Shown here piece by piece: positions 1 through 64,000 of a stretch of 64,000 nucleotides of DNA. The translations under genes were made by a program, and so were the position numbers. The stretch lies in IMG/VR virus record IMGVR_UViG_3300032050_000010, one strand, 5' to 3'. The stretch is from a virus. The notes beneath the pieces were generated by a model that ran no database searches, had not been told where the DNA came from, and saw only the letters and a program-made list of their open reading frames with translations. Positions within the stretch are counted from its first letter, which is position 1. Every line of letters starts with the position of its first letter.

Positions 1-123
1 GGTGCCTCAAACGACGTAATATCAAACAAACACCAACAAGAGACAAACCGAGATCGCGTGCTGCGCGGACACTCGCGGCCGATGGGGATACCTCCTGAGT
101 TCGCGTGGGTGTATAAGAACTAG
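1..123 (+). CDS. 3' end of upstream gene (partial), possibly terminase large subunit
   Basis: Frame 1 open from base 1 to TAG at 121-123 (...PPEFAWVYKN*). Identity inferred only from position directly before the portal. Confidence 0.35.
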   Translation, partial: GASNDVISNKHQQETNRDRVLRGHSRPMGIPPEFAWVYKN

Positions 124-131
124 GAGAATAA

Positions 132-2177
132 ATGGCGCAAGATAGTAACCTCTTTAATAGGCTCACTAAGCTCTTCAGGAGCGGCCCAGTCATTAAGAGA
201 AGAGTGAGAGAAGTCACTCCTTCAACAAAGTCAACCTCAGCATTTGAGCAGTTTAGAAAAGCTCAGAGCTACGTCTACAGCTCAGCGATGAGTGCATACG
301 GTTCTTATGACCGTATGGCAAGGTACTCTGACTTCCAAGAGATGGAGTACACACCAGAGATTGCATCGGCACTTGACATCTACTCTGAGGAGACAATCTC
401 ACCCGATGAGAAGGGCAATGTCCTCCACATCCACTCAGAAAATCCTGTCGTCCACAAGCTGCTTAATGAGCTCTTCTACGACACGCTCAATGTCAACTTC
501 AACTTGACAGCTTGGGCACGCAACATGTGCAAGTACGGTGACTTCTTCCTCTTCAACGACGTTTCACCTGATCAAGGTGTCATCAACGTCTACCCAATTC
601 CAGTCAATGAGATTGAGCGCGAAGAAGGGTATGATAAGGACGACCCAATGGCCGTGCGCTTCCGATGGTTGACGCAGGGAAATCAAGTTCTTGAGAACTG
701 GCAGGTGTCACACTTTAGAATTCTAGGTAATGATGCATTCTTGCCTTACGGCTCATCAGTTCTTGAAGCAGCACGTCGTATCTGGCGTCAGCTGATCCTC
801 GTCGAGGACGCGATGCTTGTCTACCGCGTTGTCCGTGCACCAGATCGTCGCGTATTCTACATTGACGTGGGTAACGTACCACCTGAAGACATCGCAAATT
901 ACATGGAGCAGGCTCAAGCACAGCTCAAGAAGAGCCAAGTTGTTGATAAGCAGACAGGACGCGTCGACCTGAGATACAATCCACTGTCAGTAGACGAGGA
1001 TTACTTCATTCCTGTGCGCGGCGGTCAATCGGGCACAAAGATTGAGCCACTCGCTGGTGGCGCAAATGCAGCAGCAATTGAGGACGTGCAGTACATCCAG
1101 AAGAAGATGTTCGCTGCGTTGAAGATCCCAAAGGCCTATCTCGGCTACGATGAAGGCTTGGGTGCAAAGGCGACACTGTCACAGGAAGACATCAGGTTTT
1201 CTCGCACAATTGCTCGCATCCAGCGCACAATCGTGTCCGAGCTCAATAAGATCGCCATCATCCACTTGCATTCCAACGGATTTGACGGACCTGACCTCCT
1301 TGACTTTGACCTTAAGCTGACAAATCCTTCAACGATTGCACAGCAGCAGAAGCTTGAGCTCTACAACACCAAGTTCCAGATTGCAGGATCTGCCAACGGC
1401 ATTCCTAACCTTGTCGACAAGCGCTGGGTTCGTAAGAAGATCTTCCAGATGACTGATGAAGAGATTGACGCCATTGAGAAGGGTATCATCAAGGACAAGG
1501 AGATGGAGCTCAAGGTCGAAGCAGTCAAGCTGCCTGAAGACAAATCTACAGCTCCTGACATGTCATCAATGGCTGCAGGTATTCCAACAAGCCCATTCGC
1601 ATCTGAGCCTGAAGCGCCTGCTGCAGAGCCAACGCCACCCGCCGGTGGTGAGACACCTCCAGCAGCACCTACAGCGCCTGGTCCTGAGACGGCTTCTTCA
1701 AATACAAACAAGCGCGGCTTAGGAATTCTAGCAGAGCCAGATTTTGACCTGTCTAACTTGTCAATCAACGATGAAAGTGCTCCCATCAAGGCGCAGAACA
1801 CAGTTGACGCGATAGGACGCAAGCTGCTCGGTGAGAGGATCGAGGGAAAGACAAAGGCAGATCGTGATCGCTACAATGCAAAGAGGAAGCGCCGCGGCCA
1901 CCTGCACAACATGTCTGATCACAATGCAATGGTCAGTCACGACAAGAGTGATCAAACTGACTCGATTGCACACCCATTTGGTGCAAAGAACGATCTAATC
2001 AATCCATTTAAGGATGTTCTTAAGGAGATTGATGACGACGTCGACCCAGATGATGACTACACCTTCAACGATACAAGAATGTCAGAGATACACAGTGTTT
2101 TAGGTTCAATGCGACGTAAGAATATATTTAATAGGCAGATCTCTGCGTCTAGCAATACGACAGAGGAGGACGAATGA
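132..2177 (+). CDS. gp20: Portal protein, T4 gp20-like
   Basis: Motifs LVEDAMLVYRVVRAPDRRVFYIDVGNVP, EDYFIPVRGG, ALKIPKAYL; RBS AGGAG; Pro/Ala-rich C-terminal extension. Confidence 0.95.
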   Translation: MAQDSNLFNRLTKLFRSGPVIKRRVREVTPSTKSTSAFEQFRKAQSYVYSSAMSAYGSYDRMARYSDFQEMEYTPEIASALDIYSEETISPDEKGNVLHIHSENPVVHKLLNELFYDTLNVNFNLTAWARNMCKYGDFFLFNDVSPDQGVINVYPIPVNEIEREEGYDKDDPMAVRFRWLTQGNQVLENWQVSHFRILGNDAFLPYGSSVLEAARRIWRQLILVEDAMLVYRVVRAPDRRVFYIDVGNVPPEDIANYMEQAQAQLKKSQVVDKQTGRVDLRYNPLSVDEDYFIPVRGGQSGTKIEPLAGGANAAAIEDVQYIQKKMFAALKIPKAYLGYDEGLGAKATLSQEDIRFSRTIARIQRTIVSELNKIAIIHLHSNGFDGPDLLDFDLKLTNPSTIAQQQKLELYNTKFQIAGSANGIPNLVDKRWVRKKIFQMTDEEIDAIEKGIIKDKEMELKVEAVKLPEDKSTAPDMSSMAAGIPTSPFASEPEAPAAEPTPPAGGETPPAAPTAPGPETASSNTNKRGLGILAEPDFDLSNLSINDESAPIKAQNTVDAIGRKLLGERIEGKTKADRDRYNAKRKRRGHLHNMSDHNAMVSHDKSDQTDSIAHPFGAKNDLINPFKDVLKEIDDDVDPDDDYTFNDTRMSEIHSVLGSMRRKNIFNRQISASSNTTEEDE

Positions 2178-3037
2178 ACATCCAGCACAACAAGAAGCGA
2201 AATGTCGGTATCATCTATGAGCTGCTACTGCGCTCAGTATCAGCAGCAATAGTTGAGAACGATAAGACGAGAGCACAAAGAGCTCTTGACATCATTGAGA
2301 AGTACTATGATAAGTCAACTGAGCTCTACAAGGAATACAGGCTCTTCAACGCGCTTGTCAAGTCAACTGTGAGTGACACACCTGTAGCTGCTGCCGTCCT
2401 TGCTGAAGCCAAATCAGCAGCTCGCAGAGCAGATATGCGCAAACTTGATCACGAGAAGTCGCTCCTGATCAGAGAGATCAATCACAACTTAAGAGATGAC
2501 GATTTTTATCAAAGAAGAATACCTGACTATCGTTTCTACGCAACTGTGCAAAATCTCCTGAACGAGTGGTGCGCAGGTGATCGCTCTGATCTAACGAAGA
2601 TGGTGATGCTCGAGGGACAAGTTGTCCACTGGCTTCTCGCTGAGAAGAAAGAGCTTCCTGTTGATCTCGATGCACCTACACCTGAAGTTGATAATCTTGT
2701 CGTCAAGCTCATGAACGAGAAGTTCAATGAGAAATATGCAGGCAAGCTCAATGTGGATCAGACAAAGCTGATCCAAGATTACATCTTCAGCATTGAGAAC
2801 GGTCAGGAGGAGAAGTTCCTTGGTCGTCTCAATTCTCTCAGAGAGACAGCACTCACTAGAGTGCGCCAGCTAAAGACAGCAACTAAAAATCAAACTCTGC
2901 AAGAGAGGATACCCCTTGTGGAGACAGCTTTACGCAACTTAAATTTCACATCACTCAATGATGAGACAATCTCACGCTTTATGACAGTGTCTCAATTAGT
3001 GACAGAACTGAGCGAGGAGGAAGACGATGGCCAGTGA
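2174..3037 (+). CDS. Hypothetical head-module protein
   Basis: 287-aa ORF coupled to portal stop (ATGA); starts HNKKRNVGIIYELL; lies between portal and protease. Confidence 0.7.
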   Translation: MNIQHNKKRNVGIIYELLLRSVSAAIVENDKTRAQRALDIIEKYYDKSTELYKEYRLFNALVKSTVSDTPVAAAVLAEAKSAARRADMRKLDHEKSLLIREINHNLRDDDFYQRRIPDYRFYATVQNLLNEWCAGDRSDLTKMVMLEGQVVHWLLAEKKELPVDLDAPTPEVDNLVVKLMNEKFNEKYAGKLNVDQTKLIQDYIFSIENGQEEKFLGRLNSLRETALTRVRQLKTATKNQTLQERIPLVETALRNLNFTSLNDETISRFMTVSQLVTELSEEEDDGQ

Positions 3038-3638
3038 TAACATGGTTCTTTTAAAGGAGTGGTTGCCACTTAAGTACTCACCCGATATTGTTCGTGAGTC
3101 AAAGCAGCTTAACGGTGGCAAAGTAATGCTCCGCGGTGTTATCCAGCGTGCTGATACACTGAACCAGAACGGTCGTATTTATCCACGCGCCATCCTTGAG
3201 CGTGAGATTGATAACTACCAGAAGTTCATTCGTGAGAATAGAGCGCTGGGTGAGTGCGATCATCCTGACACGTCTGTCGTAGAATTGAAGAATGTGTCAC
3301 ACATTGTGCGCGAAGCCAAGATGGACGGCGACACTGTGACGGGAGTCGTGGAGCTACTTGACACACCTAGCGGTAAGATCCTCCAGAGCCTCGTTGAGGC
3401 AGGCATCACACTGGGCATATCATCTAGAGGTGTTGGATCAACACGTAATCAAAGCGGAGCTGTTGTAGTTCAAGATGACTTCCAGCTGATCTGCTTCGAC
3501 ATCGTCTCAGAGCCTTCAACACCGGGCGCATTCATGATGAATGAGAGCAAGGTGATATCAGGCAGAGAGTTGAAGAAAACTTTTACGAAATCCGACAGAG
3601 TTAATAGGATCTTCACAGACATCTTAGCATGGAAGTAG
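3027..3638 (+). CDS. gp21: Prohead core protease, T4 gp21-like
   Basis: NQNGRIYP, ALGECDHP, LDTPSGKIL, LGISSRGVGS, FDIVSEPSTPGA. Confidence 0.95.
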   Translation: MASDNMVLLKEWLPLKYSPDIVRESKQLNGGKVMLRGVIQRADTLNQNGRIYPRAILEREIDNYQKFIRENRALGECDHPDTSVVELKNVSHIVREAKMDGDTVTGVVELLDTPSGKILQSLVEAGITLGISSRGVGSTRNQSGAVVVQDDFQLICFDIVSEPSTPGAFMMNESKVISGRELKKTFTKSDRVNRIFTDILAWK

Positions 3639-3639
3639 T

Positions 3640-4164
3640 ATGAAGTTATCCAAAGAAGATCTGAAGGGCATCGTAAAGGAGTGTCTCGTAGAGATACTAA
3701 GTGAGGGCCTCGGTGGCGGTGGTAGCCTTGTTGAAAGTCGCCAAGTTCAACGTCAAGCGCCAGCTGCTCAAGCACCTGCACGCAATTTAAGCGGCAGAGC
3801 AGGAGCAGCACCGCAGCAACAACCGCGGCAGTCTGTCTATGACAAGCTTGCATTTGCACCCACACGTGATCAAGTGCAGAGAGCTGCGCCCGCTGCCAAG
3901 AAGATCAATCCACTCAGCATGGTCAAAGACATTACGTCTGATCCCATCATGGCGGGCATCCTGGCAGAAACTGCTTCGTCAGGTCAGCACATGCATATGG
4001 GCGAGAGTAATAATAGAAACGCACAACCTTCACATGAAGAGCAAGTGATGTCAGCAGGTGATGCTGCAGCAAGAAAGATGATGATGTCAGATCCTACTGA
4101 CTTGTTCGGTGAGAGTGCATCAATGTGGTCAGCATTGGCATTCTCAGAGAAAATAAGAAAGTAG
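3640..4164 (+). CDS. Hypothetical protein, putative prohead core/internal protein
   Basis: N-terminal MKLSKEDLKGIVKECLVEILSE helix with L-x-E sites; head operon. Confidence 0.6.
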   Translation: MKLSKEDLKGIVKECLVEILSEGLGGGGSLVESRQVQRQAPAAQAPARNLSGRAGAAPQQQPRQSVYDKLAFAPTRDQVQRAAPAAKKINPLSMVKDITSDPIMAGILAETASSGQHMHMGESNNRNAQPSHEEQVMSAGDAAARKMMMSDPTDLFGESASMWSALAFSEKIRK

Positions 4165-4214
4165 TAAATTTGCAAAGTTCGTGATAATTAATTTATGTTC
4201 CACAGGAGTTTACA

Positions 4215-4505
4215 ATGAAGAAGCTTACACCCCAGATGCTTAGAAGAATGGTCCTCGAGGAGAAGAAGAAGGTCGAGGCTGCTCACGCTAAGGAGAATGC
4301 AAAGGCCCGCAAGGCCTACCACCTCGATGAGGAAGAAGTGCAGTGGTCAGCAAAGAAGCCCCCACACGCCGAGGAGATAGGCCCACAGGACGATATGCAC
4401 GCCGCTAAGATGCTCAAGGAGGAGGAGATGCGTCTCCGCCGCCGCCTCCAGGCAATCATGGAGCGTCGTCTTGCTCTCAAGCGTCGTATCATGGAGAGCC
4501 TCTAA
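4215..4505 (+). CDS. Small charged coiled-coil protein, putative core protein
   Basis: RBS AGGAG; MKKLTPQMLRRMVLEE start; ATAATTA motif upstream. Confidence 0.65.
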   Translation: MKKLTPQMLRRMVLEEKKKVEAAHAKENAKARKAYHLDEEEVQWSAKKPPHAEEIGPQDDMHAAKMLKEEEMRLRRRLQAIMERRLALKRRIMESL

Positions 4506-4548
4506 TCTCTCTGTTCAGTTTGTGATCTACTAAGGAGGGAGAGACAAG

Positions 4549-5130
4549 ATGGCAGTTAACTATACAACAGTTGTGTCGCCAGATGATGGCGCAAAGACAG
4601 GTGGCCTTGGAAATCGTAACCAGGTCAACCTGAAGTCGTGCTTTCCCTCTTCACCCATCTACAGCAATGTGTACACACCCACTGCTGCTGAGAATGCAGG
4701 TATCTCTGCATTGAATGGCAACGGTGGGCCCGGTGATAGCATACCCAGCATCGGTATTGCTGACGGTGTGCTTGATGACGGTGGGTACATGTTCAACCAG
4801 GTTGACTTGCGTTTTGCTGGCCGTAGATCATCAGGTGTAGATGATGCTTACGCTGCTCCTAATCTCTCTGAGGTTGTGACAGGCGGCGAAGGCCTCCCAG
4901 CATCACCTTACATTCCCAATCTTACGTCGCCTGGCGAAGGTAACGGGACCGATCCGTTTGCACAGCCAGAGTTCACAGGCGATCTACCTTACGGTGGTGA
5001 TCCTGGACAGGCAGCAGCAACCCAGTTCGGTCGTGGTGAAGGTGTAGCAGCCAATCCTGTGACTGCTACAGCAGAAGTTGCACGAGCCACAATCGGCAAG
5101 TTCATGCTGGGAACTTCTAAGATTACTTGA
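4549..5130 (+). CDS. Hypothetical Gly/Pro-rich virion-associated protein
   Basis: Strong RBS AAGGAGG; 193-aa ORF in head operon. Confidence 0.6.
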   Translation: MAVNYTTVVSPDDGAKTGGLGNRNQVNLKSCFPSSPIYSNVYTPTAAENAGISALNGNGGPGDSIPSIGIADGVLDDGGYMFNQVDLRFAGRRSSGVDDAYAAPNLSEVVTGGEGLPASPYIPNLTSPGEGNGTDPFAQPEFTGDLPYGGDPGQAAATQFGRGEGVAANPVTATAEVARATIGKFMLGTSKIT

Positions 5131-5132
5131 GC

Positions 5133-5693
5133 ATGAGAGACGCACCTCCGACTACACATCGCTTTTGGTTTAAAGGCGATGCAAATGCAGGTGCAGGATA
5201 CGGTACACTAAAGAAAAAGTTCTCCGGTGGCGATTATACCACTGTGGGAACTTTTCCTTATATCGAAGACGATGACACTTTTGAAGATGAAGATCTTGAC
5301 GATCTAATGCACACGCAAGATTTCATCAACAAGACAGGCTATACAGGCGTTGCTAAGCCTAGAGCACACATTAGAAAGGATAACGCATCTTTCACAAAGA
5401 TGCGGTGGAGCACGCCGCTTGAAGAAGCGTCGATCATGAAAGGTATCACACCCTTTCCTGCGTCAATGCTCTACAAGAACTTCACAGGTCCTGCCGTGGG
5501 TGGTGCATCTACCAATCAATCTTTTACAAATGCTCCTGGGCGACTTATAGGTAATCAGTACGGCTCAACACGCGCAAGCCCGCTTGCTGATGACGAACTT
5601 ATCACAATCGACAGATTAAATGATCTTATGGATCCAGACACTCGCAATCTTGTTAAGCAGCGCTTAAAAATAAAGATATTGCAGGATGTTTGA
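5133..5693 (+). CDS. Hypothetical protein
   Basis: ORF fills gap in head operon; ATG 5133 preferred over TTG 5127. Confidence 0.55.
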   Translation: MRDAPPTTHRFWFKGDANAGAGYGTLKKKFSGGDYTTVGTFPYIEDDDTFEDEDLDDLMHTQDFINKTGYTGVAKPRAHIRKDNASFTKMRWSTPLEEASIMKGITPFPASMLYKNFTGPAVGGASTNQSFTNAPGRLIGNQYGSTRASPLADDELITIDRLNDLMDPDTRNLVKQRLKIKILQDV

Positions 5694-5732
5694 CAAAGAA
5701 CCTAATATGTATTGAAAGCAGGGAAACAGTTA

Positions 5733-7193
5733 ATGTCAAAGACACTATATGATGAAGCAATCGCCGATGCCAAGCGACTTCGCGAAGTTGCTGAGCTGAA
5801 TGCCAAGAATGCAATCGTAGAAGCAGTCACGCCGCGCATTAGAGAGTTCATCGACAGCCAGCTCGTAGGCGACCCAACAAAGGCCGTCACAGCTGAGAAG
5901 TTTCTTGTTGATGCTCTGAACGAAGGTGCAACGGATGACAGTGGAGAGGACGATGTCGTCCTTGACGAAGCTGCTCTTAAGTCACTTGTCTCGCTATTCA
6001 CACCTAAGCAGACGACGCAAGCAAAGGACAGCTTCCAGGAAGCATTTGACCAGCTTAGCGAAGATGAAAAGAAGAAACTTTTGAACCTGATCAGCGAAGA
6101 GAAAACTGACGCCGATCTGGACGAGAATGAAGAAGAAAGCGCGCCAGCGCAGGAGAAGAAAATGGACGAATCACTCTATGAGATTGATCTGAATGAGCTC
6201 AAGAAGGAGCTTGCTGCAGTTGCTTCTCCTGGTAAGCCCGCAGCTGGTGTTAAGCCCTCAAAGGCACCAATGCCTGCTAGAGCAGGCGGCATGAAGAAGT
6301 CACCTGCACCCGCCATGGAAGACATGTTCGAGCTTGATGAAGAGCTATACGAGATGGACATGGACAGCGACCTTGATGAGGAATATATGGACGAGCTCAA
6401 TGAGGCCAAGCTTGAGGTTGACCTCGGTGATCTCGAGCTCCCAGAAGATTTCATGCCCTCCGTTCGGGTTGTCCCCGAGGAAGAGGAAGAGGACATGCTC
6501 GCAGCTGATGACAGCGACATGGGTGACATGGTTCCCGATGCCGAAGAAGCACCTGCTGATGAGGCTCCTCCCGCTCCCGTCGCTGAGACATTCTACGTCG
6601 ACGAGAATATGCTCCGTCGTGAGCTCTTCCGCCTCCGCGAGGCTCGCAAGCAGAAGGAGGACAAGCTCCTCAACAAGAAGAGCCTCAAGAGCGCTTCACA
6701 CGTCAAGGCCGCTGCTAAGGCATTCGGCGACGGTGAGCTCGAGGAAGTTGACGAAGTTGAGATCAACGCACTCGACAACGCCAAGAAGCACAAGCTTAAG
6801 AAATTGAAAGAGGCACGCGATAATCGTGCTCTCGTAACCCAGCTCAATGAATACAGAAGCGCTGTTGAAACGCTTCGTGAGCAAATGACTGATATGAACC
6901 TCTTCAACGCAAAGCTGCTCTACGTCAACAAGATGCTGCAGTCAAAGGATTTGACACCTAAGCAACAGAAGGTCGTCATTGAGGCCATCGACGGCGCTAA
7001 GACACTACGCGAAGTGAAGATGCTCTTCAAGAGCCTGACTGAGTCACTGACTGGCGGCAATGGTGCCACACTCAATGAGACAGCAACCAGGTTCAACGCC
7101 GGGGGTTCTTCCCGCGCGACCTCATCAGCTGCCGCCCGCACAGGCGAGACAGCAGAAGTCGACCGCTGGGCGATGCTCGCCGGTCTCAAGTAA
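5733..7193 (+). CDS. Prohead core scaffold protein (gp22 analogue)
   Basis: Very acidic coiled-coil protein immediately before the MCP; many L-x-E sites; C-terminal DRWAMLAGLK. Confidence 0.75.
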   Translation: MSKTLYDEAIADAKRLREVAELNAKNAIVEAVTPRIREFIDSQLVGDPTKAVTAEKFLVDALNEGATDDSGEDDVVLDEAALKSLVSLFTPKQTTQAKDSFQEAFDQLSEDEKKKLLNLISEEKTDADLDENEEESAPAQEKKMDESLYEIDLNELKKELAAVASPGKPAAGVKPSKAPMPARAGGMKKSPAPAMEDMFELDEELYEMDMDSDLDEEYMDELNEAKLEVDLGDLELPEDFMPSVRVVPEEEEEDMLAADDSDMGDMVPDAEEAPADEAPPAPVAETFYVDENMLRRELFRLREARKQKEDKLLNKKSLKSASHVKAAAKAFGDGELEEVDEVEINALDNAKKHKLKKLKEARDNRALVTQLNEYRSAVETLREQMTDMNLFNAKLLYVNKMLQSKDLTPKQQKVVIEAIDGAKTLREVKMLFKSLTESLTGGNGATLNETATRFNAGGSSRATSSAAARTGETAEVDRWAMLAGLK

Positions 7194-7222
7194 TTTGTTA
7201 AGTATTCAAGGAGTTTAATAAC

Positions 7223-9169
7223 ATGTCAAAGGCATTCTCCCTTAACCACCTCACCGAGGGCATTAAGGATCGCAATAACAGCCAGGAAGGCGCACGTCTC
7301 GTTGAGAAGTGGAGCCGCACCGGCCTCCTCCGTGGCCTCGAGAACACCAAGCGCGACAACATGGCTCGCCTCCTCGAGAACCAGGCAGCTCAGGTCCTCC
7401 GCGAGGTCAACAGCCTCGGCGCAGGCGGCGGCAGCACCACCTCATCCGGCGACATCCGTGGCTTTGCCAACATCGCCTTCCCCATCGTCCGTCGCGTGTT
7501 CGGCGGTCTCGTGGCCAATGAGCTCGTCTCCATCCAGCCCATGAGCCTTCCCTCCGGTCTCCTGTTCTACTTGGACTACACCTACGGCACCAACGTAGGC
7601 GGTGACACCAACCTCCAGACCGGTGCATCAACAATCGCACAGACCTACACAGCTGGTCAGTCCATCTACAACAATCCAGTTGGTAAGGGCATCCGCAGCG
7701 GATCTCTCGCAGTTGGCGGCCAGTACGACCTCGTCGGCACATCCTACTCACAGGTCCACCAGCGGAATGCAGCTGTCAAGCTCTGGGCATCGGGCGCATT
7801 CCACACTGCAGCAGGCGCCAACTCATCAACAATCGTGAATGGTCTGGCAGTCTTCGCAACTGGAACAGACGGCAAGCTCATCGGCTTCGACCCCCAGCTC
7901 ACCAATCTGATCGAGTCCAATAGCGGTGCAGGCGGTCCAGGCGCAACTGTAGGCAACGGCGTCTTCACATTCGCCGTCCTCAAGACAGATGGCTTTACCA
8001 ATCTTGACGCAACACAGATCAAGGACATCTCACTCTACTCAAACGGCGCAACTGTAACAGTTCCTAACATGGGTCTTGGCACAATCGGCGACACTGTCCA
8101 GGGCGGAGCAAACCTCCTCAACGTTCGTCGTCTCAACCAGCTCGGCACCTTCAGCGGAGGCGTCTTCACACCCAATCCTCTTGTCGATCTGGGTGCAAGC
8201 AATGCTGCAATCCTCACAGTTGTGTCTGGCGTCTTCACACCAGCTGCTTCCGTACCAACAGGCCCATTCCTCACCGCTTCATACGTCATCTCCGACGCAT
8301 TCAGTGCTGACTCCACTGATGCATCGGCTCTTACCGTTCCAGTCTTCGAGTCTGACTTCGGCCTCGGCAACGGCCCACAGCCAATCATCCCTGAGATCGA
8401 CATCAAGATCGAGTCCATCGCCGTCACAGCTACAACCCGTAAGCTGCGCGCTCGCTGGAGCCCAGAGCTCGCACAGGACCTCAACGCCTATCACTCGATG
8501 GACGCAGAGGTTGAGCTCACGCAGATCCTCTCCGAGCAGATCGCTCTCGAGATCGACCGCGAGATCCTCAATGACCTGCTCACCCAGGCCAACGGCGCCA
8601 ACTACTACTGGTCACGTGCACCAGGACGCTTCCTCAACAAGGTGACAGGCGCCGAGGTTCTCCAGGGCACCAACGCTCCCGGACCCCAGTTCACTGGTAC
8701 CGTCCGTGAGTGGTACGAGACCCTCATCGAGACCATCATCGACGTCGCAAACGAGATCCACCGCAAGACCCTCCGTGGTTCGGCCAACTTCATCGTGGTT
8801 TCACCCGATGTCGCCACCGTTCTCGAGGCTTCGGTGCTCTACAAGCCCAGCTACAGCCTCGACGGCCAGGGCCAGGTCGGCAGCGGCTTCTCGATCGGTG
8901 CAACACCCATCGGCAGCCTCAGCAACCGCTTCACAGTCTACAAGGACCCCTACTTCCCACGTAACAAGATCCTCGTCGGTTACAAGGGCGGCAGCTACCT
9001 CGAGACCGGCTACGTCTACGCTCCTTACGTCCCACTGATCGTCACTCCCACCATCTTCGCCCCCGAGGACTTCACCCCACGTAAGGGCGTGATGACTCGC
9101 TACGGCAAGAAGATGGTCCGCAGCGACTTCTACGGCACCGTAACCTGCCTCGACATGAACATCATCTGA
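7223..9169 (+). CDS. gp23: Major capsid protein, T4 gp23-like, with large insertion
   Basis: LLENQ, FPIVRRVF, SIQPMSLPSGLLF, RKLRARWSPELAQDLNAYHSMDAEVEL, YAPYVPL, GVMTRYG; strong codon bias. Confidence 0.97.
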   Translation: MSKAFSLNHLTEGIKDRNNSQEGARLVEKWSRTGLLRGLENTKRDNMARLLENQAAQVLREVNSLGAGGGSTTSSGDIRGFANIAFPIVRRVFGGLVANELVSIQPMSLPSGLLFYLDYTYGTNVGGDTNLQTGASTIAQTYTAGQSIYNNPVGKGIRSGSLAVGGQYDLVGTSYSQVHQRNAAVKLWASGAFHTAAGANSSTIVNGLAVFATGTDGKLIGFDPQLTNLIESNSGAGGPGATVGNGVFTFAVLKTDGFTNLDATQIKDISLYSNGATVTVPNMGLGTIGDTVQGGANLLNVRRLNQLGTFSGGVFTPNPLVDLGASNAAILTVVSGVFTPAASVPTGPFLTASYVISDAFSADSTDASALTVPVFESDFGLGNGPQPIIPEIDIKIESIAVTATTRKLRARWSPELAQDLNAYHSMDAEVELTQILSEQIALEIDREILNDLLTQANGANYYWSRAPGRFLNKVTGAEVLQGTNAPGPQFTGTVREWYETLIETIIDVANEIHRKTLRGSANFIVVSPDVATVLEASVLYKPSYSLDGQGQVGSGFSIGATPIGSLSNRFTVYKDPYFPRNKILVGYKGGSYLETGYVYAPYVPLIVTPTIFAPEDFTPRKGVMTRYGKKMVRSDFYGTVTCLDMNII

Positions 9170-9193
9170 TGTTCTAGCCGTTAGGCAAACAGG

Positions 9194-9224
9194 CGGCCAC
9201 CCTTCGGGGTGGCCGTTTTGTTTT
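9194..9224 (+). terminator. Rho-independent terminator after MCP
   Basis: CGGCCACCC-TTCG-GGGTGGCCG followed by TTTTGTTTT. Confidence 0.9.
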
Positions 9225-9366
9225 GGATGCAGCATCAATAAATCATCAGAGCAGCATCAGATAATGCAGATTGCATGATCAATAAAAATACAATGATCAA
9301 TACACTAAAATAGACAATTTAACAGAAACAGCAGAGAGTGATATTTAGAGCATAGGAGAAAGATTT

Positions 9367-9666
9367 ATGGGACGTCGTTGGTGGCAGAAAGAAGCCCGTC
9401 GGATGCAAAATGAGCAAGTAACAGCACCAGAAGCTGTGTCATCTGTCGAAGCAGTACCCGATATTACCGATATACACGTTGCTGCAGCCGCAGCAGCAGT
9501 TGAACTAACTGAGACGGTCACAACAATCTCTGACGATGATGTTGATCAAGTTGTATTGACAGCAGAGCAGGAAGCCATAGAAGACGCAAAGGACGCAGAA
9601 GTTCCTGCTCCTGTCAAGGTCACAACACAAAATAACTTTATCAACAACAAGAAAAAGCGCAGATGA
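9367..9666 (+). CDS. Hypothetical protein
   Basis: RBS AGGAG; ATATTTA motif at 9341. Confidence 0.6.
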   Translation: MGRRWWQKEARRMQNEQVTAPEAVSSVEAVPDITDIHVAAAAAAVELTETVTTISDDDVDQVVLTAEQEAIEDAKDAEVPAPVKVTTQNNFINNKKKRR

Positions 9667-9851
9667 CTGAAGATCTCATCAGGAAGTTTGTGAGAGCTAT
9701 CCTGCAAGAGAGGTTAGTTTCACTTCCTGGTGGAAAGTGGGCTGTGTATCCCAAGAAAGGTGGCAAAAGATTAGGAACACACGATACTAAGTCAGGTGCT
9801 CTGCGACAGCTTGCTGCTATTGAGATCTCAAAGAAGCGTCGAAAAGCTTGA
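9663..9851 (+). CDS. Small basic protein, putative internal head protein
   Basis: ATGA coupling; MTEDLIRKFVRAILQE leader then basic domain LGTHDTKSGALRQLAAIEISK. Confidence 0.6.
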   Translation: MTEDLIRKFVRAILQERLVSLPGGKWAVYPKKGGKRLGTHDTKSGALRQLAAIEISKKRRKA

Positions 9852-9904
9852 TGCAGGCACAACACGTCTTGCTCGATACTTAGTATAGAGCAAGGGCGTG
9901 TCTG

Positions 9905-11080
9905 ATGTCTACATTCGCAACAACAGCAAATCCGACACCTTTCGGAGTTTTTGACCTCGAATCTGACTTCATAACAGAAGCAGACAAGATGATTGTGTTC
10001 GTCAAGCGTCGTCTTGGCGATGACATCTTATCTGTTGAGCTAACCAAGAAGCAGATCTGGGCGAACTTTGAGGAAGCATGCTTTGAGTACGGTTCAATTC
10101 TTAATCAGTACCAAGCAAAAAGCCAGCTTGTCAACTGGCTTGGCTATGCTACAGGAACGCTGTCGGGATCAGAACAATTATACCCACGTGAAAGCCTTGA
10201 GTTTCTAACACGCTTTGCAGAACCCTACGCATCTGAAGCAGATGTCGGCGGAGCCTACAATCAAATCTCAGGATCTATACCACTTGAAGTAGGACGTCAG
10301 GATTACGACATCTATACAGAGCTTGTAGACAGCACTAACACACCAGTCATTAACTCAGCTCTAAACACCATGGGTGGTAAGATGAGGATTAGTGAAGTAT
10401 TTCACTTTTCACCACAGGCTGCATACCGCTTCTTCGACACGACCTCAGCTATTAACTACTTGAATAATGCTTTCTCATTTGAATCGTTCACGCCTGAGAC
10501 GATCTTCTACGTGCTCCCAGTGTTTGAAGACATTCTCAGAGCAGGTCAGCTTGATCTCTCAAATCGTGTTCGACGCTCAAATTACTCCTACAAGATCATT
10601 GGTACTAAGATAAGAATTTATCCTTTACCAACCCAGAATACTTTTCCAATGCCACGCCTGTTCATACGCGTAAAGTTCATGCAAGATCCACTAAATCCGG
10701 CTTTTAGTGATAGATCGATCTACGGCGTGTCAAACTTGTCAAATATCCCCTTTGGTAACTTGCAGTTCAATCGTATCAACTCAATTGGCAGGCAGTGGAT
10801 CCGACAATACACGCTCGCGTTATCGATGGAGACACTCGGGTACATCCGTAGCAAGATGGGCACACTTCCAGTACCAGGCGGCAACGTCACCTTGAACGGC
10901 TCTGACCTCGTCTCAAAGGGTCGAGAAGATAGGAAAGAGTTCATCACAAAGTTGAAAGAGATGCTCGACACTATGACCTACGACAAACTGATCGAGCAGC
11001 AAGCGACCAGGTCAGAAAACTTGAGCAAGCAGTTGAAGTTTATACCACCGCCTAACGGCAAAGCAATCTTCACGGGGTGA
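9905..11080 (+). CDS. Neck/head-tail adaptor, T4 gp13-like
   Basis: RRLG...VELT, WIRQYTLALSMETLGYIRSK, VPGGNVTLNGSDL; synteny after MCP. Confidence 0.8.
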   Translation: MSTFATTANPTPFGVFDLESDFITEADKMIVFVKRRLGDDILSVELTKKQIWANFEEACFEYGSILNQYQAKSQLVNWLGYATGTLSGSEQLYPRESLEFLTRFAEPYASEADVGGAYNQISGSIPLEVGRQDYDIYTELVDSTNTPVINSALNTMGGKMRISEVFHFSPQAAYRFFDTTSAINYLNNAFSFESFTPETIFYVLPVFEDILRAGQLDLSNRVRRSNYSYKIIGTKIRIYPLPTQNTFPMPRLFIRVKFMQDPLNPAFSDRSIYGVSNLSNIPFGNLQFNRINSIGRQWIRQYTLALSMETLGYIRSKMGTLPVPGGNVTLNGSDLVSKGREDRKEFITKLKEMLDTMTYDKLIEQQATRSENLSKQLKFIPPPNGKAIFTG

Positions 11081-11083
11081 TGA

Positions 11084-11749
11084 ATGGCACGCCTCTTTGT
11101 AACAGAGCGAGAGCTTAACTTTATCAACGACATCATGAAAGAAGTTGTCAAAGATGTCATAGGCCAGAAGATCTACTACTATTCAATCTCAGAGATCAAG
11201 TCAAGAGTGCACGACGTCTACGAAGAGGCACCCAACAAGATCTTTGAGAACCCAATAGAGATCGATGCACTTGTCAAGTACTCAGGTCAAGAGGTAAAGA
11301 CGAATCGATTTGGGTCGGAAGAATACTACAACATCGAGTGCTACATCCAAGAAAGAGATCTGATTGACAAGCAGATAGATGTTAGAGAGGGTGACTTTTT
11401 CTCATATGGCGAGACATTCTTTGAAATAATCAAGGCACCTAGATCTGACGTCATTTTTGGTCAAATCGAGCACAAAAGTTACGTGACAGTGTCGGGTAAG
11501 CAGGCACGTAAAGGACAATTTATCACCAAAGTTTTTGGCCCAACATCAGAAGCATACTCAGATCCAGATGCCGTACAGACAACCTTTGTTCAGCAACGTG
11601 GATTTGAAGAGAACAGGCTTGGAAAGACAGGCGATGTTCGAGATCTACAGAGGACAGGTGTGTTGGACGCTCCGCTTACCGGACCTGCTGAGGTGTCACC
11701 ATCCGGCGATCCAGAGAACGTAGGCTCAGCATTCTACGACGAGACATAA
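11084..11749 (+). CDS. Head closure/neck protein, gp14-like
   Basis: IGQKIYYY, DVYEEA, VREGDF; position. Confidence 0.65.
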   Translation: MARLFVTERELNFINDIMKEVVKDVIGQKIYYYSISEIKSRVHDVYEEAPNKIFENPIEIDALVKYSGQEVKTNRFGSEEYYNIECYIQERDLIDKQIDVREGDFFSYGETFFEIIKAPRSDVIFGQIEHKSYVTVSGKQARKGQFITKVFGPTSEAYSDPDAVQTTFVQQRGFEENRLGKTGDVRDLQRTGVLDAPLTGPAEVSPSGDPENVGSAFYDET

Positions 11750-11750
11750 G

Positions 11751-12947
11751 ATGGCAGATAAAATAAAGACAGGATATGAAGGCACCAACGTCCCGGACGA
11801 TTTTTCTATTCCTCCCGTTGGAATAGAAGATATCGATCGTGCAATTTTTACCCTGTTTGACAAGAAGCTGGCATTCGAGACAAAAGTTAATAATCAGACA
11901 ACACGTGTTCCTGTCATCTTTGCGTCAGGTGAACGTTTTGCTCTGACACGCCGTGACAATCCGCTGCGTGACAAGAACAACACACTGATCTTACCACTGA
12001 TCTCAATAAAGCGCGGTGCTATTGGACACAAGACGCAGGCTGACGTCTTTGGCACAGCAATTAGCATTAGGCAGACAGGCGACTACTACATAAAGAAGAA
12101 GTTAGATGCAGGCGATCGTGACTACCAGAAACTGGTCAACAATCTCAATTTGATGAACCAGAAGGATGTTGCGACAAGGAGCCACATCTCTGACACGTCA
12201 ACAACACCGGGCACACAAGCTGTTGAAGGCACAGTTGCGTCGCGTCGCCAAGGCCCACCTCTGTCATTTAGAAGCACGTCAAAATATACTCCACTTTCTA
12301 ATGATCTCACTAACAACATCTATGAGTTTATTACTGTACCTTATCCAAAGTTTGTAGGCATCACATACAACGTCATTTTTTGGACGCAGTACATGCAACA
12401 GATGAACCAGCTGATCGAGTCTCTGATGATGAAGTTTAGTGGCCCATCACCCGAGTTTCTACTTGAGACAGACAAGGGTTACACGTTCACAGCATTTGTG
12501 CAAAACACATTCTCCAACTCAGACAACTTGGAAGAGTTCACAAATGATGAGCGTATCATAAAAGTAGGGTTTGACATCAAGGTTCCAGGCTATATCATCG
12601 CCCCTGATCACCCAGGACTGCCCTCACCATTCAGAAGATTTGTCAGTGCACCCCAGATCAACTTTGAGATATGGGAGCAGAATGCTCAACTTGTCAACGA
12701 AGTGCAAGGTAATAAGACAAAAGACAACATCGATAAGTTCACTCTCACAGATGTAGAAGTTCTCAATAAGAATGGTCAGCAAGTTGAGAACAGAGGGGCT
12801 GAGCCGCTTCGTGTCATCGAGAACGTCACTAATCCCTTCTCAGGTCAGCAGCAGCCTAAATACTTAAAGGTGACGTCAAGAGTTGCAAAAGCAGGTGAAA
12901 CAATACTTACGGCGCAGAAGATCCGTAAGATAGATACTCTCGACTGA
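11751..12947 (+). CDS. Tail completion/terminator protein, gp15-like
   Basis: IEDIDRAI, VPVIFASGERF, LPLISIKR, ITYNVIFWTQYMQQMNQLIE; precedes sheath. Confidence 0.65.
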   Translation: MADKIKTGYEGTNVPDDFSIPPVGIEDIDRAIFTLFDKKLAFETKVNNQTTRVPVIFASGERFALTRRDNPLRDKNNTLILPLISIKRGAIGHKTQADVFGTAISIRQTGDYYIKKKLDAGDRDYQKLVNNLNLMNQKDVATRSHISDTSTTPGTQAVEGTVASRRQGPPLSFRSTSKYTPLSNDLTNNIYEFITVPYPKFVGITYNVIFWTQYMQQMNQLIESLMMKFSGPSPEFLLETDKGYTFTAFVQNTFSNSDNLEEFTNDERIIKVGFDIKVPGYIIAPDHPGLPSPFRRFVSAPQINFEIWEQNAQLVNEVQGNKTKDNIDKFTLTDVEVLNKNGQQVENRGAEPLRVIENVTNPFSGQQQPKYLKVTSRVAKAGETILTAQKIRKIDTLD

Positions 12948-12997
12948 GCATTTAGAAGTTTGACAGGATAGTTATATTCGGCTTTGAAGTCGGAGTA

Positions 12998-15900
12998 ATG
13001 ATGGCAGAGACAACTTTTAGGTCGCCTGGGTTCTTTGAGCAAGAGATTGATTTATCATCTCCCGCAACACCAGGCGTATCGGGCGTTCCAGTCGGTGTGA
13101 TTGGAACAGCAGAAATCGGCCCTGCGTTCGTCCCAGTGACGGTGGGCAATGCAGCACAGCTTCAGCAAGTTTTTGGCGCTCCCCGCGCATCTGACGTAGG
13201 CCTACAGGGGGCCAGTCAGTACCTACAGAACGGCACAGCGCTTACATTCGTCAGAGTGCTTGGATGCGGCGCGAACTCAACAACATCAGATTTTTCAACA
13301 ACTACAGTACAGGGAACGGTTAAGAACGCGGGCTTCTTCATCAAGGGAACGACACCCGCTGTTGGCACAGATGCACGCCACAAAGGTGCGGTTCAATATA
13401 TCACGGCAAAACACTGGGTGTCAGCATCAGCAGATGTGGGTTACCCAATCTTTACAGACAACAACAGCTTCAGCGTCGCATCTGGCGACAACTTTGTCAA
13501 CTTAGTTCGCGGTATGGTGCTCCTTGCATCGGGCACGCGCCTGCAGGTTCTTGACTACAATCAAAACTATTCTGTTGCAAACGCAGTTGATGATAACGCG
13601 ACAATTGACGGCACACTAAGCAGCAATCTCTATAGAAAGTTCAAGCTTGTCATCTCTAGCTCCTCACCTTCATTCTCTACGGGTGATGGTCAGACGGGCA
13701 TCAGGATCTTGACAGCATCGCTTGATCCTGCTGATACAGCCTACATTGGCAACATACTCAACACTGATCCTGCGCGTTTTGAGACAGAAGAGCATCTGCT
13801 TTACGCCGACTTCCCCGTCGAGGCTGAGGTTGCAATCACATCGACTGACAGTGGTGCGGTCGCAGTCCTGTCGGGATCTGCAAACACGTCAGCTGCGTCA
13901 GGTGACACCTCACAAACCTTTAGAGATGCTTTTGGCAGATTTGATACCCGGTATTCATCTGCGAAGACGACATACTTCATCTCACAGCCTTATGGCTCAA
14001 GTGAATATGATCTCTTCTACTTTGAAACTCTGAATGATGGTGCAAACACATCACAGAAGTACAAGGTATCAATCAGCACACTCGCTAAGTCAAGTGATCC
14101 TGCAAATCCATACGGAACATTTACAGTTCAGGTTCGTGATTTCTACGACACTGATAAAAATCCTGTCATCCTTGAGCAGTATCCTAACTGCACACTCGAT
14201 CCTAACGACGATGACTATGTTGCGAAGCGCATCGGTGATCAAAAGTCATTCTTTAGTTTTGATGCACTCTCAGCTGAAGAGCGCAAGTCTTACACATCGG
14301 GAACAAGAACAAATGTGTCAAGTCGTGTAAGAGTTGTCATGCACCCAGACGTCGAAGCAAAGCGTGTACCATCTGATGCTCTGCCATTCGGCTTTAGAGG
14401 CTTGCCAGTTGCCAAGACAACAGACACACTCACTGATGGAACGTCTGGTTTAAGCGGCTTTGGAATAAACACAGCCCGCCGTCTTGCTGGCGTCTTCGGT
14501 ACAGCAGGCCTTGAGGCACACACAGGATCAATTCTTCCACCCGTTCCTCTGCGTTTCAAGGTGACAACAAATGCAGTTGATGCTGCAGGTGGTTATGTTG
14601 GTAAACCAGGTGCGCTGGAGATCACAGACGCGTCATACTACTGGGGCATCAAGTCAGAGGCACTTCCCCTGACATCTAGCGTCTCTAACGCAATCTTGCG
14701 TTCTAATGACAGCTCGCTGTTCAATCCTTTGCTCACTTCCTACAGTAAGTTGCTCGGAATTCAGAAGCTTGATGTCCTGGTCACAGGATCATCAGCGGAC
14801 GCATTCTCGAATAACAAGTTTACATTGGCTCGAGTCGCACTCAATAATTCGCTTGGCGGCCGCACACTCGTAAATGCTCTTGCAGATATCACAGGAACAG
14901 CAGAGCAACACATGCTGGAGACAGCTTACATACGCAACGGTGTTGTTAATCCAACAAACTACACGGTTCAACCTGCAACTGAGGGTAACAGGTTGACATT
15001 TGCGTCTCTCTACGCAGTGACTTCATCCATCTACTTCAACAAGTTCACAAACTACGCAAAGTTCACCAACATCTTCACAGGTGGGTTTGACGGCCTCAAT
15101 ATCCTCGATCCAGACATGAGCAAGATGAACGATCGCTCAACGTCGTCAGAGACAGGCGGTAAGGCAGTCTCCGTGGTCGATATCGGCCTTAACTCTGCAT
15201 ACACGCCCGGCGCCGGTGTCAACAACGGCATTGTGACAGCTTACAGAACAGCTGCAGAGATCCTCACCAACCGGTACGCGTCTAATGTCAGCGTAATTGC
15301 TGCACCTGGTATACGTGATGCTGCAGTTACCAACTATGTCTCTACACTTGTGCAGAACTACGGATTTGCTCTCTACTTGATGGATATCCCAGGTTATGAT
15401 TACAATGGCGTTAGATTGTTTGACGGTGGATCTGAGCACCCCGATGTCCAGCAGACAGGAAACAAGTTTACATCACGCAAGCTGAATAACAACTTCGTTG
15501 CGGTTTACTTCCCAGACATCACGATGCAAGATCAAGGTGGCTCATCCCGGAAGATTAAGGTGCCCGCATCAGTCGCAGCACTGGCAGCTATAGGTTATAA
15601 CGATGCTGTGTCACATCCCTGGTACGCACCTGCAGGTTTCAACCGCGGCGCGCTCAACTTCGTCACATCAACGGCAGTGCGTCTCAACTCTGCAGATCGT
15701 GACTTCCTGTACGACAACAGGATCAACCCAATCACGTCATTCCCAGGAACGGGTTATGTCATCTTCGGACAGAAGACACTGCAAGTTGGAAAATCTGCGC
15801 TTGATCGTGTCAATGTGCGTCGTCTCGTGAATGAAGTGAAGCGCGTCGTCAGCAATATTGCTAGCACATTCTTGTTTGAGCAGAACAACTCAGCAACGCG

Positions 15901-16117
15901 GGCAGCTTTTGTGTCACAGGTCAATCCTGCACTGGCACTTGTCCAGGCACAGCAGGGCATCGAAGGCTTCCGTGTTATCGTTGATGACACCAACAACACA
16001 CAGACAGATGTGATCGCAAATCGTCTAAATGGACGGGTCATCATCATACCCACCCGCGCCGTCGAGTTCATCTCGATCGACTTCATTGTGACAGATAACG
16101 GCGCGAGCTTCGTGTAA
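12998..16117 (+). CDS. Contractile tail sheath protein 1 (gp18-like)
   Basis: FRSPGFFEQEID, GPAFVP, WYAPAGFNRG, RINPI, FGQKTLQ, SALDRVNVRRL, IPTRAVEFISIDF. Confidence 0.95.
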   Translation: MMAETTFRSPGFFEQEIDLSSPATPGVSGVPVGVIGTAEIGPAFVPVTVGNAAQLQQVFGAPRASDVGLQGASQYLQNGTALTFVRVLGCGANSTTSDFSTTTVQGTVKNAGFFIKGTTPAVGTDARHKGAVQYITAKHWVSASADVGYPIFTDNNSFSVASGDNFVNLVRGMVLLASGTRLQVLDYNQNYSVANAVDDNATIDGTLSSNLYRKFKLVISSSSPSFSTGDGQTGIRILTASLDPADTAYIGNILNTDPARFETEEHLLYADFPVEAEVAITSTDSGAVAVLSGSANTSAASGDTSQTFRDAFGRFDTRYSSAKTTYFISQPYGSSEYDLFYFETLNDGANTSQKYKVSISTLAKSSDPANPYGTFTVQVRDFYDTDKNPVILEQYPNCTLDPNDDDYVAKRIGDQKSFFSFDALSAEERKSYTSGTRTNVSSRVRVVMHPDVEAKRVPSDALPFGFRGLPVAKTTDTLTDGTSGLSGFGINTARRLAGVFGTAGLEAHTGSILPPVPLRFKVTTNAVDAAGGYVGKPGALEITDASYYWGIKSEALPLTSSVSNAILRSNDSSLFNPLLTSYSKLLGIQKLDVLVTGSSADAFSNNKFTLARVALNNSLGGRTLVNALADITGTAEQHMLETAYIRNGVVNPTNYTVQPATEGNRLTFASLYAVTSSIYFNKFTNYAKFTNIFTGGFDGLNILDPDMSKMNDRSTSSETGGKAVSVVDIGLNSAYTPGAGVNNGIVTAYRTAAEILTNRYASNVSVIAAPGIRDAAVTNYVSTLVQNYGFALYLMDIPGYDYNGVRLFDGGSEHPDVQQTGNKFTSRKLNNNFVAVYFPDITMQDQGGSSRKIKVPASVAALAAIGYNDAVSHPWYAPAGFNRGALNFVTSTAVRLNSADRDFLYDNRINPITSFPGTGYVIFGQKTLQVGKSALDRVNVRRLVNEVKRVVSNIASTFLFEQNNSATRAAFVSQVNPALALVQAQQGIEGFRVIVDDTNNTQTDVIANRLNGRVIIIPTRAVEFISIDFIVTDNGASFV

Positions 16118-16149
16118 TTGATAGTTAGGAATAAGAGAGGTTTAACGAA

Positions 16150-19119
16150 ATGATCCCAGGCGTATACTCCGGCGAAGTTGACCTAACGGGCGTGACTTCA
16201 ACACCCCCGTCAGGCCCATCTGCAGGTATCATCGGTACGGCACAGTCAGGTCCAGCGTTCGTTCCTGTTGCTGTAGGATCCGTATCTGACTTCAACCGTG
16301 TCTTTGGCGACGCAACAAGCACAAATTTTGGTGCTCTCGCAGGGCAGCAGTACTTTGCCAATGCCGCCTCTCCCGCTTCGGTCACATTCCTGCGCACTTT
16401 GGGAGCCGGTGATGGCCTCAAGAGAAGCACATCAACAGGTCAAGTGACGAATGCAGGTTTTGTTGTAGGTAGCAAGCAGGTTCAAAGCAACGGCGCAGTT
16501 AGCAGAAATATCTCTGCTGTCGATGGTGGCGTCCCAGGCCGGACGTACTTCCTTGGATGTTACATGTCAGAGAGCGCTGGCAGCACAGTCTTCTCTGAGG
16601 CGGGTATCCAGACAAGTCCTAAAGCGCATCCTATACTTCGTGCCGTTGTTCTCGCACCATCAGGTGTAACACTCACATTATCAGGTAATTTTAATACTTC
16701 TAATACACCTGCAGCAACAGCAGCAACAGAAGGCGGCCCAAATGGTGCGCTGACGGGGTCAGTCAGCATCGGCGACTCAACGTTCGTAATGCTGCTAAAT
16801 GGCTACACAGGAACGGTCAATACTATCACGGCCTCGTTTGATCCTGCAAATTCTAATCACTTTGCCGTCAACGCCAGCATCAACCGTAATCCTACAAAGA
16901 TCGAGGAGAAGGGTCACTACCTCTACGCTTACTATGATGTTCCTGCGTCACTTGCAGTTGTGACGGGATCAGGTATCCTTGACGCAGCATCGGCACGTAT
17001 CTTTACAGGACTTGAGGACGCGGCATTCATTACGACAGGCAGCCTCACAAGAGACACAAGCTCAGCAACAACACCCAACTACGAGAACTTTAGCGAGCGG
17101 TTTACACACCCCAAGACACCCTTCGTTGTCTCGCAAGATTTTGGTGGAACAAAGTACGACCTCTTCAGGATACACACACTTGGTGACGGTGCTTACAATA
17201 ACACGCGCTTTGTGTTCAACATCCAGAACATCGTGCCAGGTGTAGACAACGACACATACGGAACGTTTGATCTCGTGCTCTACAGCTATCCTGTAGGTCA
17301 GGTGTTCAACCTCACGCCAGTCGCAGGCGTCGACTTCTCTGGATTGACGCTTGATCCCGACTCACCCAACTACATTGCACTTCGCATCGGTGACCAGAAC
17401 ACGTACTTCGACTTCGACAAGGGCATCACGTCCCAGAAGATCGTCACAGATGGTGACTATCCAGTCATCAATCCCTACATTCGTGTTGAGATGTCTGACC
17501 AGCTCCTCGCAGGTGAAGTTCCAGTCGCTGCGCTCCCCATTGGTCACAGAGGCTACGGACACTTAGTCACATCAGGTAGCGCACTGCTCACAAATCTCTC
17601 TGACACCGCCCGCTTTGCATCAGGTCAGACAGACGTCCTCAAGCGCGTCATTGAGCCACCCATCCCATACCGTAGAAACATCTCAAACGGCGGCGTGGTG
17701 GATACATCACTGGCATGGGGCATCCAGTTCACAGACGTGCCAAGCGTCTCTGACTTTAACTCAACAACAGCTAAGCTGTCCTACATTGACAGTCACACGA
17801 AGTTCTTCCCATCATTTGCTCCCGCAAACATGAACGTCTTCGTTGACAACAATCCCGGCGCAGCAACGACAAATGGTAACGTCCTCGATGTCGACGTCTT
17901 CAACAGCAACTTCTTCTCGCTTGAGAGGATAAAAGTTGTGACAGGTTCAGCGGCGATCAACAATCGTGCTGATAGCTCACAGTGGGCGAATGCAACATAC
18001 GTCAGAAACGGCAACATCTCTCCTGACGCTGCAGCAAAGACACGTGCTTTCCAGGTAGACGACCTCCGCGAGACGGGCAACAGGCAGTTTGCATCGTTCC
18101 TGTTCATCGCCCAGGGTGGCTTCGACGGCACCAACATCTTCAATGCTGACAAGGCAGCGCTCACAAACGACGCCGTCAAGAGAGAGATCGACGACACAGC
18201 AGGTCAAGGTGGAACAGCAGGGCCCACTGTGGCTGCTTACCGCAAGGCAGTCGACATCATGGGCAGCAAGGATGACGCTGACATCACACTCCTGACAATC
18301 CCAGGCATCAGAAACAGTGTCATCACTGACTACGCGATCAGCGCAGTCGAGAACCGCTTTGACACACTCTACTTGATGGACATCGAGGAGCGTGACAGCT
18401 ACAACGTCGTCCTGACAGGCTCTTATGACGGCGCCACAGTGAGCATCACAAATACGATCAACGCCTTCAGCAATCGTGGGCTCAACACATCGTTTGCAGC
18501 AGCATACTTCCCTGACATCAACATTCCTTTCCAGGGATCGACCACACGCGTCCCACCCAGCGTCGGCGTCTTGGGTGCATTTGCTTACAACGACCGCGTA
18601 TCATATCCCTGGTTCGCCCCTGCTGGAGCAAATCGCGGTGTCATCACGACAGTCGGTTCAGCTGCAACGCAGATCAAGCAGGGCACACTCGCTGACTCGA
18701 TCTACGACGCACACATCAATCCCATCCTCGACATCACATCTAACTCCGATCGCAAGCTGGTGATCTACGGTCAAAGGACGCTGCTTGCAAAGGCATCTGC
18801 TCTCGATCGAGTCAACGTCCGTCGTCTTCTGATCACTCTCCGCCGTCAAGTTCGCGCTGTGTCCAATCAGATCATCTTCGAGCCCAACACAGCAGCAACG
18901 CTGGAGCGCTTCAACAGCCTCGTCAATCCCATCCTCGCATCGATCCGCGCGAAGGGTGGCCTCGACCGCTACAAGGTTGTGATCGACTCGACAACCACGA
19001 CTCAGGCCGACATCAACAACAACACGATCCGTGGCAAAATCTTCATCCAACCTACCCGCAGCATCGAGTTCATCGCACTTAGCTTTGAACTTACCAATGC
19101 AGGCGTTACACTCACTTGA
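16150..19119 (+). CDS. Contractile tail sheath protein 2 (gp18-like)
   Basis: PGVYSGEVD, GPAFVP, WFAPAGANRG, YGQRTL, SALDRVNVRRL, QPTRSIEFIALSF. Confidence 0.95.
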   Translation: MIPGVYSGEVDLTGVTSTPPSGPSAGIIGTAQSGPAFVPVAVGSVSDFNRVFGDATSTNFGALAGQQYFANAASPASVTFLRTLGAGDGLKRSTSTGQVTNAGFVVGSKQVQSNGAVSRNISAVDGGVPGRTYFLGCYMSESAGSTVFSEAGIQTSPKAHPILRAVVLAPSGVTLTLSGNFNTSNTPAATAATEGGPNGALTGSVSIGDSTFVMLLNGYTGTVNTITASFDPANSNHFAVNASINRNPTKIEEKGHYLYAYYDVPASLAVVTGSGILDAASARIFTGLEDAAFITTGSLTRDTSSATTPNYENFSERFTHPKTPFVVSQDFGGTKYDLFRIHTLGDGAYNNTRFVFNIQNIVPGVDNDTYGTFDLVLYSYPVGQVFNLTPVAGVDFSGLTLDPDSPNYIALRIGDQNTYFDFDKGITSQKIVTDGDYPVINPYIRVEMSDQLLAGEVPVAALPIGHRGYGHLVTSGSALLTNLSDTARFASGQTDVLKRVIEPPIPYRRNISNGGVVDTSLAWGIQFTDVPSVSDFNSTTAKLSYIDSHTKFFPSFAPANMNVFVDNNPGAATTNGNVLDVDVFNSNFFSLERIKVVTGSAAINNRADSSQWANATYVRNGNISPDAAAKTRAFQVDDLRETGNRQFASFLFIAQGGFDGTNIFNADKAALTNDAVKREIDDTAGQGGTAGPTVAAYRKAVDIMGSKDDADITLLTIPGIRNSVITDYAISAVENRFDTLYLMDIEERDSYNVVLTGSYDGATVSITNTINAFSNRGLNTSFAAAYFPDINIPFQGSTTRVPPSVGVLGAFAYNDRVSYPWFAPAGANRGVITTVGSAATQIKQGTLADSIYDAHINPILDITSNSDRKLVIYGQRTLLAKASALDRVNVRRLLITLRRQVRAVSNQIIFEPNTAATLERFNSLVNPILASIRAKGGLDRYKVVIDSTTTTQADINNNTIRGKIFIQPTRSIEFIALSFELTNAGVTLT

Positions 19120-19147
19120 TAGATAGTTAAAGATAGGAGAATTTAAT

Positions 19148-19636
19148 ATGGCAGAGACACTCTCAGTCACCGACATGCTTCCCAATAAGTTTGAGCCGAA
19201 GCGTCAGCATCGATGGGTTTTCGCACTTGAGGGTATCGACTCCTACCTCGTGACGAAAGCATCTCGCCCAACTTTCACGGGCGGTGAGATCGCCATCCCA
19301 TGGATCAATAGCACGCGCTACCTTGCAAAGAAGTTCACCTTTGGAACTATCAGCATCACACTTCACGATCCCATTGCACCCTCAGGTGCACAGCAGGTGA
19401 TGGAGTGGTTGCGCACGCACCAGGAGATGGTGAGCGGACGCGCCGGCTATGCTGACTTCTATAAGCGTGACTGCCAGCTCAAGATGATTGATCCAGTCGG
19501 TACAGTCGTTGAGCTTTGGGACTTTAAGGGAGCATTTCTTACAACAGCAACCTATGGCACTGTTGATTACAGCACAGACGAAATCATGAAGATTGATCTT
19601 ACACTTCGATTTGACAACTGCGTTCTCCAGTTCTGA
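19148..19636 (+). CDS. Tail tube protein, gp19-like
   Basis: FEPKRQHRW, LHDPIAPSGAQQVMEW, GYADFYKRD, DPVGTVVELW; follows sheaths. Confidence 0.9.
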   Translation: MAETLSVTDMLPNKFEPKRQHRWVFALEGIDSYLVTKASRPTFTGGEIAIPWINSTRYLAKKFTFGTISITLHDPIAPSGAQQVMEWLRTHQEMVSGRAGYADFYKRDCQLKMIDPVGTVVELWDFKGAFLTTATYGTVDYSTDEIMKIDLTLRFDNCVLQF

Positions 19637-19645
19637 TTTTTATTC

Positions 19646-19674
19646 TTTAACAACGATGATCTCCCACTTATACT
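19646..19674 (+). promoter_or_regulatory. Sigma70-like promoter
   Basis: TTTAAC-N17-TATACT before tail chaperone gene. Confidence 0.55.
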
Positions 19675-19694
19675 TGTAAGTGGGAGATTTTACT

Positions 19695-20552
19695 TTGGCA
19701 CGTAAGAACGAGATTTTTGCCGGTAACCAGGCAACAACACAGAGAGCTGCGCCGATTGAGGGCGTGATGAGGCAAGATGTCTTAAAAGAGCTAGGATGGG
19801 AAGTTCCTGTCGATGTTGCGCCACTGCCATCACAAGGTGTTGTCTACCCAAAGAGTTCTGGATTGCACGGTAAGCAGTCTGTTGAAATTAAGTCAATGAC
19901 GGCAAAAGAGGAAGACATCCTCATGTCGCGTGCTTACAATAAGATGGGAACTACAATCACGGAACTGATTCGTTCTTGTCTTATTGATAAGACTTTCGAT
20001 CCTGCAGATCTTCTAATTGGTGATCGACAAGCGTTGATCGTTGCAATCAGAGTTACAGGTTATGGTCAGGATTATAAGTGTGACGTAAACTGCGGCGCAT
20101 GTGACAAGAGAGGCACAGACACGTTTGACTTAAGCACACTTGAAGTTGAGAATATCAAAGTTGATCCCGTAACACCTGGTGTAAATGAATTTGAAGTTGT
20201 CCTCCCGATCTCTAAGAAGCGCGTTATTATTAAATTTATGACAGGACGCGATGAGGAAGAGCTTTCGACTACAGTAGAACGCCGCCGCAAGATCTTCGGT
20301 GACCAAGCAGAGAATACGATTACGTCTAGATTGGCTCACCAGATCATCAGCATCGATGGTGTGACAGATAAGAATAAGATTAACATGTTTGCTATCAATA
20401 TGCCCGCAAGAGACAGTAAGTTCCTGCGTGACTTCGTTTTAAAGAATGAGCCAGGTTTAAAGATGCGTGTCCCATATAGATGCTCACACTGTGGTGAGAC
20501 AAGCGAGGTGGCCTTACCACTAGGCGCAAACTTTTTTTGGCCTCAAGACTGA
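19695..20552 (+). CDS. Tail/baseplate hub assembly chaperone, gp26-like
   Basis: LPSQGVVYP, MTAKEEDIL, LLIGDRQALIVAIRVTGYG, two CxxC pairs, ends NFFWP; TTG start after GGGAGA (track start 19680). Confidence 0.8.
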   Translation: MARKNEIFAGNQATTQRAAPIEGVMRQDVLKELGWEVPVDVAPLPSQGVVYPKSSGLHGKQSVEIKSMTAKEEDILMSRAYNKMGTTITELIRSCLIDKTFDPADLLIGDRQALIVAIRVTGYGQDYKCDVNCGACDKRGTDTFDLSTLEVENIKVDPVTPGVNEFEVVLPISKKRVIIKFMTGRDEEELSTTVERRRKIFGDQAENTITSRLAHQIISIDGVTDKNKINMFAINMPARDSKFLRDFVLKNEPGLKMRVPYRCSHCGETSEVALPLGANFFWPQD

Positions 20553-20751
20553 GGATAAAGAAGTTCAGCTTGAGGAGTTCTACATCCTGACCACGAACTT
20601 CTCAATCTCTTTCTCTGACTTCTACAAGATGCCAATAAACGTGCGTCGCTGGATGATCAAAAAGATGATTAAGTTGAGGACACCTGAACAATCTGATCCA
20701 ATGCAGAACATGGACGTTCCAATCACGTCTCTTCTAAAGCGCGATAAGTAG
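20533..20751 (+). CDS. gp51-like chaperone extension in +1 frame, probably made by frameshift
   Basis: Not in ORF track. Reads FFGLKTEDKEVQLEEFYILTTNFSISFSDFYKMPINVRRWMIKKMI...KRDK*; in-frame TAG at 20521 and no start codon before ATG 20629. Confidence 0.65.
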   Translation, partial: FFGLKTEDKEVQLEEFYILTTNFSISFSDFYKMPINVRRWMIKKMIKLRTPEQSDPMQNMDVPITSLLKRDK

Positions 20752-20766
20752 CGTTAGGTGCACTAG

Positions 20767-23010
20767 ATGGCGAACGACCAACTTAAAGAAGAGCTAGAGC
20801 TACGAAAAGGAATTAATCGGGCTATAGCAGATCAAATTAAGCTGCAATCAATACAAAGCGGTAGAGCGACAGAAGCAGCTGCTGATGATCAAAGAAAACG
20901 TCTACTGGCAGATATTGAACAAACAGACAAAGCAACAGGGCACTTAAATACGCGCACAGCTCAGTATCGTCAAGAGAGCACACAGTATCGCGGCGCTCTC
21001 AGGCAGGAAGCACAGGCTGGAACAGACGCTTTCGAGGGCCTTCGCAAGATGACAGAAGGTCTTGCGACAGGCTTGTTTGAAGCCCGTCAGCGACTCATGG
21101 ATTTTTCTGCCGAGCGACGCGAGTCAGTTAGAGCCATTGCAGAGATCGTTGGTGGTTCATCACGTGCTTTCATGTTTATGGCAAATGATGCTACAAGTGC
21201 CGGAGAACAGATTGCAAGTTCTTTAGCTGGTACCACTGAGAAAGTAAATGACTATGTTAAAACTTTGGGCGGCCTCGCTGGCGAAACAGGCGCATTTACT
21301 GATGCACAGGCAAAATTCATCGGTGGTGTCAATGCTACAGACGACGCATTTTTGAACGCTCAAGGCGCAATGACTGAATTTTACGGTCTTGCAACAGGAT
21401 TTAGACGAGGTCAAGATGGCCAACTTGTCTCGGACTCGTTCTTCAAGGTGCAAGGTGTCCCACTTATGGATGTCATGGGTGGAACAATTGAAGCATTTCG
21501 TCCCTTTCTAGACCTGCTGCAGGATGATAACCTGCGTAAACCGTTCACTCGTGACATGCTCAACCCGCAAGACACAGAAGAGTCGCTCAAAGAGCTGAAG
21601 CGAATGGACGTTGCCATCAAAGCATTCAACTTGTCTAATGATCAAGTGACGCAATTTGTCCGTGAGTCATACATCCGAACTGGTAAGGCAAACACAGATT
21701 ACTTCAATGAAGTCGTGAAAGCAGCCGAGATGGGACAGAATGCGTTTGGCTACAACGCACAGCTCATCATCCACGACATCTCACGCATGTCGCAGAATAT
21801 TGACACGTTCGGTTTTAGGACAGCAGATGAGTTTGCCAAGATAGCAGCAAAAGCGCATGACGTTCACATAAGTGTAACAGAATTGCAAGGTGTGATGGGC
21901 AAGTTTGACACATTTGAGTCAGCTGCACAGACAGTAGGTCAGCTTAACTCAGCGCTAGGCACCAATTTTGATGCACTTGAATTGATGACCTTAAAGTACG
22001 AAGATCCTGCGATGATGTTAGAGCGGCTTCGTGAGGGCCTCATGTCGACAGGAAAGTCGTTTGAAGATATCCCGATCGGTTATAGGCGCATGATCACACA
22101 GCAGCTAGGAATATCACACGAGGGGCTGCGCGGTATGATGGACGGTTCCGTGCAGTCATTAGAAGAGCTCACACAGGCACAACAGCAGCAGCAAGATGAG
22201 ATGGGAAAGATGGACGCGGGCGCACAGCAAAAGGCACTCGATGCCCGTGTCGAGATGCGTGTGAAGATGTCGTCAGAGTTAATATCGTCTGCTGAAGATC
22301 TATCGCGTCAAGCTGAACGTGCTGCTAAACAGTATGCCAACGTTGGCCTCGAATTGTCAGAGACAGCTGAGCGCACAAATGATGCAGTCTCAAAGTTCGC
22401 GTCAAACTACCTTGAAAAAGTTGCACCTGCATACGAGCGTGTCGCGAAGGGCATTAGAGCTGTCGAGGCAGGCGTTGTCATGCTAGGTGAAGCAACAGCT
22501 GAGAAAGCACTATTGACAGTCGGAGAAAATGCATCAAAAATTGCAACTGCCATCCTAGATCAGGTCTTTGCAACGTTCGAGAAAGAGGTGATGTCTCAAC
22601 TAAGTGCTATGATGGTTGGAGCAGATGGCAGAGAACCACCAGAGCTTGTAAGAATTAGAGAAGGTTTGTCAAAAGCAAAACCAACACAATTGCAGGACGC
22701 CTACATCACACCCGGCACCGATCGCGCTGTCATTGCTACAGGCTTCGGCCAGTTAGATGAACAGTTGTATGAAATCAGACCGGAAGACGCGGTGACTATA
22801 AAACCGGAGCGCGCGCCAGGTGCTGCACCGCAGCCAGAACCGCAGCAAGCACAGCGCACCAACCTCCCAGCTGTGTCTGACACCATCCGCGCGTCCTTAC
22901 AGGGGGTCGGCACCTCACTTCGCATCGAGCTTGACGTGGGCCAGCTGACTGAACTCGTCCTTCGTGATATCATGATGAACAAGCCTAACGTCTTCGGCGG
23001 GATAGGCTGA
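20767..23010 (+). CDS. Tape measure protein
   Basis: 747-aa helical Ala/Gln-rich protein after chaperone; KFDTFESAAQTVGQLNSALG repeat type. Confidence 0.8.
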   Translation: MANDQLKEELELRKGINRAIADQIKLQSIQSGRATEAAADDQRKRLLADIEQTDKATGHLNTRTAQYRQESTQYRGALRQEAQAGTDAFEGLRKMTEGLATGLFEARQRLMDFSAERRESVRAIAEIVGGSSRAFMFMANDATSAGEQIASSLAGTTEKVNDYVKTLGGLAGETGAFTDAQAKFIGGVNATDDAFLNAQGAMTEFYGLATGFRRGQDGQLVSDSFFKVQGVPLMDVMGGTIEAFRPFLDLLQDDNLRKPFTRDMLNPQDTEESLKELKRMDVAIKAFNLSNDQVTQFVRESYIRTGKANTDYFNEVVKAAEMGQNAFGYNAQLIIHDISRMSQNIDTFGFRTADEFAKIAAKAHDVHISVTELQGVMGKFDTFESAAQTVGQLNSALGTNFDALELMTLKYEDPAMMLERLREGLMSTGKSFEDIPIGYRRMITQQLGISHEGLRGMMDGSVQSLEELTQAQQQQQDEMGKMDAGAQQKALDARVEMRVKMSSELISSAEDLSRQAERAAKQYANVGLELSETAERTNDAVSKFASNYLEKVAPAYERVAKGIRAVEAGVVMLGEATAEKALLTVGENASKIATAILDQVFATFEKEVMSQLSAMMVGADGREPPELVRIREGLSKAKPTQLQDAYITPGTDRAVIATGFGQLDEQLYEIRPEDAVTIKPERAPGAAPQPEPQQAQRTNLPAVSDTIRASLQGVGTSLRIELDVGQLTELVLRDIMMNKPNVFGGIG

Positions 23011-23213
23011 TGCACGTCAGAGATCTCCTTGATCTGACAGTTGAAGAGCAGGCAGCACTGCAGCATTTTGAGAAGGAGCTCGATCGCCTCGCAGCCTCCT
23101 CACCTCCCGTGATCTCAGAGACAGAGATAAGTAAGATTGAGACATCGTTAACCAGCATCATCGAGGAGATCGTCGACCGTGGCAGAAAGCAGGCAAACAA
23201 GAGCAACGCTTAG
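23010..23213 (+). CDS. Small hypothetical protein
   Basis: Coupled to TMP stop (TGATG). Confidence 0.5.
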   Translation: MHVRDLLDLTVEEQAALQHFEKELDRLAASSPPVISETEISKIETSLTSIIEEIVDRGRKQANKSNA

Positions 23214-26200
23214 AGATTTTCTCGCCGCCCGTGGGTCGAGTGCGTCATCTATCACACTGACACCTGATGCATCCAGCTCACCTCCAGGCGGTGCCTTCAA
23301 TGAAGGCGACGACCTCGGCGTTGATCCGAACACTGCAGAGCCGCTGCTCGGGCTCGACGGCTTGGCGGCAGCATATGTCGCCTTCCTAACACAGCAGAGT
23401 GGCAACCTCTACGAGATCACACCGCAAGGTGAGGAAGCACCCTCATCTAACCGAGGTGATCAGCTCCAAGATCCTAGTCAGCAAGGTGCTGCTCGCGTCT
23501 TTGTCAGGCCAGGTACGACGCTGGGTCAGGCGATGCAGCTATCCAACAGCGGCATACAAGATGCCACTGACTATCCTATCGCATCTTACCTCGACAAGAC
23601 GGGCGGCAATCCTGATCTGAGCGGCGACGGATTACTTGCGTCAGTTTTGGGTCGACCTCTGGATTTGACAGGTAATCCAGAGATTGACACGCCAGTCAAC
23701 ACAGCCACGCAGAGTGGAAAGATGCAGACAGGTGTCCTGCAGACGCTTGACAACAATAACAGAGCTGCACCTCCGATTGAGCCCGGCTCACTGTCGACAG
23801 TCGCGATCCCAAATCGCATAACGATCAACGAGATCGACCAACAACCGCTGCAATCGGCACAGCGAGCGTTTGGTGACTACGTCAAGGATGACGGTGCCAC
23901 ATCCCAATCTTACACATACGACAGGTTGCGGAATGTAGGCGCTTGGCTGATCGCGTCTGCAGCGGGTTACAACATGCCTGCAGGCGAGAATGAGCCCCAA
24001 GATATCGAGCAGTTCTTCACACAGGGCATCAATCCCGACGCTCGCATCAGCACCGTTGCCAATCAGCTTGCCACCAAACGAGGCAACGACACGATCACAC
24101 AGGACGACACGGTGGCATCCAACGCGCCAGGCTATCCCAAGCAAGCGTCGGGTGCCTCCATGCGCGCCGACCGTGGCGTGGTCAAGCCACCCGATGAAGA
24201 TGCACCCTACTCTGAGCAGACAACGACGTCTTATACGTCTGAGACGCCCTTCTCTGACACGTCCCGACAAGGTAATGCAAAGCTGGCACAAGCAAAGGCG
24301 CTCCTCGCGATCACCCGCTTGGCAGAGCTAGTCAACACTGATCTTGTGCAGGATCCAGACAGTGCCTTGGGGTTAACAAGTGAGTTGAAGAGTTTAGGGC
24401 CCTACTTCATGGGCGGATCTATCTATGGGCGCGTCAACGCGATGCACAGGATGATCTTGAGTGTCACATATGTTCCAACTCGCAACGCGTACAAGGATGC
24501 TGTCGTCGCTGGCATGGGGGTCATGCTAGGTAAGGATCTGAGCAAGAGTGGGTCACCCCGCCAGATCGGCGATTACTACGGTGCGATGCCGTCATCACCT
24601 GGCTTCTGGGAGGCAGTTGCAAAATCTGCAGTTGACACTATCAGGCAGATGCGCATACCTAGCGACGTTGCAGATAGCGTATCACCACAGTACTACGTCG
24701 ATCTAAGTAGAAGCAAGGCAGTTAAGATGATGAATGCGTTCGCCACAGTCGGTGACATCATCCTCCAGGTGACAGGCAAAACGTTCGACCCAGAGACGAT
24801 TGGCTCCGACATAAGGACAGCAGCAGGGATCGAGCAAGTTGACGATCTACCCGTGACGGCAGGCACACGCATCTCGAAGAGCAGAGAGGGCTTGGGCAGG
24901 TCGCCACTCGCGCTCAGCTGGCGCGGTAGTAGCCTACCCGGCCTCTACATGCTGTCAGACGACGTCGTGCGAGCGTCACTGCAGATGGGTAACCTGCTAA
25001 CAGGTGAGAACCCAGCACGAGGCATGCTCGCCTCCTCGTTGATCGACAAGACGTACACGGATCCCACGCTGAAGGGCTCCAAGGCACGTATTCCAGGCGA
25101 CATCGTCAAGATCATCGAGGACAAGCTCGACGCCGAGTACGTCCCTTTCTACTTCCACGACCTCCGCACTAACGAGATCATCTCCTTCCACGCGTTCCTG
25201 GAGCAGCTATCTGACACATTTGCAGCTAACTACTCCTCCTATAAGACGTACGGTCGCGCCGACCCGATCCAGATGTACTCATCTACCACCCGTACGCTAT
25301 CGCTATCGTTCACGATCGCTGCGACATCCCGTGATGACTTTGATGAGATGTGGTATAAGGTCAATCGTCTAATTGCTTCGACCTATCCCAAGTACACGAA
25401 GGGACAGAGCGTAGAAAACTTAGCGAGCGGAATTAAGTTTGAGCAACCCTTCAGTCAGGTCATCGGTGCAACTCCGATCACACGGTTGCGCATCGGCGAC
25501 GTTGTCAAGAGCAACTACTCGCGCTTTAATCTTGCTCGCTTCTTCGGCATCGGCAGCGAAGGCACAGACGTGAGTAAGTTTGACAAAAACAAAAGCAACG
25601 CTCCGGCAGCAATACAGACACCCACTCCAGAGACGCCAGCGCAGGCCGTAGCAAGTGGTTTGGCAGGGTTCTTTGGCCTTGGAAAGCGTGCAGAAAACTT
25701 ATCAATGTTAAAATTCTATGCTCTGTTTGGCTCACCTGTCAAAAGCGCTGCTTCTGCATTTGATCCCGAGAAAGTGAATAACGCTAAAGTTCTCAATACA
25801 GCAGCGACAAACATTGCATCAAACTTCTTAGTCAACGGGTTTGTCAATCCTTTAGGCTACGGATTGATGACGGCTGGTACTCAAAATCCTGACAATCCTA
25901 ACAACACAGATCTTGAGAGCGCTTTTGGCGTATCTGATGCACAGAATGGGGGATTTGTTCCCAATTTAACGGTCGCATTTTTAAAGCCTAGAGAGCGCGC
26001 GTATGACACAGTTGATGCTGCTGGAAATGTGATTGGTAAGTTTACAGCCCGCCGGTCGCTCAAAGTTCATATCCTGCGGCGCCTGGAGCACACAGATAGA
26101 TCAACTTTCCGAAATGAACCTTGGAGCACAATTAATCATATTGCCGATCAAGATGTGACCACAAGAGAGACACACTACATCGTGACAGTGATCGATCCCA

Positions 26201-26781
26201 CACAGTTTAACCCAGCAAATCGCGACGGTGAGAGTGACAAAGCTGCAGGTGAAAACATTTTGGTCACTCACGATGACCTGCAGCCAGATCTTGGCAGTGT
26301 CTTCTCACCTGCAGCTTTAGCCATCAATCCAGCTGGAACTTTGATAGATGCAGTTCTAACAGGTGTAGACACAGTAGCTGCAGTTGGCAATTTAAACGTC
26401 TCAAGCCTCATTGACAATGCAACTGACACAGGCGTCAAGGGTTTCATGTCTCCCGAGAACAACACAATAGTCAGATCATTTGAGCACAACAAGGGTCGCG
26501 GCCTCGCAGGCGTCATCAAGCAGCTTTCCTTCAACTGGATCGACTTCAACTGGGAAACTGACTGGGGTGCCCGCGCCCCAATGGGCACGAAAGTGACGAT
26601 CTCCTTCGAGTGCATCCACGACCTCCCACCTGGCCTTGATGAGAGCGGTTACATGCGTGCTCCGACCCATAACGTTGGCTCTATCATGAACACAATCGCA
26701 GGTGACCCGTATGACGATGGTGGCACGATCTCTCGGGCGAACTTCTCAAGGCAGGGTGCCTCTAGTGTGGTGAAGAAGTAA
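23179..26781 (+). CDS. Large baseplate/tube-initiator protein (gp48/gp54-like domain)
   Basis: YVPFYFHDLR, FHAFLEQLSDTF, YGRADPIQMYSSTTRTLSLSF, RLRIGD ... GVIKQLSFNW, VTISFECIH. Confidence 0.65.
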   Translation: MAESRQTRATLRDFLAARGSSASSITLTPDASSSPPGGAFNEGDDLGVDPNTAEPLLGLDGLAAAYVAFLTQQSGNLYEITPQGEEAPSSNRGDQLQDPSQQGAARVFVRPGTTLGQAMQLSNSGIQDATDYPIASYLDKTGGNPDLSGDGLLASVLGRPLDLTGNPEIDTPVNTATQSGKMQTGVLQTLDNNNRAAPPIEPGSLSTVAIPNRITINEIDQQPLQSAQRAFGDYVKDDGATSQSYTYDRLRNVGAWLIASAAGYNMPAGENEPQDIEQFFTQGINPDARISTVANQLATKRGNDTITQDDTVASNAPGYPKQASGASMRADRGVVKPPDEDAPYSEQTTTSYTSETPFSDTSRQGNAKLAQAKALLAITRLAELVNTDLVQDPDSALGLTSELKSLGPYFMGGSIYGRVNAMHRMILSVTYVPTRNAYKDAVVAGMGVMLGKDLSKSGSPRQIGDYYGAMPSSPGFWEAVAKSAVDTIRQMRIPSDVADSVSPQYYVDLSRSKAVKMMNAFATVGDIILQVTGKTFDPETIGSDIRTAAGIEQVDDLPVTAGTRISKSREGLGRSPLALSWRGSSLPGLYMLSDDVVRASLQMGNLLTGENPARGMLASSLIDKTYTDPTLKGSKARIPGDIVKIIEDKLDAEYVPFYFHDLRTNEIISFHAFLEQLSDTFAANYSSYKTYGRADPIQMYSSTTRTLSLSFTIAATSRDDFDEMWYKVNRLIASTYPKYTKGQSVENLASGIKFEQPFSQVIGATPITRLRIGDVVKSNYSRFNLARFFGIGSEGTDVSKFDKNKSNAPAAIQTPTPETPAQAVASGLAGFFGLGKRAENLSMLKFYALFGSPVKSAASAFDPEKVNNAKVLNTAATNIASNFLVNGFVNPLGYGLMTAGTQNPDNPNNTDLESAFGVSDAQNGGFVPNLTVAFLKPRERAYDTVDAAGNVIGKFTARRSLKVHILRRLEHTDRSTFRNEPWSTINHIADQDVTTRETHYIVTVIDPTQFNPANRDGESDKAAGENILVTHDDLQPDLGSVFSPAALAINPAGTLIDAVLTGVDTVAAVGNLNVSSLIDNATDTGVKGFMSPENNTIVRSFEHNKGRGLAGVIKQLSFNWIDFNWETDWGARAPMGTKVTISFECIHDLPPGLDESGYMRAPTHNVGSIMNTIAGDPYDDGGTISRANFSRQGASSVVKK

Positions 26782-27077
26782 TGGCAAGAAGCAGATACAC
26801 ATTCGTGAGCCGCATCAACAACGGGCAAGGGATCGCCAACTGGCTGGGTGGGGCGACGATCTTCAACGCCGTGCTGTCAGGTGAGCTTGAAGCTGACACA
26901 ATCGTCCTGACACAGGGGCAGCGACTTGACCACCTCGCAGGTCAGTACTACGGCAACGGTAGATACTGGTGGATCATCGCAGCAGCAAGTGGAATTGGTT
27001 GGTCATTGCAGTGCCCGCCCGGCACCGTTGTTAAGATCCCCAAAAACCTCGACGCAGCGTTGAGCATCGGACGTTAA
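26781..27077 (+). CDS. Baseplate wedge LysM-like protein (gp53/P2 gpX-like)
   Basis: GQRLDHLAGQYYGNGRYWWIIAAAS...PGTVVKIP. Confidence 0.85.
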   Translation: MARSRYTFVSRINNGQGIANWLGGATIFNAVLSGELEADTIVLTQGQRLDHLAGQYYGNGRYWWIIAAASGIGWSLQCPPGTVVKIPKNLDAALSIGR

Positions 27078-27078
27078 T

Positions 27079-30000
27079 ATGGGCAAGACTGTCAACCCCT
27101 CTCTAAACAACACAAACTTCACGCCAACATCTGAGCTGCAGGTTGCTTACAAAGAGCTACGTGAGTACCTGACGCTGAGAAGTAACAATGAGCTACTCGA
27201 AGACACATCAGCCAGCGCATCTTCATCAAAGACAAGTAACAATCAATCTAATAATACACTTGGAATATCAACAATTCTATCACCCGATGGCGCATTTTTC
27301 TCAAAAGATATTCCTGACATTCTAAAGCAGTTAAATCTGCAACCTGCAACTGAATTTGGTGCAAAAGACACAGGTGATATTAATGTGTACGGCTCAGTTG
27401 ATAGTGATTATGGAGAAAATTTATTCCATGCACTTAATATACAACCTGATGCCTTTGATCTTAGCAATGAAGTAACAAGACAACAAAAGCTCACAATCGC
27501 ACTTGATAGATTTAAGCAAATTGAAGAATTAACGAGTAAATCAAGGCCTTTAGCAACAACGATCCAAGGTTTGCTCGACCAGCTTAGTGTGCTGAGTTCA
27601 GATAAATCCGTATCACTTAACGATCCAAGAATTTTGGCGCTAAACGAAAGAATTGATTCATTGCAGCAAGATTTGAAAAAATTACAGGAACAAACAAGCG
27701 CTCTAAAGGCAAAAAAAATTGAATCGTATAGTGACGCCGAAAGATTTTCAAATCAAAATACACGCTCTGCACTAAATTTAGATACAATTAATTTAGTTTC
27801 TCTTTATCGACACGTTGCGCAGTATCTCGACCCCGCTTCAACAGCTTCTGACTATTGCAACGTCTTCTTTAACGCCATCGACAGCATCAACATGTCGATG
27901 TGCGTACCATTTTTTCGGCTCAACATCATCGATCGATTTGCAAAGAAGAAAGGACGCTACTCAAAGCTGTCACTATCAGCTTTTTTGAAGCAGACAACTA
28001 ACACAACGGGTGACAAGATCTTTTATGAAGCAGAACCGTTCACGACGAACGCATCTGTATCAGTGGCAAAGAAGTTAAGAAGCGGTAAAGTTATCAGTAC
28101 AGAGGCATTTTTTGCACCCCAGACACTGTTACCCGACCCTACAGAAATCTTGTCAAATCCTCGTCGACTTGATACATCTGTCCCACTACTGTCTCTTAAC
28201 AGCTTCAGCATTGGAATTGAGACTGTAGGCATTGCGCTTTTATCAAAGAAGACAGCAGATCTGTCTATTACACTACACGATCGCTCAAGGCTGTCAGATA
28301 TTTCACCTCTTGTGTCAGTAGGCAACTTCTCATCTTTGTATTTCGAGATCGAATGGGGCTGGACGCATCCTCATGGTGAAGCAAAGTTTGATAATCATGT
28401 TGCACGCTACCTCAACTCACTGAGATATCGTGAAGTTTTTTCACCTACGTCCTACAACATGACAATGGCAGACGGCGGTGCAATGAACATTAATATCCGG
28501 CTCATCGGCGGCGGTTCGCTCGATGCAGTTAACGGCTCGATCTTGAACGGTGGGTTCTTGACAAGAGCATACGCATCCCAGATGCTTGACAAGCTGATTA
28601 AAACAGAAATCGCCGAAGAAGACGGTGAGCAAGCAGCTGCAGAAGAGATTAGAACTGTGACCAAAGTTCTAGTTGACAAATCTAGAACTGCAGACATGGT
28701 CGATGGATCTTTTGTGAAATCTTTGTGGGCGTATGTCGAAGGTGATGATAGGTCTGCCCCAGCGCGAGCTAAGCTTATCACCAATCTGCAATCTATTTTA
28801 GATCAAAGTGATTACTATAGAAATAGTGAGATATTTGATTTAATTAGAAAAAAAATACCAGTTCCTAGCTATCCACCGTCTGCTGAAAGATTTAAGAGAT
28901 TAAAAAGTAAATATAGCACGCAAGTTGTCGAACAAGATTTCACGTCAGTGGCCAGTTATCTTGCTCTTTTGGTTGGCATGCCGCTTGCATCGACAGGCCT
29001 CTACTCAGAAGTGCAAATACACACTTTTAAATTTAATGCTGAGGCAGGTGCGATGGCGGGGTGCCAGATCTCTGACGCACCTATACGAGTTGCTGATGTT
29101 TTAAAGCATCCAGATCAAGAGAACTCGCTTGCACAGAACACTAGCATCTCAAATGCGCTATCTCTTCTTGCCAACTATCTCAGCAATCCTAAACAACCGT
29201 TATATGAAATTTCATCAGACACGCAGTATTCACAGATAAAAGTTGACGACACGCGGCGTGAGATGGGTGATCCTGCTGCTGCTCCCGACAAAAATGCCCA
29301 AGAAAAAGCGGATGTTTTTGAGAAGCCCGACAGCTTCACGACACCTAACATTAGATACATCATCAGAAGCATTCCTGCCAAAGAGTATACGAATGAGAGC
29401 AAGAAGACAATCGCCGATTACGTTGTTAATCCTGAGAAGCTAATTGCGCAAGTCATCATCTACGATGCAAATTCTTCTCCAAACTATGACAAGATCATCG
29501 GAGCTTATAGCTATGGCAAACTTTCAGGAAAAGATGGTAAAACAATCAAACCTGACTTCGCCAAGGATGTCTTCAAGCGCGCTTTTCCAAGCATTGTCTA
29601 CGGCGCCACAAATTCAATGTTGAAGTCAGTCAACGTCTCAACTGACATTAACAACGTAATCTCTCAACAGAACATCCTTGACATAGGAAAGGACATTTAT
29701 CTAGGGCGCAGTAAGTCAGATGCGTCAACAGATGTGAGCGAGATCGCTCTCTTCCCGGGTTCTGTGACTGTATCAATGATTGGGCTGCCTATCATCGAAC
29801 GTGGGCAGGAAGTCTACCTCGACTTGGGCACTGGGACAACTCTCGACGCCCTCTACTACGTTACGTCAGTCAAGCACGAATTCCGACCAGGAGAGTTCAC
29901 TACTAACCTCACACTGACTTACAAGGGACAAGGCTCAGTGATGAGTTTGGATACAATGCTCAAGCAGTTTAATGACACGCTGACACAAGCAGAGAAAGCA

Positions 30001-30111
30001 CCCGAAGCTGCTAAATCTGAGACATCGGCGCCTGTAGATCCTAGGAAAGACGCCAAGGGCTCAGCAGAAGCAAGAGCAGTGCTAAGAGCAGAAGCACTGT
30101 CGGGTTTATAA
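27079..30111 (+). CDS. Baseplate hub protein (gp27/P2 gpD-like)
   Basis: FEIEWGWTHP; C-terminal VSMIGLPIIERGQ...YYVTSVKHEFRPGEFTTNL; position. Confidence 0.7.
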   Translation: MGKTVNPSLNNTNFTPTSELQVAYKELREYLTLRSNNELLEDTSASASSSKTSNNQSNNTLGISTILSPDGAFFSKDIPDILKQLNLQPATEFGAKDTGDINVYGSVDSDYGENLFHALNIQPDAFDLSNEVTRQQKLTIALDRFKQIEELTSKSRPLATTIQGLLDQLSVLSSDKSVSLNDPRILALNERIDSLQQDLKKLQEQTSALKAKKIESYSDAERFSNQNTRSALNLDTINLVSLYRHVAQYLDPASTASDYCNVFFNAIDSINMSMCVPFFRLNIIDRFAKKKGRYSKLSLSAFLKQTTNTTGDKIFYEAEPFTTNASVSVAKKLRSGKVISTEAFFAPQTLLPDPTEILSNPRRLDTSVPLLSLNSFSIGIETVGIALLSKKTADLSITLHDRSRLSDISPLVSVGNFSSLYFEIEWGWTHPHGEAKFDNHVARYLNSLRYREVFSPTSYNMTMADGGAMNINIRLIGGGSLDAVNGSILNGGFLTRAYASQMLDKLIKTEIAEEDGEQAAAEEIRTVTKVLVDKSRTADMVDGSFVKSLWAYVEGDDRSAPARAKLITNLQSILDQSDYYRNSEIFDLIRKKIPVPSYPPSAERFKRLKSKYSTQVVEQDFTSVASYLALLVGMPLASTGLYSEVQIHTFKFNAEAGAMAGCQISDAPIRVADVLKHPDQENSLAQNTSISNALSLLANYLSNPKQPLYEISSDTQYSQIKVDDTRREMGDPAAAPDKNAQEKADVFEKPDSFTTPNIRYIIRSIPAKEYTNESKKTIADYVVNPEKLIAQVIIYDANSSPNYDKIIGAYSYGKLSGKDGKTIKPDFAKDVFKRAFPSIVYGATNSMLKSVNVSTDINNVISQQNILDIGKDIYLGRSKSDASTDVSEIALFPGSVTVSMIGLPIIERGQEVYLDLGTGTTLDALYYVTSVKHEFRPGEFTTNLTLTYKGQGSVMSLDTMLKQFNDTLTQAEKAPEAAKSETSAPVDPRKDAKGSAEARAVLRAEALSGL

Positions 30112-30139
30112 AATCTTAAGAATTTGTGTATCTTTATGT

Positions 30140-31315
30140 ATGAGTTCAAGTATCATCATAAGCAAAGATGCTGTAGGAACTACGTCTAACTTTGGCATTA
30201 AACCAGACGGGACATTTTTCCTAACAGATAACATTGAAGTTAATTCATGGTGCTGGACTTTATTAAATGCACACAATAACTTAAGGTATATTTCACTTGC
30301 AACTAGCGTGCAGGTTACATCGGCGCCCCCGCTAGGTCACGCAAATTCCTGGAATGTTATAGGAAGTGTCCCTCCCTGGGCACAGGCGCTTCCTCCCCAC
30401 GTCTTTAAGAAATGGCTCCAGAAGTTCTCTGCTGATCTCCTAGCACTTCGAGACAGGTGGGCTGACAGTTACTATGGCCGTGACTATCAAGTTCAACAGA
30501 GGCTTCTGCAGAGATTGCAGCAACCTCACGTCGACATTAATGTCATCAAGCAGATCGATGACGATCGCGTGACCTCATTTAAGCCTGCTGAGGGCGAGCT
30601 AGCACCCCGATCCACATATGACATCTGGTCATCAGTTACAGGTCGCATGTCGATTTGTGAGGGACCCAACATCCTCACACTTGACAAGCAGTACCGCAAG
30701 ATCTTCAAGAGTCGCTATGCGGGTGGCAAGATCCTCCAGATCGACTTTACGTCACTTGAACCCTGTGTCTGTCTGGCAATGCAGGGTAAGAAGTTCGACG
30801 GAGATGCTTATGCATGGGCATCTGATCAGGTTGAAGTGCAGGTCCCACGTGAAGTGCTCAAGACGGCGATTATGTCTGCGCTGTATGGCATGACGCCTTC
30901 CAACTTTGCGAAGAAGTTTGCCGACATCCCGCATGCCAACGATCTTCTCTTCCAGGTACGCGATGCCTTCGGTGTTGATGCTCTGACCAAGCGTCTACGT
31001 GAGCAGTTTGATGCTGAGGGGCACATCACGAATCATTTCGGTCGGATCATCAAGTGTGAGAAGAAGTCACCCTTCGTCGCGTATGATGTGCAGTCAACTG
31101 CGGTGGATGTCGTCTGCCAAGGTTTCACGCACCTGCTTGATGAGCTTGAACGCGACAAGATCCAGATGACACCGCTCTACCTCATCCACGACGCGCTCAT
31201 GGTTGATCTGACACCTGAAGCAGCGCAGCACCTCGAGGACCGCGTCAAGGATGGGATCCTCATTCCCACACTCGATTGTAAAATGCCCCTCAAGTTGAAG
31301 ACAATAGACGCATGA
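30140..31315 (+). CDS. Minimal family A DNA polymerase-like protein, no exonuclease domains
   Basis: TGRM, motif A IDFTSLEP, motif B REVLKTAIMSALYGM, VQSTAVD, motif C IHDAL. Confidence 0.8.
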   Translation: MSSSIIISKDAVGTTSNFGIKPDGTFFLTDNIEVNSWCWTLLNAHNNLRYISLATSVQVTSAPPLGHANSWNVIGSVPPWAQALPPHVFKKWLQKFSADLLALRDRWADSYYGRDYQVQQRLLQRLQQPHVDINVIKQIDDDRVTSFKPAEGELAPRSTYDIWSSVTGRMSICEGPNILTLDKQYRKIFKSRYAGGKILQIDFTSLEPCVCLAMQGKKFDGDAYAWASDQVEVQVPREVLKTAIMSALYGMTPSNFAKKFADIPHANDLLFQVRDAFGVDALTKRLREQFDAEGHITNHFGRIIKCEKKSPFVAYDVQSTAVDVVCQGFTHLLDELERDKIQMTPLYLIHDALMVDLTPEAAQHLEDRVKDGILIPTLDCKMPLKLKTIDA

Positions 31316-31899
31316 GCACCGACAATCTCGAAAGTAACTACAATGTCTTCCGCAAGCTGACGCAGAAGTGCGGCAGTAGATCAGATGCACTTCTTAAACT
31401 GGTCGACGACCTTGGAGAGCGTCTTGTCGTCTGTCCTGGGCACGATCGCAGGGAGAAGTCAACAGCAAAGCCGGGCGGGCTCATCGAGCACAGCCTCAAT
31501 GTCGTCAAGACGATGCGAGCGCTGGAGAGCTCATCAACATTCGGCGTCGATCCTGAGAGCATGTTGATTGTCGGGCTGTTCCATGACATCGGTCGTGTGG
31601 GCGACATGACGTCAGACTACTATCTCACACAGACGTCAGACTGGCACCGTAACAAGGCAGGCATCCTCTACGTCTATAACCCTGAACTGCCCAAGATGCC
31701 CCACAGTCATCGATCACTCGCACTGCTGCAATCAGCAGGAGTGGCCCTAACAACAGACGAGTGGATTGCAATCTCAACAGCTCAGGGCCCAGCGCTTGAC
31801 GAGAATAAGTTCTACAATGGCGGAGAGACACCGCTCACGATGCTCACACAGACAGCAGTTCGGATAATCTCGCAGAAGGAAAAGGTGGGAGATAGTTAG
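31312..31899 (+). CDS. HD-domain phosphohydrolase
   Basis: GGLIEHSLNV...GLFHDIGRVG; coupled to PolA-like gene. Confidence 0.8.
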   Translation: MSTDNLESNYNVFRKLTQKCGSRSDALLKLVDDLGERLVVCPGHDRREKSTAKPGGLIEHSLNVVKTMRALESSSTFGVDPESMLIVGLFHDIGRVGDMTSDYYLTQTSDWHRNKAGILYVYNPELPKMPHSHRSLALLQSAGVALTTDEWIAISTAQGPALDENKFYNGGETPLTMLTQTAVRIISQKEKVGDS

Positions 31900-31903
31900 T
31901 AGT

Positions 31904-32449
31904 GTGAGTAAGACGCAAGAGCCCAAATCAGGTTGGTATTCCGGTCGCACAACGGGTGTCCCCGTAGCTGGTGCTATCGGAGGCGGGGACGACTTCGCGC
32001 AGAGAATAGCCAAGCCATATATACCAGGGCGTCCCTCACAGGGTGGTATGAGCACAAGTGCTGATACCACCTTTTCGATTTCGATGGGAAACACCGTACC
32101 AGATCCGCAGGACGATGGATTGGACGGGCTCAACATCGACAGCATCAACACCAGCAAGCTGGCAGGACCACGGAGGCTTCCACGGTGGTTTAAGTTGAAA
32201 AAGAAGCAGTACTTCCAGCGTCCGCTCAGCGAGATGATCACGGATGACATCGACCTCGAGAAGCACGAGGAGCTCGAGGCAGACCTGGAAGAGATCTCAG
32301 GGGTCGGCGCGATCGCGGGATACGTCGAGCCACTCCACGGCCCGGGTGGGCCTGCACAAAGCCGCCGCAAGTTCTACGACAGGATGGCGAAGCCCTATGG
32401 CGCAAAATATTTGCAGGACCCACTGAAAACAGCAAAAGGTAGGCCATAA
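31904..32449 (+). CDS. Hypothetical protein, possibly late/virion
   Basis: ATAGTTA upstream; LEEISGVGAIAGY motif. Confidence 0.55.
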   Translation: MSKTQEPKSGWYSGRTTGVPVAGAIGGGDDFAQRIAKPYIPGRPSQGGMSTSADTTFSISMGNTVPDPQDDGLDGLNIDSINTSKLAGPRRLPRWFKLKKKQYFQRPLSEMITDDIDLEKHEELEADLEEISGVGAIAGYVEPLHGPGGPAQSRRKFYDRMAKPYGAKYLQDPLKTAKGRP

Positions 32450-32478
32450 TTATAAAATGAAGCGTGGGTTCGTACGAT
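32450..32478 (+). promoter_or_regulatory. Sigma70-like promoter of SSB gene
   Basis: TTATAA-N17-TACGAT. Confidence 0.5.
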
Positions 32479-32517
32479 ACCTTCGCTTCCCTTCTACGAA
32501 AAAGAACTCTCTTTCTT

Positions 32518-32550
32518 TTAGAAGTTAAGCATTAACCATTAAACGTTAGG
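32518..32550 (+). promoter_or_regulatory. Putative translational operator of gp32-like gene (7-nt periodic TTA repeat)
   Basis: TTA(A/G) at 32518, 32525, 32532, 32539 and 32546, the last overlapping the RBS. Confidence 0.5.
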
Positions 32551-32560
32551 ACATCACAAC

Positions 32561-33391
32561 ATGGGTATCAACTTCGACGCACTGCGTAAGCGTCTCGACA
32601 ATCTGTCTGGCAATAACAAGAAGAGCAACGCCTCCTGGAAGCCCAAGGAGGGTGAGGAGTACACGGTTCGCCTCCTCTCTTTCCCAAACAACGAGGGCCA
32701 GCCCTTCAAGGAGCTCTGGTTCTACTACAACATCGGCAACAACCCAGGCCTCCTCGCGCCCTACCAGTACGGCAAGCAGGATCCCATCCAAGATCTGATC
32801 AACAAGCTTCGCGATGAGGGGACGAAGGAGAGCTACGAGCTTGCAAAGAAGCTCTACCCGAAGATGCGTTGCTACGCTCCCGTCGTCGTTCGCGGCGAGG
32901 AGGAGAAGGGTGTGCAGATCTGGGCGTTCGGCAAGCAGGTCTACCAGTCGCTCCTCGGCATCATGCTCGACGAGGACTACGGTGACATCACTGATCCAGA
33001 GACCGGTCGCGACGTAAAGGTGAAGTGCTTCAAGCCACCCGGTAAGAAGTACTCTGAGACCGAGGTCATGCCTCGCGGTAAGTCTTCAAACCTCACCACC
33101 AACGCAGCAACTGCCAAGCAGTGGCTTAGCAACATCCCCGATGTGGGCTCGATGTTCGAGCTCAAGTCCAGCGACGAGCTCACGAAGATCGTCAACGACT
33201 GGATCAACGGTGGCATGCAGGATGGTGATGGCACCCCTCGCGGCGGTCCAGCAGCGACCGATGACGATGACACTCCTGCAGCAACCCAGAAGACGTCTGC
33301 TGTCCAGAACACTACGACCTCGACGACCAAGAAGACGGGAGGCAACTACTCCTCGATCGACGACGCCTTCGAAGATCTAATGGGCAACTGA
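32561..33391 (+). CDS. gp32: Single-stranded DNA-binding protein, gp32-like
   Basis: WKP...VRLL, VVRGEEEKGVQIWAFGK, DITDPETGRD, acidic tail IDDAFEDLM. Confidence 0.88.
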   Translation: MGINFDALRKRLDNLSGNNKKSNASWKPKEGEEYTVRLLSFPNNEGQPFKELWFYYNIGNNPGLLAPYQYGKQDPIQDLINKLRDEGTKESYELAKKLYPKMRCYAPVVVRGEEEKGVQIWAFGKQVYQSLLGIMLDEDYGDITDPETGRDVKVKCFKPPGKKYSETEVMPRGKSSNLTTNAATAKQWLSNIPDVGSMFELKSSDELTKIVNDWINGGMQDGDGTPRGGPAATDDDDTPAATQKTSAVQNTTTSTTKKTGGNYSSIDDAFEDLMGN

Positions 33392-33410
33392 CCTAACTAG
33401 GTCATCTGAG

Positions 33411-33450
33411 CAGGACGTGAGTTGTAATCTGGCTCACGTCCTGTTATAGT
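33411..33450 (+). promoter_or_regulatory. 11-bp inverted repeat overlapping a sigma70-like promoter before uvsX
   Basis: CAGGACGTGAG (33411-21) and CTCACGTCCTG (33433-43); TTGTAA(33422)-N17-TATAGT(33445). Confidence 0.55.
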
Positions 33451-33467
33451 ATTTGTAGAGGACAAAA

Positions 33468-34622
33468 ATGGCAAGACAAGCAAAAGAACGCAGGAGTGAT
33501 GACGGTGCAAGCGGTGATTTTACTGCTGAGCTGATCACATCACTCAATAAAGAGAACGGCTCGCGCATCGCTTACAACCTGGCGGAGGATGAGTCGCCCA
33601 CCCATGTCAAGCGGTGGGTCTCGACAGGATCAACGCTGCTCGACTACATTGTTGCAAATCGACGTAGCGGTGGCCTCCCAGAAGGTCGTATCGTTGAGAT
33701 CTTTGGCCCGCCGTCGATCGGCAAGAGCCACATTGCAACCCAGATCGCTCGCTCAACCCAGCAGATGGGTGGCATCTGCGTCTACATTGACACGGAGAAT
33801 GCAACATCGGTCGAGAACCTCCAGGCGCTGGGCGTGGATGTCACACGTCGATTTGTCTACGTTGACACGCACTGCACTGAAGAGGTGTTTGACGTCGCCG
33901 AGAAGACGATCTTGAAGGCGAAGGCGATGCAGCGTGATGTCCCGATCACCATCATCTGGGACAGTGTTGCAGCGTCGTCACCGAAGGCAGAGCTGTTGGG
34001 TGACTATGACAAGGACAGCATCGGTCTGCAGGCTCGAGCGATCTCAAAGGGCATGCGTAAGATCACAGGCGTCATCGGTGACCAGAGCGTGCTGATGGTC
34101 TGTCTTAATCAGACACGCACAAAGATCGGCGTCATGCATGGCGATCCTACAACTGTCCCAGGCGGCATGGCAATTCCATTCCACGCATCAGTTCGTCTCA
34201 AGCTAGGCGCGGGGCAGCAGATCCAGAACAAGAACGGTGATGTTGTCGGTATCCACGTTTCAGCCAAGACAGTGAAGAACAAGGTGTCACCACCCTTCAG
34301 GACAGCAAACTTCCAGATCCACTTCGGCAAGGGTATCATTGAGCACGAGGAGATCTTTGATGAGCTCCGTGATGCTGGTGAACGTCAAGTCGGCAAGCAT
34401 ATCATCTGTGTGTCTGGTGATGGTGCATGGAAGGTCTTCACGGTAACCGACGTCGAGAGAGGCGTCACAGTCATCGAGAAGAAGTTCCACAAGGCAGAGT
34501 TCGGCGAGCTACTCAGTCACCCGGAATATAAGACTTTCCTCGATGATCTGATCGAGGCGGTGATGGTGCGTACACGCAACGACTCAGACTTGACTGACGC
34601 GGCTGCTGAGGACAATGAGTGA
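33468..34622 (+). CDS. recA: RecA/UvsX recombinase
   Basis: STGSTLLD, GRIVEIFGPPSIGKS, YIDTENA, IIWDSVAA, NQTR, PGGMAIPFHASVRL, KNKVSPPFR. Confidence 0.95.
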   Translation: MARQAKERRSDDGASGDFTAELITSLNKENGSRIAYNLAEDESPTHVKRWVSTGSTLLDYIVANRRSGGLPEGRIVEIFGPPSIGKSHIATQIARSTQQMGGICVYIDTENATSVENLQALGVDVTRRFVYVDTHCTEEVFDVAEKTILKAKAMQRDVPITIIWDSVAASSPKAELLGDYDKDSIGLQARAISKGMRKITGVIGDQSVLMVCLNQTRTKIGVMHGDPTTVPGGMAIPFHASVRLKLGAGQQIQNKNGDVVGIHVSAKTVKNKVSPPFRTANFQIHFGKGIIEHEEIFDELRDAGERQVGKHIICVSGDGAWKVFTVTDVERGVTVIEKKFHKAEFGELLSHPEYKTFLDDLIEAVMVRTRNDSDLTDAAAEDNE

Positions 34623-35586
34623 TCTGAACCGATCACAGACTGTCCTGCTTGTGGATGCGATGGGGTTGTACTTGAGACACTTCGTCGCCCATCCAGCAAT
34701 GGGTAAGGACGGCCGGCACGTAGGTGGGATTGTGGGCTTTCTCCTCGATCTAAAGCGGATCGTGGAGCGCTTTAAGCCCAATCCCATCTACGTCGTCTGG
34801 GAGGGTGGTGGATCACCTCGTCGAAGAGCGATCTATAAAGACTACAAGAGCCATCGACGCCCCGAGCGGTTGAATAGGTTCTACGAGAATGATATCCCAA
34901 ATACTGTCTCCGATCGAGACAACCAGATTAAGACACTGGTGCGGCTGCTAAAGCTAACACCAATATGTCAGATCTATGTGCCTGACTGTGAGGCAGATGA
35001 TGTCATCGGTTACATGTCACGATACCACTGCAAGGATGCGCTGAAGATCATCTTATCGGCTGACAAAGATTACTACCAGTTGATCTCTGAGGGATCGATC
35101 ATCTACTCACCCACCTGGAAGAAGCTGGTGCAGGAGCAGGATGTTCTCGAGAGGTTCGGCGTCCATCCTGTCAACTTCTCAGTTGCCAAAGCGATCTGCG
35201 GTGACGACTCAGACAACATACCAGGTGTCGACGGTGTAGGGTTCAAGACACTGGCTAAGCGTTTTCCAAGTCTGTCGCAGACGAATGAAGTCACAGTGCA
35301 GGATATTCTGCAGGAAGCGAGAGCAAAAGTTGATAGCGGTTCCAAGGTGCAAGCCTACCAGCACATTGCAGAGAATGAGATCCTCATCAACCGAAACTTC
35401 TCGCTTGTTCACTTAGATACAGCGAACTTGGCTGCTTACCAGATCGATAGGATCAACGGGATCTGTGATACTTTTAAGCCTACACGCAATAAGATAGAGT
35501 TCATAAGGGCCCTCATTCACGAAGGCATCCAGACGTTCAACGTCGACCAATTCTTCCTAGCCCTCTCACACATCCAGACAGGATAA
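34615..35586 (+). CDS. 5'-3' exonuclease/flap endonuclease (T4 RNase H-like)
   Basis: LLVDAM, YKSHR, EADDVIG, SADKDYYQL, GDDSDNIPGVDGVGFKT. Confidence 0.93.
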   Translation: MSDLNRSQTVLLVDAMGLYLRHFVAHPAMGKDGRHVGGIVGFLLDLKRIVERFKPNPIYVVWEGGGSPRRRAIYKDYKSHRRPERLNRFYENDIPNTVSDRDNQIKTLVRLLKLTPICQIYVPDCEADDVIGYMSRYHCKDALKIILSADKDYYQLISEGSIIYSPTWKKLVQEQDVLERFGVHPVNFSVAKAICGDDSDNIPGVDGVGFKTLAKRFPSLSQTNEVTVQDILQEARAKVDSGSKVQAYQHIAENEILINRNFSLVHLDTANLAAYQIDRINGICDTFKPTRNKIEFIRALIHEGIQTFNVDQFFLALSHIQTG

Positions 35587-35587
35587 A

Positions 35588-36955
35588 ATGCACGATCCGC
35601 ACTTTAAACAGTACGGTAAGCAGTTCCAGGAGAAGATTTTCCAAGGACTGCTGACTGACCGATCTTGGGCGACTCAAATGATTGAGATCATGTCGCCTAC
35701 CTTCTTTGAGCTGAAGTATCTGCAGTTCCTCACACAGCGGTACTTTGACTACTATCAGAAGTACAAGGACTTTCCAACACTTAGTCTTCTTGTCACAATT
35801 ATTCGTGACGACCTGAAGGAAGGCAAGGACATTGTCCTCCGCGACCAGATCGTTGAGTTCCTCCAGCGCATTCGCGTCAACCCAGACATGGGCGATGTGC
35901 AGTACGTCAAGGATAAGACGCTTGACTTCTGCAAGAAGCAGGCGATGAAGGAGGCGTTGGAGAAAGCTGTCGAGATGATTGCGACAGACAATCTCGACTC
36001 CGTCATGGACCTGATGAAGAATGCTCTGTCAGCAGGCACACCAGCTGCAATTGGTCATGACTTCTTTGAAGACACAGAGGCACGATTCATCAGGACACGT
36101 CGTCTCACATGTCCAACTGGACTGCCACAGATTGATGCTCAGGATGTTCTCAATGGTGGCCTGGGTCGAGGAGAGCTCGGTGTAGTTATCGCACCGACAG
36201 GCGTGGGTAAGTCACACTTCCTTGTGCAAATGGGCGCGGAGGCTTTACGTGTCGGTAAGAATGTCGTTCACTATACCTTTGAGCTATCTGAAACTGCTGT
36301 TGGTCTACGTTATGACTCTAATCTCTGCGGCATTCCAAGCAGTGATGTCATAGACAGAAAAGAAGAAGTCATCGAATTCTACAAGAACAACTCGCTTGGC
36401 CGTCTAATTATCAAAGAGTATCCAACAGGCACGCCGTCTGTTCAGACACTTAGAAATCACATTGAGAAGCTTCTTCTGAAGTCGTTCGTTCCCAGTGTGA
36501 TCATCATCGACTACGCAGACATCATGAAGTCATCACGTAAATTCGATTCGCTTCGACACGAATTAAAGCTCGTCTATGAAGAGCTTCGTAATCTGTCCAT
36601 GGATCTCAATGTTCCAATCTGGACAGCATCTCAGGCAAATCGTGAAGCTTCTAACTCAGAAGTTGTAGGTCTTGAGAATATGTCGGAAGCATACGGCAAG
36701 GCGATGGTTGCTGACGTTGTGCTCTCAATCTCTCGAAAGCCCAATGAAAAGGCAACAGGCGCTGGGCGTATCTTCGTCGCAAAGAATCGAGCTGGTCGAG
36801 ATGGAATGCTCTACCCAATGAGGATCGACACATCAATGTCTAAGTTCGAGCTGATGGACACAAATGAGATGTCTGTTGACGATGTTGTCAAAGCTGACGG
36901 CTCTAGCATGAAGAAGCTTCTCAAAGAGAAGTGGGAAGAGATTAACGGTAAGTGA
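35588..36955 (+). CDS. Replicative DnaB-family helicase, gp41-like
   Basis: APTGVGKS, YTFELSE, IIDYADIM, WTASQANR, KNRAG. Confidence 0.93.
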   Translation: MHDPHFKQYGKQFQEKIFQGLLTDRSWATQMIEIMSPTFFELKYLQFLTQRYFDYYQKYKDFPTLSLLVTIIRDDLKEGKDIVLRDQIVEFLQRIRVNPDMGDVQYVKDKTLDFCKKQAMKEALEKAVEMIATDNLDSVMDLMKNALSAGTPAAIGHDFFEDTEARFIRTRRLTCPTGLPQIDAQDVLNGGLGRGELGVVIAPTGVGKSHFLVQMGAEALRVGKNVVHYTFELSETAVGLRYDSNLCGIPSSDVIDRKEEVIEFYKNNSLGRLIIKEYPTGTPSVQTLRNHIEKLLLKSFVPSVIIIDYADIMKSSRKFDSLRHELKLVYEELRNLSMDLNVPIWTASQANREASNSEVVGLENMSEAYGKAMVADVVLSISRKPNEKATGAGRIFVAKNRAGRDGMLYPMRIDTSMSKFELMDTNEMSVDDVVKADGSSMKKLLKEKWEEINGK

Positions 36956-36986
36956 TCGACATGTATTGTAATGAAAGGAGTCAGGA

Positions 36987-39461
36987 ATGTCTTTAAATCA
37001 GAGTGTTGCGGAATACTTCAGGGGCGACGATCTCGCTGCTGACGTCTTCAACAAGTACGCCTTGCGCGATAATGCGGGCAATAGGATCGAGCATCTTCCT
37101 ACAGAGACGTTCCGACGTCTCGCTAAGGAGTTTGCCCGGATCGAGGCAAAGTATCCCAACCCAATGTCTGAGGAGGAGATCTTCGATCTTCTTGACGGCT
37201 TCAAGCAGGTCGTCCCACAGGGTTCACCCCTATCAGGTATTGGAAACCACTACCAACACCAGAGCCTGTCGAACTGCTTTGTTGTCGACCAGCCTCATGA
37301 TAGCTACGCCGGCATCCTCTTCACAGACCAGGAGCAGGTTCAGATCATGAAGCGCCGTGGAGGAGTGGGATTTGACATCTCCACTATCCGCCCCAAGGGC
37401 CAGCCGACCTCAAACGCTGCCCGAACCACAGACGGTATCGGTGTCTTCATGGAGAGGTTCTCGAACTCCTGCCGTGAAGTTGCTCAGGGCGGTCGACGTG
37501 GTGCGCTCATGCTCACGATCGACTGTCGCCACCCAGAGATTGAGACCTTCATCGATATCAAGCGTGACCTGAAGAAGGTGACCGGTGCCAACATCTCAAT
37601 TCGTTTCAACGACGAGTTCATGCGTGCAGTCGAGAGTGGTTCTGACTTTACGCTTCGCTGGCCCGTCGAGGCTCCCGTTGAGGAAGCACAGATCACCAAG
37701 ACGATCAATGCAAAGCAGGTCTGGGACAAGTTCATCGATGCAGCCTGGGCATCAGCTGAGCCAGGTGCTCTTTTCTGGGACACGGTAGTGAACCAGGGCA
37801 TCGTGGATTGCTATCGAGATGTAGGTTACAAGACAATCTCCACCAATCCATGCGGTGAGATCCCACTCAGCCCATACGACTCCTGTCGACTGATGGTTGT
37901 CAATCTGACCACATTCGTCAATGACCCGTTCGGCTCGAACCCCACCTTCGACTTTGGTCGATTCAACACGATTGTCATGAAGGCACAGCGCCTCATGGAC
38001 GACCTGGTGGATCTCGAGGTGGAGTGCGTTGATCGGATCCTTGAGAAGATTGAGCGTGATCCACAGCCTGAGCATGTCAAGCGAGTGGAGCGCGATCTTT
38101 GGAACAAGATCCGTGCTGCAGGTCTCAACGGACGCAGAACTGGCCTCGGCGTGACGGGTCTGGGTGACACTCTTGCTGCTCTGAACATTCAGTACGGTAG
38201 CAAGTGCTCGATCGAAGTGACCGAGGAGATCTACAAGGCTCTCGCCGCCGGTGCACATCGTTCCTCTCTCATCATGGCAAAGGAGCGCGGTGCATTCCCG
38301 GTTTGGGACTACCAGAAGGAGAAGAACCACGACTACCTACAGAAGGTGATCAACACATGCAACGGTGAATACCACAACATGTGGGAGACAACTGGCCGAC
38401 GCAACATTGCGCTCACTACGACTGCTCCTGTCGGTTCCATCTCCTGCCTCACGCAGACAACGAGCGGCATTGAGCCTGCCTTCCTCCTCTCCTACAAGCG
38501 CCGTCGCAAGATCACGCAGGGCGACACGAAGACCGTGCCTGACTTTGTCGACCAGATGGGTGACAAGTGGCAGGAGTACACTGTCTACCACCACTGGTTC
38601 AAGAAGTGGATGGACGTCACTGGCAAGACTGACCCACAGGAGAGCCCATACTGGGGCGGCACGGCAAATGACATTGACTGGGTGAAGTCGGTCGACATCC
38701 AGGCAGCAGCTCAGCGATGGATCGACCACAGCATCAGCAAGACCTGCAACCTTCCAAACTCTGCAACTCGTGAGACAGTCAACGACGTCTACATGCGTGC
38801 ATGGAAGGAGGGTTGCAAGGGCTTTACGGTCTATCGTGATGGCTGCCGCACTGGTGTCCTCATCTCCACAGAGGAGAAGAAAGAGGCACCCAAGACAGCA
38901 GCAGACTTCCACCCAAAGCGTCCCAAGGAGCTCCCCTGCGACATTCACCGCGTCAACATCAAGGATGAGAGTGGTAAGTCACAATCTTGGATGGTCCTTG
39001 TCGGTCTCAATGACGGTGTCCCGTATGAAGTCTTCAGCGGTCTTGCAGATCACATCGAGGTCCCCAAGAAGACCAAGAGTGGTGTTCTCATCAGGAACGG
39101 CAAGAAGGACGGCGTCGCCACATACAACCTCCGCGTTCCCGTTGGAAATGACGATGAGATCCTCTTCAAGGATGTTGTAAACCTATTCGCCAATCCGACG
39201 CAAGGTGCATTCACAAGGACGATCTCTCTGGCACTTCGGCACGGCATTCCGGTCAACTTCGTGGTGGATCAGCTCCAGAAGGACAAGGAGTCAGACATGT
39301 TCGCCTTCTCTCGGTGCGTCGCCCGCGTCCTTAAGGGTTACATCCCAGATGGTACAAAGTCCACGTCAGAGAAGAAGTGCAAGGAGTGCGGTAGCGACCA
39401 GGTCTTCTACATGGAAGGTTGCCTAACATGTAGCAGCTGCGGTGCCTCTAAGTGCTCTTGA
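36987..39461 (+). CDS. nrdJ: Class II (B12-dependent) ribonucleotide reductase with C-terminal TSCPD-like/Zn-ribbon region
   Basis: SNCFV, TNPCGEIPL, RRTGLGVTGLGD, TAPVGSIS, C-terminal CKEC...CSSC; no NrdB in window. Confidence 0.9.
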   Translation: MSLNQSVAEYFRGDDLAADVFNKYALRDNAGNRIEHLPTETFRRLAKEFARIEAKYPNPMSEEEIFDLLDGFKQVVPQGSPLSGIGNHYQHQSLSNCFVVDQPHDSYAGILFTDQEQVQIMKRRGGVGFDISTIRPKGQPTSNAARTTDGIGVFMERFSNSCREVAQGGRRGALMLTIDCRHPEIETFIDIKRDLKKVTGANISIRFNDEFMRAVESGSDFTLRWPVEAPVEEAQITKTINAKQVWDKFIDAAWASAEPGALFWDTVVNQGIVDCYRDVGYKTISTNPCGEIPLSPYDSCRLMVVNLTTFVNDPFGSNPTFDFGRFNTIVMKAQRLMDDLVDLEVECVDRILEKIERDPQPEHVKRVERDLWNKIRAAGLNGRRTGLGVTGLGDTLAALNIQYGSKCSIEVTEEIYKALAAGAHRSSLIMAKERGAFPVWDYQKEKNHDYLQKVINTCNGEYHNMWETTGRRNIALTTTAPVGSISCLTQTTSGIEPAFLLSYKRRRKITQGDTKTVPDFVDQMGDKWQEYTVYHHWFKKWMDVTGKTDPQESPYWGGTANDIDWVKSVDIQAAAQRWIDHSISKTCNLPNSATRETVNDVYMRAWKEGCKGFTVYRDGCRTGVLISTEEKKEAPKTAADFHPKRPKELPCDIHRVNIKDESGKSQSWMVLVGLNDGVPYEVFSGLADHIEVPKKTKSGVLIRNGKKDGVATYNLRVPVGNDDEILFKDVVNLFANPTQGAFTRTISLALRHGIPVNFVVDQLQKDKESDMFAFSRCVARVLKGYIPDGTKSTSEKKCKECGSDQVFYMEGCLTCSSCGASKCS

Positions 39462-39478
39462 TCTAAGAAGAGAACATT

Positions 39479-39507
39479 GAAAGGCTGCTTTCGGGCAGCC
39501 TTTCTTG
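39479..39507 (+). terminator. Terminator-like hairpin after nrdJ
   Basis: GAAAGGCTGCT-TTCG-GGCAGCCTTTC then TT. Confidence 0.75.
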
Positions 39508-39533
39508 TAAACAAACAACACAGGAGTTAAGAT
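39505..39533 (+). promoter_or_regulatory. Sigma70-like promoter
   Basis: TTGTAA-N17-TAAGAT, 6 nt before the clpP ATG. Confidence 0.5.
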
Positions 39534-39539
39534 AACTAC

Positions 39540-40142
39540 ATGAACATCATCACACGCGTATCCCCCCTCATTAAGGAGTGCGAACTCCGCGCTCCTCCCA
39601 TCGTCATCCGCGTCAATAAGTTTGATGAGGATGCAGCCAAGGAGTTCAATCAGCACATGTCGATCGCCCAGTCATCTGGCCAGAGTGTTATTCCAGTCGT
39701 CATTGACAGCTACGGCGGAGAGGTATACTCACTCATGACTATGATCGATGCGATCAAGTCATCACGTGTCCCAGTCGCAACCATCGTCGAGGGTAAGGCA
39801 ATGTCTTGCGGTGCTGTCCTGCTCACTTGCGGAGCACCCGGCATGCGCTATGCATCGCCCAATGCTACCATCATGATCCACGAGGTCGCAAGCGGCAATC
39901 GTGGCAAGGTCGAGGAGATCAAGGCCGACGCTAAGGAGACAGATCGTCTCAACGAGAAGATCCTCAAGATCATGGCACAGAACATCGGCAAGGATGAGGA
40001 TTACTTCCTCGACGAGATCCACACCAAGAAGCACGCTGACTGGTACCTCGAGCCCGAGGAAGCAAAAGAGATCGGCCTTGTTAACCATGTCAAAGTGCCA
40101 GAGATGATGTTAACTGTGGATGTGAAGTACAAGTTTGAGTAG
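39540..40142 (+). CDS. clpP: ClpP-family protease subunit
   Basis: IDSYGG, KAMSCG (Ser), MIHE (His), DWYLEPEEA (Asp). Confidence 0.88.
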   Translation: MNIITRVSPLIKECELRAPPIVIRVNKFDEDAAKEFNQHMSIAQSSGQSVIPVVIDSYGGEVYSLMTMIDAIKSSRVPVATIVEGKAMSCGAVLLTCGAPGMRYASPNATIMIHEVASGNRGKVEEIKADAKETDRLNEKILKIMAQNIGKDEDYFLDEIHTKKHADWYLEPEEAKEIGLVNHVKVPEMMLTVDVKYKFE

Positions 40143-40494
40143 AAGAGCTGAGATCTTTATAAAGGTTATTGCGTGGCGGATTGTATCCACCACGCTTAGC
40201 TTCTTTGTCATCTATCATTTTACAGGTAGCGTGGCGACAACAACGCACGCACTTGCAATCGGAACAAGCATAGGAATAGTGTCCCAGTGGCTGTTTGAGA
40301 TGACGTGGGACACGTTTATACGGAGCAGATTGAGACATGCCCTTTCAGGACAACAAGGTAGAATTGATCGGTTACTACGGTGGAGACGAGGCACACGCGA
40401 TGTCAGCGTGGACGAGCACCAGCAGGGATCTGACGGAGGAGAAGCGTGGAAGGATCCCAACTCTCCTGAAAATGCTGGCCGAGAATGGACATGA
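40135..40494 (+). CDS. Small membrane protein (DUF2061-like)
   Basis: KVIAWRIVST, two hydrophobic segments, FEMTW; 3' part overlaps thyX. Confidence 0.5.
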   Translation: MSRRAEIFIKVIAWRIVSTTLSFFVIYHFTGSVATTTHALAIGTSIGIVSQWLFEMTWDTFIRSRLRHALSGQQGRIDRLLRWRRGTRDVSVDEHQQGSDGGEAWKDPNSPENAGREWT

Positions 40495-41005
40495 GACACC
40501 CTTCGAGAAGTCAAGCCTGCACTTCCTGGTCACTGTCGATGCTGCAACTCACATCCATCTCCTGAAGCACAGGATCGGTGTCTCGATCAACGGCGAGTCA
40601 GCGCGGTACAAGGAACTTCGAGATGACAAGTATTACCTGCCGAAGGATTGGTCGCTCGAAGAGCAGGCGAAGTACATCGCCTTCATGGAGGACGCACTCA
40701 TGCGTTACCACGATGCTCTTGAACGCTTCGTCGAGGATGGCATGAGCCGCAAGCGTGCCAAGGAAAGTGCCCGGTTCTACCTGCCCTACGGCAACCAGAT
40801 CACGATGGACATCATGTTCAACTGGCGCTCCTTCCACCACTTCCTCGAGCTGCGGATGAAGCCAGATGCCCAGCGTGAAGTCCGTGAGTTATCAGAGCAG
40901 ATGCTCCAGCTTGTCCGTGACATTCCTGGTAACCCGTTCAAGCACACGCTAGAAGCGTTTGGTTATGTTGTAAAACCTAAAGAAATATTCTACCATAGTG
41001 TGTGA
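40337..41005 (+). CDS. thyX: Flavin-dependent thymidylate synthase (canonical)
   Basis: GHETPFE, KHRIGVSINGESARY, ESARFYLP, NWRSFHHFLELR, AQREVR. Confidence 0.93.
   Translation: MPFQDNKVELIGYYGGDEAHAMSAWTSTSRDLTEEKRGRIPTLLKMLAENGHETPFEKSSLHFLVTVDAATHIHLLKHRIGVSINGESARYKELRDDKYYLPKDWSLEEQAKYIAFMEDALMRYHDALERFVEDGMSRKRAKESARFYLPYGNQITMDIMFNWRSFHHFLELRMKPDAQREVRELSEQMLQLVRDIPGNPFKHTLEAFGYVVKPKEIFYHSV
40968..40996 (+). promoter_or_regulatory. Sigma70-like promoter for repair/nucleotide operon
   Basis: TTGTAA-N17-TACCAT just upstream of the MBD4-like gene. Confidence 0.5.
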
Positions 41006-41433
41006 ACGCACCTAAGTCACCCTACAACCTGATCCAAGAGACAGTGCAGTACGATCCATGGCGCGTCCTGGTCGTCTGTATTTTCTGTAATCTAACAAAG
41101 CGTGTCGTCGCAGAGCCCTACATGTGGCAGTTCTTCGATCGATGGCCCACAGCATCGGCAGCATCCCATGCAGATCCTGCTGAGATCCGTGACATGATCG
41201 CTATTCTTGGTCTTGCAGATCGACGAAGCAAGACGCTGGTCAAGCTATCGCAGGCGTACGTGCAGTGGAACGGGGTTGATGTAAGATCTCTACCAGGCGT
41301 GGGTGAGTACGCTGCAGCAGCTTACGACATCTTCTGCCTGCACCGCTGGGCACAGATCCCAGAGCCCAAGGACGGCGCGTTGAAGAACTACTGGAAGTGG
41401 ATTAACGGAAAGGAGGAAAGTCAAATTGCCTGA
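41002..41433 (+). CDS. MBD4-like HhH mismatch (G:T/G:U) DNA glycosylase
   Basis: SPYNLIQETVQYDPWRVLVVCIFCNLT, LGLADRR, LPGVGEYA, YDIFC, PKDGALKNYWKW parallel the MBD4 catalytic domain. Confidence 0.85.
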   Translation: MNAPKSPYNLIQETVQYDPWRVLVVCIFCNLTKRVVAEPYMWQFFDRWPTASAASHADPAEIRDMIAILGLADRRSKTLVKLSQAYVQWNGVDVRSLPGVGEYAAAAYDIFCLHRWAQIPEPKDGALKNYWKWINGKEESQIA

Positions 41434-42235
41434 AGGACCTGAAGTCAAGATTGTATCTGAGTCGCTTGGCCGCGCGTTGCAAGGTCGGGCAATCGTCGGC
41501 ATCAACTATTTGGGCGGCCGCTACGCGAAGCACGGGCCTCCTGAGGGACACGCAGAAATTTCATCGGAGCTGCCCCAGAATGTGTCTGTCACATCTTGTA
41601 AGGGCAAGTTTATATACCTAACACTCCAAAATAATTGGGTAATCTGGAACACTCTGGGTATGACGGGTGGCTGGTCAAAGACGCAGCACAAACACAGCAG
41701 AGCGCAGTTTCTACTCGACGACGGGACATCTGTCTTCTTCAACGATCCACGCAACTTCGGCACGCTGAAGTACGTCCACGGGCTTGATGCACTTCAAGAG
41801 AAGTTGGATGAGCTTGGGCCCGACATGCTGGCAGAGGATGTTTCGGACGACTTGTTCATCAGACGGATGCGGAAGAAGAATAAGCGTGTGATCACAGAGA
41901 GCCTGATGGACCAGAAGGTGATCTGCGGTGTGGGCAACTACCTCAAATCTGAGAGCCTCTATTTCGCCGGGATCTCCCCTATGCGTCATGTCAACACCAT
42001 GACAGATGAAGAGCTGTCTCGGCTCAACCAGACGATTAAGGCAGTCATCCGTGCATCCTACCAGACAGGCGGCGCGACGATCTACACATTCCAGGGGTTC
42101 GACGGCGAGAAAGGACAATACAGTCGCCGCTTCGCTGTTTATAATCAAGACAAGGATCCTAAAGGGTGGGATGTGAAATCCTTCACCTCACCCGAGGGCC
42201 GCACAACATTCTGGGTTCCAGAGGAGCAAACATGA
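41426..42235 (+). CDS. Fpg/Nei-family DNA glycosylase/AP lyase, zincless finger
   Basis: N-terminal PEGPEV, KGK, LGMTG, DPRNFG, LMDQKVICGVGNYLKSESL, GRTTFWVP without Cys4. Confidence 0.92.
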   Translation: MPEGPEVKIVSESLGRALQGRAIVGINYLGGRYAKHGPPEGHAEISSELPQNVSVTSCKGKFIYLTLQNNWVIWNTLGMTGGWSKTQHKHSRAQFLLDDGTSVFFNDPRNFGTLKYVHGLDALQEKLDELGPDMLAEDVSDDLFIRRMRKKNKRVITESLMDQKVICGVGNYLKSESLYFAGISPMRHVNTMTDEELSRLNQTIKAVIRASYQTGGATIYTFQGFDGEKGQYSRRFAVYNQDKDPKGWDVKSFTSPEGRTTFWVPEEQT

Positions 42236-42459
42236 GTTACAGGCTATCAGATGAGACAATTGGGCAGATCGCTAAGCTTCTACAGGTCGCGATCATCACG
42301 GGCACTGACATCGTTGACAACCTTCGCACGATCCGCCTACGTGTAGGTGACGGTGAGCAGCTTGAGCCTACTGCAGATTACCTCGAGAACTTCGAGCGCA
42401 ATCTCAACAGGATGATCGAGTCACTCGCAGAGCAGACGAACACCAACCAGAGTGAGTGA
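42232..42459 (+). CDS. Hypothetical protein
   Basis: ATG 42232 with RBS GAGGAG, coupled to Nei stop. Confidence 0.6.
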   Translation: MSYRLSDETIGQIAKLLQVAIITGTDIVDNLRTIRLRVGDGEQLEPTADYLENFERNLNRMIESLAEQTNTNQSE

Positions 42460-42836
42460 CAATGGATAAGCTCGACCAGATGTTCCAGATGCGTAAGGAG
42501 TTCATGGCAGCGTTGTCTGCTCATGTCCCTAATGCATACCCACAGCAACCGATCGATCTCAGCAGCAAGCAGTCACAGCAGCACTTCAGAGATCTTGCTC
42601 TCCGCGGTGTTGAGGAGATCTTCGAGGCGCTCCAGCACTTGAAGAACACGAAGCCGCATCGTGTGACTGACATCACAGATCCAGTCGATGTTGAGGCGTT
42701 CAAGGAAGAGATGGTCGATGCTTTCAACTTCTTCTTCACGCTTCTAATCCTGATGGACGTCGATGCTGAAGATCTCTACGAGGTCTTCAAGAAGAAGGAT
42801 CAGATCATTCACGACCGCATCAAGAACAGGTACTAA
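42456..42836 (+). CDS. All-alpha dNTP pyrophosphatase (dimeric dUTPase/T4 gp56 dCTPase-like)
   Basis: EEIFEAL, KPHR, EEMVDAFNFF, C-terminal KKKDQIIHDRIKNRY. Confidence 0.78.
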   Translation: MTMDKLDQMFQMRKEFMAALSAHVPNAYPQQPIDLSSKQSQQHFRDLALRGVEEIFEALQHLKNTKPHRVTDITDPVDVEAFKEEMVDAFNFFFTLLILMDVDAEDLYEVFKKKDQIIHDRIKNRY

Positions 42837-43786
42837 TGGACATCAAGAAGATACTACAGCGTCAGAAGGAGTTCTCTAATCTCTTCTATGACTCGTCTAA
42901 CTTTGACGACGACAAGCGTGAGGAGATGACAAAGTCGTTCGCTCTGGCACTCCACGCTGAAGTGGCGGATCTCGTCAGCTCGATCAACTTCAAAGATCAC
43001 CACGCAAATCGACGGACACCGGATCGGGAGAAGATCCTGTACGAGTCGATTGACGTGATGAGGTACCTCCTGGCGATCATGAATGTGTGGGGGTATGAAG
43101 CTGATGAAGTTGAGACAGCTTTCAACGACAAGGACACCTTCCTGCACATGCGTCATCGAGTTGAAAACGCAAAGTGGGACGGTCGTCCTGTACTAATTGT
43201 CGATGTCGATGATGTCATCGCACACTTTAGGAAGGATTACTTTGAGTGGCTTCGAGACAGTCATGACATTGATATTCCTCTTGATTATCCTGAGTACTAT
43301 GCGTCCTCTCCCCTGAAGGAGCGCGGGATCAATCCAGAGGCGTCGTTCAAGGATTTCATCAGCGAGCGTCGTCTCCGTAAAATTGAGCCAATCGAAGGTG
43401 TCCGTGCAGTTCTAAAAGCAGCCCAAGAGCTAGGCTTCTGGGTGCAGTTGCTGACTGCTCGTCCTGACCAGAACTTGATCTGTCTCTACGACACCTACCA
43501 CTGGATCTCTGAGATGGGCGTACCATTTGATGGCCTCGCCTTCAGCGGCGAGAAGTACAGGTGGATCGTGCAGAGCCAGTTCTACGGACACGTTGCAGCA
43601 TGCATCGATGACTCACCAAAGCACGCTGCAGAGTACGCAAATCACGGTTTGCTTGTACTCTCACCTGCATTGTCTTATAATGCATCATTGGCTGGCACTT
43701 CTGGTGTCACTCGATACGAAGATCCTGATCAACTACTTCTACAACTAATTCAAATCAAAGAGGAAATCAATGCCACAAGACACTAA
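42836..43786 (+). CDS. Fusion: all-alpha NTP pyrophosphatase domain + HAD 5'(3')-deoxynucleotidase
   Basis: N-terminal HAEVADL...YESIDVMRY; C-terminal VDVDDVI, LTARP, CIDDSPKH. Confidence 0.75.
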   Translation: MDIKKILQRQKEFSNLFYDSSNFDDDKREEMTKSFALALHAEVADLVSSINFKDHHANRRTPDREKILYESIDVMRYLLAIMNVWGYEADEVETAFNDKDTFLHMRHRVENAKWDGRPVLIVDVDDVIAHFRKDYFEWLRDSHDIDIPLDYPEYYASSPLKERGINPEASFKDFISERRLRKIEPIEGVRAVLKAAQELGFWVQLLTARPDQNLICLYDTYHWISEMGVPFDGLAFSGEKYRWIVQSQFYGHVAACIDDSPKHAAEYANHGLLVLSPALSYNASLAGTSGVTRYEDPDQLLLQLIQIKEEINATRH

Positions 43787-44720
43787 TCTCAAGCCCATCA
43801 CTCTTCCTATGGCGATCCGTTTCGGCGAGGAGCCAACTACCGAGTTCGTCAACAGCCTTGATGCACTTAAGCTCGAGCTTGTTGATGCACCAGATCCCAA
43901 GTCGATCCGCCAGGCTGTCTACTGCTTCGTTAAGTCGACCTGGGCAGACCAGCACGTTCCTTACAAGGACGCAACTGAGGCTGAGCTTAGCAAGACACTT
44001 GAGGACGTCTTCGCAGGTCGTGCGCTCCCAGCAGCGATGGAGCTGATCGGTCTCACCTTCCTCGTGGGTGGCATCGACACGCAGACTGTAACGCATCTCA
44101 TCCGTCACCGTGCAGGTTCCTTCGCAGCGCAGTGCACCGGTGACCGTTGGCTTTCACACGAGCGCAGCCTTGTTCCTGGTTCCATCCAGAACAGCCCGGA
44201 GTTCTACGCTCGCTGGCAGGCACACGTCCAGGAGGCAAAGCAGCTCTACACGGACATGGTCGACTCCAAGCAGATCAGTCTGATGGATGCTCGTCACGTC
44301 CTTCCTAAGTGCCTCGAGACGTTCTACTACATGCGTATGAACATCCGCGACGCATTTGGTTTCATCAAGCAACGCCAGGACAAGCAGATCCAGCCTGAGG
44401 AGGACAACATGCTTGCAGCGCTCATGGCACGCGAGATCCTTCGCGTCTTCCCTGAGGCACACGTGGCAATCAACCTCCGTGAGCCTGCCTGGCACTACAT
44501 CAAGACGTTCCGGAATGGCACTGGTACGAACCTCTACTGGCCCGATGAGGACAGCGAGAAGCACCTCACCTACCACCCAGACGACACGATCTATCAGGCA
44601 ACACGTGACGACATGAACGGCACAGGTGGTGGTGTCCCTCACTTCCGGAAGCTCTGGAACGAGACACTTGCTGAGATTGACACGATCGTCACCAACTACA
44701 AGAACACACGGGGCATTTAA
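43770..44720 (+). CDS. Divergent ThyX-fold flavoenzyme (second paralogue)
   Basis: THLIRHRAGSFAAQCTGDR, DARHVLP, FIKQR...QPE; motif Ser replaced by Cys122. Confidence 0.8.
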   Translation: MPQDTNLKPITLPMAIRFGEEPTTEFVNSLDALKLELVDAPDPKSIRQAVYCFVKSTWADQHVPYKDATEAELSKTLEDVFAGRALPAAMELIGLTFLVGGIDTQTVTHLIRHRAGSFAAQCTGDRWLSHERSLVPGSIQNSPEFYARWQAHVQEAKQLYTDMVDSKQISLMDARHVLPKCLETFYYMRMNIRDAFGFIKQRQDKQIQPEEDNMLAALMAREILRVFPEAHVAINLREPAWHYIKTFRNGTGTNLYWPDEDSEKHLTYHPDDTIYQATRDDMNGTGGGVPHFRKLWNETLAEIDTIVTNYKNTRGI

Positions 44721-44763
44721 TACTTAGTTGGGCACTTTATATTAAAGAGAAGAGCCCAACTGA

Positions 44764-45849
44764 ATGTCTGCAGTTAGAGTAGTAGATGAACACCTCCTGT
44801 CTCCGGTACTTGTGTATTCGGGGTCAGGAGGTGTTTTTGAGAACGAGCTTCAGCTTGATACCCAGGGTGGTATCTTAAGAGAGCAGATCGGCAGCCTGCT
44901 CGTCGTCAAGAACGACTTCGGCGTGGTTGCTGCCTTGACAGGATCGGTCTTTTCCGGTCCTGTCTCTTTTTTGTCTGGTGCAACAGGGTCGATACAAGCG
45001 CTACCCGATGGATCGCCCTTCATCAGGGGTACAAGCGGGATCAATGTCACGTCTGGGTCAGACGGTAGCATCACGATCTCAACGTCCGGATCCTTTCTAA
45101 CACTTGACACGCTGACATCAGCGTCATCTGTTACGTTCAGGGGTGACGTGTACATTGAGGGAACTCTTTACGGCGGGTCACCGCTTGATGTCGCAAGTGA
45201 TATAAATGCGCTAGGAGCTGTGACATCACTAGGTGGATTGACTGGGTCGCTAACACAGTTAGCAGACGGTTCACCCTACCTCGTCGCAGGCGCAGGCATC
45301 TCGATCGTCACTGGGTCGCAGGGTCAAGTTACAATCTCTGCAACGGGCACAGGAGGAAGTGACAGATCACAGAGCACTTCCCTAATCACAGAGCTTGTCC
45401 TCAATGAAGCTCCTGTCGGTGCAATCGACGGAACAAATGCAACTTTCACGCTAGCTCACGCACCAACTTCTGCGTCATCTGTCATGCTGTGGCTGAACGG
45501 CCAGTTGCTCATGCAGGGTGCAGGTAATGACTTCACTGTCACATCGCAGACGCTGACAATGAGCTTCCCGCCTCAATTGGGTGACATCCTGCTGACGATG
45601 TACACAAAGTCATCACAGGCGAAGCTCTTCGCGATGAACGAAGCTGCTACAAAGGTGGTCACTGCGGGCGTCATCGGGTTTGAGCTGGCTAACGCTCCGT
45701 CACCGTCAACCTCCCTAATGCTCTTCTTGAACGGTCAATTGCTCACGCAGGGCAGTGACTACACACTGTCGACAAGAAGTGTGACAGTCACAAACGGCTT
45801 CATTCAAGACAGCGACGTGGTTCTTGCGACCTACTCTTATTTGAGCTGA
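44764..45849 (+). CDS. Virion structural/decoration protein with internal repeats
   Basis: Two GS(I/L)..L.DGSP..G..GI...GS.G..TIS repeats and two NE...LA.AP...L.LNGQLL.QG.D(F/Y)T modules; ATACTTA upstream. Confidence 0.6.
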   Translation: MSAVRVVDEHLLSPVLVYSGSGGVFENELQLDTQGGILREQIGSLLVVKNDFGVVAALTGSVFSGPVSFLSGATGSIQALPDGSPFIRGTSGINVTSGSDGSITISTSGSFLTLDTLTSASSVTFRGDVYIEGTLYGGSPLDVASDINALGAVTSLGGLTGSLTQLADGSPYLVAGAGISIVTGSQGQVTISATGTGGSDRSQSTSLITELVLNEAPVGAIDGTNATFTLAHAPTSASSVMLWLNGQLLMQGAGNDFTVTSQTLTMSFPPQLGDILLTMYTKSSQAKLFAMNEAATKVVTAGVIGFELANAPSPSTSLMLFLNGQLLTQGSDYTLSTRSVTVTNGFIQDSDVVLATYSYLS

Positions 45850-45906
45850 ATACTTGACAAGAGCTAAGCTTCGTGATATTTAGCTTTGTAGTTTACGAGG
45901 CAGGAA

Positions 45907-46125
45907 GTGACGTACACAACATCAGAGCTGGCACTAGCTGCGTATCTAAAGATGCGTGGCGTGAGGTTGATCAGCGCAGGCAAGGCACCCACAGGGAAAT
46001 TTGAGTTCGTGTTCGACGATAAGACAGGGGTATGCTCAGGGCACTTCGTTGACTTCCTCAACGGTGAGTTCAGCACATACGATTCGAACCTCAAGTCGTT
46101 GAAGAAAATGATCTACTCAAAGTGA
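45907..46125 (+). CDS. Small protein (DUF5659-like)
   Basis: YTTSELALAAYL...FEFVF; RBS AGGA. Confidence 0.55.
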   Translation: MTYTTSELALAAYLKMRGVRLISAGKAPTGKFEFVFDDKTGVCSGHFVDFLNGEFSTYDSNLKSLKKMIYSK

Positions 46126-46297
46126 TTTTTTATTGAATGTTTTAGAATGTCAAGCATATATAGAGACAGGCGCGTAACGCAGTTTTTGGTGATCAGAATA
46201 ATCACCAGTTCAGTTTAAACAGTTAGCTGTTAGAGTTTGATCCCGTAAGTGGTGTTCACGTGCGGGATTTTTTCTTGAAGATAAAGGATAAAACATC

Positions 46298-47959
46298 ATG
46301 GCAATCAAGACATACAGCGGCGCCGCAGGCGTCGAAGCCGGTCGTCCATCAACAAAGATCCGCGCTGAGCAGGTCCATTCAGAAGACAGCTTTACCTCAC
46401 TCGCCGTCGACCTCGAGGCACTCCGTGGCCAGGTCAAGGACATCATCGGCGCAGCTGACTACAAGGAAGAGATCACAGGCGAGTACGCCAAGGTCCAGAT
46501 CGTGGACCTCGCCGCTCACCTCGATGCATCAGGCGCATCCTCACTCAGCGTGAAGCAGGCCGCAAACGTTGTCGGTGCTTTCTCAGTCAACACTGACAAG
46601 TTCAGCGTTGCTGCAGCAACAGGTAACACTCTTGTCGCAGGCACTCTCGGCGTCACCGGCAAGGCTGACTTCGCAGGCATCGTCGACGTCGCAACCACAC
46701 TCTCAGCATCTGAGATCAAGATCGACGGTGACGTGGCACAGCGTCTTTACCTCGTCGGCGCTAGCGGCCAGATCGAGGACGAAGCCAAGCTCGTCTTCGA
46801 CGGATCAGAGCTCGCAGTAACTGGTGACTTTGCAGCAGTCAGCGGCTCCTTCAGCGGCGACGTCGCAATGGGCGACCTCGGTGCAGTGAACGGTGCCTTC
46901 TCTGGCAACCTCACTGTCACGGGCGACCTCACCATCAACGGCACAACGACCACAATCAACTCGACAGTCGTGTCGATCGATGACAAGTCATTCGTGCTCG
47001 CACAGGGCGCAGCCGGTGTTGCTCTCGATGGCGCAGGTATCTACGTCTCTAGCGACTCTGCACCCGATGCAGCAATTGCATGGAGCAACACCAACAGCAA
47101 GTGGACAGCATCCACTAAGCTTGCTTCACCCGCAATGCAGGTCACAGGCCTCAGCTCAGCACCCCTTGCCGTTGACGGCTCTGGCAATCTCGCCGAGATG
47201 GATTTCAGCTCCTGGCTCCTGGGCACAGCTAACCAGGTGTCTGTTACTCCGAGCGGAACAGACAACCACGGTGTGACACTCAGCCTCCCCCAGAGCATCC
47301 ACACCGATGCAGACGTCGAGTTCGATAGCCTCAAGCTCGGCGACAACGTTGCTGACGCAGGCAAGGCTCTCAAGATCGGCGCCGCAGGAGAGGTGATCGC
47401 TGCAGCTTGGAACGAGTTCGTTGCAATCGAGTCCAACGTCGGTCTCGAGCTCGTCCAGAACGGCTTCAAGGCAGAGATCGGTCTTGCTCAGGACATCCGC
47501 TCTTCCGCAACGATTCGGTTCGCTCGCGTTGAGCTCGACGGCGCCGACAACTACGTCGACTCCAGCGCAGACGGCCTCGTCCTCCGCGCCACCGCCGCAG
47601 GCGACTCCATCGTCTTCGAGTACGACGCAGGCAAGACCATCTCGCTCGGCACAGCCGCTCTCTCCGGCTTCACAGCCACAGACATCATGGGCGCTCTCAA
47701 CGAGCTCAAGGCAGCAGCCTCAGCAGCTTCTAAGAAGGCCGTCTACACTGTCGCAGGCTCAGCCGTTGCATCAGGCACAGACATCAAGGCATCACTCAGC
47801 ACCGACTTCCTCGCCGAGCTCACCGGACAGAACTCACTCGTGTTCGTCAACGGTATGCTCATGCTGGCTGGCGGCGCTGACTACACGCTCGCCGGTGGCG
47901 CGCTCTCGTTTACCTTCGCCCTCCAGGTTGGTGACGTGGTCGTCGTCCAGAAGGCCTGA
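46298..47959 (+). CDS. Fibre-like virion protein
   Basis: Ala/Gly/Ser-rich; GNLTVTGDLTINGTTTTINSTVVSIDD fibre motif; C-terminal VFVNGMLM...DYT; MCP-like codon bias. Confidence 0.7.
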   Translation: MAIKTYSGAAGVEAGRPSTKIRAEQVHSEDSFTSLAVDLEALRGQVKDIIGAADYKEEITGEYAKVQIVDLAAHLDASGASSLSVKQAANVVGAFSVNTDKFSVAAATGNTLVAGTLGVTGKADFAGIVDVATTLSASEIKIDGDVAQRLYLVGASGQIEDEAKLVFDGSELAVTGDFAAVSGSFSGDVAMGDLGAVNGAFSGNLTVTGDLTINGTTTTINSTVVSIDDKSFVLAQGAAGVALDGAGIYVSSDSAPDAAIAWSNTNSKWTASTKLASPAMQVTGLSSAPLAVDGSGNLAEMDFSSWLLGTANQVSVTPSGTDNHGVTLSLPQSIHTDADVEFDSLKLGDNVADAGKALKIGAAGEVIAAAWNEFVAIESNVGLELVQNGFKAEIGLAQDIRSSATIRFARVELDGADNYVDSSADGLVLRATAAGDSIVFEYDAGKTISLGTAALSGFTATDIMGALNELKAAASAASKKAVYTVAGSAVASGTDIKASLSTDFLAELTGQNSLVFVNGMLMLAGGADYTLAGGALSFTFALQVGDVVVVQKA

Positions 47960-47997
47960 TAGAGCAAACGCTTCGGCAGATCTAATCTGCTAAAGCT

Positions 47998-48027
47998 GGG
48001 GCGGGATCTCTTGATCCCGCCCCTTTT
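47998..48027 (+). terminator. Rho-independent terminator
   Basis: GGGGCGGGATC-TCTT-GATCCCGCCCC-TTTT. Confidence 0.9.
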
Positions 48028-48052
48028 GCATTATTACTGCATGGCACCGCTA

Positions 48053-48081
48053 TTTAACTCAATCTTGCACAAGAATATACT
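48053..48081 (+). promoter_or_regulatory. Sigma70-like promoter
   Basis: TTTAAC-N17-TATACT, 6 nt before ATG 48088. Confidence 0.55.
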
Positions 48082-48087
48082 TCAACT

Positions 48088-48576
48088 ATGTCTGATGAGA
48101 TAATCAAGAATATCTTTAGAACTGCTTCTGCAGATGTTCAAAATCGAATTGTTAGTTTAGGAAATGATGCAAAAGAGAAGTTGGCTGGGCTTGTTGCACG
48201 TGATAAGCACTACGGCGAATTTACTCAATTTCTTAGAACGTCACTGGCAGACATCATAGCAAGAGGACGCCAGCAAGAGACAGTCAGCAGGGAGTTCTAT
48301 GAAAAAGAGATGTCTGATCTCATGTTGAAGGTCAACAAGATCATTACTGAGATCAAGGAAGAGGCACTGAAGCAGCAGGGCGCTTCATATGCATATGAGA
48401 TCGCTGCTGACCAGTTTCAAAGCTTACCTGCCACACTTGACGTCGAGCTCTCCAAAGCAAGAGATCTGCAGACACGCGCCGCTGCAGGTGAGCTAGGAAA
48501 GCGTAGAAAGCCCGGTGAAAGGCCCGACAAGCTGAAGGACATCCGCAACTACGTCGAGAAGCCCGAGGATAAGTAA
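48088..48576 (+). CDS. Hypothetical coiled-coil protein
   Basis: 162-aa helical ORF after promoter. Confidence 0.6.
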   Translation: MSDEIIKNIFRTASADVQNRIVSLGNDAKEKLAGLVARDKHYGEFTQFLRTSLADIIARGRQQETVSREFYEKEMSDLMLKVNKIITEIKEEALKQQGASYAYEIAADQFQSLPATLDVELSKARDLQTRAAAGELGKRRKPGERPDKLKDIRNYVEKPEDK

Positions 48577-48581
48577 GCTGC

Positions 48582-49067
48582 ATGCCCCTCACAGTCGTCA
48601 AGTCAGCAAACTTTGGTAAGACACGCGGCGGATTAGCAACTGTCGGTTACACTCTGTACAACGCAGCAGGCGCGGAAGTTGCAGCTCGCAGCACGGTGGG
48701 TGTCCACGAGGTGGGAACGGGCACAGGGATCTACGCCGCGTCAGTCACATTTCCAGACAGTTTTGCAGGTTCCGTGCTCTGGGACACAGGCCAGGGTGGA
48801 GACACAGTTTACGCATCTGAGGATCAGAACTTTGCTGACTCAGCTGCCTCCTTGACCACCGACCTCACGTCGATCAAAACATCGATCGATGCAGATCTCA
48901 CGTTCGTCAAGGATATGATCGGCGGGCGCTGGAAGATCGATCACGAGAACTTTCAGATGATCTTCTACAAGCACGACAACTCGACTGAGGTCGCGCGGTT
49001 TGACCTCCGCGACAAGAACGACGATCCTAGCTACTTGTCCGTGTTCCATCGTAATAGAGTGACTTGA
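48582..49067 (+). CDS. Hypothetical protein, probably virion
   Basis: Beta-rich N-terminus; GGRWKID...MIFYK.DNSTEVARFDL C-terminus. Confidence 0.55.
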   Translation: MPLTVVKSANFGKTRGGLATVGYTLYNAAGAEVAARSTVGVHEVGTGTGIYAASVTFPDSFAGSVLWDTGQGGDTVYASEDQNFADSAASLTTDLTSIKTSIDADLTFVKDMIGGRWKIDHENFQMIFYKHDNSTEVARFDLRDKNDDPSYLSVFHRNRVT

Positions 49068-49068
49068 T

Positions 49069-49446
49069 ATGTCACAGATGGTTCCGCTTGGTAACCCACT
49101 CATCGTGACAATGGGCATGGGTCAAGAAGGCCTGCTGGAGCCTGCGATGGCTGCGGCTGGAACTATTGAGTACTTTATCATCGTCGATGCTGTCAAGAAG
49201 GCACTGCGTGGTGATGGTGCTGAACCTCTTCTCGATGACGACATCAACGTCTACAAGATCATCGCACTGCTTACAGAAGTCAATCGTCAGCCGCTTGCTA
49301 ATCCCTTGTATAACAAGATGACACGCTTGATCATCGAGAAGAAGGTGCAGATCGACGCCGAGCTTGTCGAGCAGAAAGCACGAAAGAGCGAACCGTACAG
49401 GATAGTTATAGGGGAGCACCGCATCATAAGAGAGACAGATGAGTGA
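49069..49446 (+). CDS. Hypothetical protein
   Basis: Contiguous ORF in operon. Confidence 0.55.
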   Translation: MSQMVPLGNPLIVTMGMGQEGLLEPAMAAAGTIEYFIIVDAVKKALRGDGAEPLLDDDINVYKIIALLTEVNRQPLANPLYNKMTRLIIEKKVQIDAELVEQKARKSEPYRIVIGEHRIIRETDE

Positions 49447-49963
49447 TATAGCACTTTACCTCGACCAGGACAATGAACTCCGCTTTAACGTGGCGATAGA
49501 GGGATCAAAGCCCGGCGCGCCCAAGTACCGCCTTGTTTTTGAGGGTAAGAACTTTTCTTACACCTTCAGTGGCCAGCAGACGGCGCCTGGCGAGGTGTCC
49601 TTCACGATCCCGACCATGAAGAACCTCATCAAGGAGGGCGCTTACCACGCTGACCTCGAGGTAATGATCGATGACCGCTACTTTACACCCTTGTCGTTCG
49701 ACGCGACGTTTGAGGAATCAGTTAAAGTTAGAGCTGAGGCAGTGACCCGAACCGTGCAGAAGAAGCCGGCCGTCACAGCTTCTATCGTCACAGCACGTGC
49801 TCCTGAGACAGCACGCCCCGTGCTTGAGTCAGCAACCCGCCCCGCCGCACCACGCCCACAGCAGAAGGTCGCAGCTCGGGAGGATGACTTCATCGCCGAG
49901 GTTGATGGTCGCAAGATCACGGCTGATGACCTTCGTAGCTTGCTTAGATCCACCAGGAGGTAA
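49439..49963 (+). CDS. Hypothetical protein
   Basis: Beta-rich region LEVMIDDRYFTP; ATAGTTA upstream. Confidence 0.6.
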   Translation: MSDIALYLDQDNELRFNVAIEGSKPGAPKYRLVFEGKNFSYTFSGQQTAPGEVSFTIPTMKNLIKEGAYHADLEVMIDDRYFTPLSFDATFEESVKVRAEAVTRTVQKKPAVTASIVTARAPETARPVLESATRPAAPRPQQKVAAREDDFIAEVDGRKITADDLRSLLRSTRR

Positions 49964-49965
49964 AG

Positions 49966-50211
49966 ATGTTATCAGCATTATTCGCAGTCGTCGGTAGTTA
50001 CGTTGCCGTCGCCGGTGTGCTCGTCGCCAAGCGTGCATTGAAGATCACTGATCTGCACGAAGAGTACACGTTCATCCGCTCACGTGAGCAGAAGTCACAC
50101 ATCAGAGCCTATGCGATTGTATTGAAGGGCGGCTTCAAGAGCGATCTGCTCTGGATCAAACACCTTCCTAGCAAGGTCAAGACAGCACTCGCCTGGTTGA
50201 AGCCAGAGTAG
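49966..50211 (+). CDS. Small protein with N-terminal hydrophobic segment
   Basis: RBS AGGAGG; MLSALFAVVGSYVAVAGVLVA. Confidence 0.55.
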   Translation: MLSALFAVVGSYVAVAGVLVAKRALKITDLHEEYTFIRSREQKSHIRAYAIVLKGGFKSDLLWIKHLPSKVKTALAWLKPE

Positions 50212-50215
50212 TTCC

Positions 50216-50917
50216 ATGAGCCGCGAGCTTCAGCGCGCGACGCTCTTCTTTAAGTACATTAGAGAAGAGCACGCTCACCACATCGAGATGCTTGAGCGCG
50301 GAAAGCAGCAGCTACTTGAAGCCCTGAAGTACGTGAAGGTTGATCCAAATGCTCAGCCTCGCCAGCAAAATCAGCAACAGAGCACACCACCCCAGCAGCA
50401 GCCTGCTGAGCCAGAGAAACCTCCTGTGCCCGACGATGTTGCTGCAGACGTCAAGAAGCTCTACAAGAAGATCGTCCAGGAGACACATCCCGACAAGTTG
50501 GCACAGTCAGATCACGGTCAAAAAGAGCGCGAGAAGCGCGTCAAGCTGTACATGGACGCCGTCAAGGCATTTCAAGCATCAGACAGGGACAACCTTGTGG
50601 AGATCGCGCTTGACCTCGAACTTGACACAGGCCTCGAGGTTGAGAAGATCGTTGCATCCCTTCTGACACGCAGCAAGGCACTCGAGCTCCAGATCCAACA
50701 GGTCAAGGGTTCAGTCGAGTGGCTGTGGATGCACTCTGACGAAGCAAAACGCGTCGAGGTGATCAAGGAACTGTGCAGGCGAAATGGCTGGCTCTACGTC
50801 ACAGATGAGCAGATCGTTGAGAGTGTCAGATACGCGTCCGGGATGCATCCAGGCACTAGAGAAGATGTCCGAGCAAGAGCACGCAAGATGATGCAGGAAC
50901 GGCGCAGGATTACTTGA
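50216..50917 (+). CDS. J-domain (DnaJ-like) protein
   Basis: VKKLYKKIVQETHPDKL: helix II plus HPD motif. Confidence 0.7.
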   Translation: MSRELQRATLFFKYIREEHAHHIEMLERGKQQLLEALKYVKVDPNAQPRQQNQQQSTPPQQQPAEPEKPPVPDDVAADVKKLYKKIVQETHPDKLAQSDHGQKEREKRVKLYMDAVKAFQASDRDNLVEIALDLELDTGLEVEKIVASLLTRSKALELQIQQVKGSVEWLWMHSDEAKRVEVIKELCRRNGWLYVTDEQIVESVRYASGMHPGTREDVRARARKMMQERRRIT

Positions 50918-50942
50918 ACACCGCACCGGGCGCATGTAGTAT
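50914..50942 (+). promoter_or_regulatory. Sigma70-like promoter
   Basis: TTGAAC-N17-TAGTAT before NDT gene. Confidence 0.5.
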
Positions 50943-50959
50943 TGCTTAGAGGCAATAAC

Positions 50960-51403
50960 ATGAACAACGTCTATATCGCAAGTGGTTGGTTTTCTCCAGA
51001 GTGGCTCCAGGAAGTTGAGGACATTAAGACTGTCCTCGAGGATCTCAAACTCGATTACTTCTCTCCCAAGGATTATGCGATCGCTGAGGCAACTGCAAGC
51101 AACGACACGCAGAAGCAGATCTTTGATGGCAACGTCAAACACCTTGACATCTGTGATTGGATGATCTGCAACACCCGCAACAAGGACATGGGTTCAATCT
51201 GGGAGGCAGGCTATTTCTACGCTCGCAACAAGCCCATCGTCTACTTCTGCGCTGGCCTTCCACCCGGTGCCAAGTTCAATCTCATGCTGTCAGCAAGCGG
51301 CGTCGCTGTCTGCACTTCTCTCGATGATCTCCGTGAGTACCTGACACACTGCAAGCGTGAAGGTAAGCTGATCACTCGCAACTACAGCGGTTTGATCGAG
51401 TAA
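50960..51403 (+). CDS. Nucleoside 2-deoxyribosyltransferase / nucleotide N-glycosidase family
   Basis: VYIASGWFS, YFSP, DMGSIWEAGY (catalytic Glu), KPIV, FNLML. Confidence 0.85.
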   Translation: MNNVYIASGWFSPEWLQEVEDIKTVLEDLKLDYFSPKDYAIAEATASNDTQKQIFDGNVKHLDICDWMICNTRNKDMGSIWEAGYFYARNKPIVYFCAGLPPGAKFNLMLSASGVAVCTSLDDLREYLTHCKREGKLITRNYSGLIE

Positions 51404-51451
51404 TGAGGATATTGTGCGCTCCTGGTGGATAGTTATCTGCTAGGAGCGCAC

Positions 51452-52171
51452 ATGCGTATGAATAGATTAGCCCTGCGTAAGATGATCCTCAGAGAGATGC
51501 ATGATCACATGCAAGATGAGGATATGCCAGAGATTGAAGCTGAGGTCATCGACGATGAGGAAGATGAAGAGCACGAAGACGAAGATGTTCCAGAGGAAGA
51601 TTACGACACCGACGTAGATGAAGAGGGCAACTTCGACTACGAGGATTCGAACGTCTACGAAGAAACTGGGATGATCAAGTCAAACCTCTACATGCTGTCC
51701 AAGAAGGCACATGAGCTCCATGACGAGATCGGAGATCGTGATGATCTTCCTGAGTGGGTGCAGGAGAAGATTGCAGTCGCATCCTACATGATGGACACAG
51801 TTCACGACTACCTCATGTACGAGATGGTCAAGGATGACCTCCACGAGAAGAAGGATGGGCACACCAAGAGCCGCAAGTACAAGGGCAAGGAGTACCGCGC
51901 GACACCTGCGATGGTAAGTGCAGTCAAGAAGGGTGCATCCTACAACCAGCTCGCAAAGCTCGCCAAGTGGGCTGATGAACCCGCTGCAGTCGTTCAGGCA
52001 GCAAAGATCGTGGCAAAGGGCAAGCCAATGTCCCGCGACGACGAGGAAGATGACCTCGACGAGAACGACAGCTGGGAACCACTGCGTCAGTCAACCGGTA
52101 TCATGTTCTTCGAGGACGAAGAGGGCACCGACTACCCAGCTCCCAAAGCGAAGGGTAAGAAGCGCGGTTGA
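51452..52171 (+). CDS. Acidic hypothetical protein, putative internal head protein
   Basis: MRMNRLALRKMILREM leader; DDLPEWVQEKIA module; ATAGTTA and AGGAG upstream. Confidence 0.6.
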   Translation: MRMNRLALRKMILREMHDHMQDEDMPEIEAEVIDDEEDEEHEDEDVPEEDYDTDVDEEGNFDYEDSNVYEETGMIKSNLYMLSKKAHELHDEIGDRDDLPEWVQEKIAVASYMMDTVHDYLMYEMVKDDLHEKKDGHTKSRKYKGKEYRATPAMVSAVKKGASYNQLAKLAKWADEPAAVVQAAKIVAKGKPMSRDDEEDDLDENDSWEPLRQSTGIMFFEDEEGTDYPAPKAKGKKRG

Positions 52172-52197
52172 GGTAGTTAGATAACCAGCGGTCGCTG

Positions 52198-52226
52198 GTG
52201 TAAATAGAGGCCTCGGTGATTATAAT
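52198..52226 (+). promoter_or_regulatory. Sigma70-like promoter for SDR-dnaE-kinase/TS operon
   Basis: GTGTAA-N17-TATAAT, 6 nt before ATG 52233. Confidence 0.6.
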
Positions 52227-52232
52227 GAGTTC

Positions 52233-53213
52233 ATGAAGATACTCATTACTGGTCACCGAGGTTTCATTGCATCTAACCTTCCACCTGCATTCGCTGATCT
52301 CGATCACGAAGTTGTCGATCCCAGCCAGCTCAGGCTGACACACAAGCTGCCGACAGGTGAGCACTGCGTCTATCGTAACAGTGAGGATGACTGGGCGCGC
52401 GAGATCAAGCGGCTCGGCGTCGATGTAGTTGTCCACAATGCAGCAGCAGTGGGCACCGATGTCGTCGCGCTCAATCCTAGCGATGCGACGCTGTCCAACG
52501 TGACAGGAACCTACAACATCTGCCGCGCTGCTGAGAAAGCACGCGCAGCCGTCCTCTACCTCGGAACGACAGTCATCTATAACACAGATCTGTATCAGGG
52601 CTCCTGGATCGCTGAGCGCTCCTCGCACGGCCCACAGACGCTCTACGGATCTCTGAAGCTGGCAGGTGAGTACATCGTCCGTGCACACAGCACGAAGTGG
52701 TCGATCGTCCGGCCCCTCTTCTGCTACGGCGGCGTGGGTGACAACAACTCACTGATCGCGAAGGGGTTCTTCGGCGCTGCACACGGCAAGGAGAAGATCG
52801 ACATGTTCCTCGATCCCAAGAAGATCAAGGATTACATGCGCGTCGAGGATTTCTGCGATGCGGTGGCAACTGTGGTCGATAAGGAGCTCTGGAACGATGA
52901 CTGGAACGTCGCTGCGGAGACGCCTGAGAACACAGGCAGGATCGTCGAGATGATGAGTGAGATCTCGTGCAAGGATCTAAAGGGTGTGGTAAAATGGCAC
53001 CCAGGAACCGACTACTTGGGTAACCATCGACTAAGCTCACAGAAGTTCAGGGATGCTTCTGGTTGGACACCAAAGTTCGACCTATATGGTGGCTTGGAAA
53101 AGTCGTGGAATGACATCCAGCGTAATCTGGGTTCCACGGATTATAATCCTCTGCGATATCTGGAAGATGCCAAGAAGCGCGGCATCGACCTCACACAATT
53201 CTTCAACCGGTGA
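52233..53213 (+). CDS. NAD-dependent NDP-sugar epimerase/dehydratase (divergent extended SDR)
   Basis: ITGHRGFIA, HNAA, GTTVIY, YGSLK, RPLFCYG. Confidence 0.85.
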   Translation: MKILITGHRGFIASNLPPAFADLDHEVVDPSQLRLTHKLPTGEHCVYRNSEDDWAREIKRLGVDVVVHNAAAVGTDVVALNPSDATLSNVTGTYNICRAAEKARAAVLYLGTTVIYNTDLYQGSWIAERSSHGPQTLYGSLKLAGEYIVRAHSTKWSIVRPLFCYGGVGDNNSLIAKGFFGAAHGKEKIDMFLDPKKIKDYMRVEDFCDAVATVVDKELWNDDWNVAAETPENTGRIVEMMSEISCKDLKGVVKWHPGTDYLGNHRLSSQKFRDASGWTPKFDLYGGLEKSWNDIQRNLGSTDYNPLRYLEDAKKRGIDLTQFFNR

Positions 53214-53219
53214 AATAAC

Positions 53220-56200
53220 ATGAGTATCATTCGACCTCCGGATCGGTTTGTGGGCCTTCATGCCCACTCCGGTTTCTCGACCATGGACGGCCTCGGCTAT
53301 CCCGCCCAGCACATCGACTTCGTGCTGAAGAACGGCATGGATGCCTGGGCGTTGACTGACCACGGCAACGGCAGTGGCCTTGCCCACGCACAGTCACATG
53401 CCAAGAAGATGAAGAAGGCGGGCCAGAAGTACCGTCAGCTGAACGGGGTCGAGTTCTACTTCGTTCCATCACTGAAGAACTGGGCAGAGCAGTATCAAGA
53501 TCACAAGGACGCAGTCGCTGCTGCTCGCTCTGAGAAGAAGTCGAAGGAGGCGACTGACATCGACGCCGACGATGAGGCAGGTGCGGGTCACATCATCGAG
53601 AATGAGGATGAGACAAAGGACGCGTCATCACTCGAAGTGAAGGATGACGAGTGGAAGCGTCGCTACCACCTCGTTGTGATTGCTAAGGATAAGCGTGGCC
53701 TGTCCAACCTCTTCACGCTGGTCAAGCGGTCATTCAAGGAGGGGTACTATCGTTTCCCTCGGATTGACTTCGACATGCTCAAGCAGCACGGTGAAGGGCT
53801 TGTCGTCAGCACAGCCTGCATCGGTGGCATCATGGCGAACCGCGTCCTCCGCGGACAGGCGATGCACAAGTCAGATGCTGAGATCCAGCACGAGCTCAAG
53901 AACCTGACGGATCGGTTTGTGGACGCCGTCGGCCTCGAGAACTTCAACCTCGAGATCCAGTTCAACAAGCTGCAGGCACAGCACGACGTCAATCGGCACC
54001 TGATCGATCTGCACAAGAGCACAGGCGTCCCGCTGGTGGCGACCTGCGATAGTCACTATCCCACTCCTGACAAGTGGAAGACGCGCGAGCTCTATAAGAA
54101 GCTGGCGTGGATGAACGCAAAGGAGGAACCCAAGCCCCTCCCAGCATTCGATGAGCTGAAGTGCGAGCTCTACCCAAAGAACGCCGAGCAGATGTGGGAG
54201 GAGTTCAATCGACATACTGATGCCTACACATTCTATCAAGGCAGCGAGGAGCTGGTTCGAGATGCGATCGAGCGGACGCACGACATCGCATGGCAGCAGT
54301 GTGAGGACGTCTGGGTCGATACAGGCGCCAAGCTCCCAGTTTTCGCCACGCCTGAGAAGACAGAGTTCCAGCAGCTGGTGGATCTCGTCAAGGAGCGGAT
54401 GGGCGAGATGGGGCTGCATGAAAATCCCGAGTACATGGCGCGTGTGAAGGAGGAACTCTCAGACATCAAGCACCTGGGACACGCATCTTACTTCCTCACA
54501 ATGTACAAGATCTTCCACCGTGCTAAAGAGCGGACGCTCCTCGGGCCAGGTCGTGGATCGGCACCCGGTTCTCTCGTCAACTACATCCTTGGGATTACAC
54601 AGATTGATCCACTTCCGTTCGGCCTCCTCTGGAATCGCTTCCTTGGTCGGCATCGTGTGTCTTGGCCCGATATCGACTCCGATGCTGGTGATCGTGACGT
54701 TCTTATTGACGCGGCACGTGAGCTCTTCGGTGACGATGCTGTCATTCCCGTCTCCAACTTCAACACCCTGAAGCTGAAGTCGCTGGTGAAGGACGTCGCG
54801 AAGTTCTTCAACGTTCCGTTCGATGAGGTCAATGCGGTGACAGGACCGCTTCAGGACGAGGTCATGCCTCACGCTAAGGATGATGACCAGGAGAAGTCGG
54901 TCTTCGTCCTCAAGCACGATGACTGCATGAAGTACTCACCTGCTTACAATGCATTCATGACGAAGTACCCCGAGGTGGAGGAGCACGTTAATGCGCTCTT
55001 CATGGAGAACCGTTCGATCGGTCGTCATGCAGGCGGCGTCCTCGTTGCAGAACCCAAGGCGTTGGCTGAAGGCATGCCCATCATCGGTGTTCGCGGTGAA
55101 TTGCAGACGCCGTGGACAGAAGGTATGAACTTCCGCAACCTGGAGGACAACGGCTTCCTCAAGTTCGACTTCCTCGGCCTAACACTGCTCAAGGACGTAG
55201 AGAACTGCATCAAGCGGATCCTGATCAAACAGGGTGTCAAGAACCCGACATTCAGCCAGATCAAGGATTTCTTCGATGAGCATCTCAACTGCCGAACGGT
55301 CAAGCAGGATGATCAGCAGGTTTGGAAGCATGTCTATCACGAGGGTCGGTTCGTCGGTGTCTTCCAGTTCACAGCTGACGGTGCACGTAAGTTTTGCCTC
55401 GATGCGAAGCCCACAAACATCGGTGAGCTGGCAGCACTGACAGCAATCTACCGACCAGGCCCACTGAAGGCAAACGTCCACAAGCTGTATGTCCAGGCAA
55501 AGCGGGATGCCTCGAAGATCAAGTACGACCATCCAGTCATCCAGGAAGTGCTAGGGCCCACGTTCGGTTACGTTGTCTTCCAGGAACAGTTCATGATGCT
55601 GGCGCAGAAGCTGGCAGGGTTCTCTCCTGGTGAGGCTGACCAGCTCCGCAAGACGCTGGTCAAGAAGTCGCTGGACACGCTGGGCAAGAAGTCATCTGAG
55701 AAGGAGGCAGCGCGGAAGCAGTTCATCGACGGTGCTCTGGCACTGCACGGTGTGCCTGAGAAGGTGACTGGCCCGCTCTGGGACACGATCGAGGCTTTCT
55801 CGGTGTACGGCTTCAACAAGTCGCACTCCGTGTCCTACGCGATCGATTCCTACTATGCAGGATGGCTCCACACGCACTACGAGAAGGAGTGGTTGGCAAC
55901 AATCCTGCAGTCTGAGACAGGCAATCCCAAGGGCCTGGCAAAGGCTATTGCCGAGATCAAGGCAATCGGTTATAAGTTCTCGCAGGTCGACATCAACTAC
56001 TCAGGTACCGAGTGGACGTACTCTGATGAGATCCAGGCGTTCGTTCCGCCGCTGACATCTGTCAAGGGCCTAGGCGACTCAGCAGTGAGTGAGATCATGG
56101 AGAACAGGCCCTACCGTGCGCTGGATGACCTCCTGTTCGATGCAGAAGGTGAGTGGCGCCACTCCAAGCTGAACAAGAGCTGCCTTGAGTCGCTGATCCT

Positions 56201-56783
56201 CACTGAGAGCCTGGGTTCGCTGCAGGAGTTCAAGGACGAGCGTCTCAACAATCACAATCAGCTCCACAAGATGATCATCGAGAACTATGACACGCTCCGC
56301 AAGGGTCGCACAGGAATGACCAAGACGGCCACCAAGAAGTGGGTAAAGGAGCACGGTAAAGAGCCCGTGATCATCGACCAGCTGATCGAGGCAACAGCGG
56401 ATGTCCAAGATTGGAACCGCTACGAGAAGATCAAGAACTTCGTGGAGATCTTGACCACGGCGTCAGAAGAACTACTATTCCCACCCACCGTGATGGCAAA
56501 GATTGATCGTTCTAACGTCCCGTCTGCAATGCAGATCTCACCAGGATCGAAAGCAGTTGTCTGGTTCTGTGCGCAGGACTGGGTCAAGAAGCAGACAAAG
56601 AACGGCAAGACATTCTACACAGCATTCGCTGTTGACAATAACAGTGACACTGCAAGGATCCGTGTGTGGGGCACATTTAAAGAAGAGCCCGAGCGATACA
56701 CTATGTGGCTAGCTGAGGTAGAATATGATGCTAACTGGGGTATGTCAACCTCAGCAATGAAAATGCGAAAGATCGAGGTGTAA
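53220..56783 (+). CDS. dnaE: DNA polymerase III alpha (family C)
   Basis: PHP motifs HAHSGFS.DG, LTDHG, GVEFY, CDSHY; GRGSAPGS; PDIDSD; KFDFLGL; YGFNKSHS. Confidence 0.96.
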   Translation: MSIIRPPDRFVGLHAHSGFSTMDGLGYPAQHIDFVLKNGMDAWALTDHGNGSGLAHAQSHAKKMKKAGQKYRQLNGVEFYFVPSLKNWAEQYQDHKDAVAAARSEKKSKEATDIDADDEAGAGHIIENEDETKDASSLEVKDDEWKRRYHLVVIAKDKRGLSNLFTLVKRSFKEGYYRFPRIDFDMLKQHGEGLVVSTACIGGIMANRVLRGQAMHKSDAEIQHELKNLTDRFVDAVGLENFNLEIQFNKLQAQHDVNRHLIDLHKSTGVPLVATCDSHYPTPDKWKTRELYKKLAWMNAKEEPKPLPAFDELKCELYPKNAEQMWEEFNRHTDAYTFYQGSEELVRDAIERTHDIAWQQCEDVWVDTGAKLPVFATPEKTEFQQLVDLVKERMGEMGLHENPEYMARVKEELSDIKHLGHASYFLTMYKIFHRAKERTLLGPGRGSAPGSLVNYILGITQIDPLPFGLLWNRFLGRHRVSWPDIDSDAGDRDVLIDAARELFGDDAVIPVSNFNTLKLKSLVKDVAKFFNVPFDEVNAVTGPLQDEVMPHAKDDDQEKSVFVLKHDDCMKYSPAYNAFMTKYPEVEEHVNALFMENRSIGRHAGGVLVAEPKALAEGMPIIGVRGELQTPWTEGMNFRNLEDNGFLKFDFLGLTLLKDVENCIKRILIKQGVKNPTFSQIKDFFDEHLNCRTVKQDDQQVWKHVYHEGRFVGVFQFTADGARKFCLDAKPTNIGELAALTAIYRPGPLKANVHKLYVQAKRDASKIKYDHPVIQEVLGPTFGYVVFQEQFMMLAQKLAGFSPGEADQLRKTLVKKSLDTLGKKSSEKEAARKQFIDGALALHGVPEKVTGPLWDTIEAFSVYGFNKSHSVSYAIDSYYAGWLHTHYEKEWLATILQSETGNPKGLAKAIAEIKAIGYKFSQVDINYSGTEWTYSDEIQAFVPPLTSVKGLGDSAVSEIMENRPYRALDDLLFDAEGEWRHSKLNKSCLESLILTESLGSLQEFKDERLNNHNQLHKMIIENYDTLRKGRTGMTKTATKKWVKEHGKEPVIIDQLIEATADVQDWNRYEKIKNFVEILTTASEELLFPPTVMAKIDRSNVPSAMQISPGSKAVVWFCAQDWVKKQTKNGKTFYTAFAVDNNSDTARIRVWGTFKEEPERYTMWLAEVEYDANWGMSTSAMKMRKIEV

Positions 56784-56784
56784 T

Positions 56785-57693
56785 TTGAAGTTCAATCTAA
56801 AGACAGTTGTGCTAGAAGGTGTGGATTGCAGCGGCAAGACAACACTGTTTAGGAGCTTGCATCGTGCAACAGGCTTCAAGTGGAATATCCACGATCGAAG
56901 TGCTCTCTCGATGCTCTGCTATGCAGTCATGTACGGAAGAGATGTTGACCACTGGCGGCAGCTTCTCTTGGAAGAGATCAGCGATCTGAACAATGTGATC
57001 GTTGTGCTCATGCCCCCACTGGCCACCATCAAGGATCGCCTTGCTGAAAGAGGCGACGAGTTTCAAGATCAAGTGACGATTGAGAAGTTGTACACCATCT
57101 TTGAGGATGAGGTTTCACGTCTCAGCGCATACCCTAACGTCTTAGTTTGCGCGCAATCAAAAGCTTCTAGCGATGACATCGCACGGTGGCTGCTAAACTA
57201 CGAGCGGCAGACATACAGTCGACTTGCAGAGATGACGCACGATCATGCGAGGATCAAGCTGTCTGGTGAAGCGCCTTTCCTAAAGATGACGTGGGAAGAC
57301 ACTGACTTCAAGACGCTCAGCACAAAGGCACTCTTCTACGAACCTGAGCTTGAGTACTACGAAGCAACACGCAAGAAGCTTATTGAAAAGATCCAAGCAG
57401 AGCTGGCTGGACAGAATGAGTACGAGATGAAGCAGGATCTCAAGTCGCGACGGTTTGTCATGACACAGGATAGTTGCATCTCCTATGCACACTTCATGTA
57501 TCGTGGCGGCGTGCTTCACGCCAACATCGTGTGCAGATCTTCTGAGGTGTCGCGTATCTTCCCAAATGACATCCACTTCATCGGTCACATGGGTCAGACA
57601 GCCCGACGTGAGCTCGGCCTCACCGTTGAGACACCCGTGAGGTTTAATCTCACTCTCGACTCAGCACATGTAATCTTTCAACCTACGCATTAA
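56785..57693 (+). CDS. Fusion: dNMP kinase + minimal thymidylate-synthase-fold domain (dCMP type)
   Basis: LEGVDCSGKTT and HDRS kinase motifs; SRR...DSC231...RS(251)SEVSRIFPND262...SAHV. Confidence 0.8.
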   Translation: MKFNLKTVVLEGVDCSGKTTLFRSLHRATGFKWNIHDRSALSMLCYAVMYGRDVDHWRQLLLEEISDLNNVIVVLMPPLATIKDRLAERGDEFQDQVTIEKLYTIFEDEVSRLSAYPNVLVCAQSKASSDDIARWLLNYERQTYSRLAEMTHDHARIKLSGEAPFLKMTWEDTDFKTLSTKALFYEPELEYYEATRKKLIEKIQAELAGQNEYEMKQDLKSRRFVMTQDSCISYAHFMYRGGVLHANIVCRSSEVSRIFPNDIHFIGHMGQTARRELGLTVETPVRFNLTLDSAHVIFQPTH

Positions 57694-57710
57694 AGTACTT
57701 AGAGGCATAA

Positions 57711-58703
57711 ATGAAGAGAGCATTAGTAACGGGCGGCGCCGGCTTCATTGGGTCAAATCTGACGCACGCGCTTGTCGATGATGGCTGGACAGTTGACGTA
57801 GTAGACGACATGTCGAACGGCCACCTCAACCTTCTTGATAATTTGAGCTATCGAGTTTTTCTGCCGGGCATGGCAGAAATCTATGAAGCACAGAAGCAGA
57901 GAACTTCGAAAGAAGTTTACGTGCATGAGTGTGACTTTGCACACCCAGTCATTCTAGACAGAATTGCTCGGAAGCAATACGACGTCGTCTTCCACCAGGC
58001 AGCTGTTCCGCAAGTTTCCTACTCTGTCGAGCAGCCTACGAAGACGACAGACGTCAATCTTCTGAGAAGCATTGAGCTTCTCCATTCTTGCGTCGGCAAC
58101 GTCGACAAGGTGGTTGTTGCATCATCATCAGCTGTCTATGGTAATACGGAGACACTGCCGACAACTGAAGAGACGCCACGTAACCCAAGATCTCCATACG
58201 GCCTCCAGAAGAGTGCTCTTGAGGATTTCTGTCGACTATTTGGTGAGCTCTACGATCTAGACACCGTCTGTCTGCGTTATTTCAACGTTTTTGGAGCAGG
58301 CCAGTACGGCGACTCACCTTATTCCACAGCAGTGTCTGCATGGTGTGATGCAATCAAACACGGACGAACACTTAGATCAGATGGTGACGGATCGCAGTCC
58401 CGTGACATGTGTCATGTTGACAATGTTGTAAGTGCCAATATTCTTGCTGCCAAGACGCCGAACCGCCTCATGGGCAAAGGGTACAACATCTGCTGCGGTG
58501 AGCGGACGACAAACCTTGAGATCCTCCAGCACCTCACAGGAGCATTTCCAACAGTTGAAGTTCGTCACGCTCCCTGGCGTCCAGGTGATGTTAAGCACAC
58601 ACTGGGTGACTGGTCAGCAGCAAATCGTGACTTCGGATACCAACCAATAGTTAAGTTCTGGGATGGGCTTGAGAAGACGCTCGCCTGGTGGGAGCTCAAG
58701 TAA
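57711..58703 (+). CDS. NAD-dependent UDP-sugar 4-epimerase-like SDR
   Basis: TGGAGFIGS, HQAA, SSSAVYG, YGLQK, LRYFNVFG, RPGDVKHT. Confidence 0.92.
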   Translation: MKRALVTGGAGFIGSNLTHALVDDGWTVDVVDDMSNGHLNLLDNLSYRVFLPGMAEIYEAQKQRTSKEVYVHECDFAHPVILDRIARKQYDVVFHQAAVPQVSYSVEQPTKTTDVNLLRSIELLHSCVGNVDKVVVASSSAVYGNTETLPTTEETPRNPRSPYGLQKSALEDFCRLFGELYDLDTVCLRYFNVFGAGQYGDSPYSTAVSAWCDAIKHGRTLRSDGDGSQSRDMCHVDNVVSANILAAKTPNRLMGKGYNICCGERTTNLEILQHLTGAFPTVEVRHAPWRPGDVKHTLGDWSAANRDFGYQPIVKFWDGLEKTLAWWELK

Positions 58704-59257
58704 TGCGCATCCCACCAACATTCACTGTCTTCTGTGGGCCTATGATGTCGTCTAAGACGACACGACTGATCGGCGCGGTCGACCGCTTTCGATATCAGAA
58801 CCAGCGTGTCCTTGCATTTAAACCAAAGATGGATAGAAGGTATGCAAAAGAAGAGATCACTACACACAACGGTGGAAAACTTGAAGCTCTCATTGTTAGC
58901 ACTGGTGATGAGATACTACGCCACGTTGACGTATATGAACCAGACGTTGTAGCAGTTGACGAAGCTTTCATGATTGACGGCTCTGCAGACGCACTCATTC
59001 AGATCTACCGTAGAGGCGTGTCTGTCGTTGTGTCGTCGATCGAGATGTCTGCCAGCTGCAACTCTTTCCCAGAGATTGAGAAGATCCTTCCCTGGGCGAC
59101 AAAGGTTGAGAAGTGCACTGCCGTCTGTGTTGTATGCGGCGAGGATGCACCGTACACACAGAAGAAGATCAATGACATCGCAGAGATCACAGTTGGGGGT
59201 TCTGAGCTCTATGAGCCTCGATGCTGGTCACATCATGCGACCGCGCGCGAAGCGTGA
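58703..59257 (+). CDS. tdk: Thymidine kinase (TK1 type), divergent motifs
   Basis: GPMMSSKTT, FKPKMDRRY, VDEAF, CVVCG...YEPRCWSH. Confidence 0.85.
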   Translation: MRIPPTFTVFCGPMMSSKTTRLIGAVDRFRYQNQRVLAFKPKMDRRYAKEEITTHNGGKLEALIVSTGDEILRHVDVYEPDVVAVDEAFMIDGSADALIQIYRRGVSVVVSSIEMSASCNSFPEIEKILPWATKVEKCTAVCVVCGEDAPYTQKKINDIAEITVGGSELYEPRCWSHHATAREA

Positions 59258-59277
59258 TACATTAGTATCGAGGTAGC

Positions 59278-60114
59278 ATGCTAGATCCTAACAGCATCAA
59301 TCTGGTCATTTATCATGCGAGTTGCACAGATGGATTTGGAGCAGCTTGGGCAGCGTGGAAGTTACTTGGCGACCGTGCCGAATACTACGCTGCAAAGTAC
59401 GGAGAAGCACCGCCAGATGTGTCTGGAAAGAATGTCATAGTCGTAGATTTCTCATATGATAATGCTACTACCAAGCGCTTGATGAAGGAGGCAAAGGGGT
59501 TTTTCGTCCTTGACCACCACAAGTCGGCGATGGTAGAGCTCCACGATGTGTCCTGCACACACTTCGACATGAACCACAGCGGTGCAATGCTGGCCTGGAA
59601 GTTCTTCCATCCCGGCAAGGAAGCCCCACGGATGATCAAGCACATCGAGGATCGTGACCTCTGGAAGTGGGAGATCCCGTACTCGAAGGAGTTCTCAGCA
59701 GCATTTGACATGGTTCCCTTCGACTTCGAGGAATTTGATAAGTACCTCGACGACTCAGCAGTCGACGATGCTCAGGAGCGTGGTGCCTACATCCTCGCAT
59801 ATTCTAAGACAGTGATCTCCAAGATCTCCAAGCACGCAGCACCACGCAAGCTGAACGGCAAGGATGTCCTGGTGGTGAACTCACCCCACTGGATGTCCGA
59901 GATCGGAAATGCGCTGTCACCTAAGTGCGACTTCGCGGTGATCTGGTACTACGACCACGACACACGCCAGGTGAAAGTGAGCCTCCGCGCTCACCATGAT
60001 GATGCTGATGTGAGCGAGGTCGCCAAGAAGTACGGCGGAGGAGGACATCGCAAAGCTGCAGGTTTCGCTCTTGCGCCCAACATCAGTATTGAGACAATCT
60101 TCGACAAGGAGTAG
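59278..60114 (+). CDS. DHH/DHHA1 phosphoesterase
   Basis: YHASCTDG, LDHHKS, EDRDLW, SLR, GGGGHRKAAGF. Confidence 0.9.
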   Translation: MLDPNSINLVIYHASCTDGFGAAWAAWKLLGDRAEYYAAKYGEAPPDVSGKNVIVVDFSYDNATTKRLMKEAKGFFVLDHHKSAMVELHDVSCTHFDMNHSGAMLAWKFFHPGKEAPRMIKHIEDRDLWKWEIPYSKEFSAAFDMVPFDFEEFDKYLDDSAVDDAQERGAYILAYSKTVISKISKHAAPRKLNGKDVLVVNSPHWMSEIGNALSPKCDFAVIWYYDHDTRQVKVSLRAHHDDADVSEVAKKYGGGGHRKAAGFALAPNISIETIFDKE

Positions 60115-60116
60115 AG

Positions 60117-60527
60117 ATGCGTCCAGGCTGGGATGAAGTGTGGATGAACATCGCACGTGAAGTATCACGCAGGTCAGCAGACGACAAGTACAAAGTTGGA
60201 ACTGTGATAGTCACTGGAGACAACACACAAGTGCTGTCGCTAGGATACAACGGCGACCACGCAGGTGGCCCAAATTGCAGAGAGTCGAGTGACCCTGGCG
60301 AGTCAGGTTTTATCCATGCCGAGATGAACGCGCTGATCAAGCTTGACTACAATAACCTAAAGCGACGTGTTATGTACGTTACGTTGTCGCCCTGTAAGAT
60401 GTGCGCTAAAGCAATCATCAATGCAGGTATCAACGAGCTCGTGTACGGCGAAGATTATAGAGATCTCAGCGGTATTGACATTCTCACAGGCGCTGGGATA
60501 AAAGTTAGAAAAATAACTCAAACTTAG
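60117..60527 (+). CDS. dCMP deaminase family protein
   Basis: LGYNG, HAEMNAL, SPCKMC. Confidence 0.9.
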   Translation: MRPGWDEVWMNIAREVSRRSADDKYKVGTVIVTGDNTQVLSLGYNGDHAGGPNCRESSDPGESGFIHAEMNALIKLDYNNLKRRVMYVTLSPCKMCAKAIINAGINELVYGEDYRDLSGIDILTGAGIKVRKITQT

Positions 60528-60540
60528 CGGATAGATATAG

Positions 60541-60840
60541 ATGATGAAAAAGTTAACTCCACAAGATGTAAACAAACTGATCAGACGATCTCTGACCAAG
60601 GTTGTGCTTGAAAAGCTAACAGTGAAAGTGGGCAAAGAGGTCGTCGTCTCACCTGAGCTTAAGATCCGTCACGTTGGAAACAACAAAATTGAGGGCTCTA
60701 AGTATCTTTACACAATCACTGGGATTGACAACGTCGACGGTGTTCTCCAGTTGAAGATGAAGTACTACGACGACGACACTCCTGAGCCCCTTGAGACGAT
60801 CGTGGCGCAAGATGAATTTGACCAATACGAGCTGGCATAA
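60541..60840 (+). CDS. Hypothetical protein, putative internal head protein
   Basis: MKKLTPQ start identical to ORF 4215. Confidence 0.6.
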   Translation: MMKKLTPQDVNKLIRRSLTKVVLEKLTVKVGKEVVVSPELKIRHVGNNKIEGSKYLYTITGIDNVDGVLQLKMKYYDDDTPEPLETIVAQDEFDQYELA

Positions 60841-61541
60841 TGAGTAAAGACATCACACAAATTGTCCGTCAGACACTTGGCTTAAGCGGTGAGACAGCCA
60901 AGAGCTCAAAGCGGCTCGACGAGGCGCTTGTTGCCGACCCTAAGCCTTTCAATCTTCCCACAGAGTTCCAGAGTGCTGGCACAAAACGTGCTCACTTTGA
61001 GCTGTATGAAAACTACATCAAGGCCTTCAACCGCATCAGCGCAGAACTAGACAGCGCCGATAGGACAGAAGTTAATTCCAACAACAGTCAGTTTCGCTCG
61101 TTGAAGATCGATGAAACGTACAACATGAACGCGATCTTCCTCCACGAGCTCTACTTTGCCAACATCAGTGATCTACACAGCAAGATCACAATGGACTCGC
61201 TCACTTACATGCGGCTCCAGCGTGACTTTGGCACGTTCGACAAGTGGCAGGAGGATTTCCTCGCCTGCTGTCAGGCATCCCGCTGCGGTTGGGCAGTCAC
61301 ATACTACAACCTCTTCACACAGACATACATGAATGCTGTCGTCGATCTACACAGCATTGAGATCCCGGTTGGGTGCTTTCCAGTGATTGTGATGGATGTG
61401 TGGCAGCACGCTTACTACAAGGATTATCTCCGGGATGTGAAGACATACAGCATCGCGATGATGAAGGAGCTCAACTGGCGAGTCATCGAGGATCGCTTCA
61501 AGCAATCTGAGCGCGTCGCACAAGCAATGAGGTCACTATGA
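60840..61541 (+). CDS. Fe/Mn superoxide dismutase-like protein with N-terminal extension
   Basis: HFELYENY, LHELYF, GWAV, DVWQHAYY. Confidence 0.82.
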   Translation: MSKDITQIVRQTLGLSGETAKSSKRLDEALVADPKPFNLPTEFQSAGTKRAHFELYENYIKAFNRISAELDSADRTEVNSNNSQFRSLKIDETYNMNAIFLHELYFANISDLHSKITMDSLTYMRLQRDFGTFDKWQEDFLACCQASRCGWAVTYYNLFTQTYMNAVVDLHSIEIPVGCFPVIVMDVWQHAYYKDYLRDVKTYSIAMMKELNWRVIEDRFKQSERVAQAMRSL

Positions 61542-62161
61542 GATCAAGGCAGACAAGCAGGCGCCGCAGGCTCTACGAGGAAAGCGACGTAGAAAGTGTG
61601 TCAGTTGTTGATAAGATGACAGGCAGCACCCGCCTTTCACTCGACTCAGTCGACGACCAGATCGACTCATACATCATTAAGTTCGAGGCAGAAGCTGCCG
61701 AAGCTGCTGAGTCAGAAGAGGAAATGATCTTTGAGGCGCTCAAGCGCAGGTCGCTTTTAGGTTTGCTCTATGAGCAGGACGAGGCTCCCACCGACTTGTT
61801 CACGGGAGATCCTGCTGCTCCCGCTCCAGATGACGAGGCTCCTGAGCCCGAAGACAGCTCAGAGATGAAAGATGATCTGAAGCCTGCGCCTCTCGTTAAG
61901 TCAGCGATAGACATCGACCTCTTCACAAAGAAGCTGGCTCGCTTAGTGATGAATAATAAGCGGCTGCTTGACGTCGAGTCAGTCATCATCAACCGCGCGA
62001 TGCTCTTCCTCAAGAAGAACTACAGCCAAGAGTACGTGGATCGCATGAAGGAAGTGCTGGATACGCAGTTTGACTTCAATATGGACGATCAAGATTTCCT
62101 GTACGCACCTGACGCACCCGGCTCAGAAGGCAAGCCCACAGGCGGTACTGGCGGCGCATGA
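61538..62161 (+). CDS. Acidic hypothetical protein
   Basis: Coupled ORF with L-x-E sites (LYEE, LYEQ). Confidence 0.6.
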   Translation: MRSRQTSRRRRLYEESDVESVSVVDKMTGSTRLSLDSVDDQIDSYIIKFEAEAAEAAESEEEMIFEALKRRSLLGLLYEQDEAPTDLFTGDPAAPAPDDEAPEPEDSSEMKDDLKPAPLVKSAIDIDLFTKKLARLVMNNKRLLDVESVIINRAMLFLKKNYSQEYVDRMKEVLDTQFDFNMDDQDFLYAPDAPGSEGKPTGGTGGA

Positions 62162-62460
62162 AGAAGCAGATCGACACGCAGCGTCTGATCAGTTTTGAGA
62201 CAAAGAAGTCGGTTCACATCAACATCCCCAGAGAGACACACGGATTAGTTAGAGCACAGTGCTTCAAGTACAGCCTGACAATGCAGGACGTATTTGAGGA
62301 GCTCGCGCAGATGATTGCTGCTGAAGATCCCGATGCGCTGGAGATGATGTCGAACTTGGCAATGAAAAAGAGAGATGCATCAATAAAACGCCTTTCAGCG
62401 TCAGATGCAGAATCTATATTCAATATTATAGAAGATAACAATCCACTCTCAGACGGATGA
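62158..62460 (+). CDS. Small protein, possible ribbon-helix-helix DNA binder
   Basis: KKSVHINIPRETHGLVRAQC...LTMQDVFEEL strand-helix-helix pattern. Confidence 0.45.
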   Translation: MKKQIDTQRLISFETKKSVHINIPRETHGLVRAQCFKYSLTMQDVFEELAQMIAAEDPDALEMMSNLAMKKRDASIKRLSASDAESIFNIIEDNNPLSDG

Positions 62461-62753
62461 TGACATTGTTCAACAAACTAAGATCTCTCTTCATCGTTGA
62501 TGAGGTCAAAGATAAGACAGATGCACTAGAGAACCAGCTGAAAGAAGCATGTGATAGAATTTCCCTGCTTGAGAGGAAGCTAGTTGATCAAGATGCCATC
62601 TTAATCGACCACCACAAGACGATCGCTGCACTTGCGATGATACAGACAAATCTGCTGGCTGAGATGGAACGTGCAGCTAAGAACGCGAGCTTGAAGCGCA
62701 CCAAGATGACTTCTCACACAACGTCATCAAAAGGTGACGATTTCATTAACTAG
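62457..62753 (+). CDS. Hypothetical coiled-coil protein
   Basis: Coupled ORF. Confidence 0.55.
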   Translation: MMTLFNKLRSLFIVDEVKDKTDALENQLKEACDRISLLERKLVDQDAILIDHHKTIAALAMIQTNLLAEMERAAKNASLKRTKMTSHTTSSKGDDFIN

Positions 62754-62794
62754 CTTTACGATCTGCGCGATATATTTATCTGCAGAGGTTTTAG

Positions 62795-64000
62795 ATGCAG
62801 ATTGTCGTCAAGAAGAAAGTTCTTGAGGAGATGATTGACCAAGTTGTTCGCGAGGTCAGCTCTTTTCACAGCGTAAGAATAGATGAGATCCCAGCCAAGC
62901 TCGATGACGAGGACGTCGTCAAGCCCACTGAGGAGATGGCCACACAGCTCTCGACGCAGAAGCCTAACGTTGACGATGACGCCTATAAGCCTGTCAATAC
63001 GTCAGAGCTTACAAAGGCTGCGTCAGCTGTCGCAGAGAAGGTGCCTCAGGACAAGGTGCAGAAGTTCTACAAGCAGCTTAAGGATCTTGCACAGCAGACG
63101 GTCGACGGCAAAGAAGACGACAGCATGCTGAGTGAGAGAAAGATGTCCAGCATCCTCGCATTCCTGCTCGATCGTCCTGTGTCGCTCCGTGAAGCTCGTA
63201 AAGGAGACATCGACCCACGGTCACCAGAGGGTATTGCTATCGATACGCAGATTAAAGCTTCTGATGCTAGCGTCGATAGATTTACAGGAAATATTGAGAG
63301 ACAAGATAGACGGCAATCCGGATCAGTCAGCCTAAGTCGCGTTCCTTCACTAACGATGAGTGTTGTCTACTCACTGCTTGCTGCGATTGCCAAGAAATCT
63401 GGCGAGCAGTTTAAGCGCCCACAAGATCTTGCAGACATCAAGGCAGAGCTTCTTCAACCTGGTGCAATAACACTGTCTGATGACAAACGGAAGATGAAGC
63501 TGCGCGCTCGTGGAACCACAGCAGAAGTGGGCGGCTTTGGAACGGCCCTGCACAATGTCTCAAAAGAGCAGATGATTGCTGCAGCAGAGAAGGCAATAAA
63601 CGACCACTTCGACGAGCTTGTTGAGTTCATCACAACAGGTCACCTGATGGGTGACCCATCCAGCGGCATCAAGCGCGAACGTGAAGGATCACTTAGAACT
63701 GAAGCGGGCGACCTTGCTAAAGAGATTTTAATCCAACTTGGTGAGCAGCTCCCAATCAGTGCAAGTGTACCAGATGACACACTTAGAAGTTTTGGTACTG
63801 AATTGGGCGAATTTATTAAGAATACACTCAGCCCTGAAAATAATCAGTTTTCCTACACGTTTGCTGATCTTGTTATCAAGTTGAAAAAGGGCAAGAAGGG
63901 TCAAGAGGCTGCCGAAGAAGAGGAAGAAGATGCTGATGAAGTAAGCACAGTCAAGCAGGTCATCATTGACTTGTCTAAAGTTGCCGATGACATACAGCAA
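62795..64000 (+). CDS. Large hypothetical protein, 3'-truncated by window end
   Basis: Absent from track (no stop). ATG 62795 after GAGG and ATATTTA; MQIVVKKKVLEEMIDQVVRE... in frame with ...SKVADDIQQ at window end. Confidence 0.7.
   Translation, partial: MQIVVKKKVLEEMIDQVVREVSSFHSVRIDEIPAKLDDEDVVKPTEEMATQLSTQKPNVDDDAYKPVNTSELTKAASAVAEKVPQDKVQKFYKQLKDLAQQTVDGKEDDSMLSERKMSSILAFLLDRPVSLREARKGDIDPRSPEGIAIDTQIKASDASVDRFTGNIERQDRRQSGSVSLSRVPSLTMSVVYSLLAAIAKKSGEQFKRPQDLADIKAELLQPGAITLSDDKRKMKLRARGTTAEVGGFGTALHNVSKEQMIAAAEKAINDHFDELVEFITTGHLMGDPSSGIKREREGSLRTEAGDLAKEILIQLGEQLPISASVPDDTLRSFGTELGEFIKNTLSPENNQFSYTFADLVIKLKKGKKGQEAAEEEEEDADEVSTVKQVIIDLSKVADDIQQ

What the first reader, a model, noticed from the sequence alone, without database searches (positions are those of the whole stretch)
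40337..60527. Candidate new cytosine-modification system: precursor remodelling, sugar enzymes and a dedicated mismatch-repair arm around a DnaE replicase
Seen: besides an ordinary dTMP route (ThyX, dCMP deaminase, TK), the region carries a kinase/TS-fold fusion with the dCMP-type Asp, a second altered ThyX, two dCTPase/dUTPase-type domains plus a HAD nucleotidase, an NDT-family enzyme, two NDP-sugar SDRs bracketing dnaE, and MBD4-like plus Nei glycosylases. Established: T4 substitutes cytosine using dCTPase gp56, the TS-fold hydroxymethylase gp42 and dNMP kinase gp1, then glycosylates; MBD4 repairs deaminated 5mC/5hmC. Inference: this phage replaces C with a C5-modified, possibly sugar-bearing base by chemistry unlike T4, since both putative modifying enzymes look stripped of folate contacts, and repairs the deamination products itself. 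The actual base cannot be read from sequence.
Basis: partly seen in the sequence, partly recalled or inferred. Interest (0 to 1): 0.88.

Follow-up and report, generated by a model that had tools for sequence, protein, structure and literature searches.

The report
Phage pyrimidine-modification core beside DnaE
A large uncultured phage carries, next to its DNA polymerase gene, a nucleotide kinase fused to a stripped-down thymidylate-synthase-like enzyme that reads cytosine, plus an altered ThyX, and this trio recurs in unrelated phages, so it probably makes a modified cytosine for the phage's DNA, though no chemistry has been measured.

Summary
Most are ordinary precursor supply and base-excision repair. 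Three are not ordinary.

- A 302-aa protein directly after dnaE is a YorR/TMPK-like kinase fused to a 160-aa minimal thymidylate-synthase (TS) fold. It keeps the catalytic Cys and the phosphate arginines, and has Asp at the ThyA Asn177 position.
- A highly conserved ThyX paralogue has His53 replaced by Leu and Ser88 replaced by Cys.
- An MBD4-type glycosylase is present.

The trio of ThyX-like protein, kinase and mini-TS sits beside the replicative polymerase in 82 of 82 related viral contigs. It also occurs unfused in two PolB phages and in cultured Geobacillus phage GR1.

The nearest known system is the flavin-dependent 5-hydroxy-dCMP pathway (AfhB, RB69 gp48; published 2025-26). That pathway likewise pairs a TS homologue with a YorR-like kinase and glycosyltransferases next to the polymerase. 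Membership is not established, because the Asp169-to-Asn signature is absent in this phage.

The sugar step is only suggestive. SDR2 resembles UDP-HexNAc 4-epimerases. Glycosyltransferases lie elsewhere in this contig, and inside the module only in one relative.

Verdict: a new variant of a known kind; the modified base is unknown. First readers of this scan noted the same fusion in another genome.

The parts
40337..41005 (+). Canonical flavin-dependent thymidylate synthase ThyX (ordinary dTMP route)
   Evidence: Pfam Thy1 E 1.7e-36, 126 bits. Motif K-H-R...S-A-R-Y.
41002..41433 (+). MBD4-type HhH-GPD DNA glycosylase (stand-alone catalytic domain)
   Evidence: phmmer E 6e-31 to the human or mouse MBD4 glycosylase domain, residues 3-135. 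The catalytic Asp aligns (P-K-D against P-E-D). Homologues occur in 14 of 20 large related contigs.
41426..42235 (+). Fpg/Nei-family glycosylase/AP lyase
   Evidence: Pfam H2TH 1.4e-19 and Fapy_DNA_glyco 4e-17. NCBIfam fpg 1.3e-47, below its cut-off. N-terminus is P-E-G-P-E-V after the start codon.
42456..42836 (+). All-alpha (MazG-like) NTP pyrophosphatase; candidate supplier of dNMP
   Evidence: phrog_12184 'nucleotide pyrophosphohydrolase' 6.4e-14. Pfam PRA-PH is weak. No PDB sequence match. Present in 25 of 82 loci, a count limited by flank length.
42836..43786 (+). dUTPase_2-type NTP pyrophosphatase fused to an NT5C (HAD) 5'-deoxynucleotidase
   Evidence: Pfam dUTPase_2 6e-07 (residues 2-94) and NT5C 1.5e-08 (residues 117-302).
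43770..44720 (+). ThyX-like flavoprotein paralogue with altered active site (core part 1)
   Evidence: Thy1 4e-20. ThyX fold, Z 15.9 to Mtb ThyX over 213 residues, model pLDDT 82.5. The motif R-H-R-A-G-S-F-A-A-Q-C-T-G-D-R is invariant. T. maritima His53 aligns to Leu86 and Ser88 to Cys122. Present in 20 of 20 large relatives beside a canonical ThyX.
50942..51403 (+). Nucleoside 2-deoxyribosyltransferase-family enzyme
   Evidence: Pfam Nuc_deoxyrib_tr 1.3e-16. PDB 6evs 5e-10, with the catalytic Glu aligned. Present in 53 of 82 loci. Homologous NDTs sit in the GR1 and L099 modules.
52233..53213 (+). Extended SDR (SDR1), divergent NDP-sugar epimerase/dehydratase/reductase type
   Evidence: Pfam Epimerase 2e-26 and RmlD_sub_bind 1.7e-18. 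It reaches no NCBIfam equivalog cut-off.
53220..56783 (+). DnaE-type replicative DNA polymerase (PHP, NTPase, finger, HhH)
   Evidence: Pfam DNA_pol3_alpha 2e-49, finger 1.7e-38, PHP 2.6e-26. It lies directly upstream of the fusion in 82 of 82 loci.
56785..57693 (+). YorR/TMPK-like dNMP kinase (residues 1-142) fused to a minimal TS fold (residues 143-302) (core parts 2 and 3)
   Evidence: Model pLDDT 94. Kinase domain Z 12.6; TS fold Z 11.8 to AfhB. Invariant R222, R223, C231, R251, S252, D262, H295 map to ThyA R126, R127, C146, R166, S167, N177, H207. Homodimer model score 0.89 against a best control of 0.00.
57711..58703 (+). Extended SDR (SDR2), UDP-hexose/HexNAc 4-epimerase-like
   Evidence: Pfam Epimerase 1.8e-50. 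PDB WbgU and WbpP, E 1e-38 to 1e-47. Adjacent to the fusion in 59 of 82 loci.
58688..59257 (+). Thymidine kinase
   Evidence: Pfam TK 8.8e-36. Present in 68 of 82 loci.
59278..60114 (+). DHH/DHHA1 phosphoesterase
   Evidence: Pfam DHHA1 4.8e-07 and DHH 3.3e-05. Present in 54 of 82 loci.
60117..60527 (+). dCMP deaminase
   Evidence: Pfam dCMP_cyt_deam_1 9.4e-24. Present in 69 of 82 loci.

Best explanation
The stretch is the nucleotide-supply and replication operon of a large uncultured phage that replicates with a DnaE-type polymerase. Most of its genes do ordinary work: RNR, ThyX, dCMP deaminase, TK, NTP pyrophosphatases, a 5'-nucleotidase, NDT and BER glycosylases.

Embedded in the operon is a conserved three-part core that always lies beside the replicative polymerase gene:
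- a ThyX-like flavoprotein paralogue;
- a YorR/TMPK-like dNMP kinase;
- a 160-residue minimal thymidylate-synthase fold.
In this phage the last two are fused.

Proposed mechanism:
1. An all-alpha NTP pyrophosphatase yields dCMP (inferred).
2. The mini-TS dimer binds dCMP through R222'/R223'/R251/S252. It reads the cytosine N3/N4 face with Asp262, and Cys231 attacks C6 (inferred from conserved residues).
3. A C5 substituent is installed without folate. The most likely substituent is a hydroxyl delivered by reduced flavin and O2, as in AfhB and RB69 gp48. The ThyX-like flavoprotein, or a host reductase, would supply flavin chemistry (inferred, weakest step).
4. The fused kinase makes the diphosphate. 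Host NDK makes the triphosphate, and DnaE incorporates it (inferred).
5. Glycosylation on DNA may follow, using host UDP-sugars re-tailored by SDR2 and SDR1 and glycosyltransferases encoded elsewhere (speculative).
6. The MBD4-type glycosylase would remove the deaminated 5-substituted uracil opposite G (inferred).
For: 1. Fold and residues.
- The model has pLDDT 94.
- The TS domain aligns to AfhB (9iqu) at Z 11.8, 148 residues, rmsd 2.8; to MilA at Z 11.2; to ThyA at Z 11.1.
- The family profile hits only AfhB (E 0.005) and T4 dCMP hydroxymethylase (E 0.05) in the PDB.
- hhalign to RB69 gp48 gives E 5e-5 over 134 columns, to T4 gp42 E 1.5e-5, and to ThyA E 2.4e-4.
- Cys231, R222/R223, R251/S252, H295 and Asp262 (at the Asn177 position) are invariant in 41 of 41 homologues.
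- The protein atlas places the domain among viral clusters in which some members (17% and 52% in the two named clusters) carry PF00303.

2. Dimer.
- The homodimer model scores 0.89, against a best of 0.00 among 3 controls.
- The mark was reached by 20 of 30 proteins solved as pairs of one chain and by 1 of 23 solved as single chains.
- The runs agree in at least 94% of contacts, and the partner pLDDT is at least 91.
- The interface includes R222 and R223.
- TS dimers are solved structures, so the pass may reflect likeness to them.

3. Loss of folate parts.
- The domain ends 7 residues after the His207 equivalent.
- The loop before the catalytic Cys is deleted.
- The Asp169 position varies: E in 19, N in 11 and D in 11 homologues.
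- Pfam PF00303 fails to detect the domain.

4. Gene linkage.
- DnaE is directly upstream in 82 of 82 loci, and gene order is fixed.
- The ThyX-like gene is in 20 of 20 large contigs.
- Unfused kinase, mini-TS and ThyX-like genes lie beside a PolB gene in L099 and L100.
- The same three lie beside DnaE in cultured Geobacillus phage GR1: mini-TS hhalign probability 94%, kinase 96.7%.

5. Precedent. The known 5-hydroxycytosine clusters of DLP3, RB69 and RL38JI each pair the TS homologue with a YorR/TMK-like kinase and GT-B transferases next to the polymerase gene (PMC13326640).

6. Sugar hints.
- SDR2 resembles the UDP-HexNAc 4-epimerases WbgU and WbpP.
- Relative L014 has five glycosyltransferase genes 3-9 kb downstream of its kinase/mini-TS gene.
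- One of those five is homologous (E 5e-39) to the GT1 gene at the left end of this contig.
Against: - No chemical or read-level evidence shows that the DNA is modified.
- The Asp169-to-Asn signature of proven 5hodCMP synthases is not met here. This phage has Glu254, and only 11 of 41 homologues have Asn.
- Sequence distance to AfhB, T4 gp42 and ThyA is about equal.
- The substrate specificity of the pyrophosphatases is unknown.
- A full ordinary dTMP route and similar accessory genes also occur in phages with canonical DNA. SPbeta, for example, has YorR and, from my own knowledge, YorS and YorL.
- There is no glycosyltransferase in the window. None was found among the 40 largest proteins scanned elsewhere in the contig.
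- SDR2 is absent from about 23 of 82 loci.
- GT1 genes occur in only 5 of 20 large relatives.
- No NTP_transferase was found.
- Fpg/Nei enzymes are known to excise 5-hydroxycytosine (my own knowledge: Hatahet et al. 1994). A phage-encoded copy therefore fits poorly with naked 5hoC.
- C-containing 6-mer palindromes are mildly under-represented (observed/expected 0.87). This hints that some sites are still exposed to restriction.
- A Dam-type methylase offers a separate protection route.
Confidence: 0.55

Rival explanations
1. This is ordinary precursor supply only. The mini-TS is a degenerate nucleotide-binding or regulatory domain of a thymidylate/dNMP kinase, or it has a minor salvage activity. 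The ThyX-like protein is just a divergent thymidylate synthase. Virion DNA is canonical apart from Dam methylation.
For: - Every other gene in the block has an ordinary role.
- SPbeta-type phages carry YorR-like kinases with canonical DNA (plus my own knowledge).
- GR1 has the ThyX-like protein as its only Thy1 homologue, so that protein could be its working thymidylate synthase.
- C-containing palindromes are mildly avoided.
- A Dam-type methylase is present.
Against: - A dead domain would not keep Cys, both Arg pairs, Ser, Asp and His invariant across 41 homologues that are down to about 36% identical over the full-length protein.
- It would also not keep a TS-type dimer interface.
- The ThyX-like protein coexists with a high-scoring canonical ThyX in 12 of 20 fragmentary contigs, and in all 5 of the first set of large contigs searched.
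- It has lost the folate-stacking His53.
- The trio tracks the polymerase gene across DnaE and PolB phages.
Confidence: 0.22
2. The base that is changed is thymine or uracil, not cytosine. The ThyX-like flavoenzyme makes a C5-modified dUMP (for example a hydroxymethyl or other one-carbon derivative). The mini-TS/kinase processes or phosphorylates that product. The MBD4-like enzyme has another role.
For: - The ThyX-like protein keeps the dUMP phosphate arginines (R112, R114, R175, R202) and the ThyX fold.
- It is the most conserved protein of the module, with 69% mean column identity.
- It is translationally coupled to the mini-TS in GR1 and L099.
- NDT and 5'-nucleotidases prefer dU/dT-type substrates in known members (my own knowledge).
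Against: - Asp at the Asn177 position is the established determinant for cytosine in TS-fold enzymes (PMC13326640). It is invariant here.
- TK, canonical ThyX and dCMP deaminase argue that dTTP is made and used.
Confidence: 0.13
3. The sugar enzymes (SDR1, SDR2 and the distant glycosyltransferase locus) do not act on DNA. They glycosylate virion proteins or remodel host surface glycans. Any cytosine modification is left unglycosylated.
For: - No glycosyltransferase lies in the window.
- The glycosyltransferase clusters of relatives lie 75-100 kb from the module and carry several extra SDRs, as polysaccharide loci do.
- First-stage notes describe a ~17 kb locus with GT2 and fcl next to tail-fibre genes (not checked here).
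- L099, L100 and many loci carry the trio without SDR2.
Against: - SDR2 sits immediately after the kinase/mini-TS gene in 59 of 82 loci.
- L014 places five glycosyltransferases inside the module.
- GR1 has a glycosyltransferase three genes from its kinase.
- No Wzx-type flippase was found in five relatives that carry glycosyltransferase clusters.
- All proven 5hoC phages glycosylate the base (PMC13326640).
Confidence: 0.45

Closest known systems
Flavin-dependent 5-hydroxy-dCMP pathway of phages HY126 (AfhB; PDB 9iqu, 9iqc), RB69 (gp48 + gp45 kinase), DLP3 and RL38JI (PMC13326640)
   Same: - A TS-fold enzyme with the catalytic Cys and Asp at the Asn177 position.
- The C-terminal folate-closing segment is lost, and the protein ends at S-A-H-V.
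- It is paired with a YorR/TMK-like nucleotide kinase and placed beside the DNA polymerase gene.
- AfhB is the best structural match (Z 11.8) and the best profile match (E 0.005).
   Different: - The domain here is about 160 aa, against 217-238 aa.
- It is fused to the kinase.
- The loop before the Cys is deleted.
- The Asp169-to-Asn signature is absent in this phage (Glu254).
- There are no arabinose-5-phosphate isomerase, sugar kinase/uridylyltransferase or GT-B genes in the window.
- A conserved ThyX-like partner is present that the known systems lack.
- The polymerase is DnaE, not the T4-type PolB.
T4 hydroxymethylcytosine system (gp56 dCTPase, gp42 dCMP hydroxymethylase, gp1 dNMP kinase, alpha/beta-glucosyltransferases)
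   Same: - The overall logic matches: an NTP pyrophosphatase, a TS-fold enzyme with Asp at the specificity position, a kinase, with dCMP deaminase and TK alongside.
- The genes lie next to the polymerase.
   Different: - gp42 is a full-size folate enzyme of 246 aa.
- The kinase belongs to a different family.
- No T4-type glucosyltransferase family match was found, but the control for that search did not ring, so this is inconclusive.
MilA/MilB of mildiomycin biosynthesis (TS-fold CMP hydroxymethylase + NDT-family hydroxymethyl-CMP N-glycosidase)
   Same: A TS-fold cytosine-nucleotide enzyme co-occurs with an NDT-family protein. MilA matches the model at Z 11.2. An NDT gene is in the module in this clade, in GR1 and in L099.
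   Different: MilA/MilB act on ribonucleotides in an antibiotic pathway. The NDT here looks like a true deoxyribosyltransferase (6evs, E 5e-10).
Flavin-dependent thymidylate synthase ThyX and the UMP/dUMP methylase PolB
   Same: The ThyX-like protein has the ThyX fold (Z 15.9 and 14.8), the R-H-R motif and the phosphate-binding arginines.
   Different: - His53 is replaced by Leu, Ser88 by Cys and Glu86 by Ala.
- There is a two-residue insertion before the Arg90 equivalent.
- There is a roughly 90-aa conserved C-terminal extension.
- It scores below the NCBIfam thyX cut-off.
- It coexists with a canonical ThyX.
MBD4 glycosylase domain (eukaryotic G:T/G:U/G:5hmU repair)
   Same: Full-length alignment at E 6e-31, with the catalytic Asp kept.
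   Different: It is a stand-alone 143-aa phage protein without a methyl-CpG-binding domain. Its substrate is untested.

Membership tests
Thymidylate synthase / dCMP hydroxymethylase superfamily (TS fold) | Alpha/beta TS fold | tested here: met
   Residues 142-301 align to AfhB at Z 11.8 (148 aa, rmsd 2.8), MilA at Z 11.2 and ThyA at Z 11.1. Foldseek probability is 1.00 to many TS entries.
Thymidylate synthase / dCMP hydroxymethylase superfamily (TS fold) | Catalytic Cys (ThyA C146) and the phosphate-binding R126'/R127'/R166/S167 | tested here: met
   C231, R222, R223, R251 and S252 are invariant in 41 of 41 homologues. The mapping comes from hhalign to E. coli ThyA.
Thymidylate synthase / dCMP hydroxymethylase superfamily (TS fold) | Obligate homodimer across the central sheet | tested here: met
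   Model only. Score 0.89 against a best control of 0.00. The mark was reached by 20 of 30 proteins solved as pairs of one chain and by 1 of 23 solved as single chains. Contact agreement is at least 94% and pLDDT at least 91. The interface includes 222-252 and 288-295. The pass may reflect likeness to solved TS dimers.
Thymidylate synthase / dCMP hydroxymethylase superfamily (TS fold) | Folate-binding elements (conserved D169, C-terminal closing segment, loop 130-143) and a match to Pfam PF00303 | tested here: not met
   The domain ends 7 residues after the H207 equivalent. The loop is deleted in the hhalign alignment. The D169 position is E/N/D. PF00303 matches 1 of 41 members at E 0.089 and finds nothing in the genome.
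5hodCMP synthase (AfhB / RB69 gp48 type) | Asp at the ThyA N177 position (cytosine substrate) | tested here: met
   D262 is invariant. It aligns to the Asp of AfhB, RB69 gp48 and T4 gp42.
5hodCMP synthase (AfhB / RB69 gp48 type) | Asn at the ThyA D169 position (diagnostic residue in PMC13326640) | tested here: not met
   This phage has Glu254. Across the family the position is E in 19, N in 11 and D in 11. The GR1 homologue has Asn (R-S-S-N).
5hodCMP synthase (AfhB / RB69 gp48 type) | Acidic residue at the ThyA L143 position | tested here: inconclusive
   The loop that carries L143 falls in an alignment gap. D229, two residues before the Cys, is D/E in 39 of 41 homologues.
5hodCMP synthase (AfhB / RB69 gp48 type) | Bound flavin and O2-dependent hydroxylation | not testable with these tools
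   This needs purified protein.
5hodCMP synthase (AfhB / RB69 gp48 type) | Linked YorR/TMK-like nucleotide kinase | tested here: met
   The kinase is fused in cis. The N-terminal domain matches YorR at Z 12.5 and profile E 3.6e-10. Known clusters list YorR-like kinases.
5hodCMP synthase (AfhB / RB69 gp48 type) | Clustered DNA glycosyltransferases and NDP-sugar synthesis genes | tested here: not met
   None is in the window. No NTP_transferase was found in 5 records. A GT1 gene lies at the left end of the contig, and glycosyltransferases lie inside the module only in L014.
Flavin-dependent thymidylate synthase ThyX (for 43770-44720) | ThyX fold and the R-H-R motif with phosphate arginines | tested here: met
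   Z 15.9. R112, H113, R114, R175 and R202 are invariant.
Flavin-dependent thymidylate synthase ThyX (for 43770-44720) | Folate-stacking His53, Ser88 of the ThyX motif, and the NCBIfam equivalog score | tested here: not met
   His53 aligns to the invariant Leu86 and Ser88 to the invariant Cys122. The score is 51.7 bits against a cut-off of 87.9.
MBD4 glycosylase domain (for 41002-41433) | Full-length HhH-GPD domain of the MBD4 type with the catalytic Asp | tested here: met
   E 6e-31 over residues 3-135. P-K-D aligns to P-E-D.
T4-type hydroxymethylcytosine system | dCTP-specific pyrophosphatase that excludes dCTP | tested here: inconclusive
   Two all-alpha NTP pyrophosphatase domains are present. 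Their specificity cannot be read from sequence, and there is no PDB sequence match.

The most novel reading that the evidence does not exclude
The minimal TS fold cannot hold a cofactor of its own and works as one half of a two-protein pyrimidine C5-modifying enzyme. Its Cys activates dCMP, while the ThyX-like flavoprotein delivers the group. That flavoprotein has lost its folate-stacking His and gained an active-site Cys, and it is translationally coupled to the mini-TS in GR1 and L099. The product would be a DNA base different from 5mC, 5hmC and 5hoC. It would be present in a globally distributed uncultured phage clade, with about 400 protein clusters at 50% identity.
Probability: 0.2. Interest if true: 0.9.

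Novelty: new variant of a known kind. Interest (0 to 1): 0.72.

Why it matters
Hypermodified phage DNA blunts restriction and CRISPR defences and has supplied enzymes for epigenetic sequencing.

The known cytosine routes use full-size TS homologues that Pfam recognises. The mini-TS family described here escapes PF00303, so surveys based on that model would have missed it. It defines a large family: 401 clusters at 50% identity, and at least 141 IMG/VR contigs.

The linkage of kinase, mini-TS and ThyX-like protein to two different polymerase families suggests a portable precursor-remodelling cassette.

A cultured carrier, Geobacillus phage GR1, makes the question directly testable at the bench.

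Tried and rejected
- Pfam and PHROGs on the TS domain and on the conserved small ORFs gave nothing useful.
- tblastn of the whole fusion against 50,697 phage records found no match. The GR1 homologues appeared only with profile comparison.
- Palindrome statistics as a proxy for protected cytosines gave mild avoidance only (C-containing 6-mers observed/expected 0.87; GATC 1.06). This is inconclusive.
- The search for a host through bacterial and archaeal genomes returned only one full-length hit, in a MAG labelled Methanobacteriota, which gives no host assignment.
- The T4 beta-glucosyltransferase family search found nothing, but its control rang nowhere, so it says nothing.
- PF20706 (GT4-conflict) rings in all control genomes and is therefore not specific.
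- Literature searches for a ThyX paralogue in phage DNA modification, and for phage GR1, found nothing relevant.
- I considered that the left-hand glycosylation locus described by other first readers is host DNA. Complete relative G001 carries similar glycosyltransferase clusters internally, so it is probably phage DNA. That locus lies outside the record I could read.

Full report
**Setting**

The window is bases 35652-99651 of a 163,948-bp IMG/VR viral record, which CheckV rates at about 49% complete. Genes in the finding all lie on the + strand with short gaps or overlaps, so they form one operon-like block. No cultured phage is close at the DNA level. The DnaE is at most about 30% identical to those of isolates.

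**Observation**

Upstream of the finding lie RNR and ClpP. The genes are:

| Gene | Coordinates |
|---|---|
| Canonical ThyX | 40337-41005 |
| HhH-GPD (MBD4-type) glycosylase | 41002-41433 |
| Fpg/Nei | 41426-42235 |
| MazG-like pyrophosphatase | 42456-42836 |
| dUTPase_2 + NT5C fusion | 42836-43786 |
| ThyX-like protein | 43770-44720 |
| NDT | 50942-51403 |
| SDR1 | 52233-53213 |
| DnaE | 53220-56783 |
| Kinase/mini-TS fusion (302 aa) | 56785-57693 |
| SDR2 | 57711-58703 |
| TK | 58688-59257 |
| DHH | 59278-60114 |
| dCMP deaminase | 60117-60527 |

- The glycosylase at 41002-41433 really is of the MBD4 type. It matches the human MBD4 catalytic domain at E 6e-31 over its whole length, with the catalytic Asp kept.
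- Fpg/Nei keeps the N-terminal Pro-Glu.
- 44764-50917 holds eight ORFs that only close relatives share. This stretch is an insert, not part of the module.

**The fusion protein**

Pfam sees only a P-loop. An alignment of 41 homologues that are down to about 36% identical gave an AlphaFold model with mean pLDDT 94.

- Residues 1-142 are a dNMP kinase. They match deoxyadenosine kinase at Z 12.6 and SPbeta YorR at Z 12.5.
- Residues 142-301 are a TS fold. The top match is the phage HY126 dCMP hydroxylase AfhB (9iqu) at Z 11.8, 148 aligned residues, rmsd 2.8. MilA scores Z 11.2 and ThyA Z 11.1; these are ties.
- A profile of the domain alone hits only AfhB (E 0.005) and T4 dCMP hydroxymethylase (E 0.05) in the PDB.
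- hhalign gives RB69 gp48 E 5e-5 over 134 columns, T4 gp42 E 1.5e-5 over 63 columns, and E. coli ThyA E 2.4e-4 over 57 columns.
- The ThyA alignment maps R126/R127/C146/R166/S167/D169/N177 onto R222/R223/C231/R251/S252/E254/D262.
- All of these except position 254 are invariant in the family. Position 254 is E in 19, N in 11 and D in 11 homologues.
- The domain stops 7 residues after the His207 equivalent, as AfhB and gp48 do, and lacks the loop before the Cys. PF00303 does not detect it.
- The protein atlas nevertheless puts it among viral clusters in which some members (17% and 52% in the two named clusters) carry PF00303.
- A homodimer model scored 0.89, against a best control of 0.00. The mark was reached by 20 of 30 proteins solved as pairs of one chain and by 1 of 23 solved as single chains. 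Contact agreement was at least 94% and pLDDT at least 91. The interface uses the TS sheet and R222/R223, as in real TS. Because TS dimers are solved, this shows likeness rather than proof.

**The ThyX-like protein**

- It belongs to a large, very conserved family with 69% mean column identity. The motif R-H-R-A-G-S-F-A-A-Q-C-T-G-D-R is invariant.
- Aligned to T. maritima ThyX, it keeps R78/H79/R80, R147 and R174. It has Leu for the folate-stacking His53, Cys for Ser88 and Ala for Glu86.
- Its model (pLDDT 82.5) has the ThyX fold: Z 15.9 to Mtb ThyX and Z 14.8 to the UMP/dUMP methylase PolB.
- It scores below the NCBIfam thyX cut-off.
- All 20 large related contigs carry it. Twelve of the 20, although fragments, also carry a high-scoring canonical ThyX. 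So it is a non-redundant paralogue.

**Linkage**

- In 82 IMG/VR loci with a homologue of the fusion, dnaE is always directly upstream.
- Gene order is fixed: Nei, small ORF, MazG, dUTPase_2/NT5C, ThyX-like, NDT, (SDR1), DnaE, fusion, (SDR2), TK, DHH, dCMP deaminase, SOD_C-like protein.
- MBD4-like genes are in 14 of 20 large contigs, and an SDR is in 20 of 20.
- A search of 1.8 billion representative proteins found 401 clusters with the mini-TS domain. Most are about 300-aa fusions, but some are 165-190 aa stand-alone proteins.
- Two stand-alone examples lie in phages with a family-B polymerase.
  - L099 reads: TMK-like kinase, NDT, HD nucleotidase, ThyX-like (42% identical to ours, same Q-C-S-G-D motif), mini-TS, UDG-PolB.
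  - L100 reads: Thy1, small ORF, TMK-like kinase, mini-TS, PolB.
- The only isolate with the ThyX-like protein is Geobacillus phage GR1, at 46% identity.
  - There, the 151-aa 'hypothetical protein' that overlaps the ThyX-like stop codon is a mini-TS (hhalign probability 94%, E 1e-7). It has Cys, R-S-S-N and Asp.
  - The 145-aa 'P-loop NTPase' is the kinase (probability 96.7%).
  - A nitroreductase, NDT, an HD protein, a glycosyltransferase and DnaE are neighbours.
- The trio therefore moves as a unit with the replicative polymerase across three phage lineages. In this clade the kinase and mini-TS have fused.

**Comparison with what is known**

In 2025-26, TS homologues that hydroxylate dCMP at C5 with a flavin and O2 were described: AfhB of HY126, RB69 gp48, DLP3 gp80 and RL38JI gp216 (PMC13326640).

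- Their clusters each contain a YorR/TMK-like 'nucleotide kinase' and GT-B glycosyltransferases, and they abut the polymerase gene.
- The present system has the same logic and is nearest to that family by structure and by profile.
- It fails the paper's diagnostic Asp169-to-Asn residue in this phage. It is a third smaller, and it brings a ThyX-like partner.
- I therefore say it works like that system, but I do not file it as a member.

**Sugar arm**

- SDR2 is 1e-38 to 1e-47 from the UDP-HexNAc 4-epimerases WbgU and WbpP. It follows the fusion in 59 of 82 loci.
- SDR1 is a divergent extended SDR.
- No glycosyltransferase is in the window, and none was found among the 40 largest other proteins scanned.
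- A GT1 gene lies at the extreme left end of the contig. Other first readers describe a 17-kb glycosylation locus beyond it, which I could not read.
- Relatives G001 (complete, 284 kb), G002, G005, G012 and G016 have GT1 (and, in G001 and G002, GT2) clusters far from the module. These five lack a Wzx-type flippase.
- The five records searched for a sugar-1-phosphate nucleotidyltransferase (this contig, G001, G002, G005 and L014's contig) have none.
- In L014, five glycosyltransferase genes lie 3-9 kb downstream of the kinase/mini-TS gene. One of them is homologous (E 5e-39) to our left-end GT1.
- This is suggestive, not conclusive. The trio also exists without any visible sugar gene (L099, L100).

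**Verdict**

A cytosine C5 modification made at the dNMP level and channelled by a fused kinase is the best reading (about 0.55).
- Hydroxylation is the leading guess for the chemistry (about 0.3).
- Glycosylation of DNA is possible (about 0.35).
- A dedicated repair role for the MBD4-like enzyme is plausible.
- Nothing shows what base is in the virion.
- The system is a new variant of a recently described kind, and phage GR1 offers a direct test.

Noticed in passing
window 60840-61541: A 233-aa protein whose C-terminal half matches the Fe/Mn superoxide dismutase C-terminal domain (E 3.7e-15). It is conserved downstream of dCMP deaminase in 62 of 82 related loci. Its N-terminal half has no family match. 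It could bear on oxygen or flavin chemistry in the module.
   Followed up: partly
window 44764-50917: Eight ORFs without Pfam families are inserted between the ThyX-like gene and NDT. One is a 553-aa protein with a weak PHROG 'structural protein' match. Only the closest relatives share them.
   Followed up: partly
L014:13725-19840: In a relative, five glycosyltransferase genes lie 3-9 kb downstream of the kinase/mini-TS gene: GT4-conflict/GT1, GT1, GT2, GT29-like and Glyco_trans_1_2. The intervening genes are MazG, dCMP deaminase, a PD-(D/E)XK nuclease and two unassigned ORFs of 157 and 156 aa.
   Followed up: partly
L084 (Geobacillus phage GR1, OK896991) 7158-17590 and 23306-24538: A cultured phage carries unfused kinase, ThyX-like and mini-TS genes beside DnaE, together with a nitroreductase, NDT, an HD protein and a glycosyltransferase. 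Further on lie an amidoligase and a gamma-glutamylcyclotransferase. The record annotates the mini-TS only as a hypothetical protein.
   Followed up: partly
L088:13050-13877 (genome 131050-131877, outside the window): A D12-class (Dam-like) N6-adenine DNA methyltransferase (E 1.7e-38). GATC is frequent and not avoided in the contig (observed/expected 1.06).
   Followed up: partly
L003:5085-10004: In one relative the dnaE gene is called as three ORFs of 995, 118 and 368 aa, where L002 has one of 1195 aa. This suggests an inserted element or a split polymerase.
   Followed up: no
L099:7760-10636: A 958-aa family-B DNA polymerase with an N-terminal uracil-DNA glycosylase domain lies directly after a stand-alone mini-TS gene.
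   Followed up: no
window 30140-36955: A short family-A polymerase-like protein (391 aa), a gp32-like SSB, RecA, a 5'-3' exonuclease and a DnaB-like helicase precede RNR. The phage therefore has a PolA-like gene in addition to DnaE.
   Followed up: no
L090:12689-13657 (genome 162689-163657, right end of the contig): A di-haem cytochrome c peroxidase gene sits at the contig end. It may be host flank (the record is classed as a provirus) or a phage auxiliary gene.
   Followed up: no

Follow-up and report, generated by a model that had tools for sequence, protein, structure and literature searches.

A cysteine-type ThyX paralogue in a putative cytosine-modification module of a large uncultured phage

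Two ThyX genes at one phage locus

The window, i.e., the whole stretch of 64,000 nucleotides analyzed here (IMG/VR record IMGVR_UViG_3300032050_000010), originates from a large uncultured phage which encodes a normal flavin-type thymidylate synthase and, less than 3 kb downstream, a ThyX-like ORF (Table 1). The latter is preceded, 7 nt upstream, by the ribosome-binding site GAGGAA, and its start overlaps by 17 nt the stop of a gene encoding a MazG–NT5C/HAD fusion, which bears out the coupling to pyrophosphatase and HAD genes put forward in the initial annotation of this DNA. A scan for promoters and terminators around the gene returned nothing exceeding shuffled expectation.

Table 1. Genes and residues discussed in the text (positions in the window).
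Feature	Position (nt)	Strand	Support or remark
Canonical ThyX, presumed dTMP synthase	40337..41005	+	Pfam Thy1 126 bits; TIGR02170 104.5 bits, above cut-off
Small HhH-GPD glycosylase	41002-41433		precedes the Fpg/Nei gene
Fpg/Nei-family DNA glycosylase	41426..42235	+	PF01149, PF06831; TIGR00577 162 bits, below cut-off
MazG-like all-alpha NTP pyrophosphohydrolase	42456..42836	+	phrog_12184 nucleotide pyrophosphohydrolase, 6.4e-14
MazG/dUTPase_2 domain fused to NT5C (HAD) 5'-deoxynucleotidase-like domain	42836..43786	+	PF08761, PF06941
ThyX-like flavoenzyme (putative)	43770..44720	+	316 aa; Pfam Thy1, fold and invariant residues
L86-P87, His53 region of the ThyX-like ORF	44025-44030
RHR 112-114 of the ThyX-like ORF	44103-44111
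Cys122 of the ThyX-like ORF	44133-44135
Asp125 of the ThyX-like ORF	44142-44144
Nucleoside 2-deoxyribosyltransferase / dNMP N-glycosidase family (NDT-like)	50942..51403	+	PF05014, 61 bits
NDP-sugar epimerase/dehydratase (SDR)	52233..53213	+	PF01370
DnaE-type DNA polymerase III alpha	53220..56783	+	PHP, DNA_pol3_alpha, finger and HHH_6 domains
P-loop dNMP-kinase fused to miniature ThyA-fold domain (miniTS)	56785..57693	+	invariant residues; AF2 pLDDT 93.4
Second SDR	57711-58703
Thymidine kinase	58688..59257	+	PF00265, 123.8 bits
dCMP deaminase	60117..60527	+	PF00383, 83.7 bits

The ThyX-like ORF matches the Pfam Thy1 profile (PF02511) with 72.7 bits over profile positions 15-191, well above the gathering threshold of 24.8 bits, and scores 51.7 bits against the NCBIfam thyX equivalog TIGR02170, below its cut-off of 87.9 bits. 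Its AF2 model (pLDDT 92.7) retrieved its targets in Foldseek with a probability of 1.0 and TM values of 0.7-0.77, and it superimposes on ThyX structures with Z 15-16.5 and rmsd 2.5-3.0 Å over ~200 residues, as for M. tuberculosis ThyX (3gwc; Z 16.5, rmsd 2.9 Å, 212 residues). On the strength of the Pfam match and this model, the ORF is a genuine ThyX-fold protein. At the sequence level, the single ThyX-like sequence found no match among PDB sequences, ThyX being reached only with a clade profile, and megablast of positions 40000-46000 found none among cultured phages. In the ESM Atlas, matches were confined to its own kind, labeled "FAD-dependent thymidylate synthase family".

The translated ORF contains GRALPAAME at residues 83-91 and RHRAGSFAAQCTGDR at residues 112-126. 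Cys122 is located ten residues after the first Arg of the RHR motif, exactly as Ser88 follows Arg78 in T. maritima ThyX, and the top match of the clade profile among PDB sequences is the T. maritima S88C mutant (3g4c), the cysteine being aligned at Ser88. The profile alignment with T. maritima ThyX equates R112/H113/R114 with R78/H79/R80, C122 with S88, R175 with R147 and R202 with R174, His53 and Tyr91 being absent. His53 of the T. maritima enzyme stacks on folate and on the reduced flavin (PMC11940539); the ThyX-like clade has no His at or beside this position, which is occupied by R/K84-A and an invariant L86-P87. Arg90 and Tyr91 belong to the ThyX active-site loop (PMC8316439), which reads C-T-G-D-R-(W/F/D) in the ThyX-like clade, with the Arg shifted by two residues (R126 in the ORF) and without the conserved Tyr. 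The canonical copy displays the motifs GHETPFE and KHR..ESARY and retains H53, E86, S88, R90 and Y91 when aligned with T. maritima ThyX. The initial annotation had read from the sequence a Ser-to-Cys paralogue with its cysteine at RHR+10, no folate-stacking His and a displaced Arg, next to a canonical copy with GHETPFE and KHR..SARY, and translation and profile alignment agree with it on each of these points.

Across 134 sequences of the clade, C122, D125, H109, R112, H113 and R114 are invariant, which argues that the RHR..Cys motif did not arise by chance. The nucleotide- and flavin-site arginines R112, R114, R175 and R202 are likewise invariant or present in 133 of the 134 sequences. Compared with canonical ThyX, Asp125, His109 and Thr57-Trp58 are new invariant residues, and an insertion of ~50 residues precedes the last helix. 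More distant relatives keep C-[ST]-G-D although RHR has become RYR, RNR, RTR or RQR. Some subclades have lost the Cys; for two such relatives, P0139 and P0147, the contigs (1.7 and 4.5 kb) are too short to reveal partner genes, and the readable locus contains no miniTS within its 4.5 kb. The initial annotation had also suggested examining the phylogeny and neighborhood of the RHRx7C clade. In a quick tree, canonical ThyX was placed apart from 99 ThyX-like sequences (SH-aLRT 98), and the neighborhood proved to be a conserved nucleotide-modification module. The ThyX of Pbunavirus (PB1-like) phages was considered as a candidate for a Cys-type enzyme in phages whose DNA is ordinary, and rejected: it has RTR..ETSR without Cys and groups with canonical ThyX in the tree.

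Distribution and conserved partners

The ThyX-like family comprises more than 1,200 sequences in dozens of 50%-identity clusters, carried by marine myoviruses and Firmicutes phages. A motif scan combined with tblastn of 185,579 species genomes returned two loci, both on MAG contigs with phage-type neighbors, and the family is essentially virus-only. In an incomplete search of the literature, we found no described Cys-type ThyX in phages and no analysis of the DNA of Geobacillus phage GR1, a cultured carrier.

Canonical ThyX is also encoded by both 100%-complete relatives (one of 284 kb, the other of 239.5 kb and with terminal repeats), and the two forms coexist in six of the seven records which either are complete or reach 200 kb. 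One 236-kb record of 70% completeness has the ThyX-like form only. Because canonical ThyX stands beside it in these records, the ThyX-like copy is probably not redundant. The initial annotation had reasoned that its proposal would fall if RHRx7C homologs were the sole thymidylate synthase elsewhere. In the complete genome of GR1, the ThyX-like form is indeed the only full-size TS-family gene, with neither canonical ThyX nor ThyA. Together with the 236-kb record, this means that the ThyX-like protein could be the dTMP synthase there. GR1 calls for caution in this respect, but host dTMP can sustain a phage.

The closest partner of the ThyX-like gene is the kinase–miniTS fusion, which was found in 29 of 30 records carrying a ThyX-like gene; conversely, the latter was found in 14 of 16 records chosen by kinase–miniTS. 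The miniTS domain of the window has a catalytic cysteine, Cys231, and Asp262 at the position of E. coli N177, i.e., the cytosine type, and both the catalytic Cys and the cytosine-specifying Asp are kept in all 16 aligned miniTS sequences. With Foldseek, the best match of the kinase–miniTS protein was the dCMP hydroxylase AfhB of HY126 (9iqu/9iqc), followed by TS and MilA. The association takes several forms, with genes abutting or overlapping in GR1 and in remote relatives: in GR1 the miniTS gene begins at the stop codon of the ThyX-like gene; in locus L178 the overlapping genes are ordered ThyX-like, kinase, miniTS; and in locus L180 the ThyX-like gene is paired with a full-length ThyA homolog in which N177 is changed to Asp. 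This tie between a ThyX-like gene, a P-loop kinase and a miniature cytosine-type ThyA-fold enzyme is what is new here.

The wider module is also conserved. Among 83 related loci, the two MazG genes (including the MazG-like gene cluster) occur in 80, the NDT-like gene in 77, usually directly 3' of the ThyX-like gene, the SDR cluster in 63, DnaE at a distance of at most 10 kb in 62, and the Fpg/Nei glycosylase cluster in 54. DnaE is also present in GR1 and in loci L087, L088 and L180. In the Firmicutes-phage versions, an HD YfbR-like 5'-deoxynucleotidase replaces the MazG–NT5C fusion, and in GR1 a nitroreductase-type flavin reductase gene lies just upstream. A gene encoding an Fe/Mn SOD-like protein was also noticed near the ThyX-like locus.

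Candidate function and alternative readings

The ThyX-like ORF would encode a neofunctionalised, virus-specific protein with the ThyX fold. RHR and the arginines matching T. maritima R147 and R174 are retained and would preserve the flavin- and nucleotide-binding framework, while the residues with which canonical ThyX holds folate and transfers the one-carbon unit (His53, Ser88 and Tyr91) are lost. In their place, there are the invariant Cys122, which would stand next to the pyrimidine C6, and the invariant Asp125; a thiol nucleophile and an acid form the pair that every known cytosine C5 enzyme appears to need. The conserved unit consists of the ThyX-like enzyme, the P-loop nucleotide kinase and the cytosine-type miniTS, embedded in a candidate T4-like module for replacing cytosine (pyrophosphatase, 5'-deoxynucleotidase, NDT-like protein, dCMP deaminase, TK, NDP-sugar enzymes and DnaE). 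As the tightest partners of the ThyX-like gene, the kinase and the cytosine-type miniTS point to dCMP chemistry. In the reading that we favor, to which we give an even chance, the ThyX-like enzyme would catalyze a flavin-dependent step in pre-replicative dCMP modification and not dTMP synthesis. It would act at C5 of dCMP or on a C5 substituent before replication, alongside or immediately after the miniTS, canonical ThyX making dTMP as td does beside gp42 in T4. The fold, motifs, conservation, distribution, co-occurrence and synteny are observed; from them, we infer that the substrate is a cytosine, that Cys122 and Asp125 are catalytic, and where in the pathway the step falls. The initial annotation had likewise proposed a neofunctionalised flavoenzyme in place of a second dTMP synthase, acting on a different pyrimidine nucleotide or in redox chemistry, either of which may hold. 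It is supported in part: its core idea fits all comparative results, but it had missed the kinase and the cytosine-type miniTS.

Several points temper the dCMP reading, among them the loss of the Cys in some subclades and the presence of the ThyX-like form alone in GR1 and in the 236-kb record. Ser88 of ThyX is not known to be an essential nucleophile and the S88C mutant of the T. maritima enzyme has been crystallized (3g4c), so the Ser-to-Cys change alone need not alter function. Furthermore, R174 polarises the uracil O4 in ThyX (PMC8316439), and since the matching Arg is retained, a uracil-like ring fits better than cytosine. For its part, chemistry on dCMP using Cys, flavin and O2 has precedent (PMC13326640).

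A bolder and more tentative version of this proposal joins the ThyX-like protein and the miniTS into one split enzyme, not described so far, of which each would supply a half. The ThyX half would hold the flavin and load oxygen or a one-carbon unit onto it, and the covalently activated dCMP would be held either by the miniTS half or by Cys122/Asp125 of the ThyX half. With the fused kinase, a new C5-modified, probably later glycosylated cytosine would be supplied to the dedicated DnaE polymerase. If true, such an enzyme would operate in marine and Firmicutes phages that form a very widespread group. The fixed association with a kinase and a TS-fold enzyme of the cytosine type suggests that abundant marine myoviruses and Firmicutes phages obtain modified DNA cytosine by a route not yet described. 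Such a route would matter for the way phages escape restriction and CRISPR, for the sequencing behavior of their metagenomic DNA and for finding further flavoenzymes that modify nucleotides. As GR1 is in culture, the question is directly testable.

Alternatively, the ThyX-like protein might be the flavin-reducing or -delivering part of a two-component monooxygenase, which we regard as rather unlikely. It would reduce flavin with NAD(P)H and pass it to the miniTS, which would hydroxylate Cys-activated dCMP with O2 like HY126 AfhB or RB69 gp48; nucleotide binding would merely gate flavin reduction, canonical ThyX already showing NADPH oxidase activity. The strict co-occurrence and adjacency of the two genes is the usual arrangement for reductase/oxygenase pairs, the missing residues are precisely those concerned with folate and the one-carbon unit, and the nearby Fe/Mn SOD-like gene is compatible with it. 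In addition, the best structural matches of the miniTS are flavin-dependent dCMP hydroxylases with loosely bound flavin (PMC13326640), and dUMP is known as a catalytic activator in ThyX proteins (PMC3498832). However, a pure reductase leaves the invariant Cys and Asp in the pyrimidine pocket unexplained, the AfhB-type enzymes of E. coli phages run without such a partner, and the nitroreductase-type flavin reductase of GR1 would make the ThyX-like protein redundant as a reductase. Moreover, proven 5hodCMP synthases bear a D169N signature (PMC13326640), whereas in miniTS this position varies among D, N and E.

It is improbable, in our view, that the ThyX-like protein is a flavin-dependent C5 enzyme acting on dUMP (or dTMP) for thymidine hypermodification, producing 5-hydroxymethyl-, 5-hydroxy- or another 5-substituted dUMP, with the MazG–NT5C fusion as dTTPase/dTMPase. 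In favor of this reading, the protein retains counterparts of the dUMP-site arginines R78, R80, R147 and R174, and acid trapping of the ThyX reaction is known to yield 5-hydroxymethyl-dUMP (PMC3498832). Against it, the TS-fold enzyme that constantly accompanies the protein is of the cytosine type, and canonical ThyX and TK coexist with it in complete genomes, which suggests continued synthesis of T. The hypermodified-T phages SP-15 and YerA41 do carry ThyX-derived proteins with weak Thy1 matches (PMC12686479), but these lack the RHR..C motif and form a different family.

Least probable of all is that the protein, although divergent, still works as a dTMP synthase and serves as a second or backup FDTS with, for instance, another reductant, carbon donor or oxygen tolerance: its Pfam Thy1 score exceeds the threshold, its fold is that of ThyX, S88C T. 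maritima ThyX exists as a solved structure, and the ThyX-like gene is the sole full-size TS-family gene in complete GR1 and in some large fragments, but it fails the TIGR02170 equivalog cut-off, lacks His53, Ser88 and Tyr91, is absent from cellular genomes, is kept beside canonical ThyX in complete genomes and is firmly associated with a TS-fold enzyme of the cytosine type and a kinase. In ThyX, carbon transfer becomes slower when S88, R90 or Y91 is mutated, the Y91A change alone costing more than 100-fold (PMC8316439).

Relation to known systems

Canonical ThyX/FDTS (EC 2.1.1.148; TM0449, M. tuberculosis ThyX; PF02511) shares with the ThyX-like protein the fold, RHR and the arginines matching R147 and R174. 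In contrast, the ThyX-like protein has Cys for Ser88, is devoid of His53 and Tyr91, is confined to viruses and occurs together with a true ThyX. Until now, a single function has been attributed to the ThyX family, the only neofunctionalised paralogue that we found described being PolB, the polyoxin UMP/dUMP C5-methylase of Streptomyces cacaoi, encoded beside a housekeeping thyX (PMC5954106). PolB (PDB 4p5a, 4p5b) is structurally as near to the ThyX-like model as ThyX itself (Z 15.6), with no specific motif common to the two. PolB is still a folate-dependent methylase and differs in sugar specificity only, whereas in the phage clade the catalytic loop (Cys, Asp) and the residues on the folate side are altered. 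The ThyX-like clade would be a second, much larger functional branch of ThyX, confined to viruses, with its catalytic loop redesigned around a Cys–Asp pair.

The 5-hydroxy-dCMP synthases RB69 gp48, DLP3 gp80 and HY126 AfhB perform folate-free C5 chemistry on Cys-activated dCMP with flavin and O2 (PMC13326640). They are the best structural match of the kinase–miniTS protein (9iqu, 9iqc). They have the ThyA fold and work without a ThyX-like partner, whereas the ORF studied here has the ThyX fold; the miniTS is also smaller and does not always carry the D169N signature. A route to 5mC of the XP12 type through a ThyX-type dCMP methylase was rejected, the XP12 enzyme being a ThyA homolog (bioRxiv 10.1101/2024.12.05.627091). 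SP-15 (413-aa ORF, ~115.8 kb) and YerA41 (387-aa ORF) combine a weak Thy1 signal with modified-pyrimidine genomes (PMC12686479). These ORFs were rejected as closest relatives, as they reach only 26 and 15 bits to Thy1, respectively, and are without RHR..C-[ST]-G-D, which places them in a separate family. Likewise, tblastn with the sequence P0001 left both of them unmatched.

To replace cytosine, phage T4 relies on the dCTPase gp56, the dCMP hydroxymethylase gp42, the dNMP kinase gp1, dCMP deaminase, td and tk. Its td and gp42 are two TS-family paralogues, one for dTMP and the other for modified dCMP. Similarly, the window combines a paralogue pair of one family with an NTP pyrophosphatase, a kinase, a deaminase and TK. 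Unlike in T4, the pair belongs to the ThyX and not to the ThyA family, and a cytosine-type mini ThyA-fold enzyme, an NDT-like protein, a 5'-deoxynucleotidase and a DnaE polymerase are present in addition.

A ThyX fold with altered catalytic motifs

The ThyX-like gene begins within the last 17 nt of the MazG-NT5C gene upstream and has GAGGAA as ribosome-binding site; its translation gives a protein containing GRALPAAME and RHRAGSFAAQCTGDR. The first copy, a canonical ThyX, shows GHETPFE and KHR..ESARY. Residue numbering was set by aligning this first copy to T. maritima ThyX (H53, R78-H79-R80, E86, S88, R90, Y91, R147 and R174), and a clade profile of 22 diverse members was searched against PDB sequences, the top match being the T. 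maritima S88C mutant 3g4c. In the profile alignment, R112/H113/R114 correspond to R78/H79/R80, C122 to position 88, R175 to R147 and R202 to R174; at the His53 segment the profile has (R/K)-A-L-P, and T-G-D-R follows the Cys in the loop. Translation and profile alignment confirm the initial annotation of a second ThyX copy with Cys at the Ser88 position and no folate-stacking His. The C-terminal extension it also described holds as extra length, but most of it is inserted at about residues 241-290; the terminal helix that follows can still be superposed on the final helix of ThyX. The residues T57, W58, P87, H109, R112, H113, R114, A120, C122, D125 and Y160 do not vary among 134 clade sequences, 133 of which also have L86.

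All top Foldseek and VIA-align matches of the AlphaFold model (pLDDT 92.7) are ThyX or PolB structures (Z 15-16.5, rmsd 2.5-3.0 A over about 200 residues), the first unrelated structure coming in at Z 4.7. Because of these matches, the score under the NCBI thyX equivalog cut-off (see table) and the motif features, the protein is a member of the ThyX fold and Pfam family that yet fails the functional-equivalence tests, four motif features included.

A viral clade and its co-occurrence with canonical ThyX

A search of 5.8 billion proteins returned 1,239 matches, the best 120 of which are all 314-334 aa long except for one 242-aa fragment, and an exhaustive search of 50%-identity representatives gave 479 matches at E<=0.001 and 124 at 1e-10. 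In close members, the motif is nearly always RHR-x2-[ST]-[FWY]-[AS]-A-Q-C-T-G-D-R; among distant representatives, the His of RHR is replaced by Y, N, T, Q or S while Q-C-[ST]-G-D stays. A quick maximum-likelihood tree placed 99 ThyX-like rows apart from canonical ThyX and the Pbunavirus type (SH-aLRT 98), with Cys-bearing forms spread throughout the ThyX-like side and the Cys lost in a few subclades. When 185,579 prokaryote species were scanned, one genome each, two ThyX-like loci were found, both on MAG contigs and both next to genes of phage type (primase, DnaE and RecA-like). Among 50,697 cultured-phage records, the only full-length member is that of Geobacillus phage GR1 (46% identity).

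Thy1 searches covering whole viral records separated two kinds of match: canonical (115-177 bits, ORFs of 210-275 aa) and ThyX-like (55-85 bits, 318-354 aa). Both forms occur in 12 of the 30 records picked by the ThyX-like gene, in four of the five records of this set of at least 200 kb, and in 11 of 16 picked by the kinase-miniTS gene, the canonical copy often lying tens of kilobases away. These 11 include the two genomes with a completeness rating of 100%, one of 284 kb and one of 239.5 kb with terminal repeats; that complete genomes retain the two forms argues against the ThyX-like copy being simply redundant. GR1 is the counter-example, the ThyX-like gene being the sole full-size thymidylate synthase (TS)-family gene of its complete 79-kb genome. 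Searches for ThyA (PF00303) found none in the window's record, none in GR1 and none in five records having only the ThyX-like form.

Linkage to a TS-fold partner and a proposed step on dCMP

The kinase-miniTS fusion, a P-loop dNMP-kinase domain joined to a miniature ThyA-fold domain, is present in 29 of 30 ThyX-like records, the ThyX-like gene lying at the contig end in the exception; conversely, 14 of the 16 records picked by the fusion carry the ThyX-like gene, the other two being fragments rated 14% and 22% complete. This linkage is close to absolute, and it extends to distant relatives. Two Firmicutes-phage contigs encode, in this order, a kinase-NDT fusion, an HD YfbR-like 5'-deoxynucleotidase, the ThyX-like protein, a stand-alone miniTS (23.5 bits to PF00303 in one of them) and DnaE. 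A 151-aa 'hypothetical' gene of GR1 starting at the ThyX-like stop codon is likewise a miniTS (32 bits to a purpose-built HMM, E 4.5e-11). In the distant locus L178, whose ThyX-like protein has RNR, not RHR, the ThyX-like, kinase and miniTS genes overlap head to tail, and L180/L181 associate MazG, radical SAM, NDT, YfbR-like HD, ThyX-like and DnaE genes with a full-length ThyA homologue in which N177 is Asp. Sixteen homologues of the fusion share its P-loop and C231, as well as R251-S252, which correspond to R166-S167 of E. coli ThyA, and, at position N177, Asp262. The model of the fusion (pLDDT 93.4) best matches the HY126 dCMP hydroxylase AfhB (9iqu, 9iqc), then thymidylate synthases and the CMP hydroxymethylase MilA.

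T-even phages replace cytosine by means of a dCTPase, a TS-family dCMP modifier, a dNMP kinase, a dCMP deaminase, a TS and a TK. The window's module matches this T4 set, canonical ThyX taking the place of td. Known cytosine-C5 enzymes such as dCMP hydroxymethylase and C5-methyltransferases use a Cys nucleophile at C6 together with an acid; an invariant Cys at the position adjacent to C6 and a new invariant Asp three residues on would be the gains expected of a cytosine-adapted ThyX. The ThyA family follows an N177D rule and requires Cys146 (cited in PMC13326640). In canonical ThyX, uracil is activated by N3 deprotonation with the help of R174 (PMC8316439); as cytosine N3 bears no proton, we infer that this route is unavailable to it. 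The protein keeps the parts of ThyX holding flavin and nucleoside monophosphate. It has lost H53, used in folate stacking (PMC11940539), as well as S88 and Y91, which serve to displace the hydroxyl of the flavin carbinolamine (PMC8316439). Given the Cys and Asp gains and the precedent of folate-free dCMP hydroxylation by Cys activation, flavin and O2 (PMC13326640), the favoured reading, with an even chance of being correct in our estimation, is that the protein carries out a flavin-dependent step, coupled to the miniTS and kinase, whose target is dCMP or the substituent at its C5.

Three other readings stay alive because the R174 equivalent is kept, Cys-less subclades exist and GR1 is without another TS. 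That the protein serves an AfhB-like hydroxylase as reductase or flavin donor, to be weighed against the gained Cys and Asp, is unlikely. A modifier of uracil nucleotides, for which the kept R202 would speak, is more doubtful, and a divergent dTMP synthase, kept in play by GR1 despite the lost folate-stacking His, is the least probable.

No published description of the Cys-type clade was found in the literature; among ThyX paralogues, neofunctionalisation was found described for PolB alone (PMC5954106). SP-15 and YerA41 encode ThyX-derived proteins of a different family, which were rejected as members. New here are the two-way co-occurrence counts with a cytosine-type TS-fold partner, the finding that the ThyX-like and miniTS genes are adjacent both in distant lineages and in a cultured phage, the pair of complete genomes with both ThyX forms and the C-[ST]-G-D motif outlasting RHR decay.

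Genome setting and associated genes

The window spans bases 35652-99651 of a 163.9-kb IMG/VR record from a large uncultured myovirus, with all large ORFs on the + strand and genes including tail sheath, T4-type baseplate, gp32-like, RecA/UvsX-like, DnaB and class I/II RNR; megablast found no cultured relative. Two polymerases are encoded, the family-A match being barely over the cut-off. ORFs were called in 83 related loci and clustered.

Features of the window and their occurrence among 83 related loci
Position	Feature	Size or score	Loci (of 83)
30140-31315	Family-A polymerase-like protein	391 aa; 34.4 bits (Pfam cut-off 34.3)	
40337-41005	Canonical ThyX, first copy	Thy1 126 bits; thyX equivalog 104.5	12 (within 10 kb)
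41002-41433	HhH-GPD glycosylase	143 aa	
41426-42235	Fpg/Nei-family glycosylase	162 bits to fpg, under equivalog cut-off	54
42166-42459	Small ORF	97 aa by longest start; ~80 aa in relatives	69
42836-43786	MazG-NT5C gene		80 (MazG-like pair, one fused to NT5C/HAD)
43770-44720	ThyX-like gene	316 aa; Thy1 72.7 bits; thyX equivalog 51.7 (cut-off 87.9)	
44764-50917	Structural-looking genes	6 kb	
50942-51403	NDT-family gene		77 (usually directly downstream)
	SDR sugar epimerase		63
53220-56783	Full DnaE-type Pol III alpha		62
56785-57693	Kinase-miniTS fusion		
60840-61541	Fe/Mn superoxide dismutase C-terminal domain protein	233 aa; 56 bits	

The block between the ThyX-like and NDT genes encodes Gly/Ser/Thr-rich proteins of 361 and 553 aa and several small ORFs; as the same gene clusters sit 4-9 kb upstream of the ThyX-like gene in most relatives, it is a local rearrangement in the window's lineage. 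Further downstream follow SDR, DnaE, the kinase fusion, a second SDR, TK, DHH, dCMP deaminase and the SOD-like gene, which closes the nucleotide module and could be related to reactive oxygen from flavoenzymes. Just upstream of the module, the two glycosylases, a pair whose cluster recurs in 54 loci, may provide repair tuned to a modified-pyrimidine genome. Lying between the Fpg/Nei and MazG genes, the widespread small ORF matched nothing in Pfam, PHROG or NCBIfam.

The kinase-miniTS matches of six related records (G005, G029, G012, G004, G021 and G027) carry in-frame TAA or TAG stops, one or two in each; errors in assembly, interruption of the gene or recoding could account for them. Among distant ThyX-like lineages, the module of L178 (9899-15477) additionally encodes UDG, two radical SAM proteins and a ferredoxin-like/DHO_dh-like protein, and that of L180 a radical SAM/SPASM protein (5566-6558), which suggests further tailoring of the modified base. 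In GR1, a cultured thermophilic phage, the cluster at 4158-10424 (NDT, thioredoxin, HD protein, glycosyltransferase, P-loop kinase, RNase HI, nitroreductase-type flavin reductase, ThyX-like and the miniTS annotated as hypothetical) points to a glycosylated modified base.
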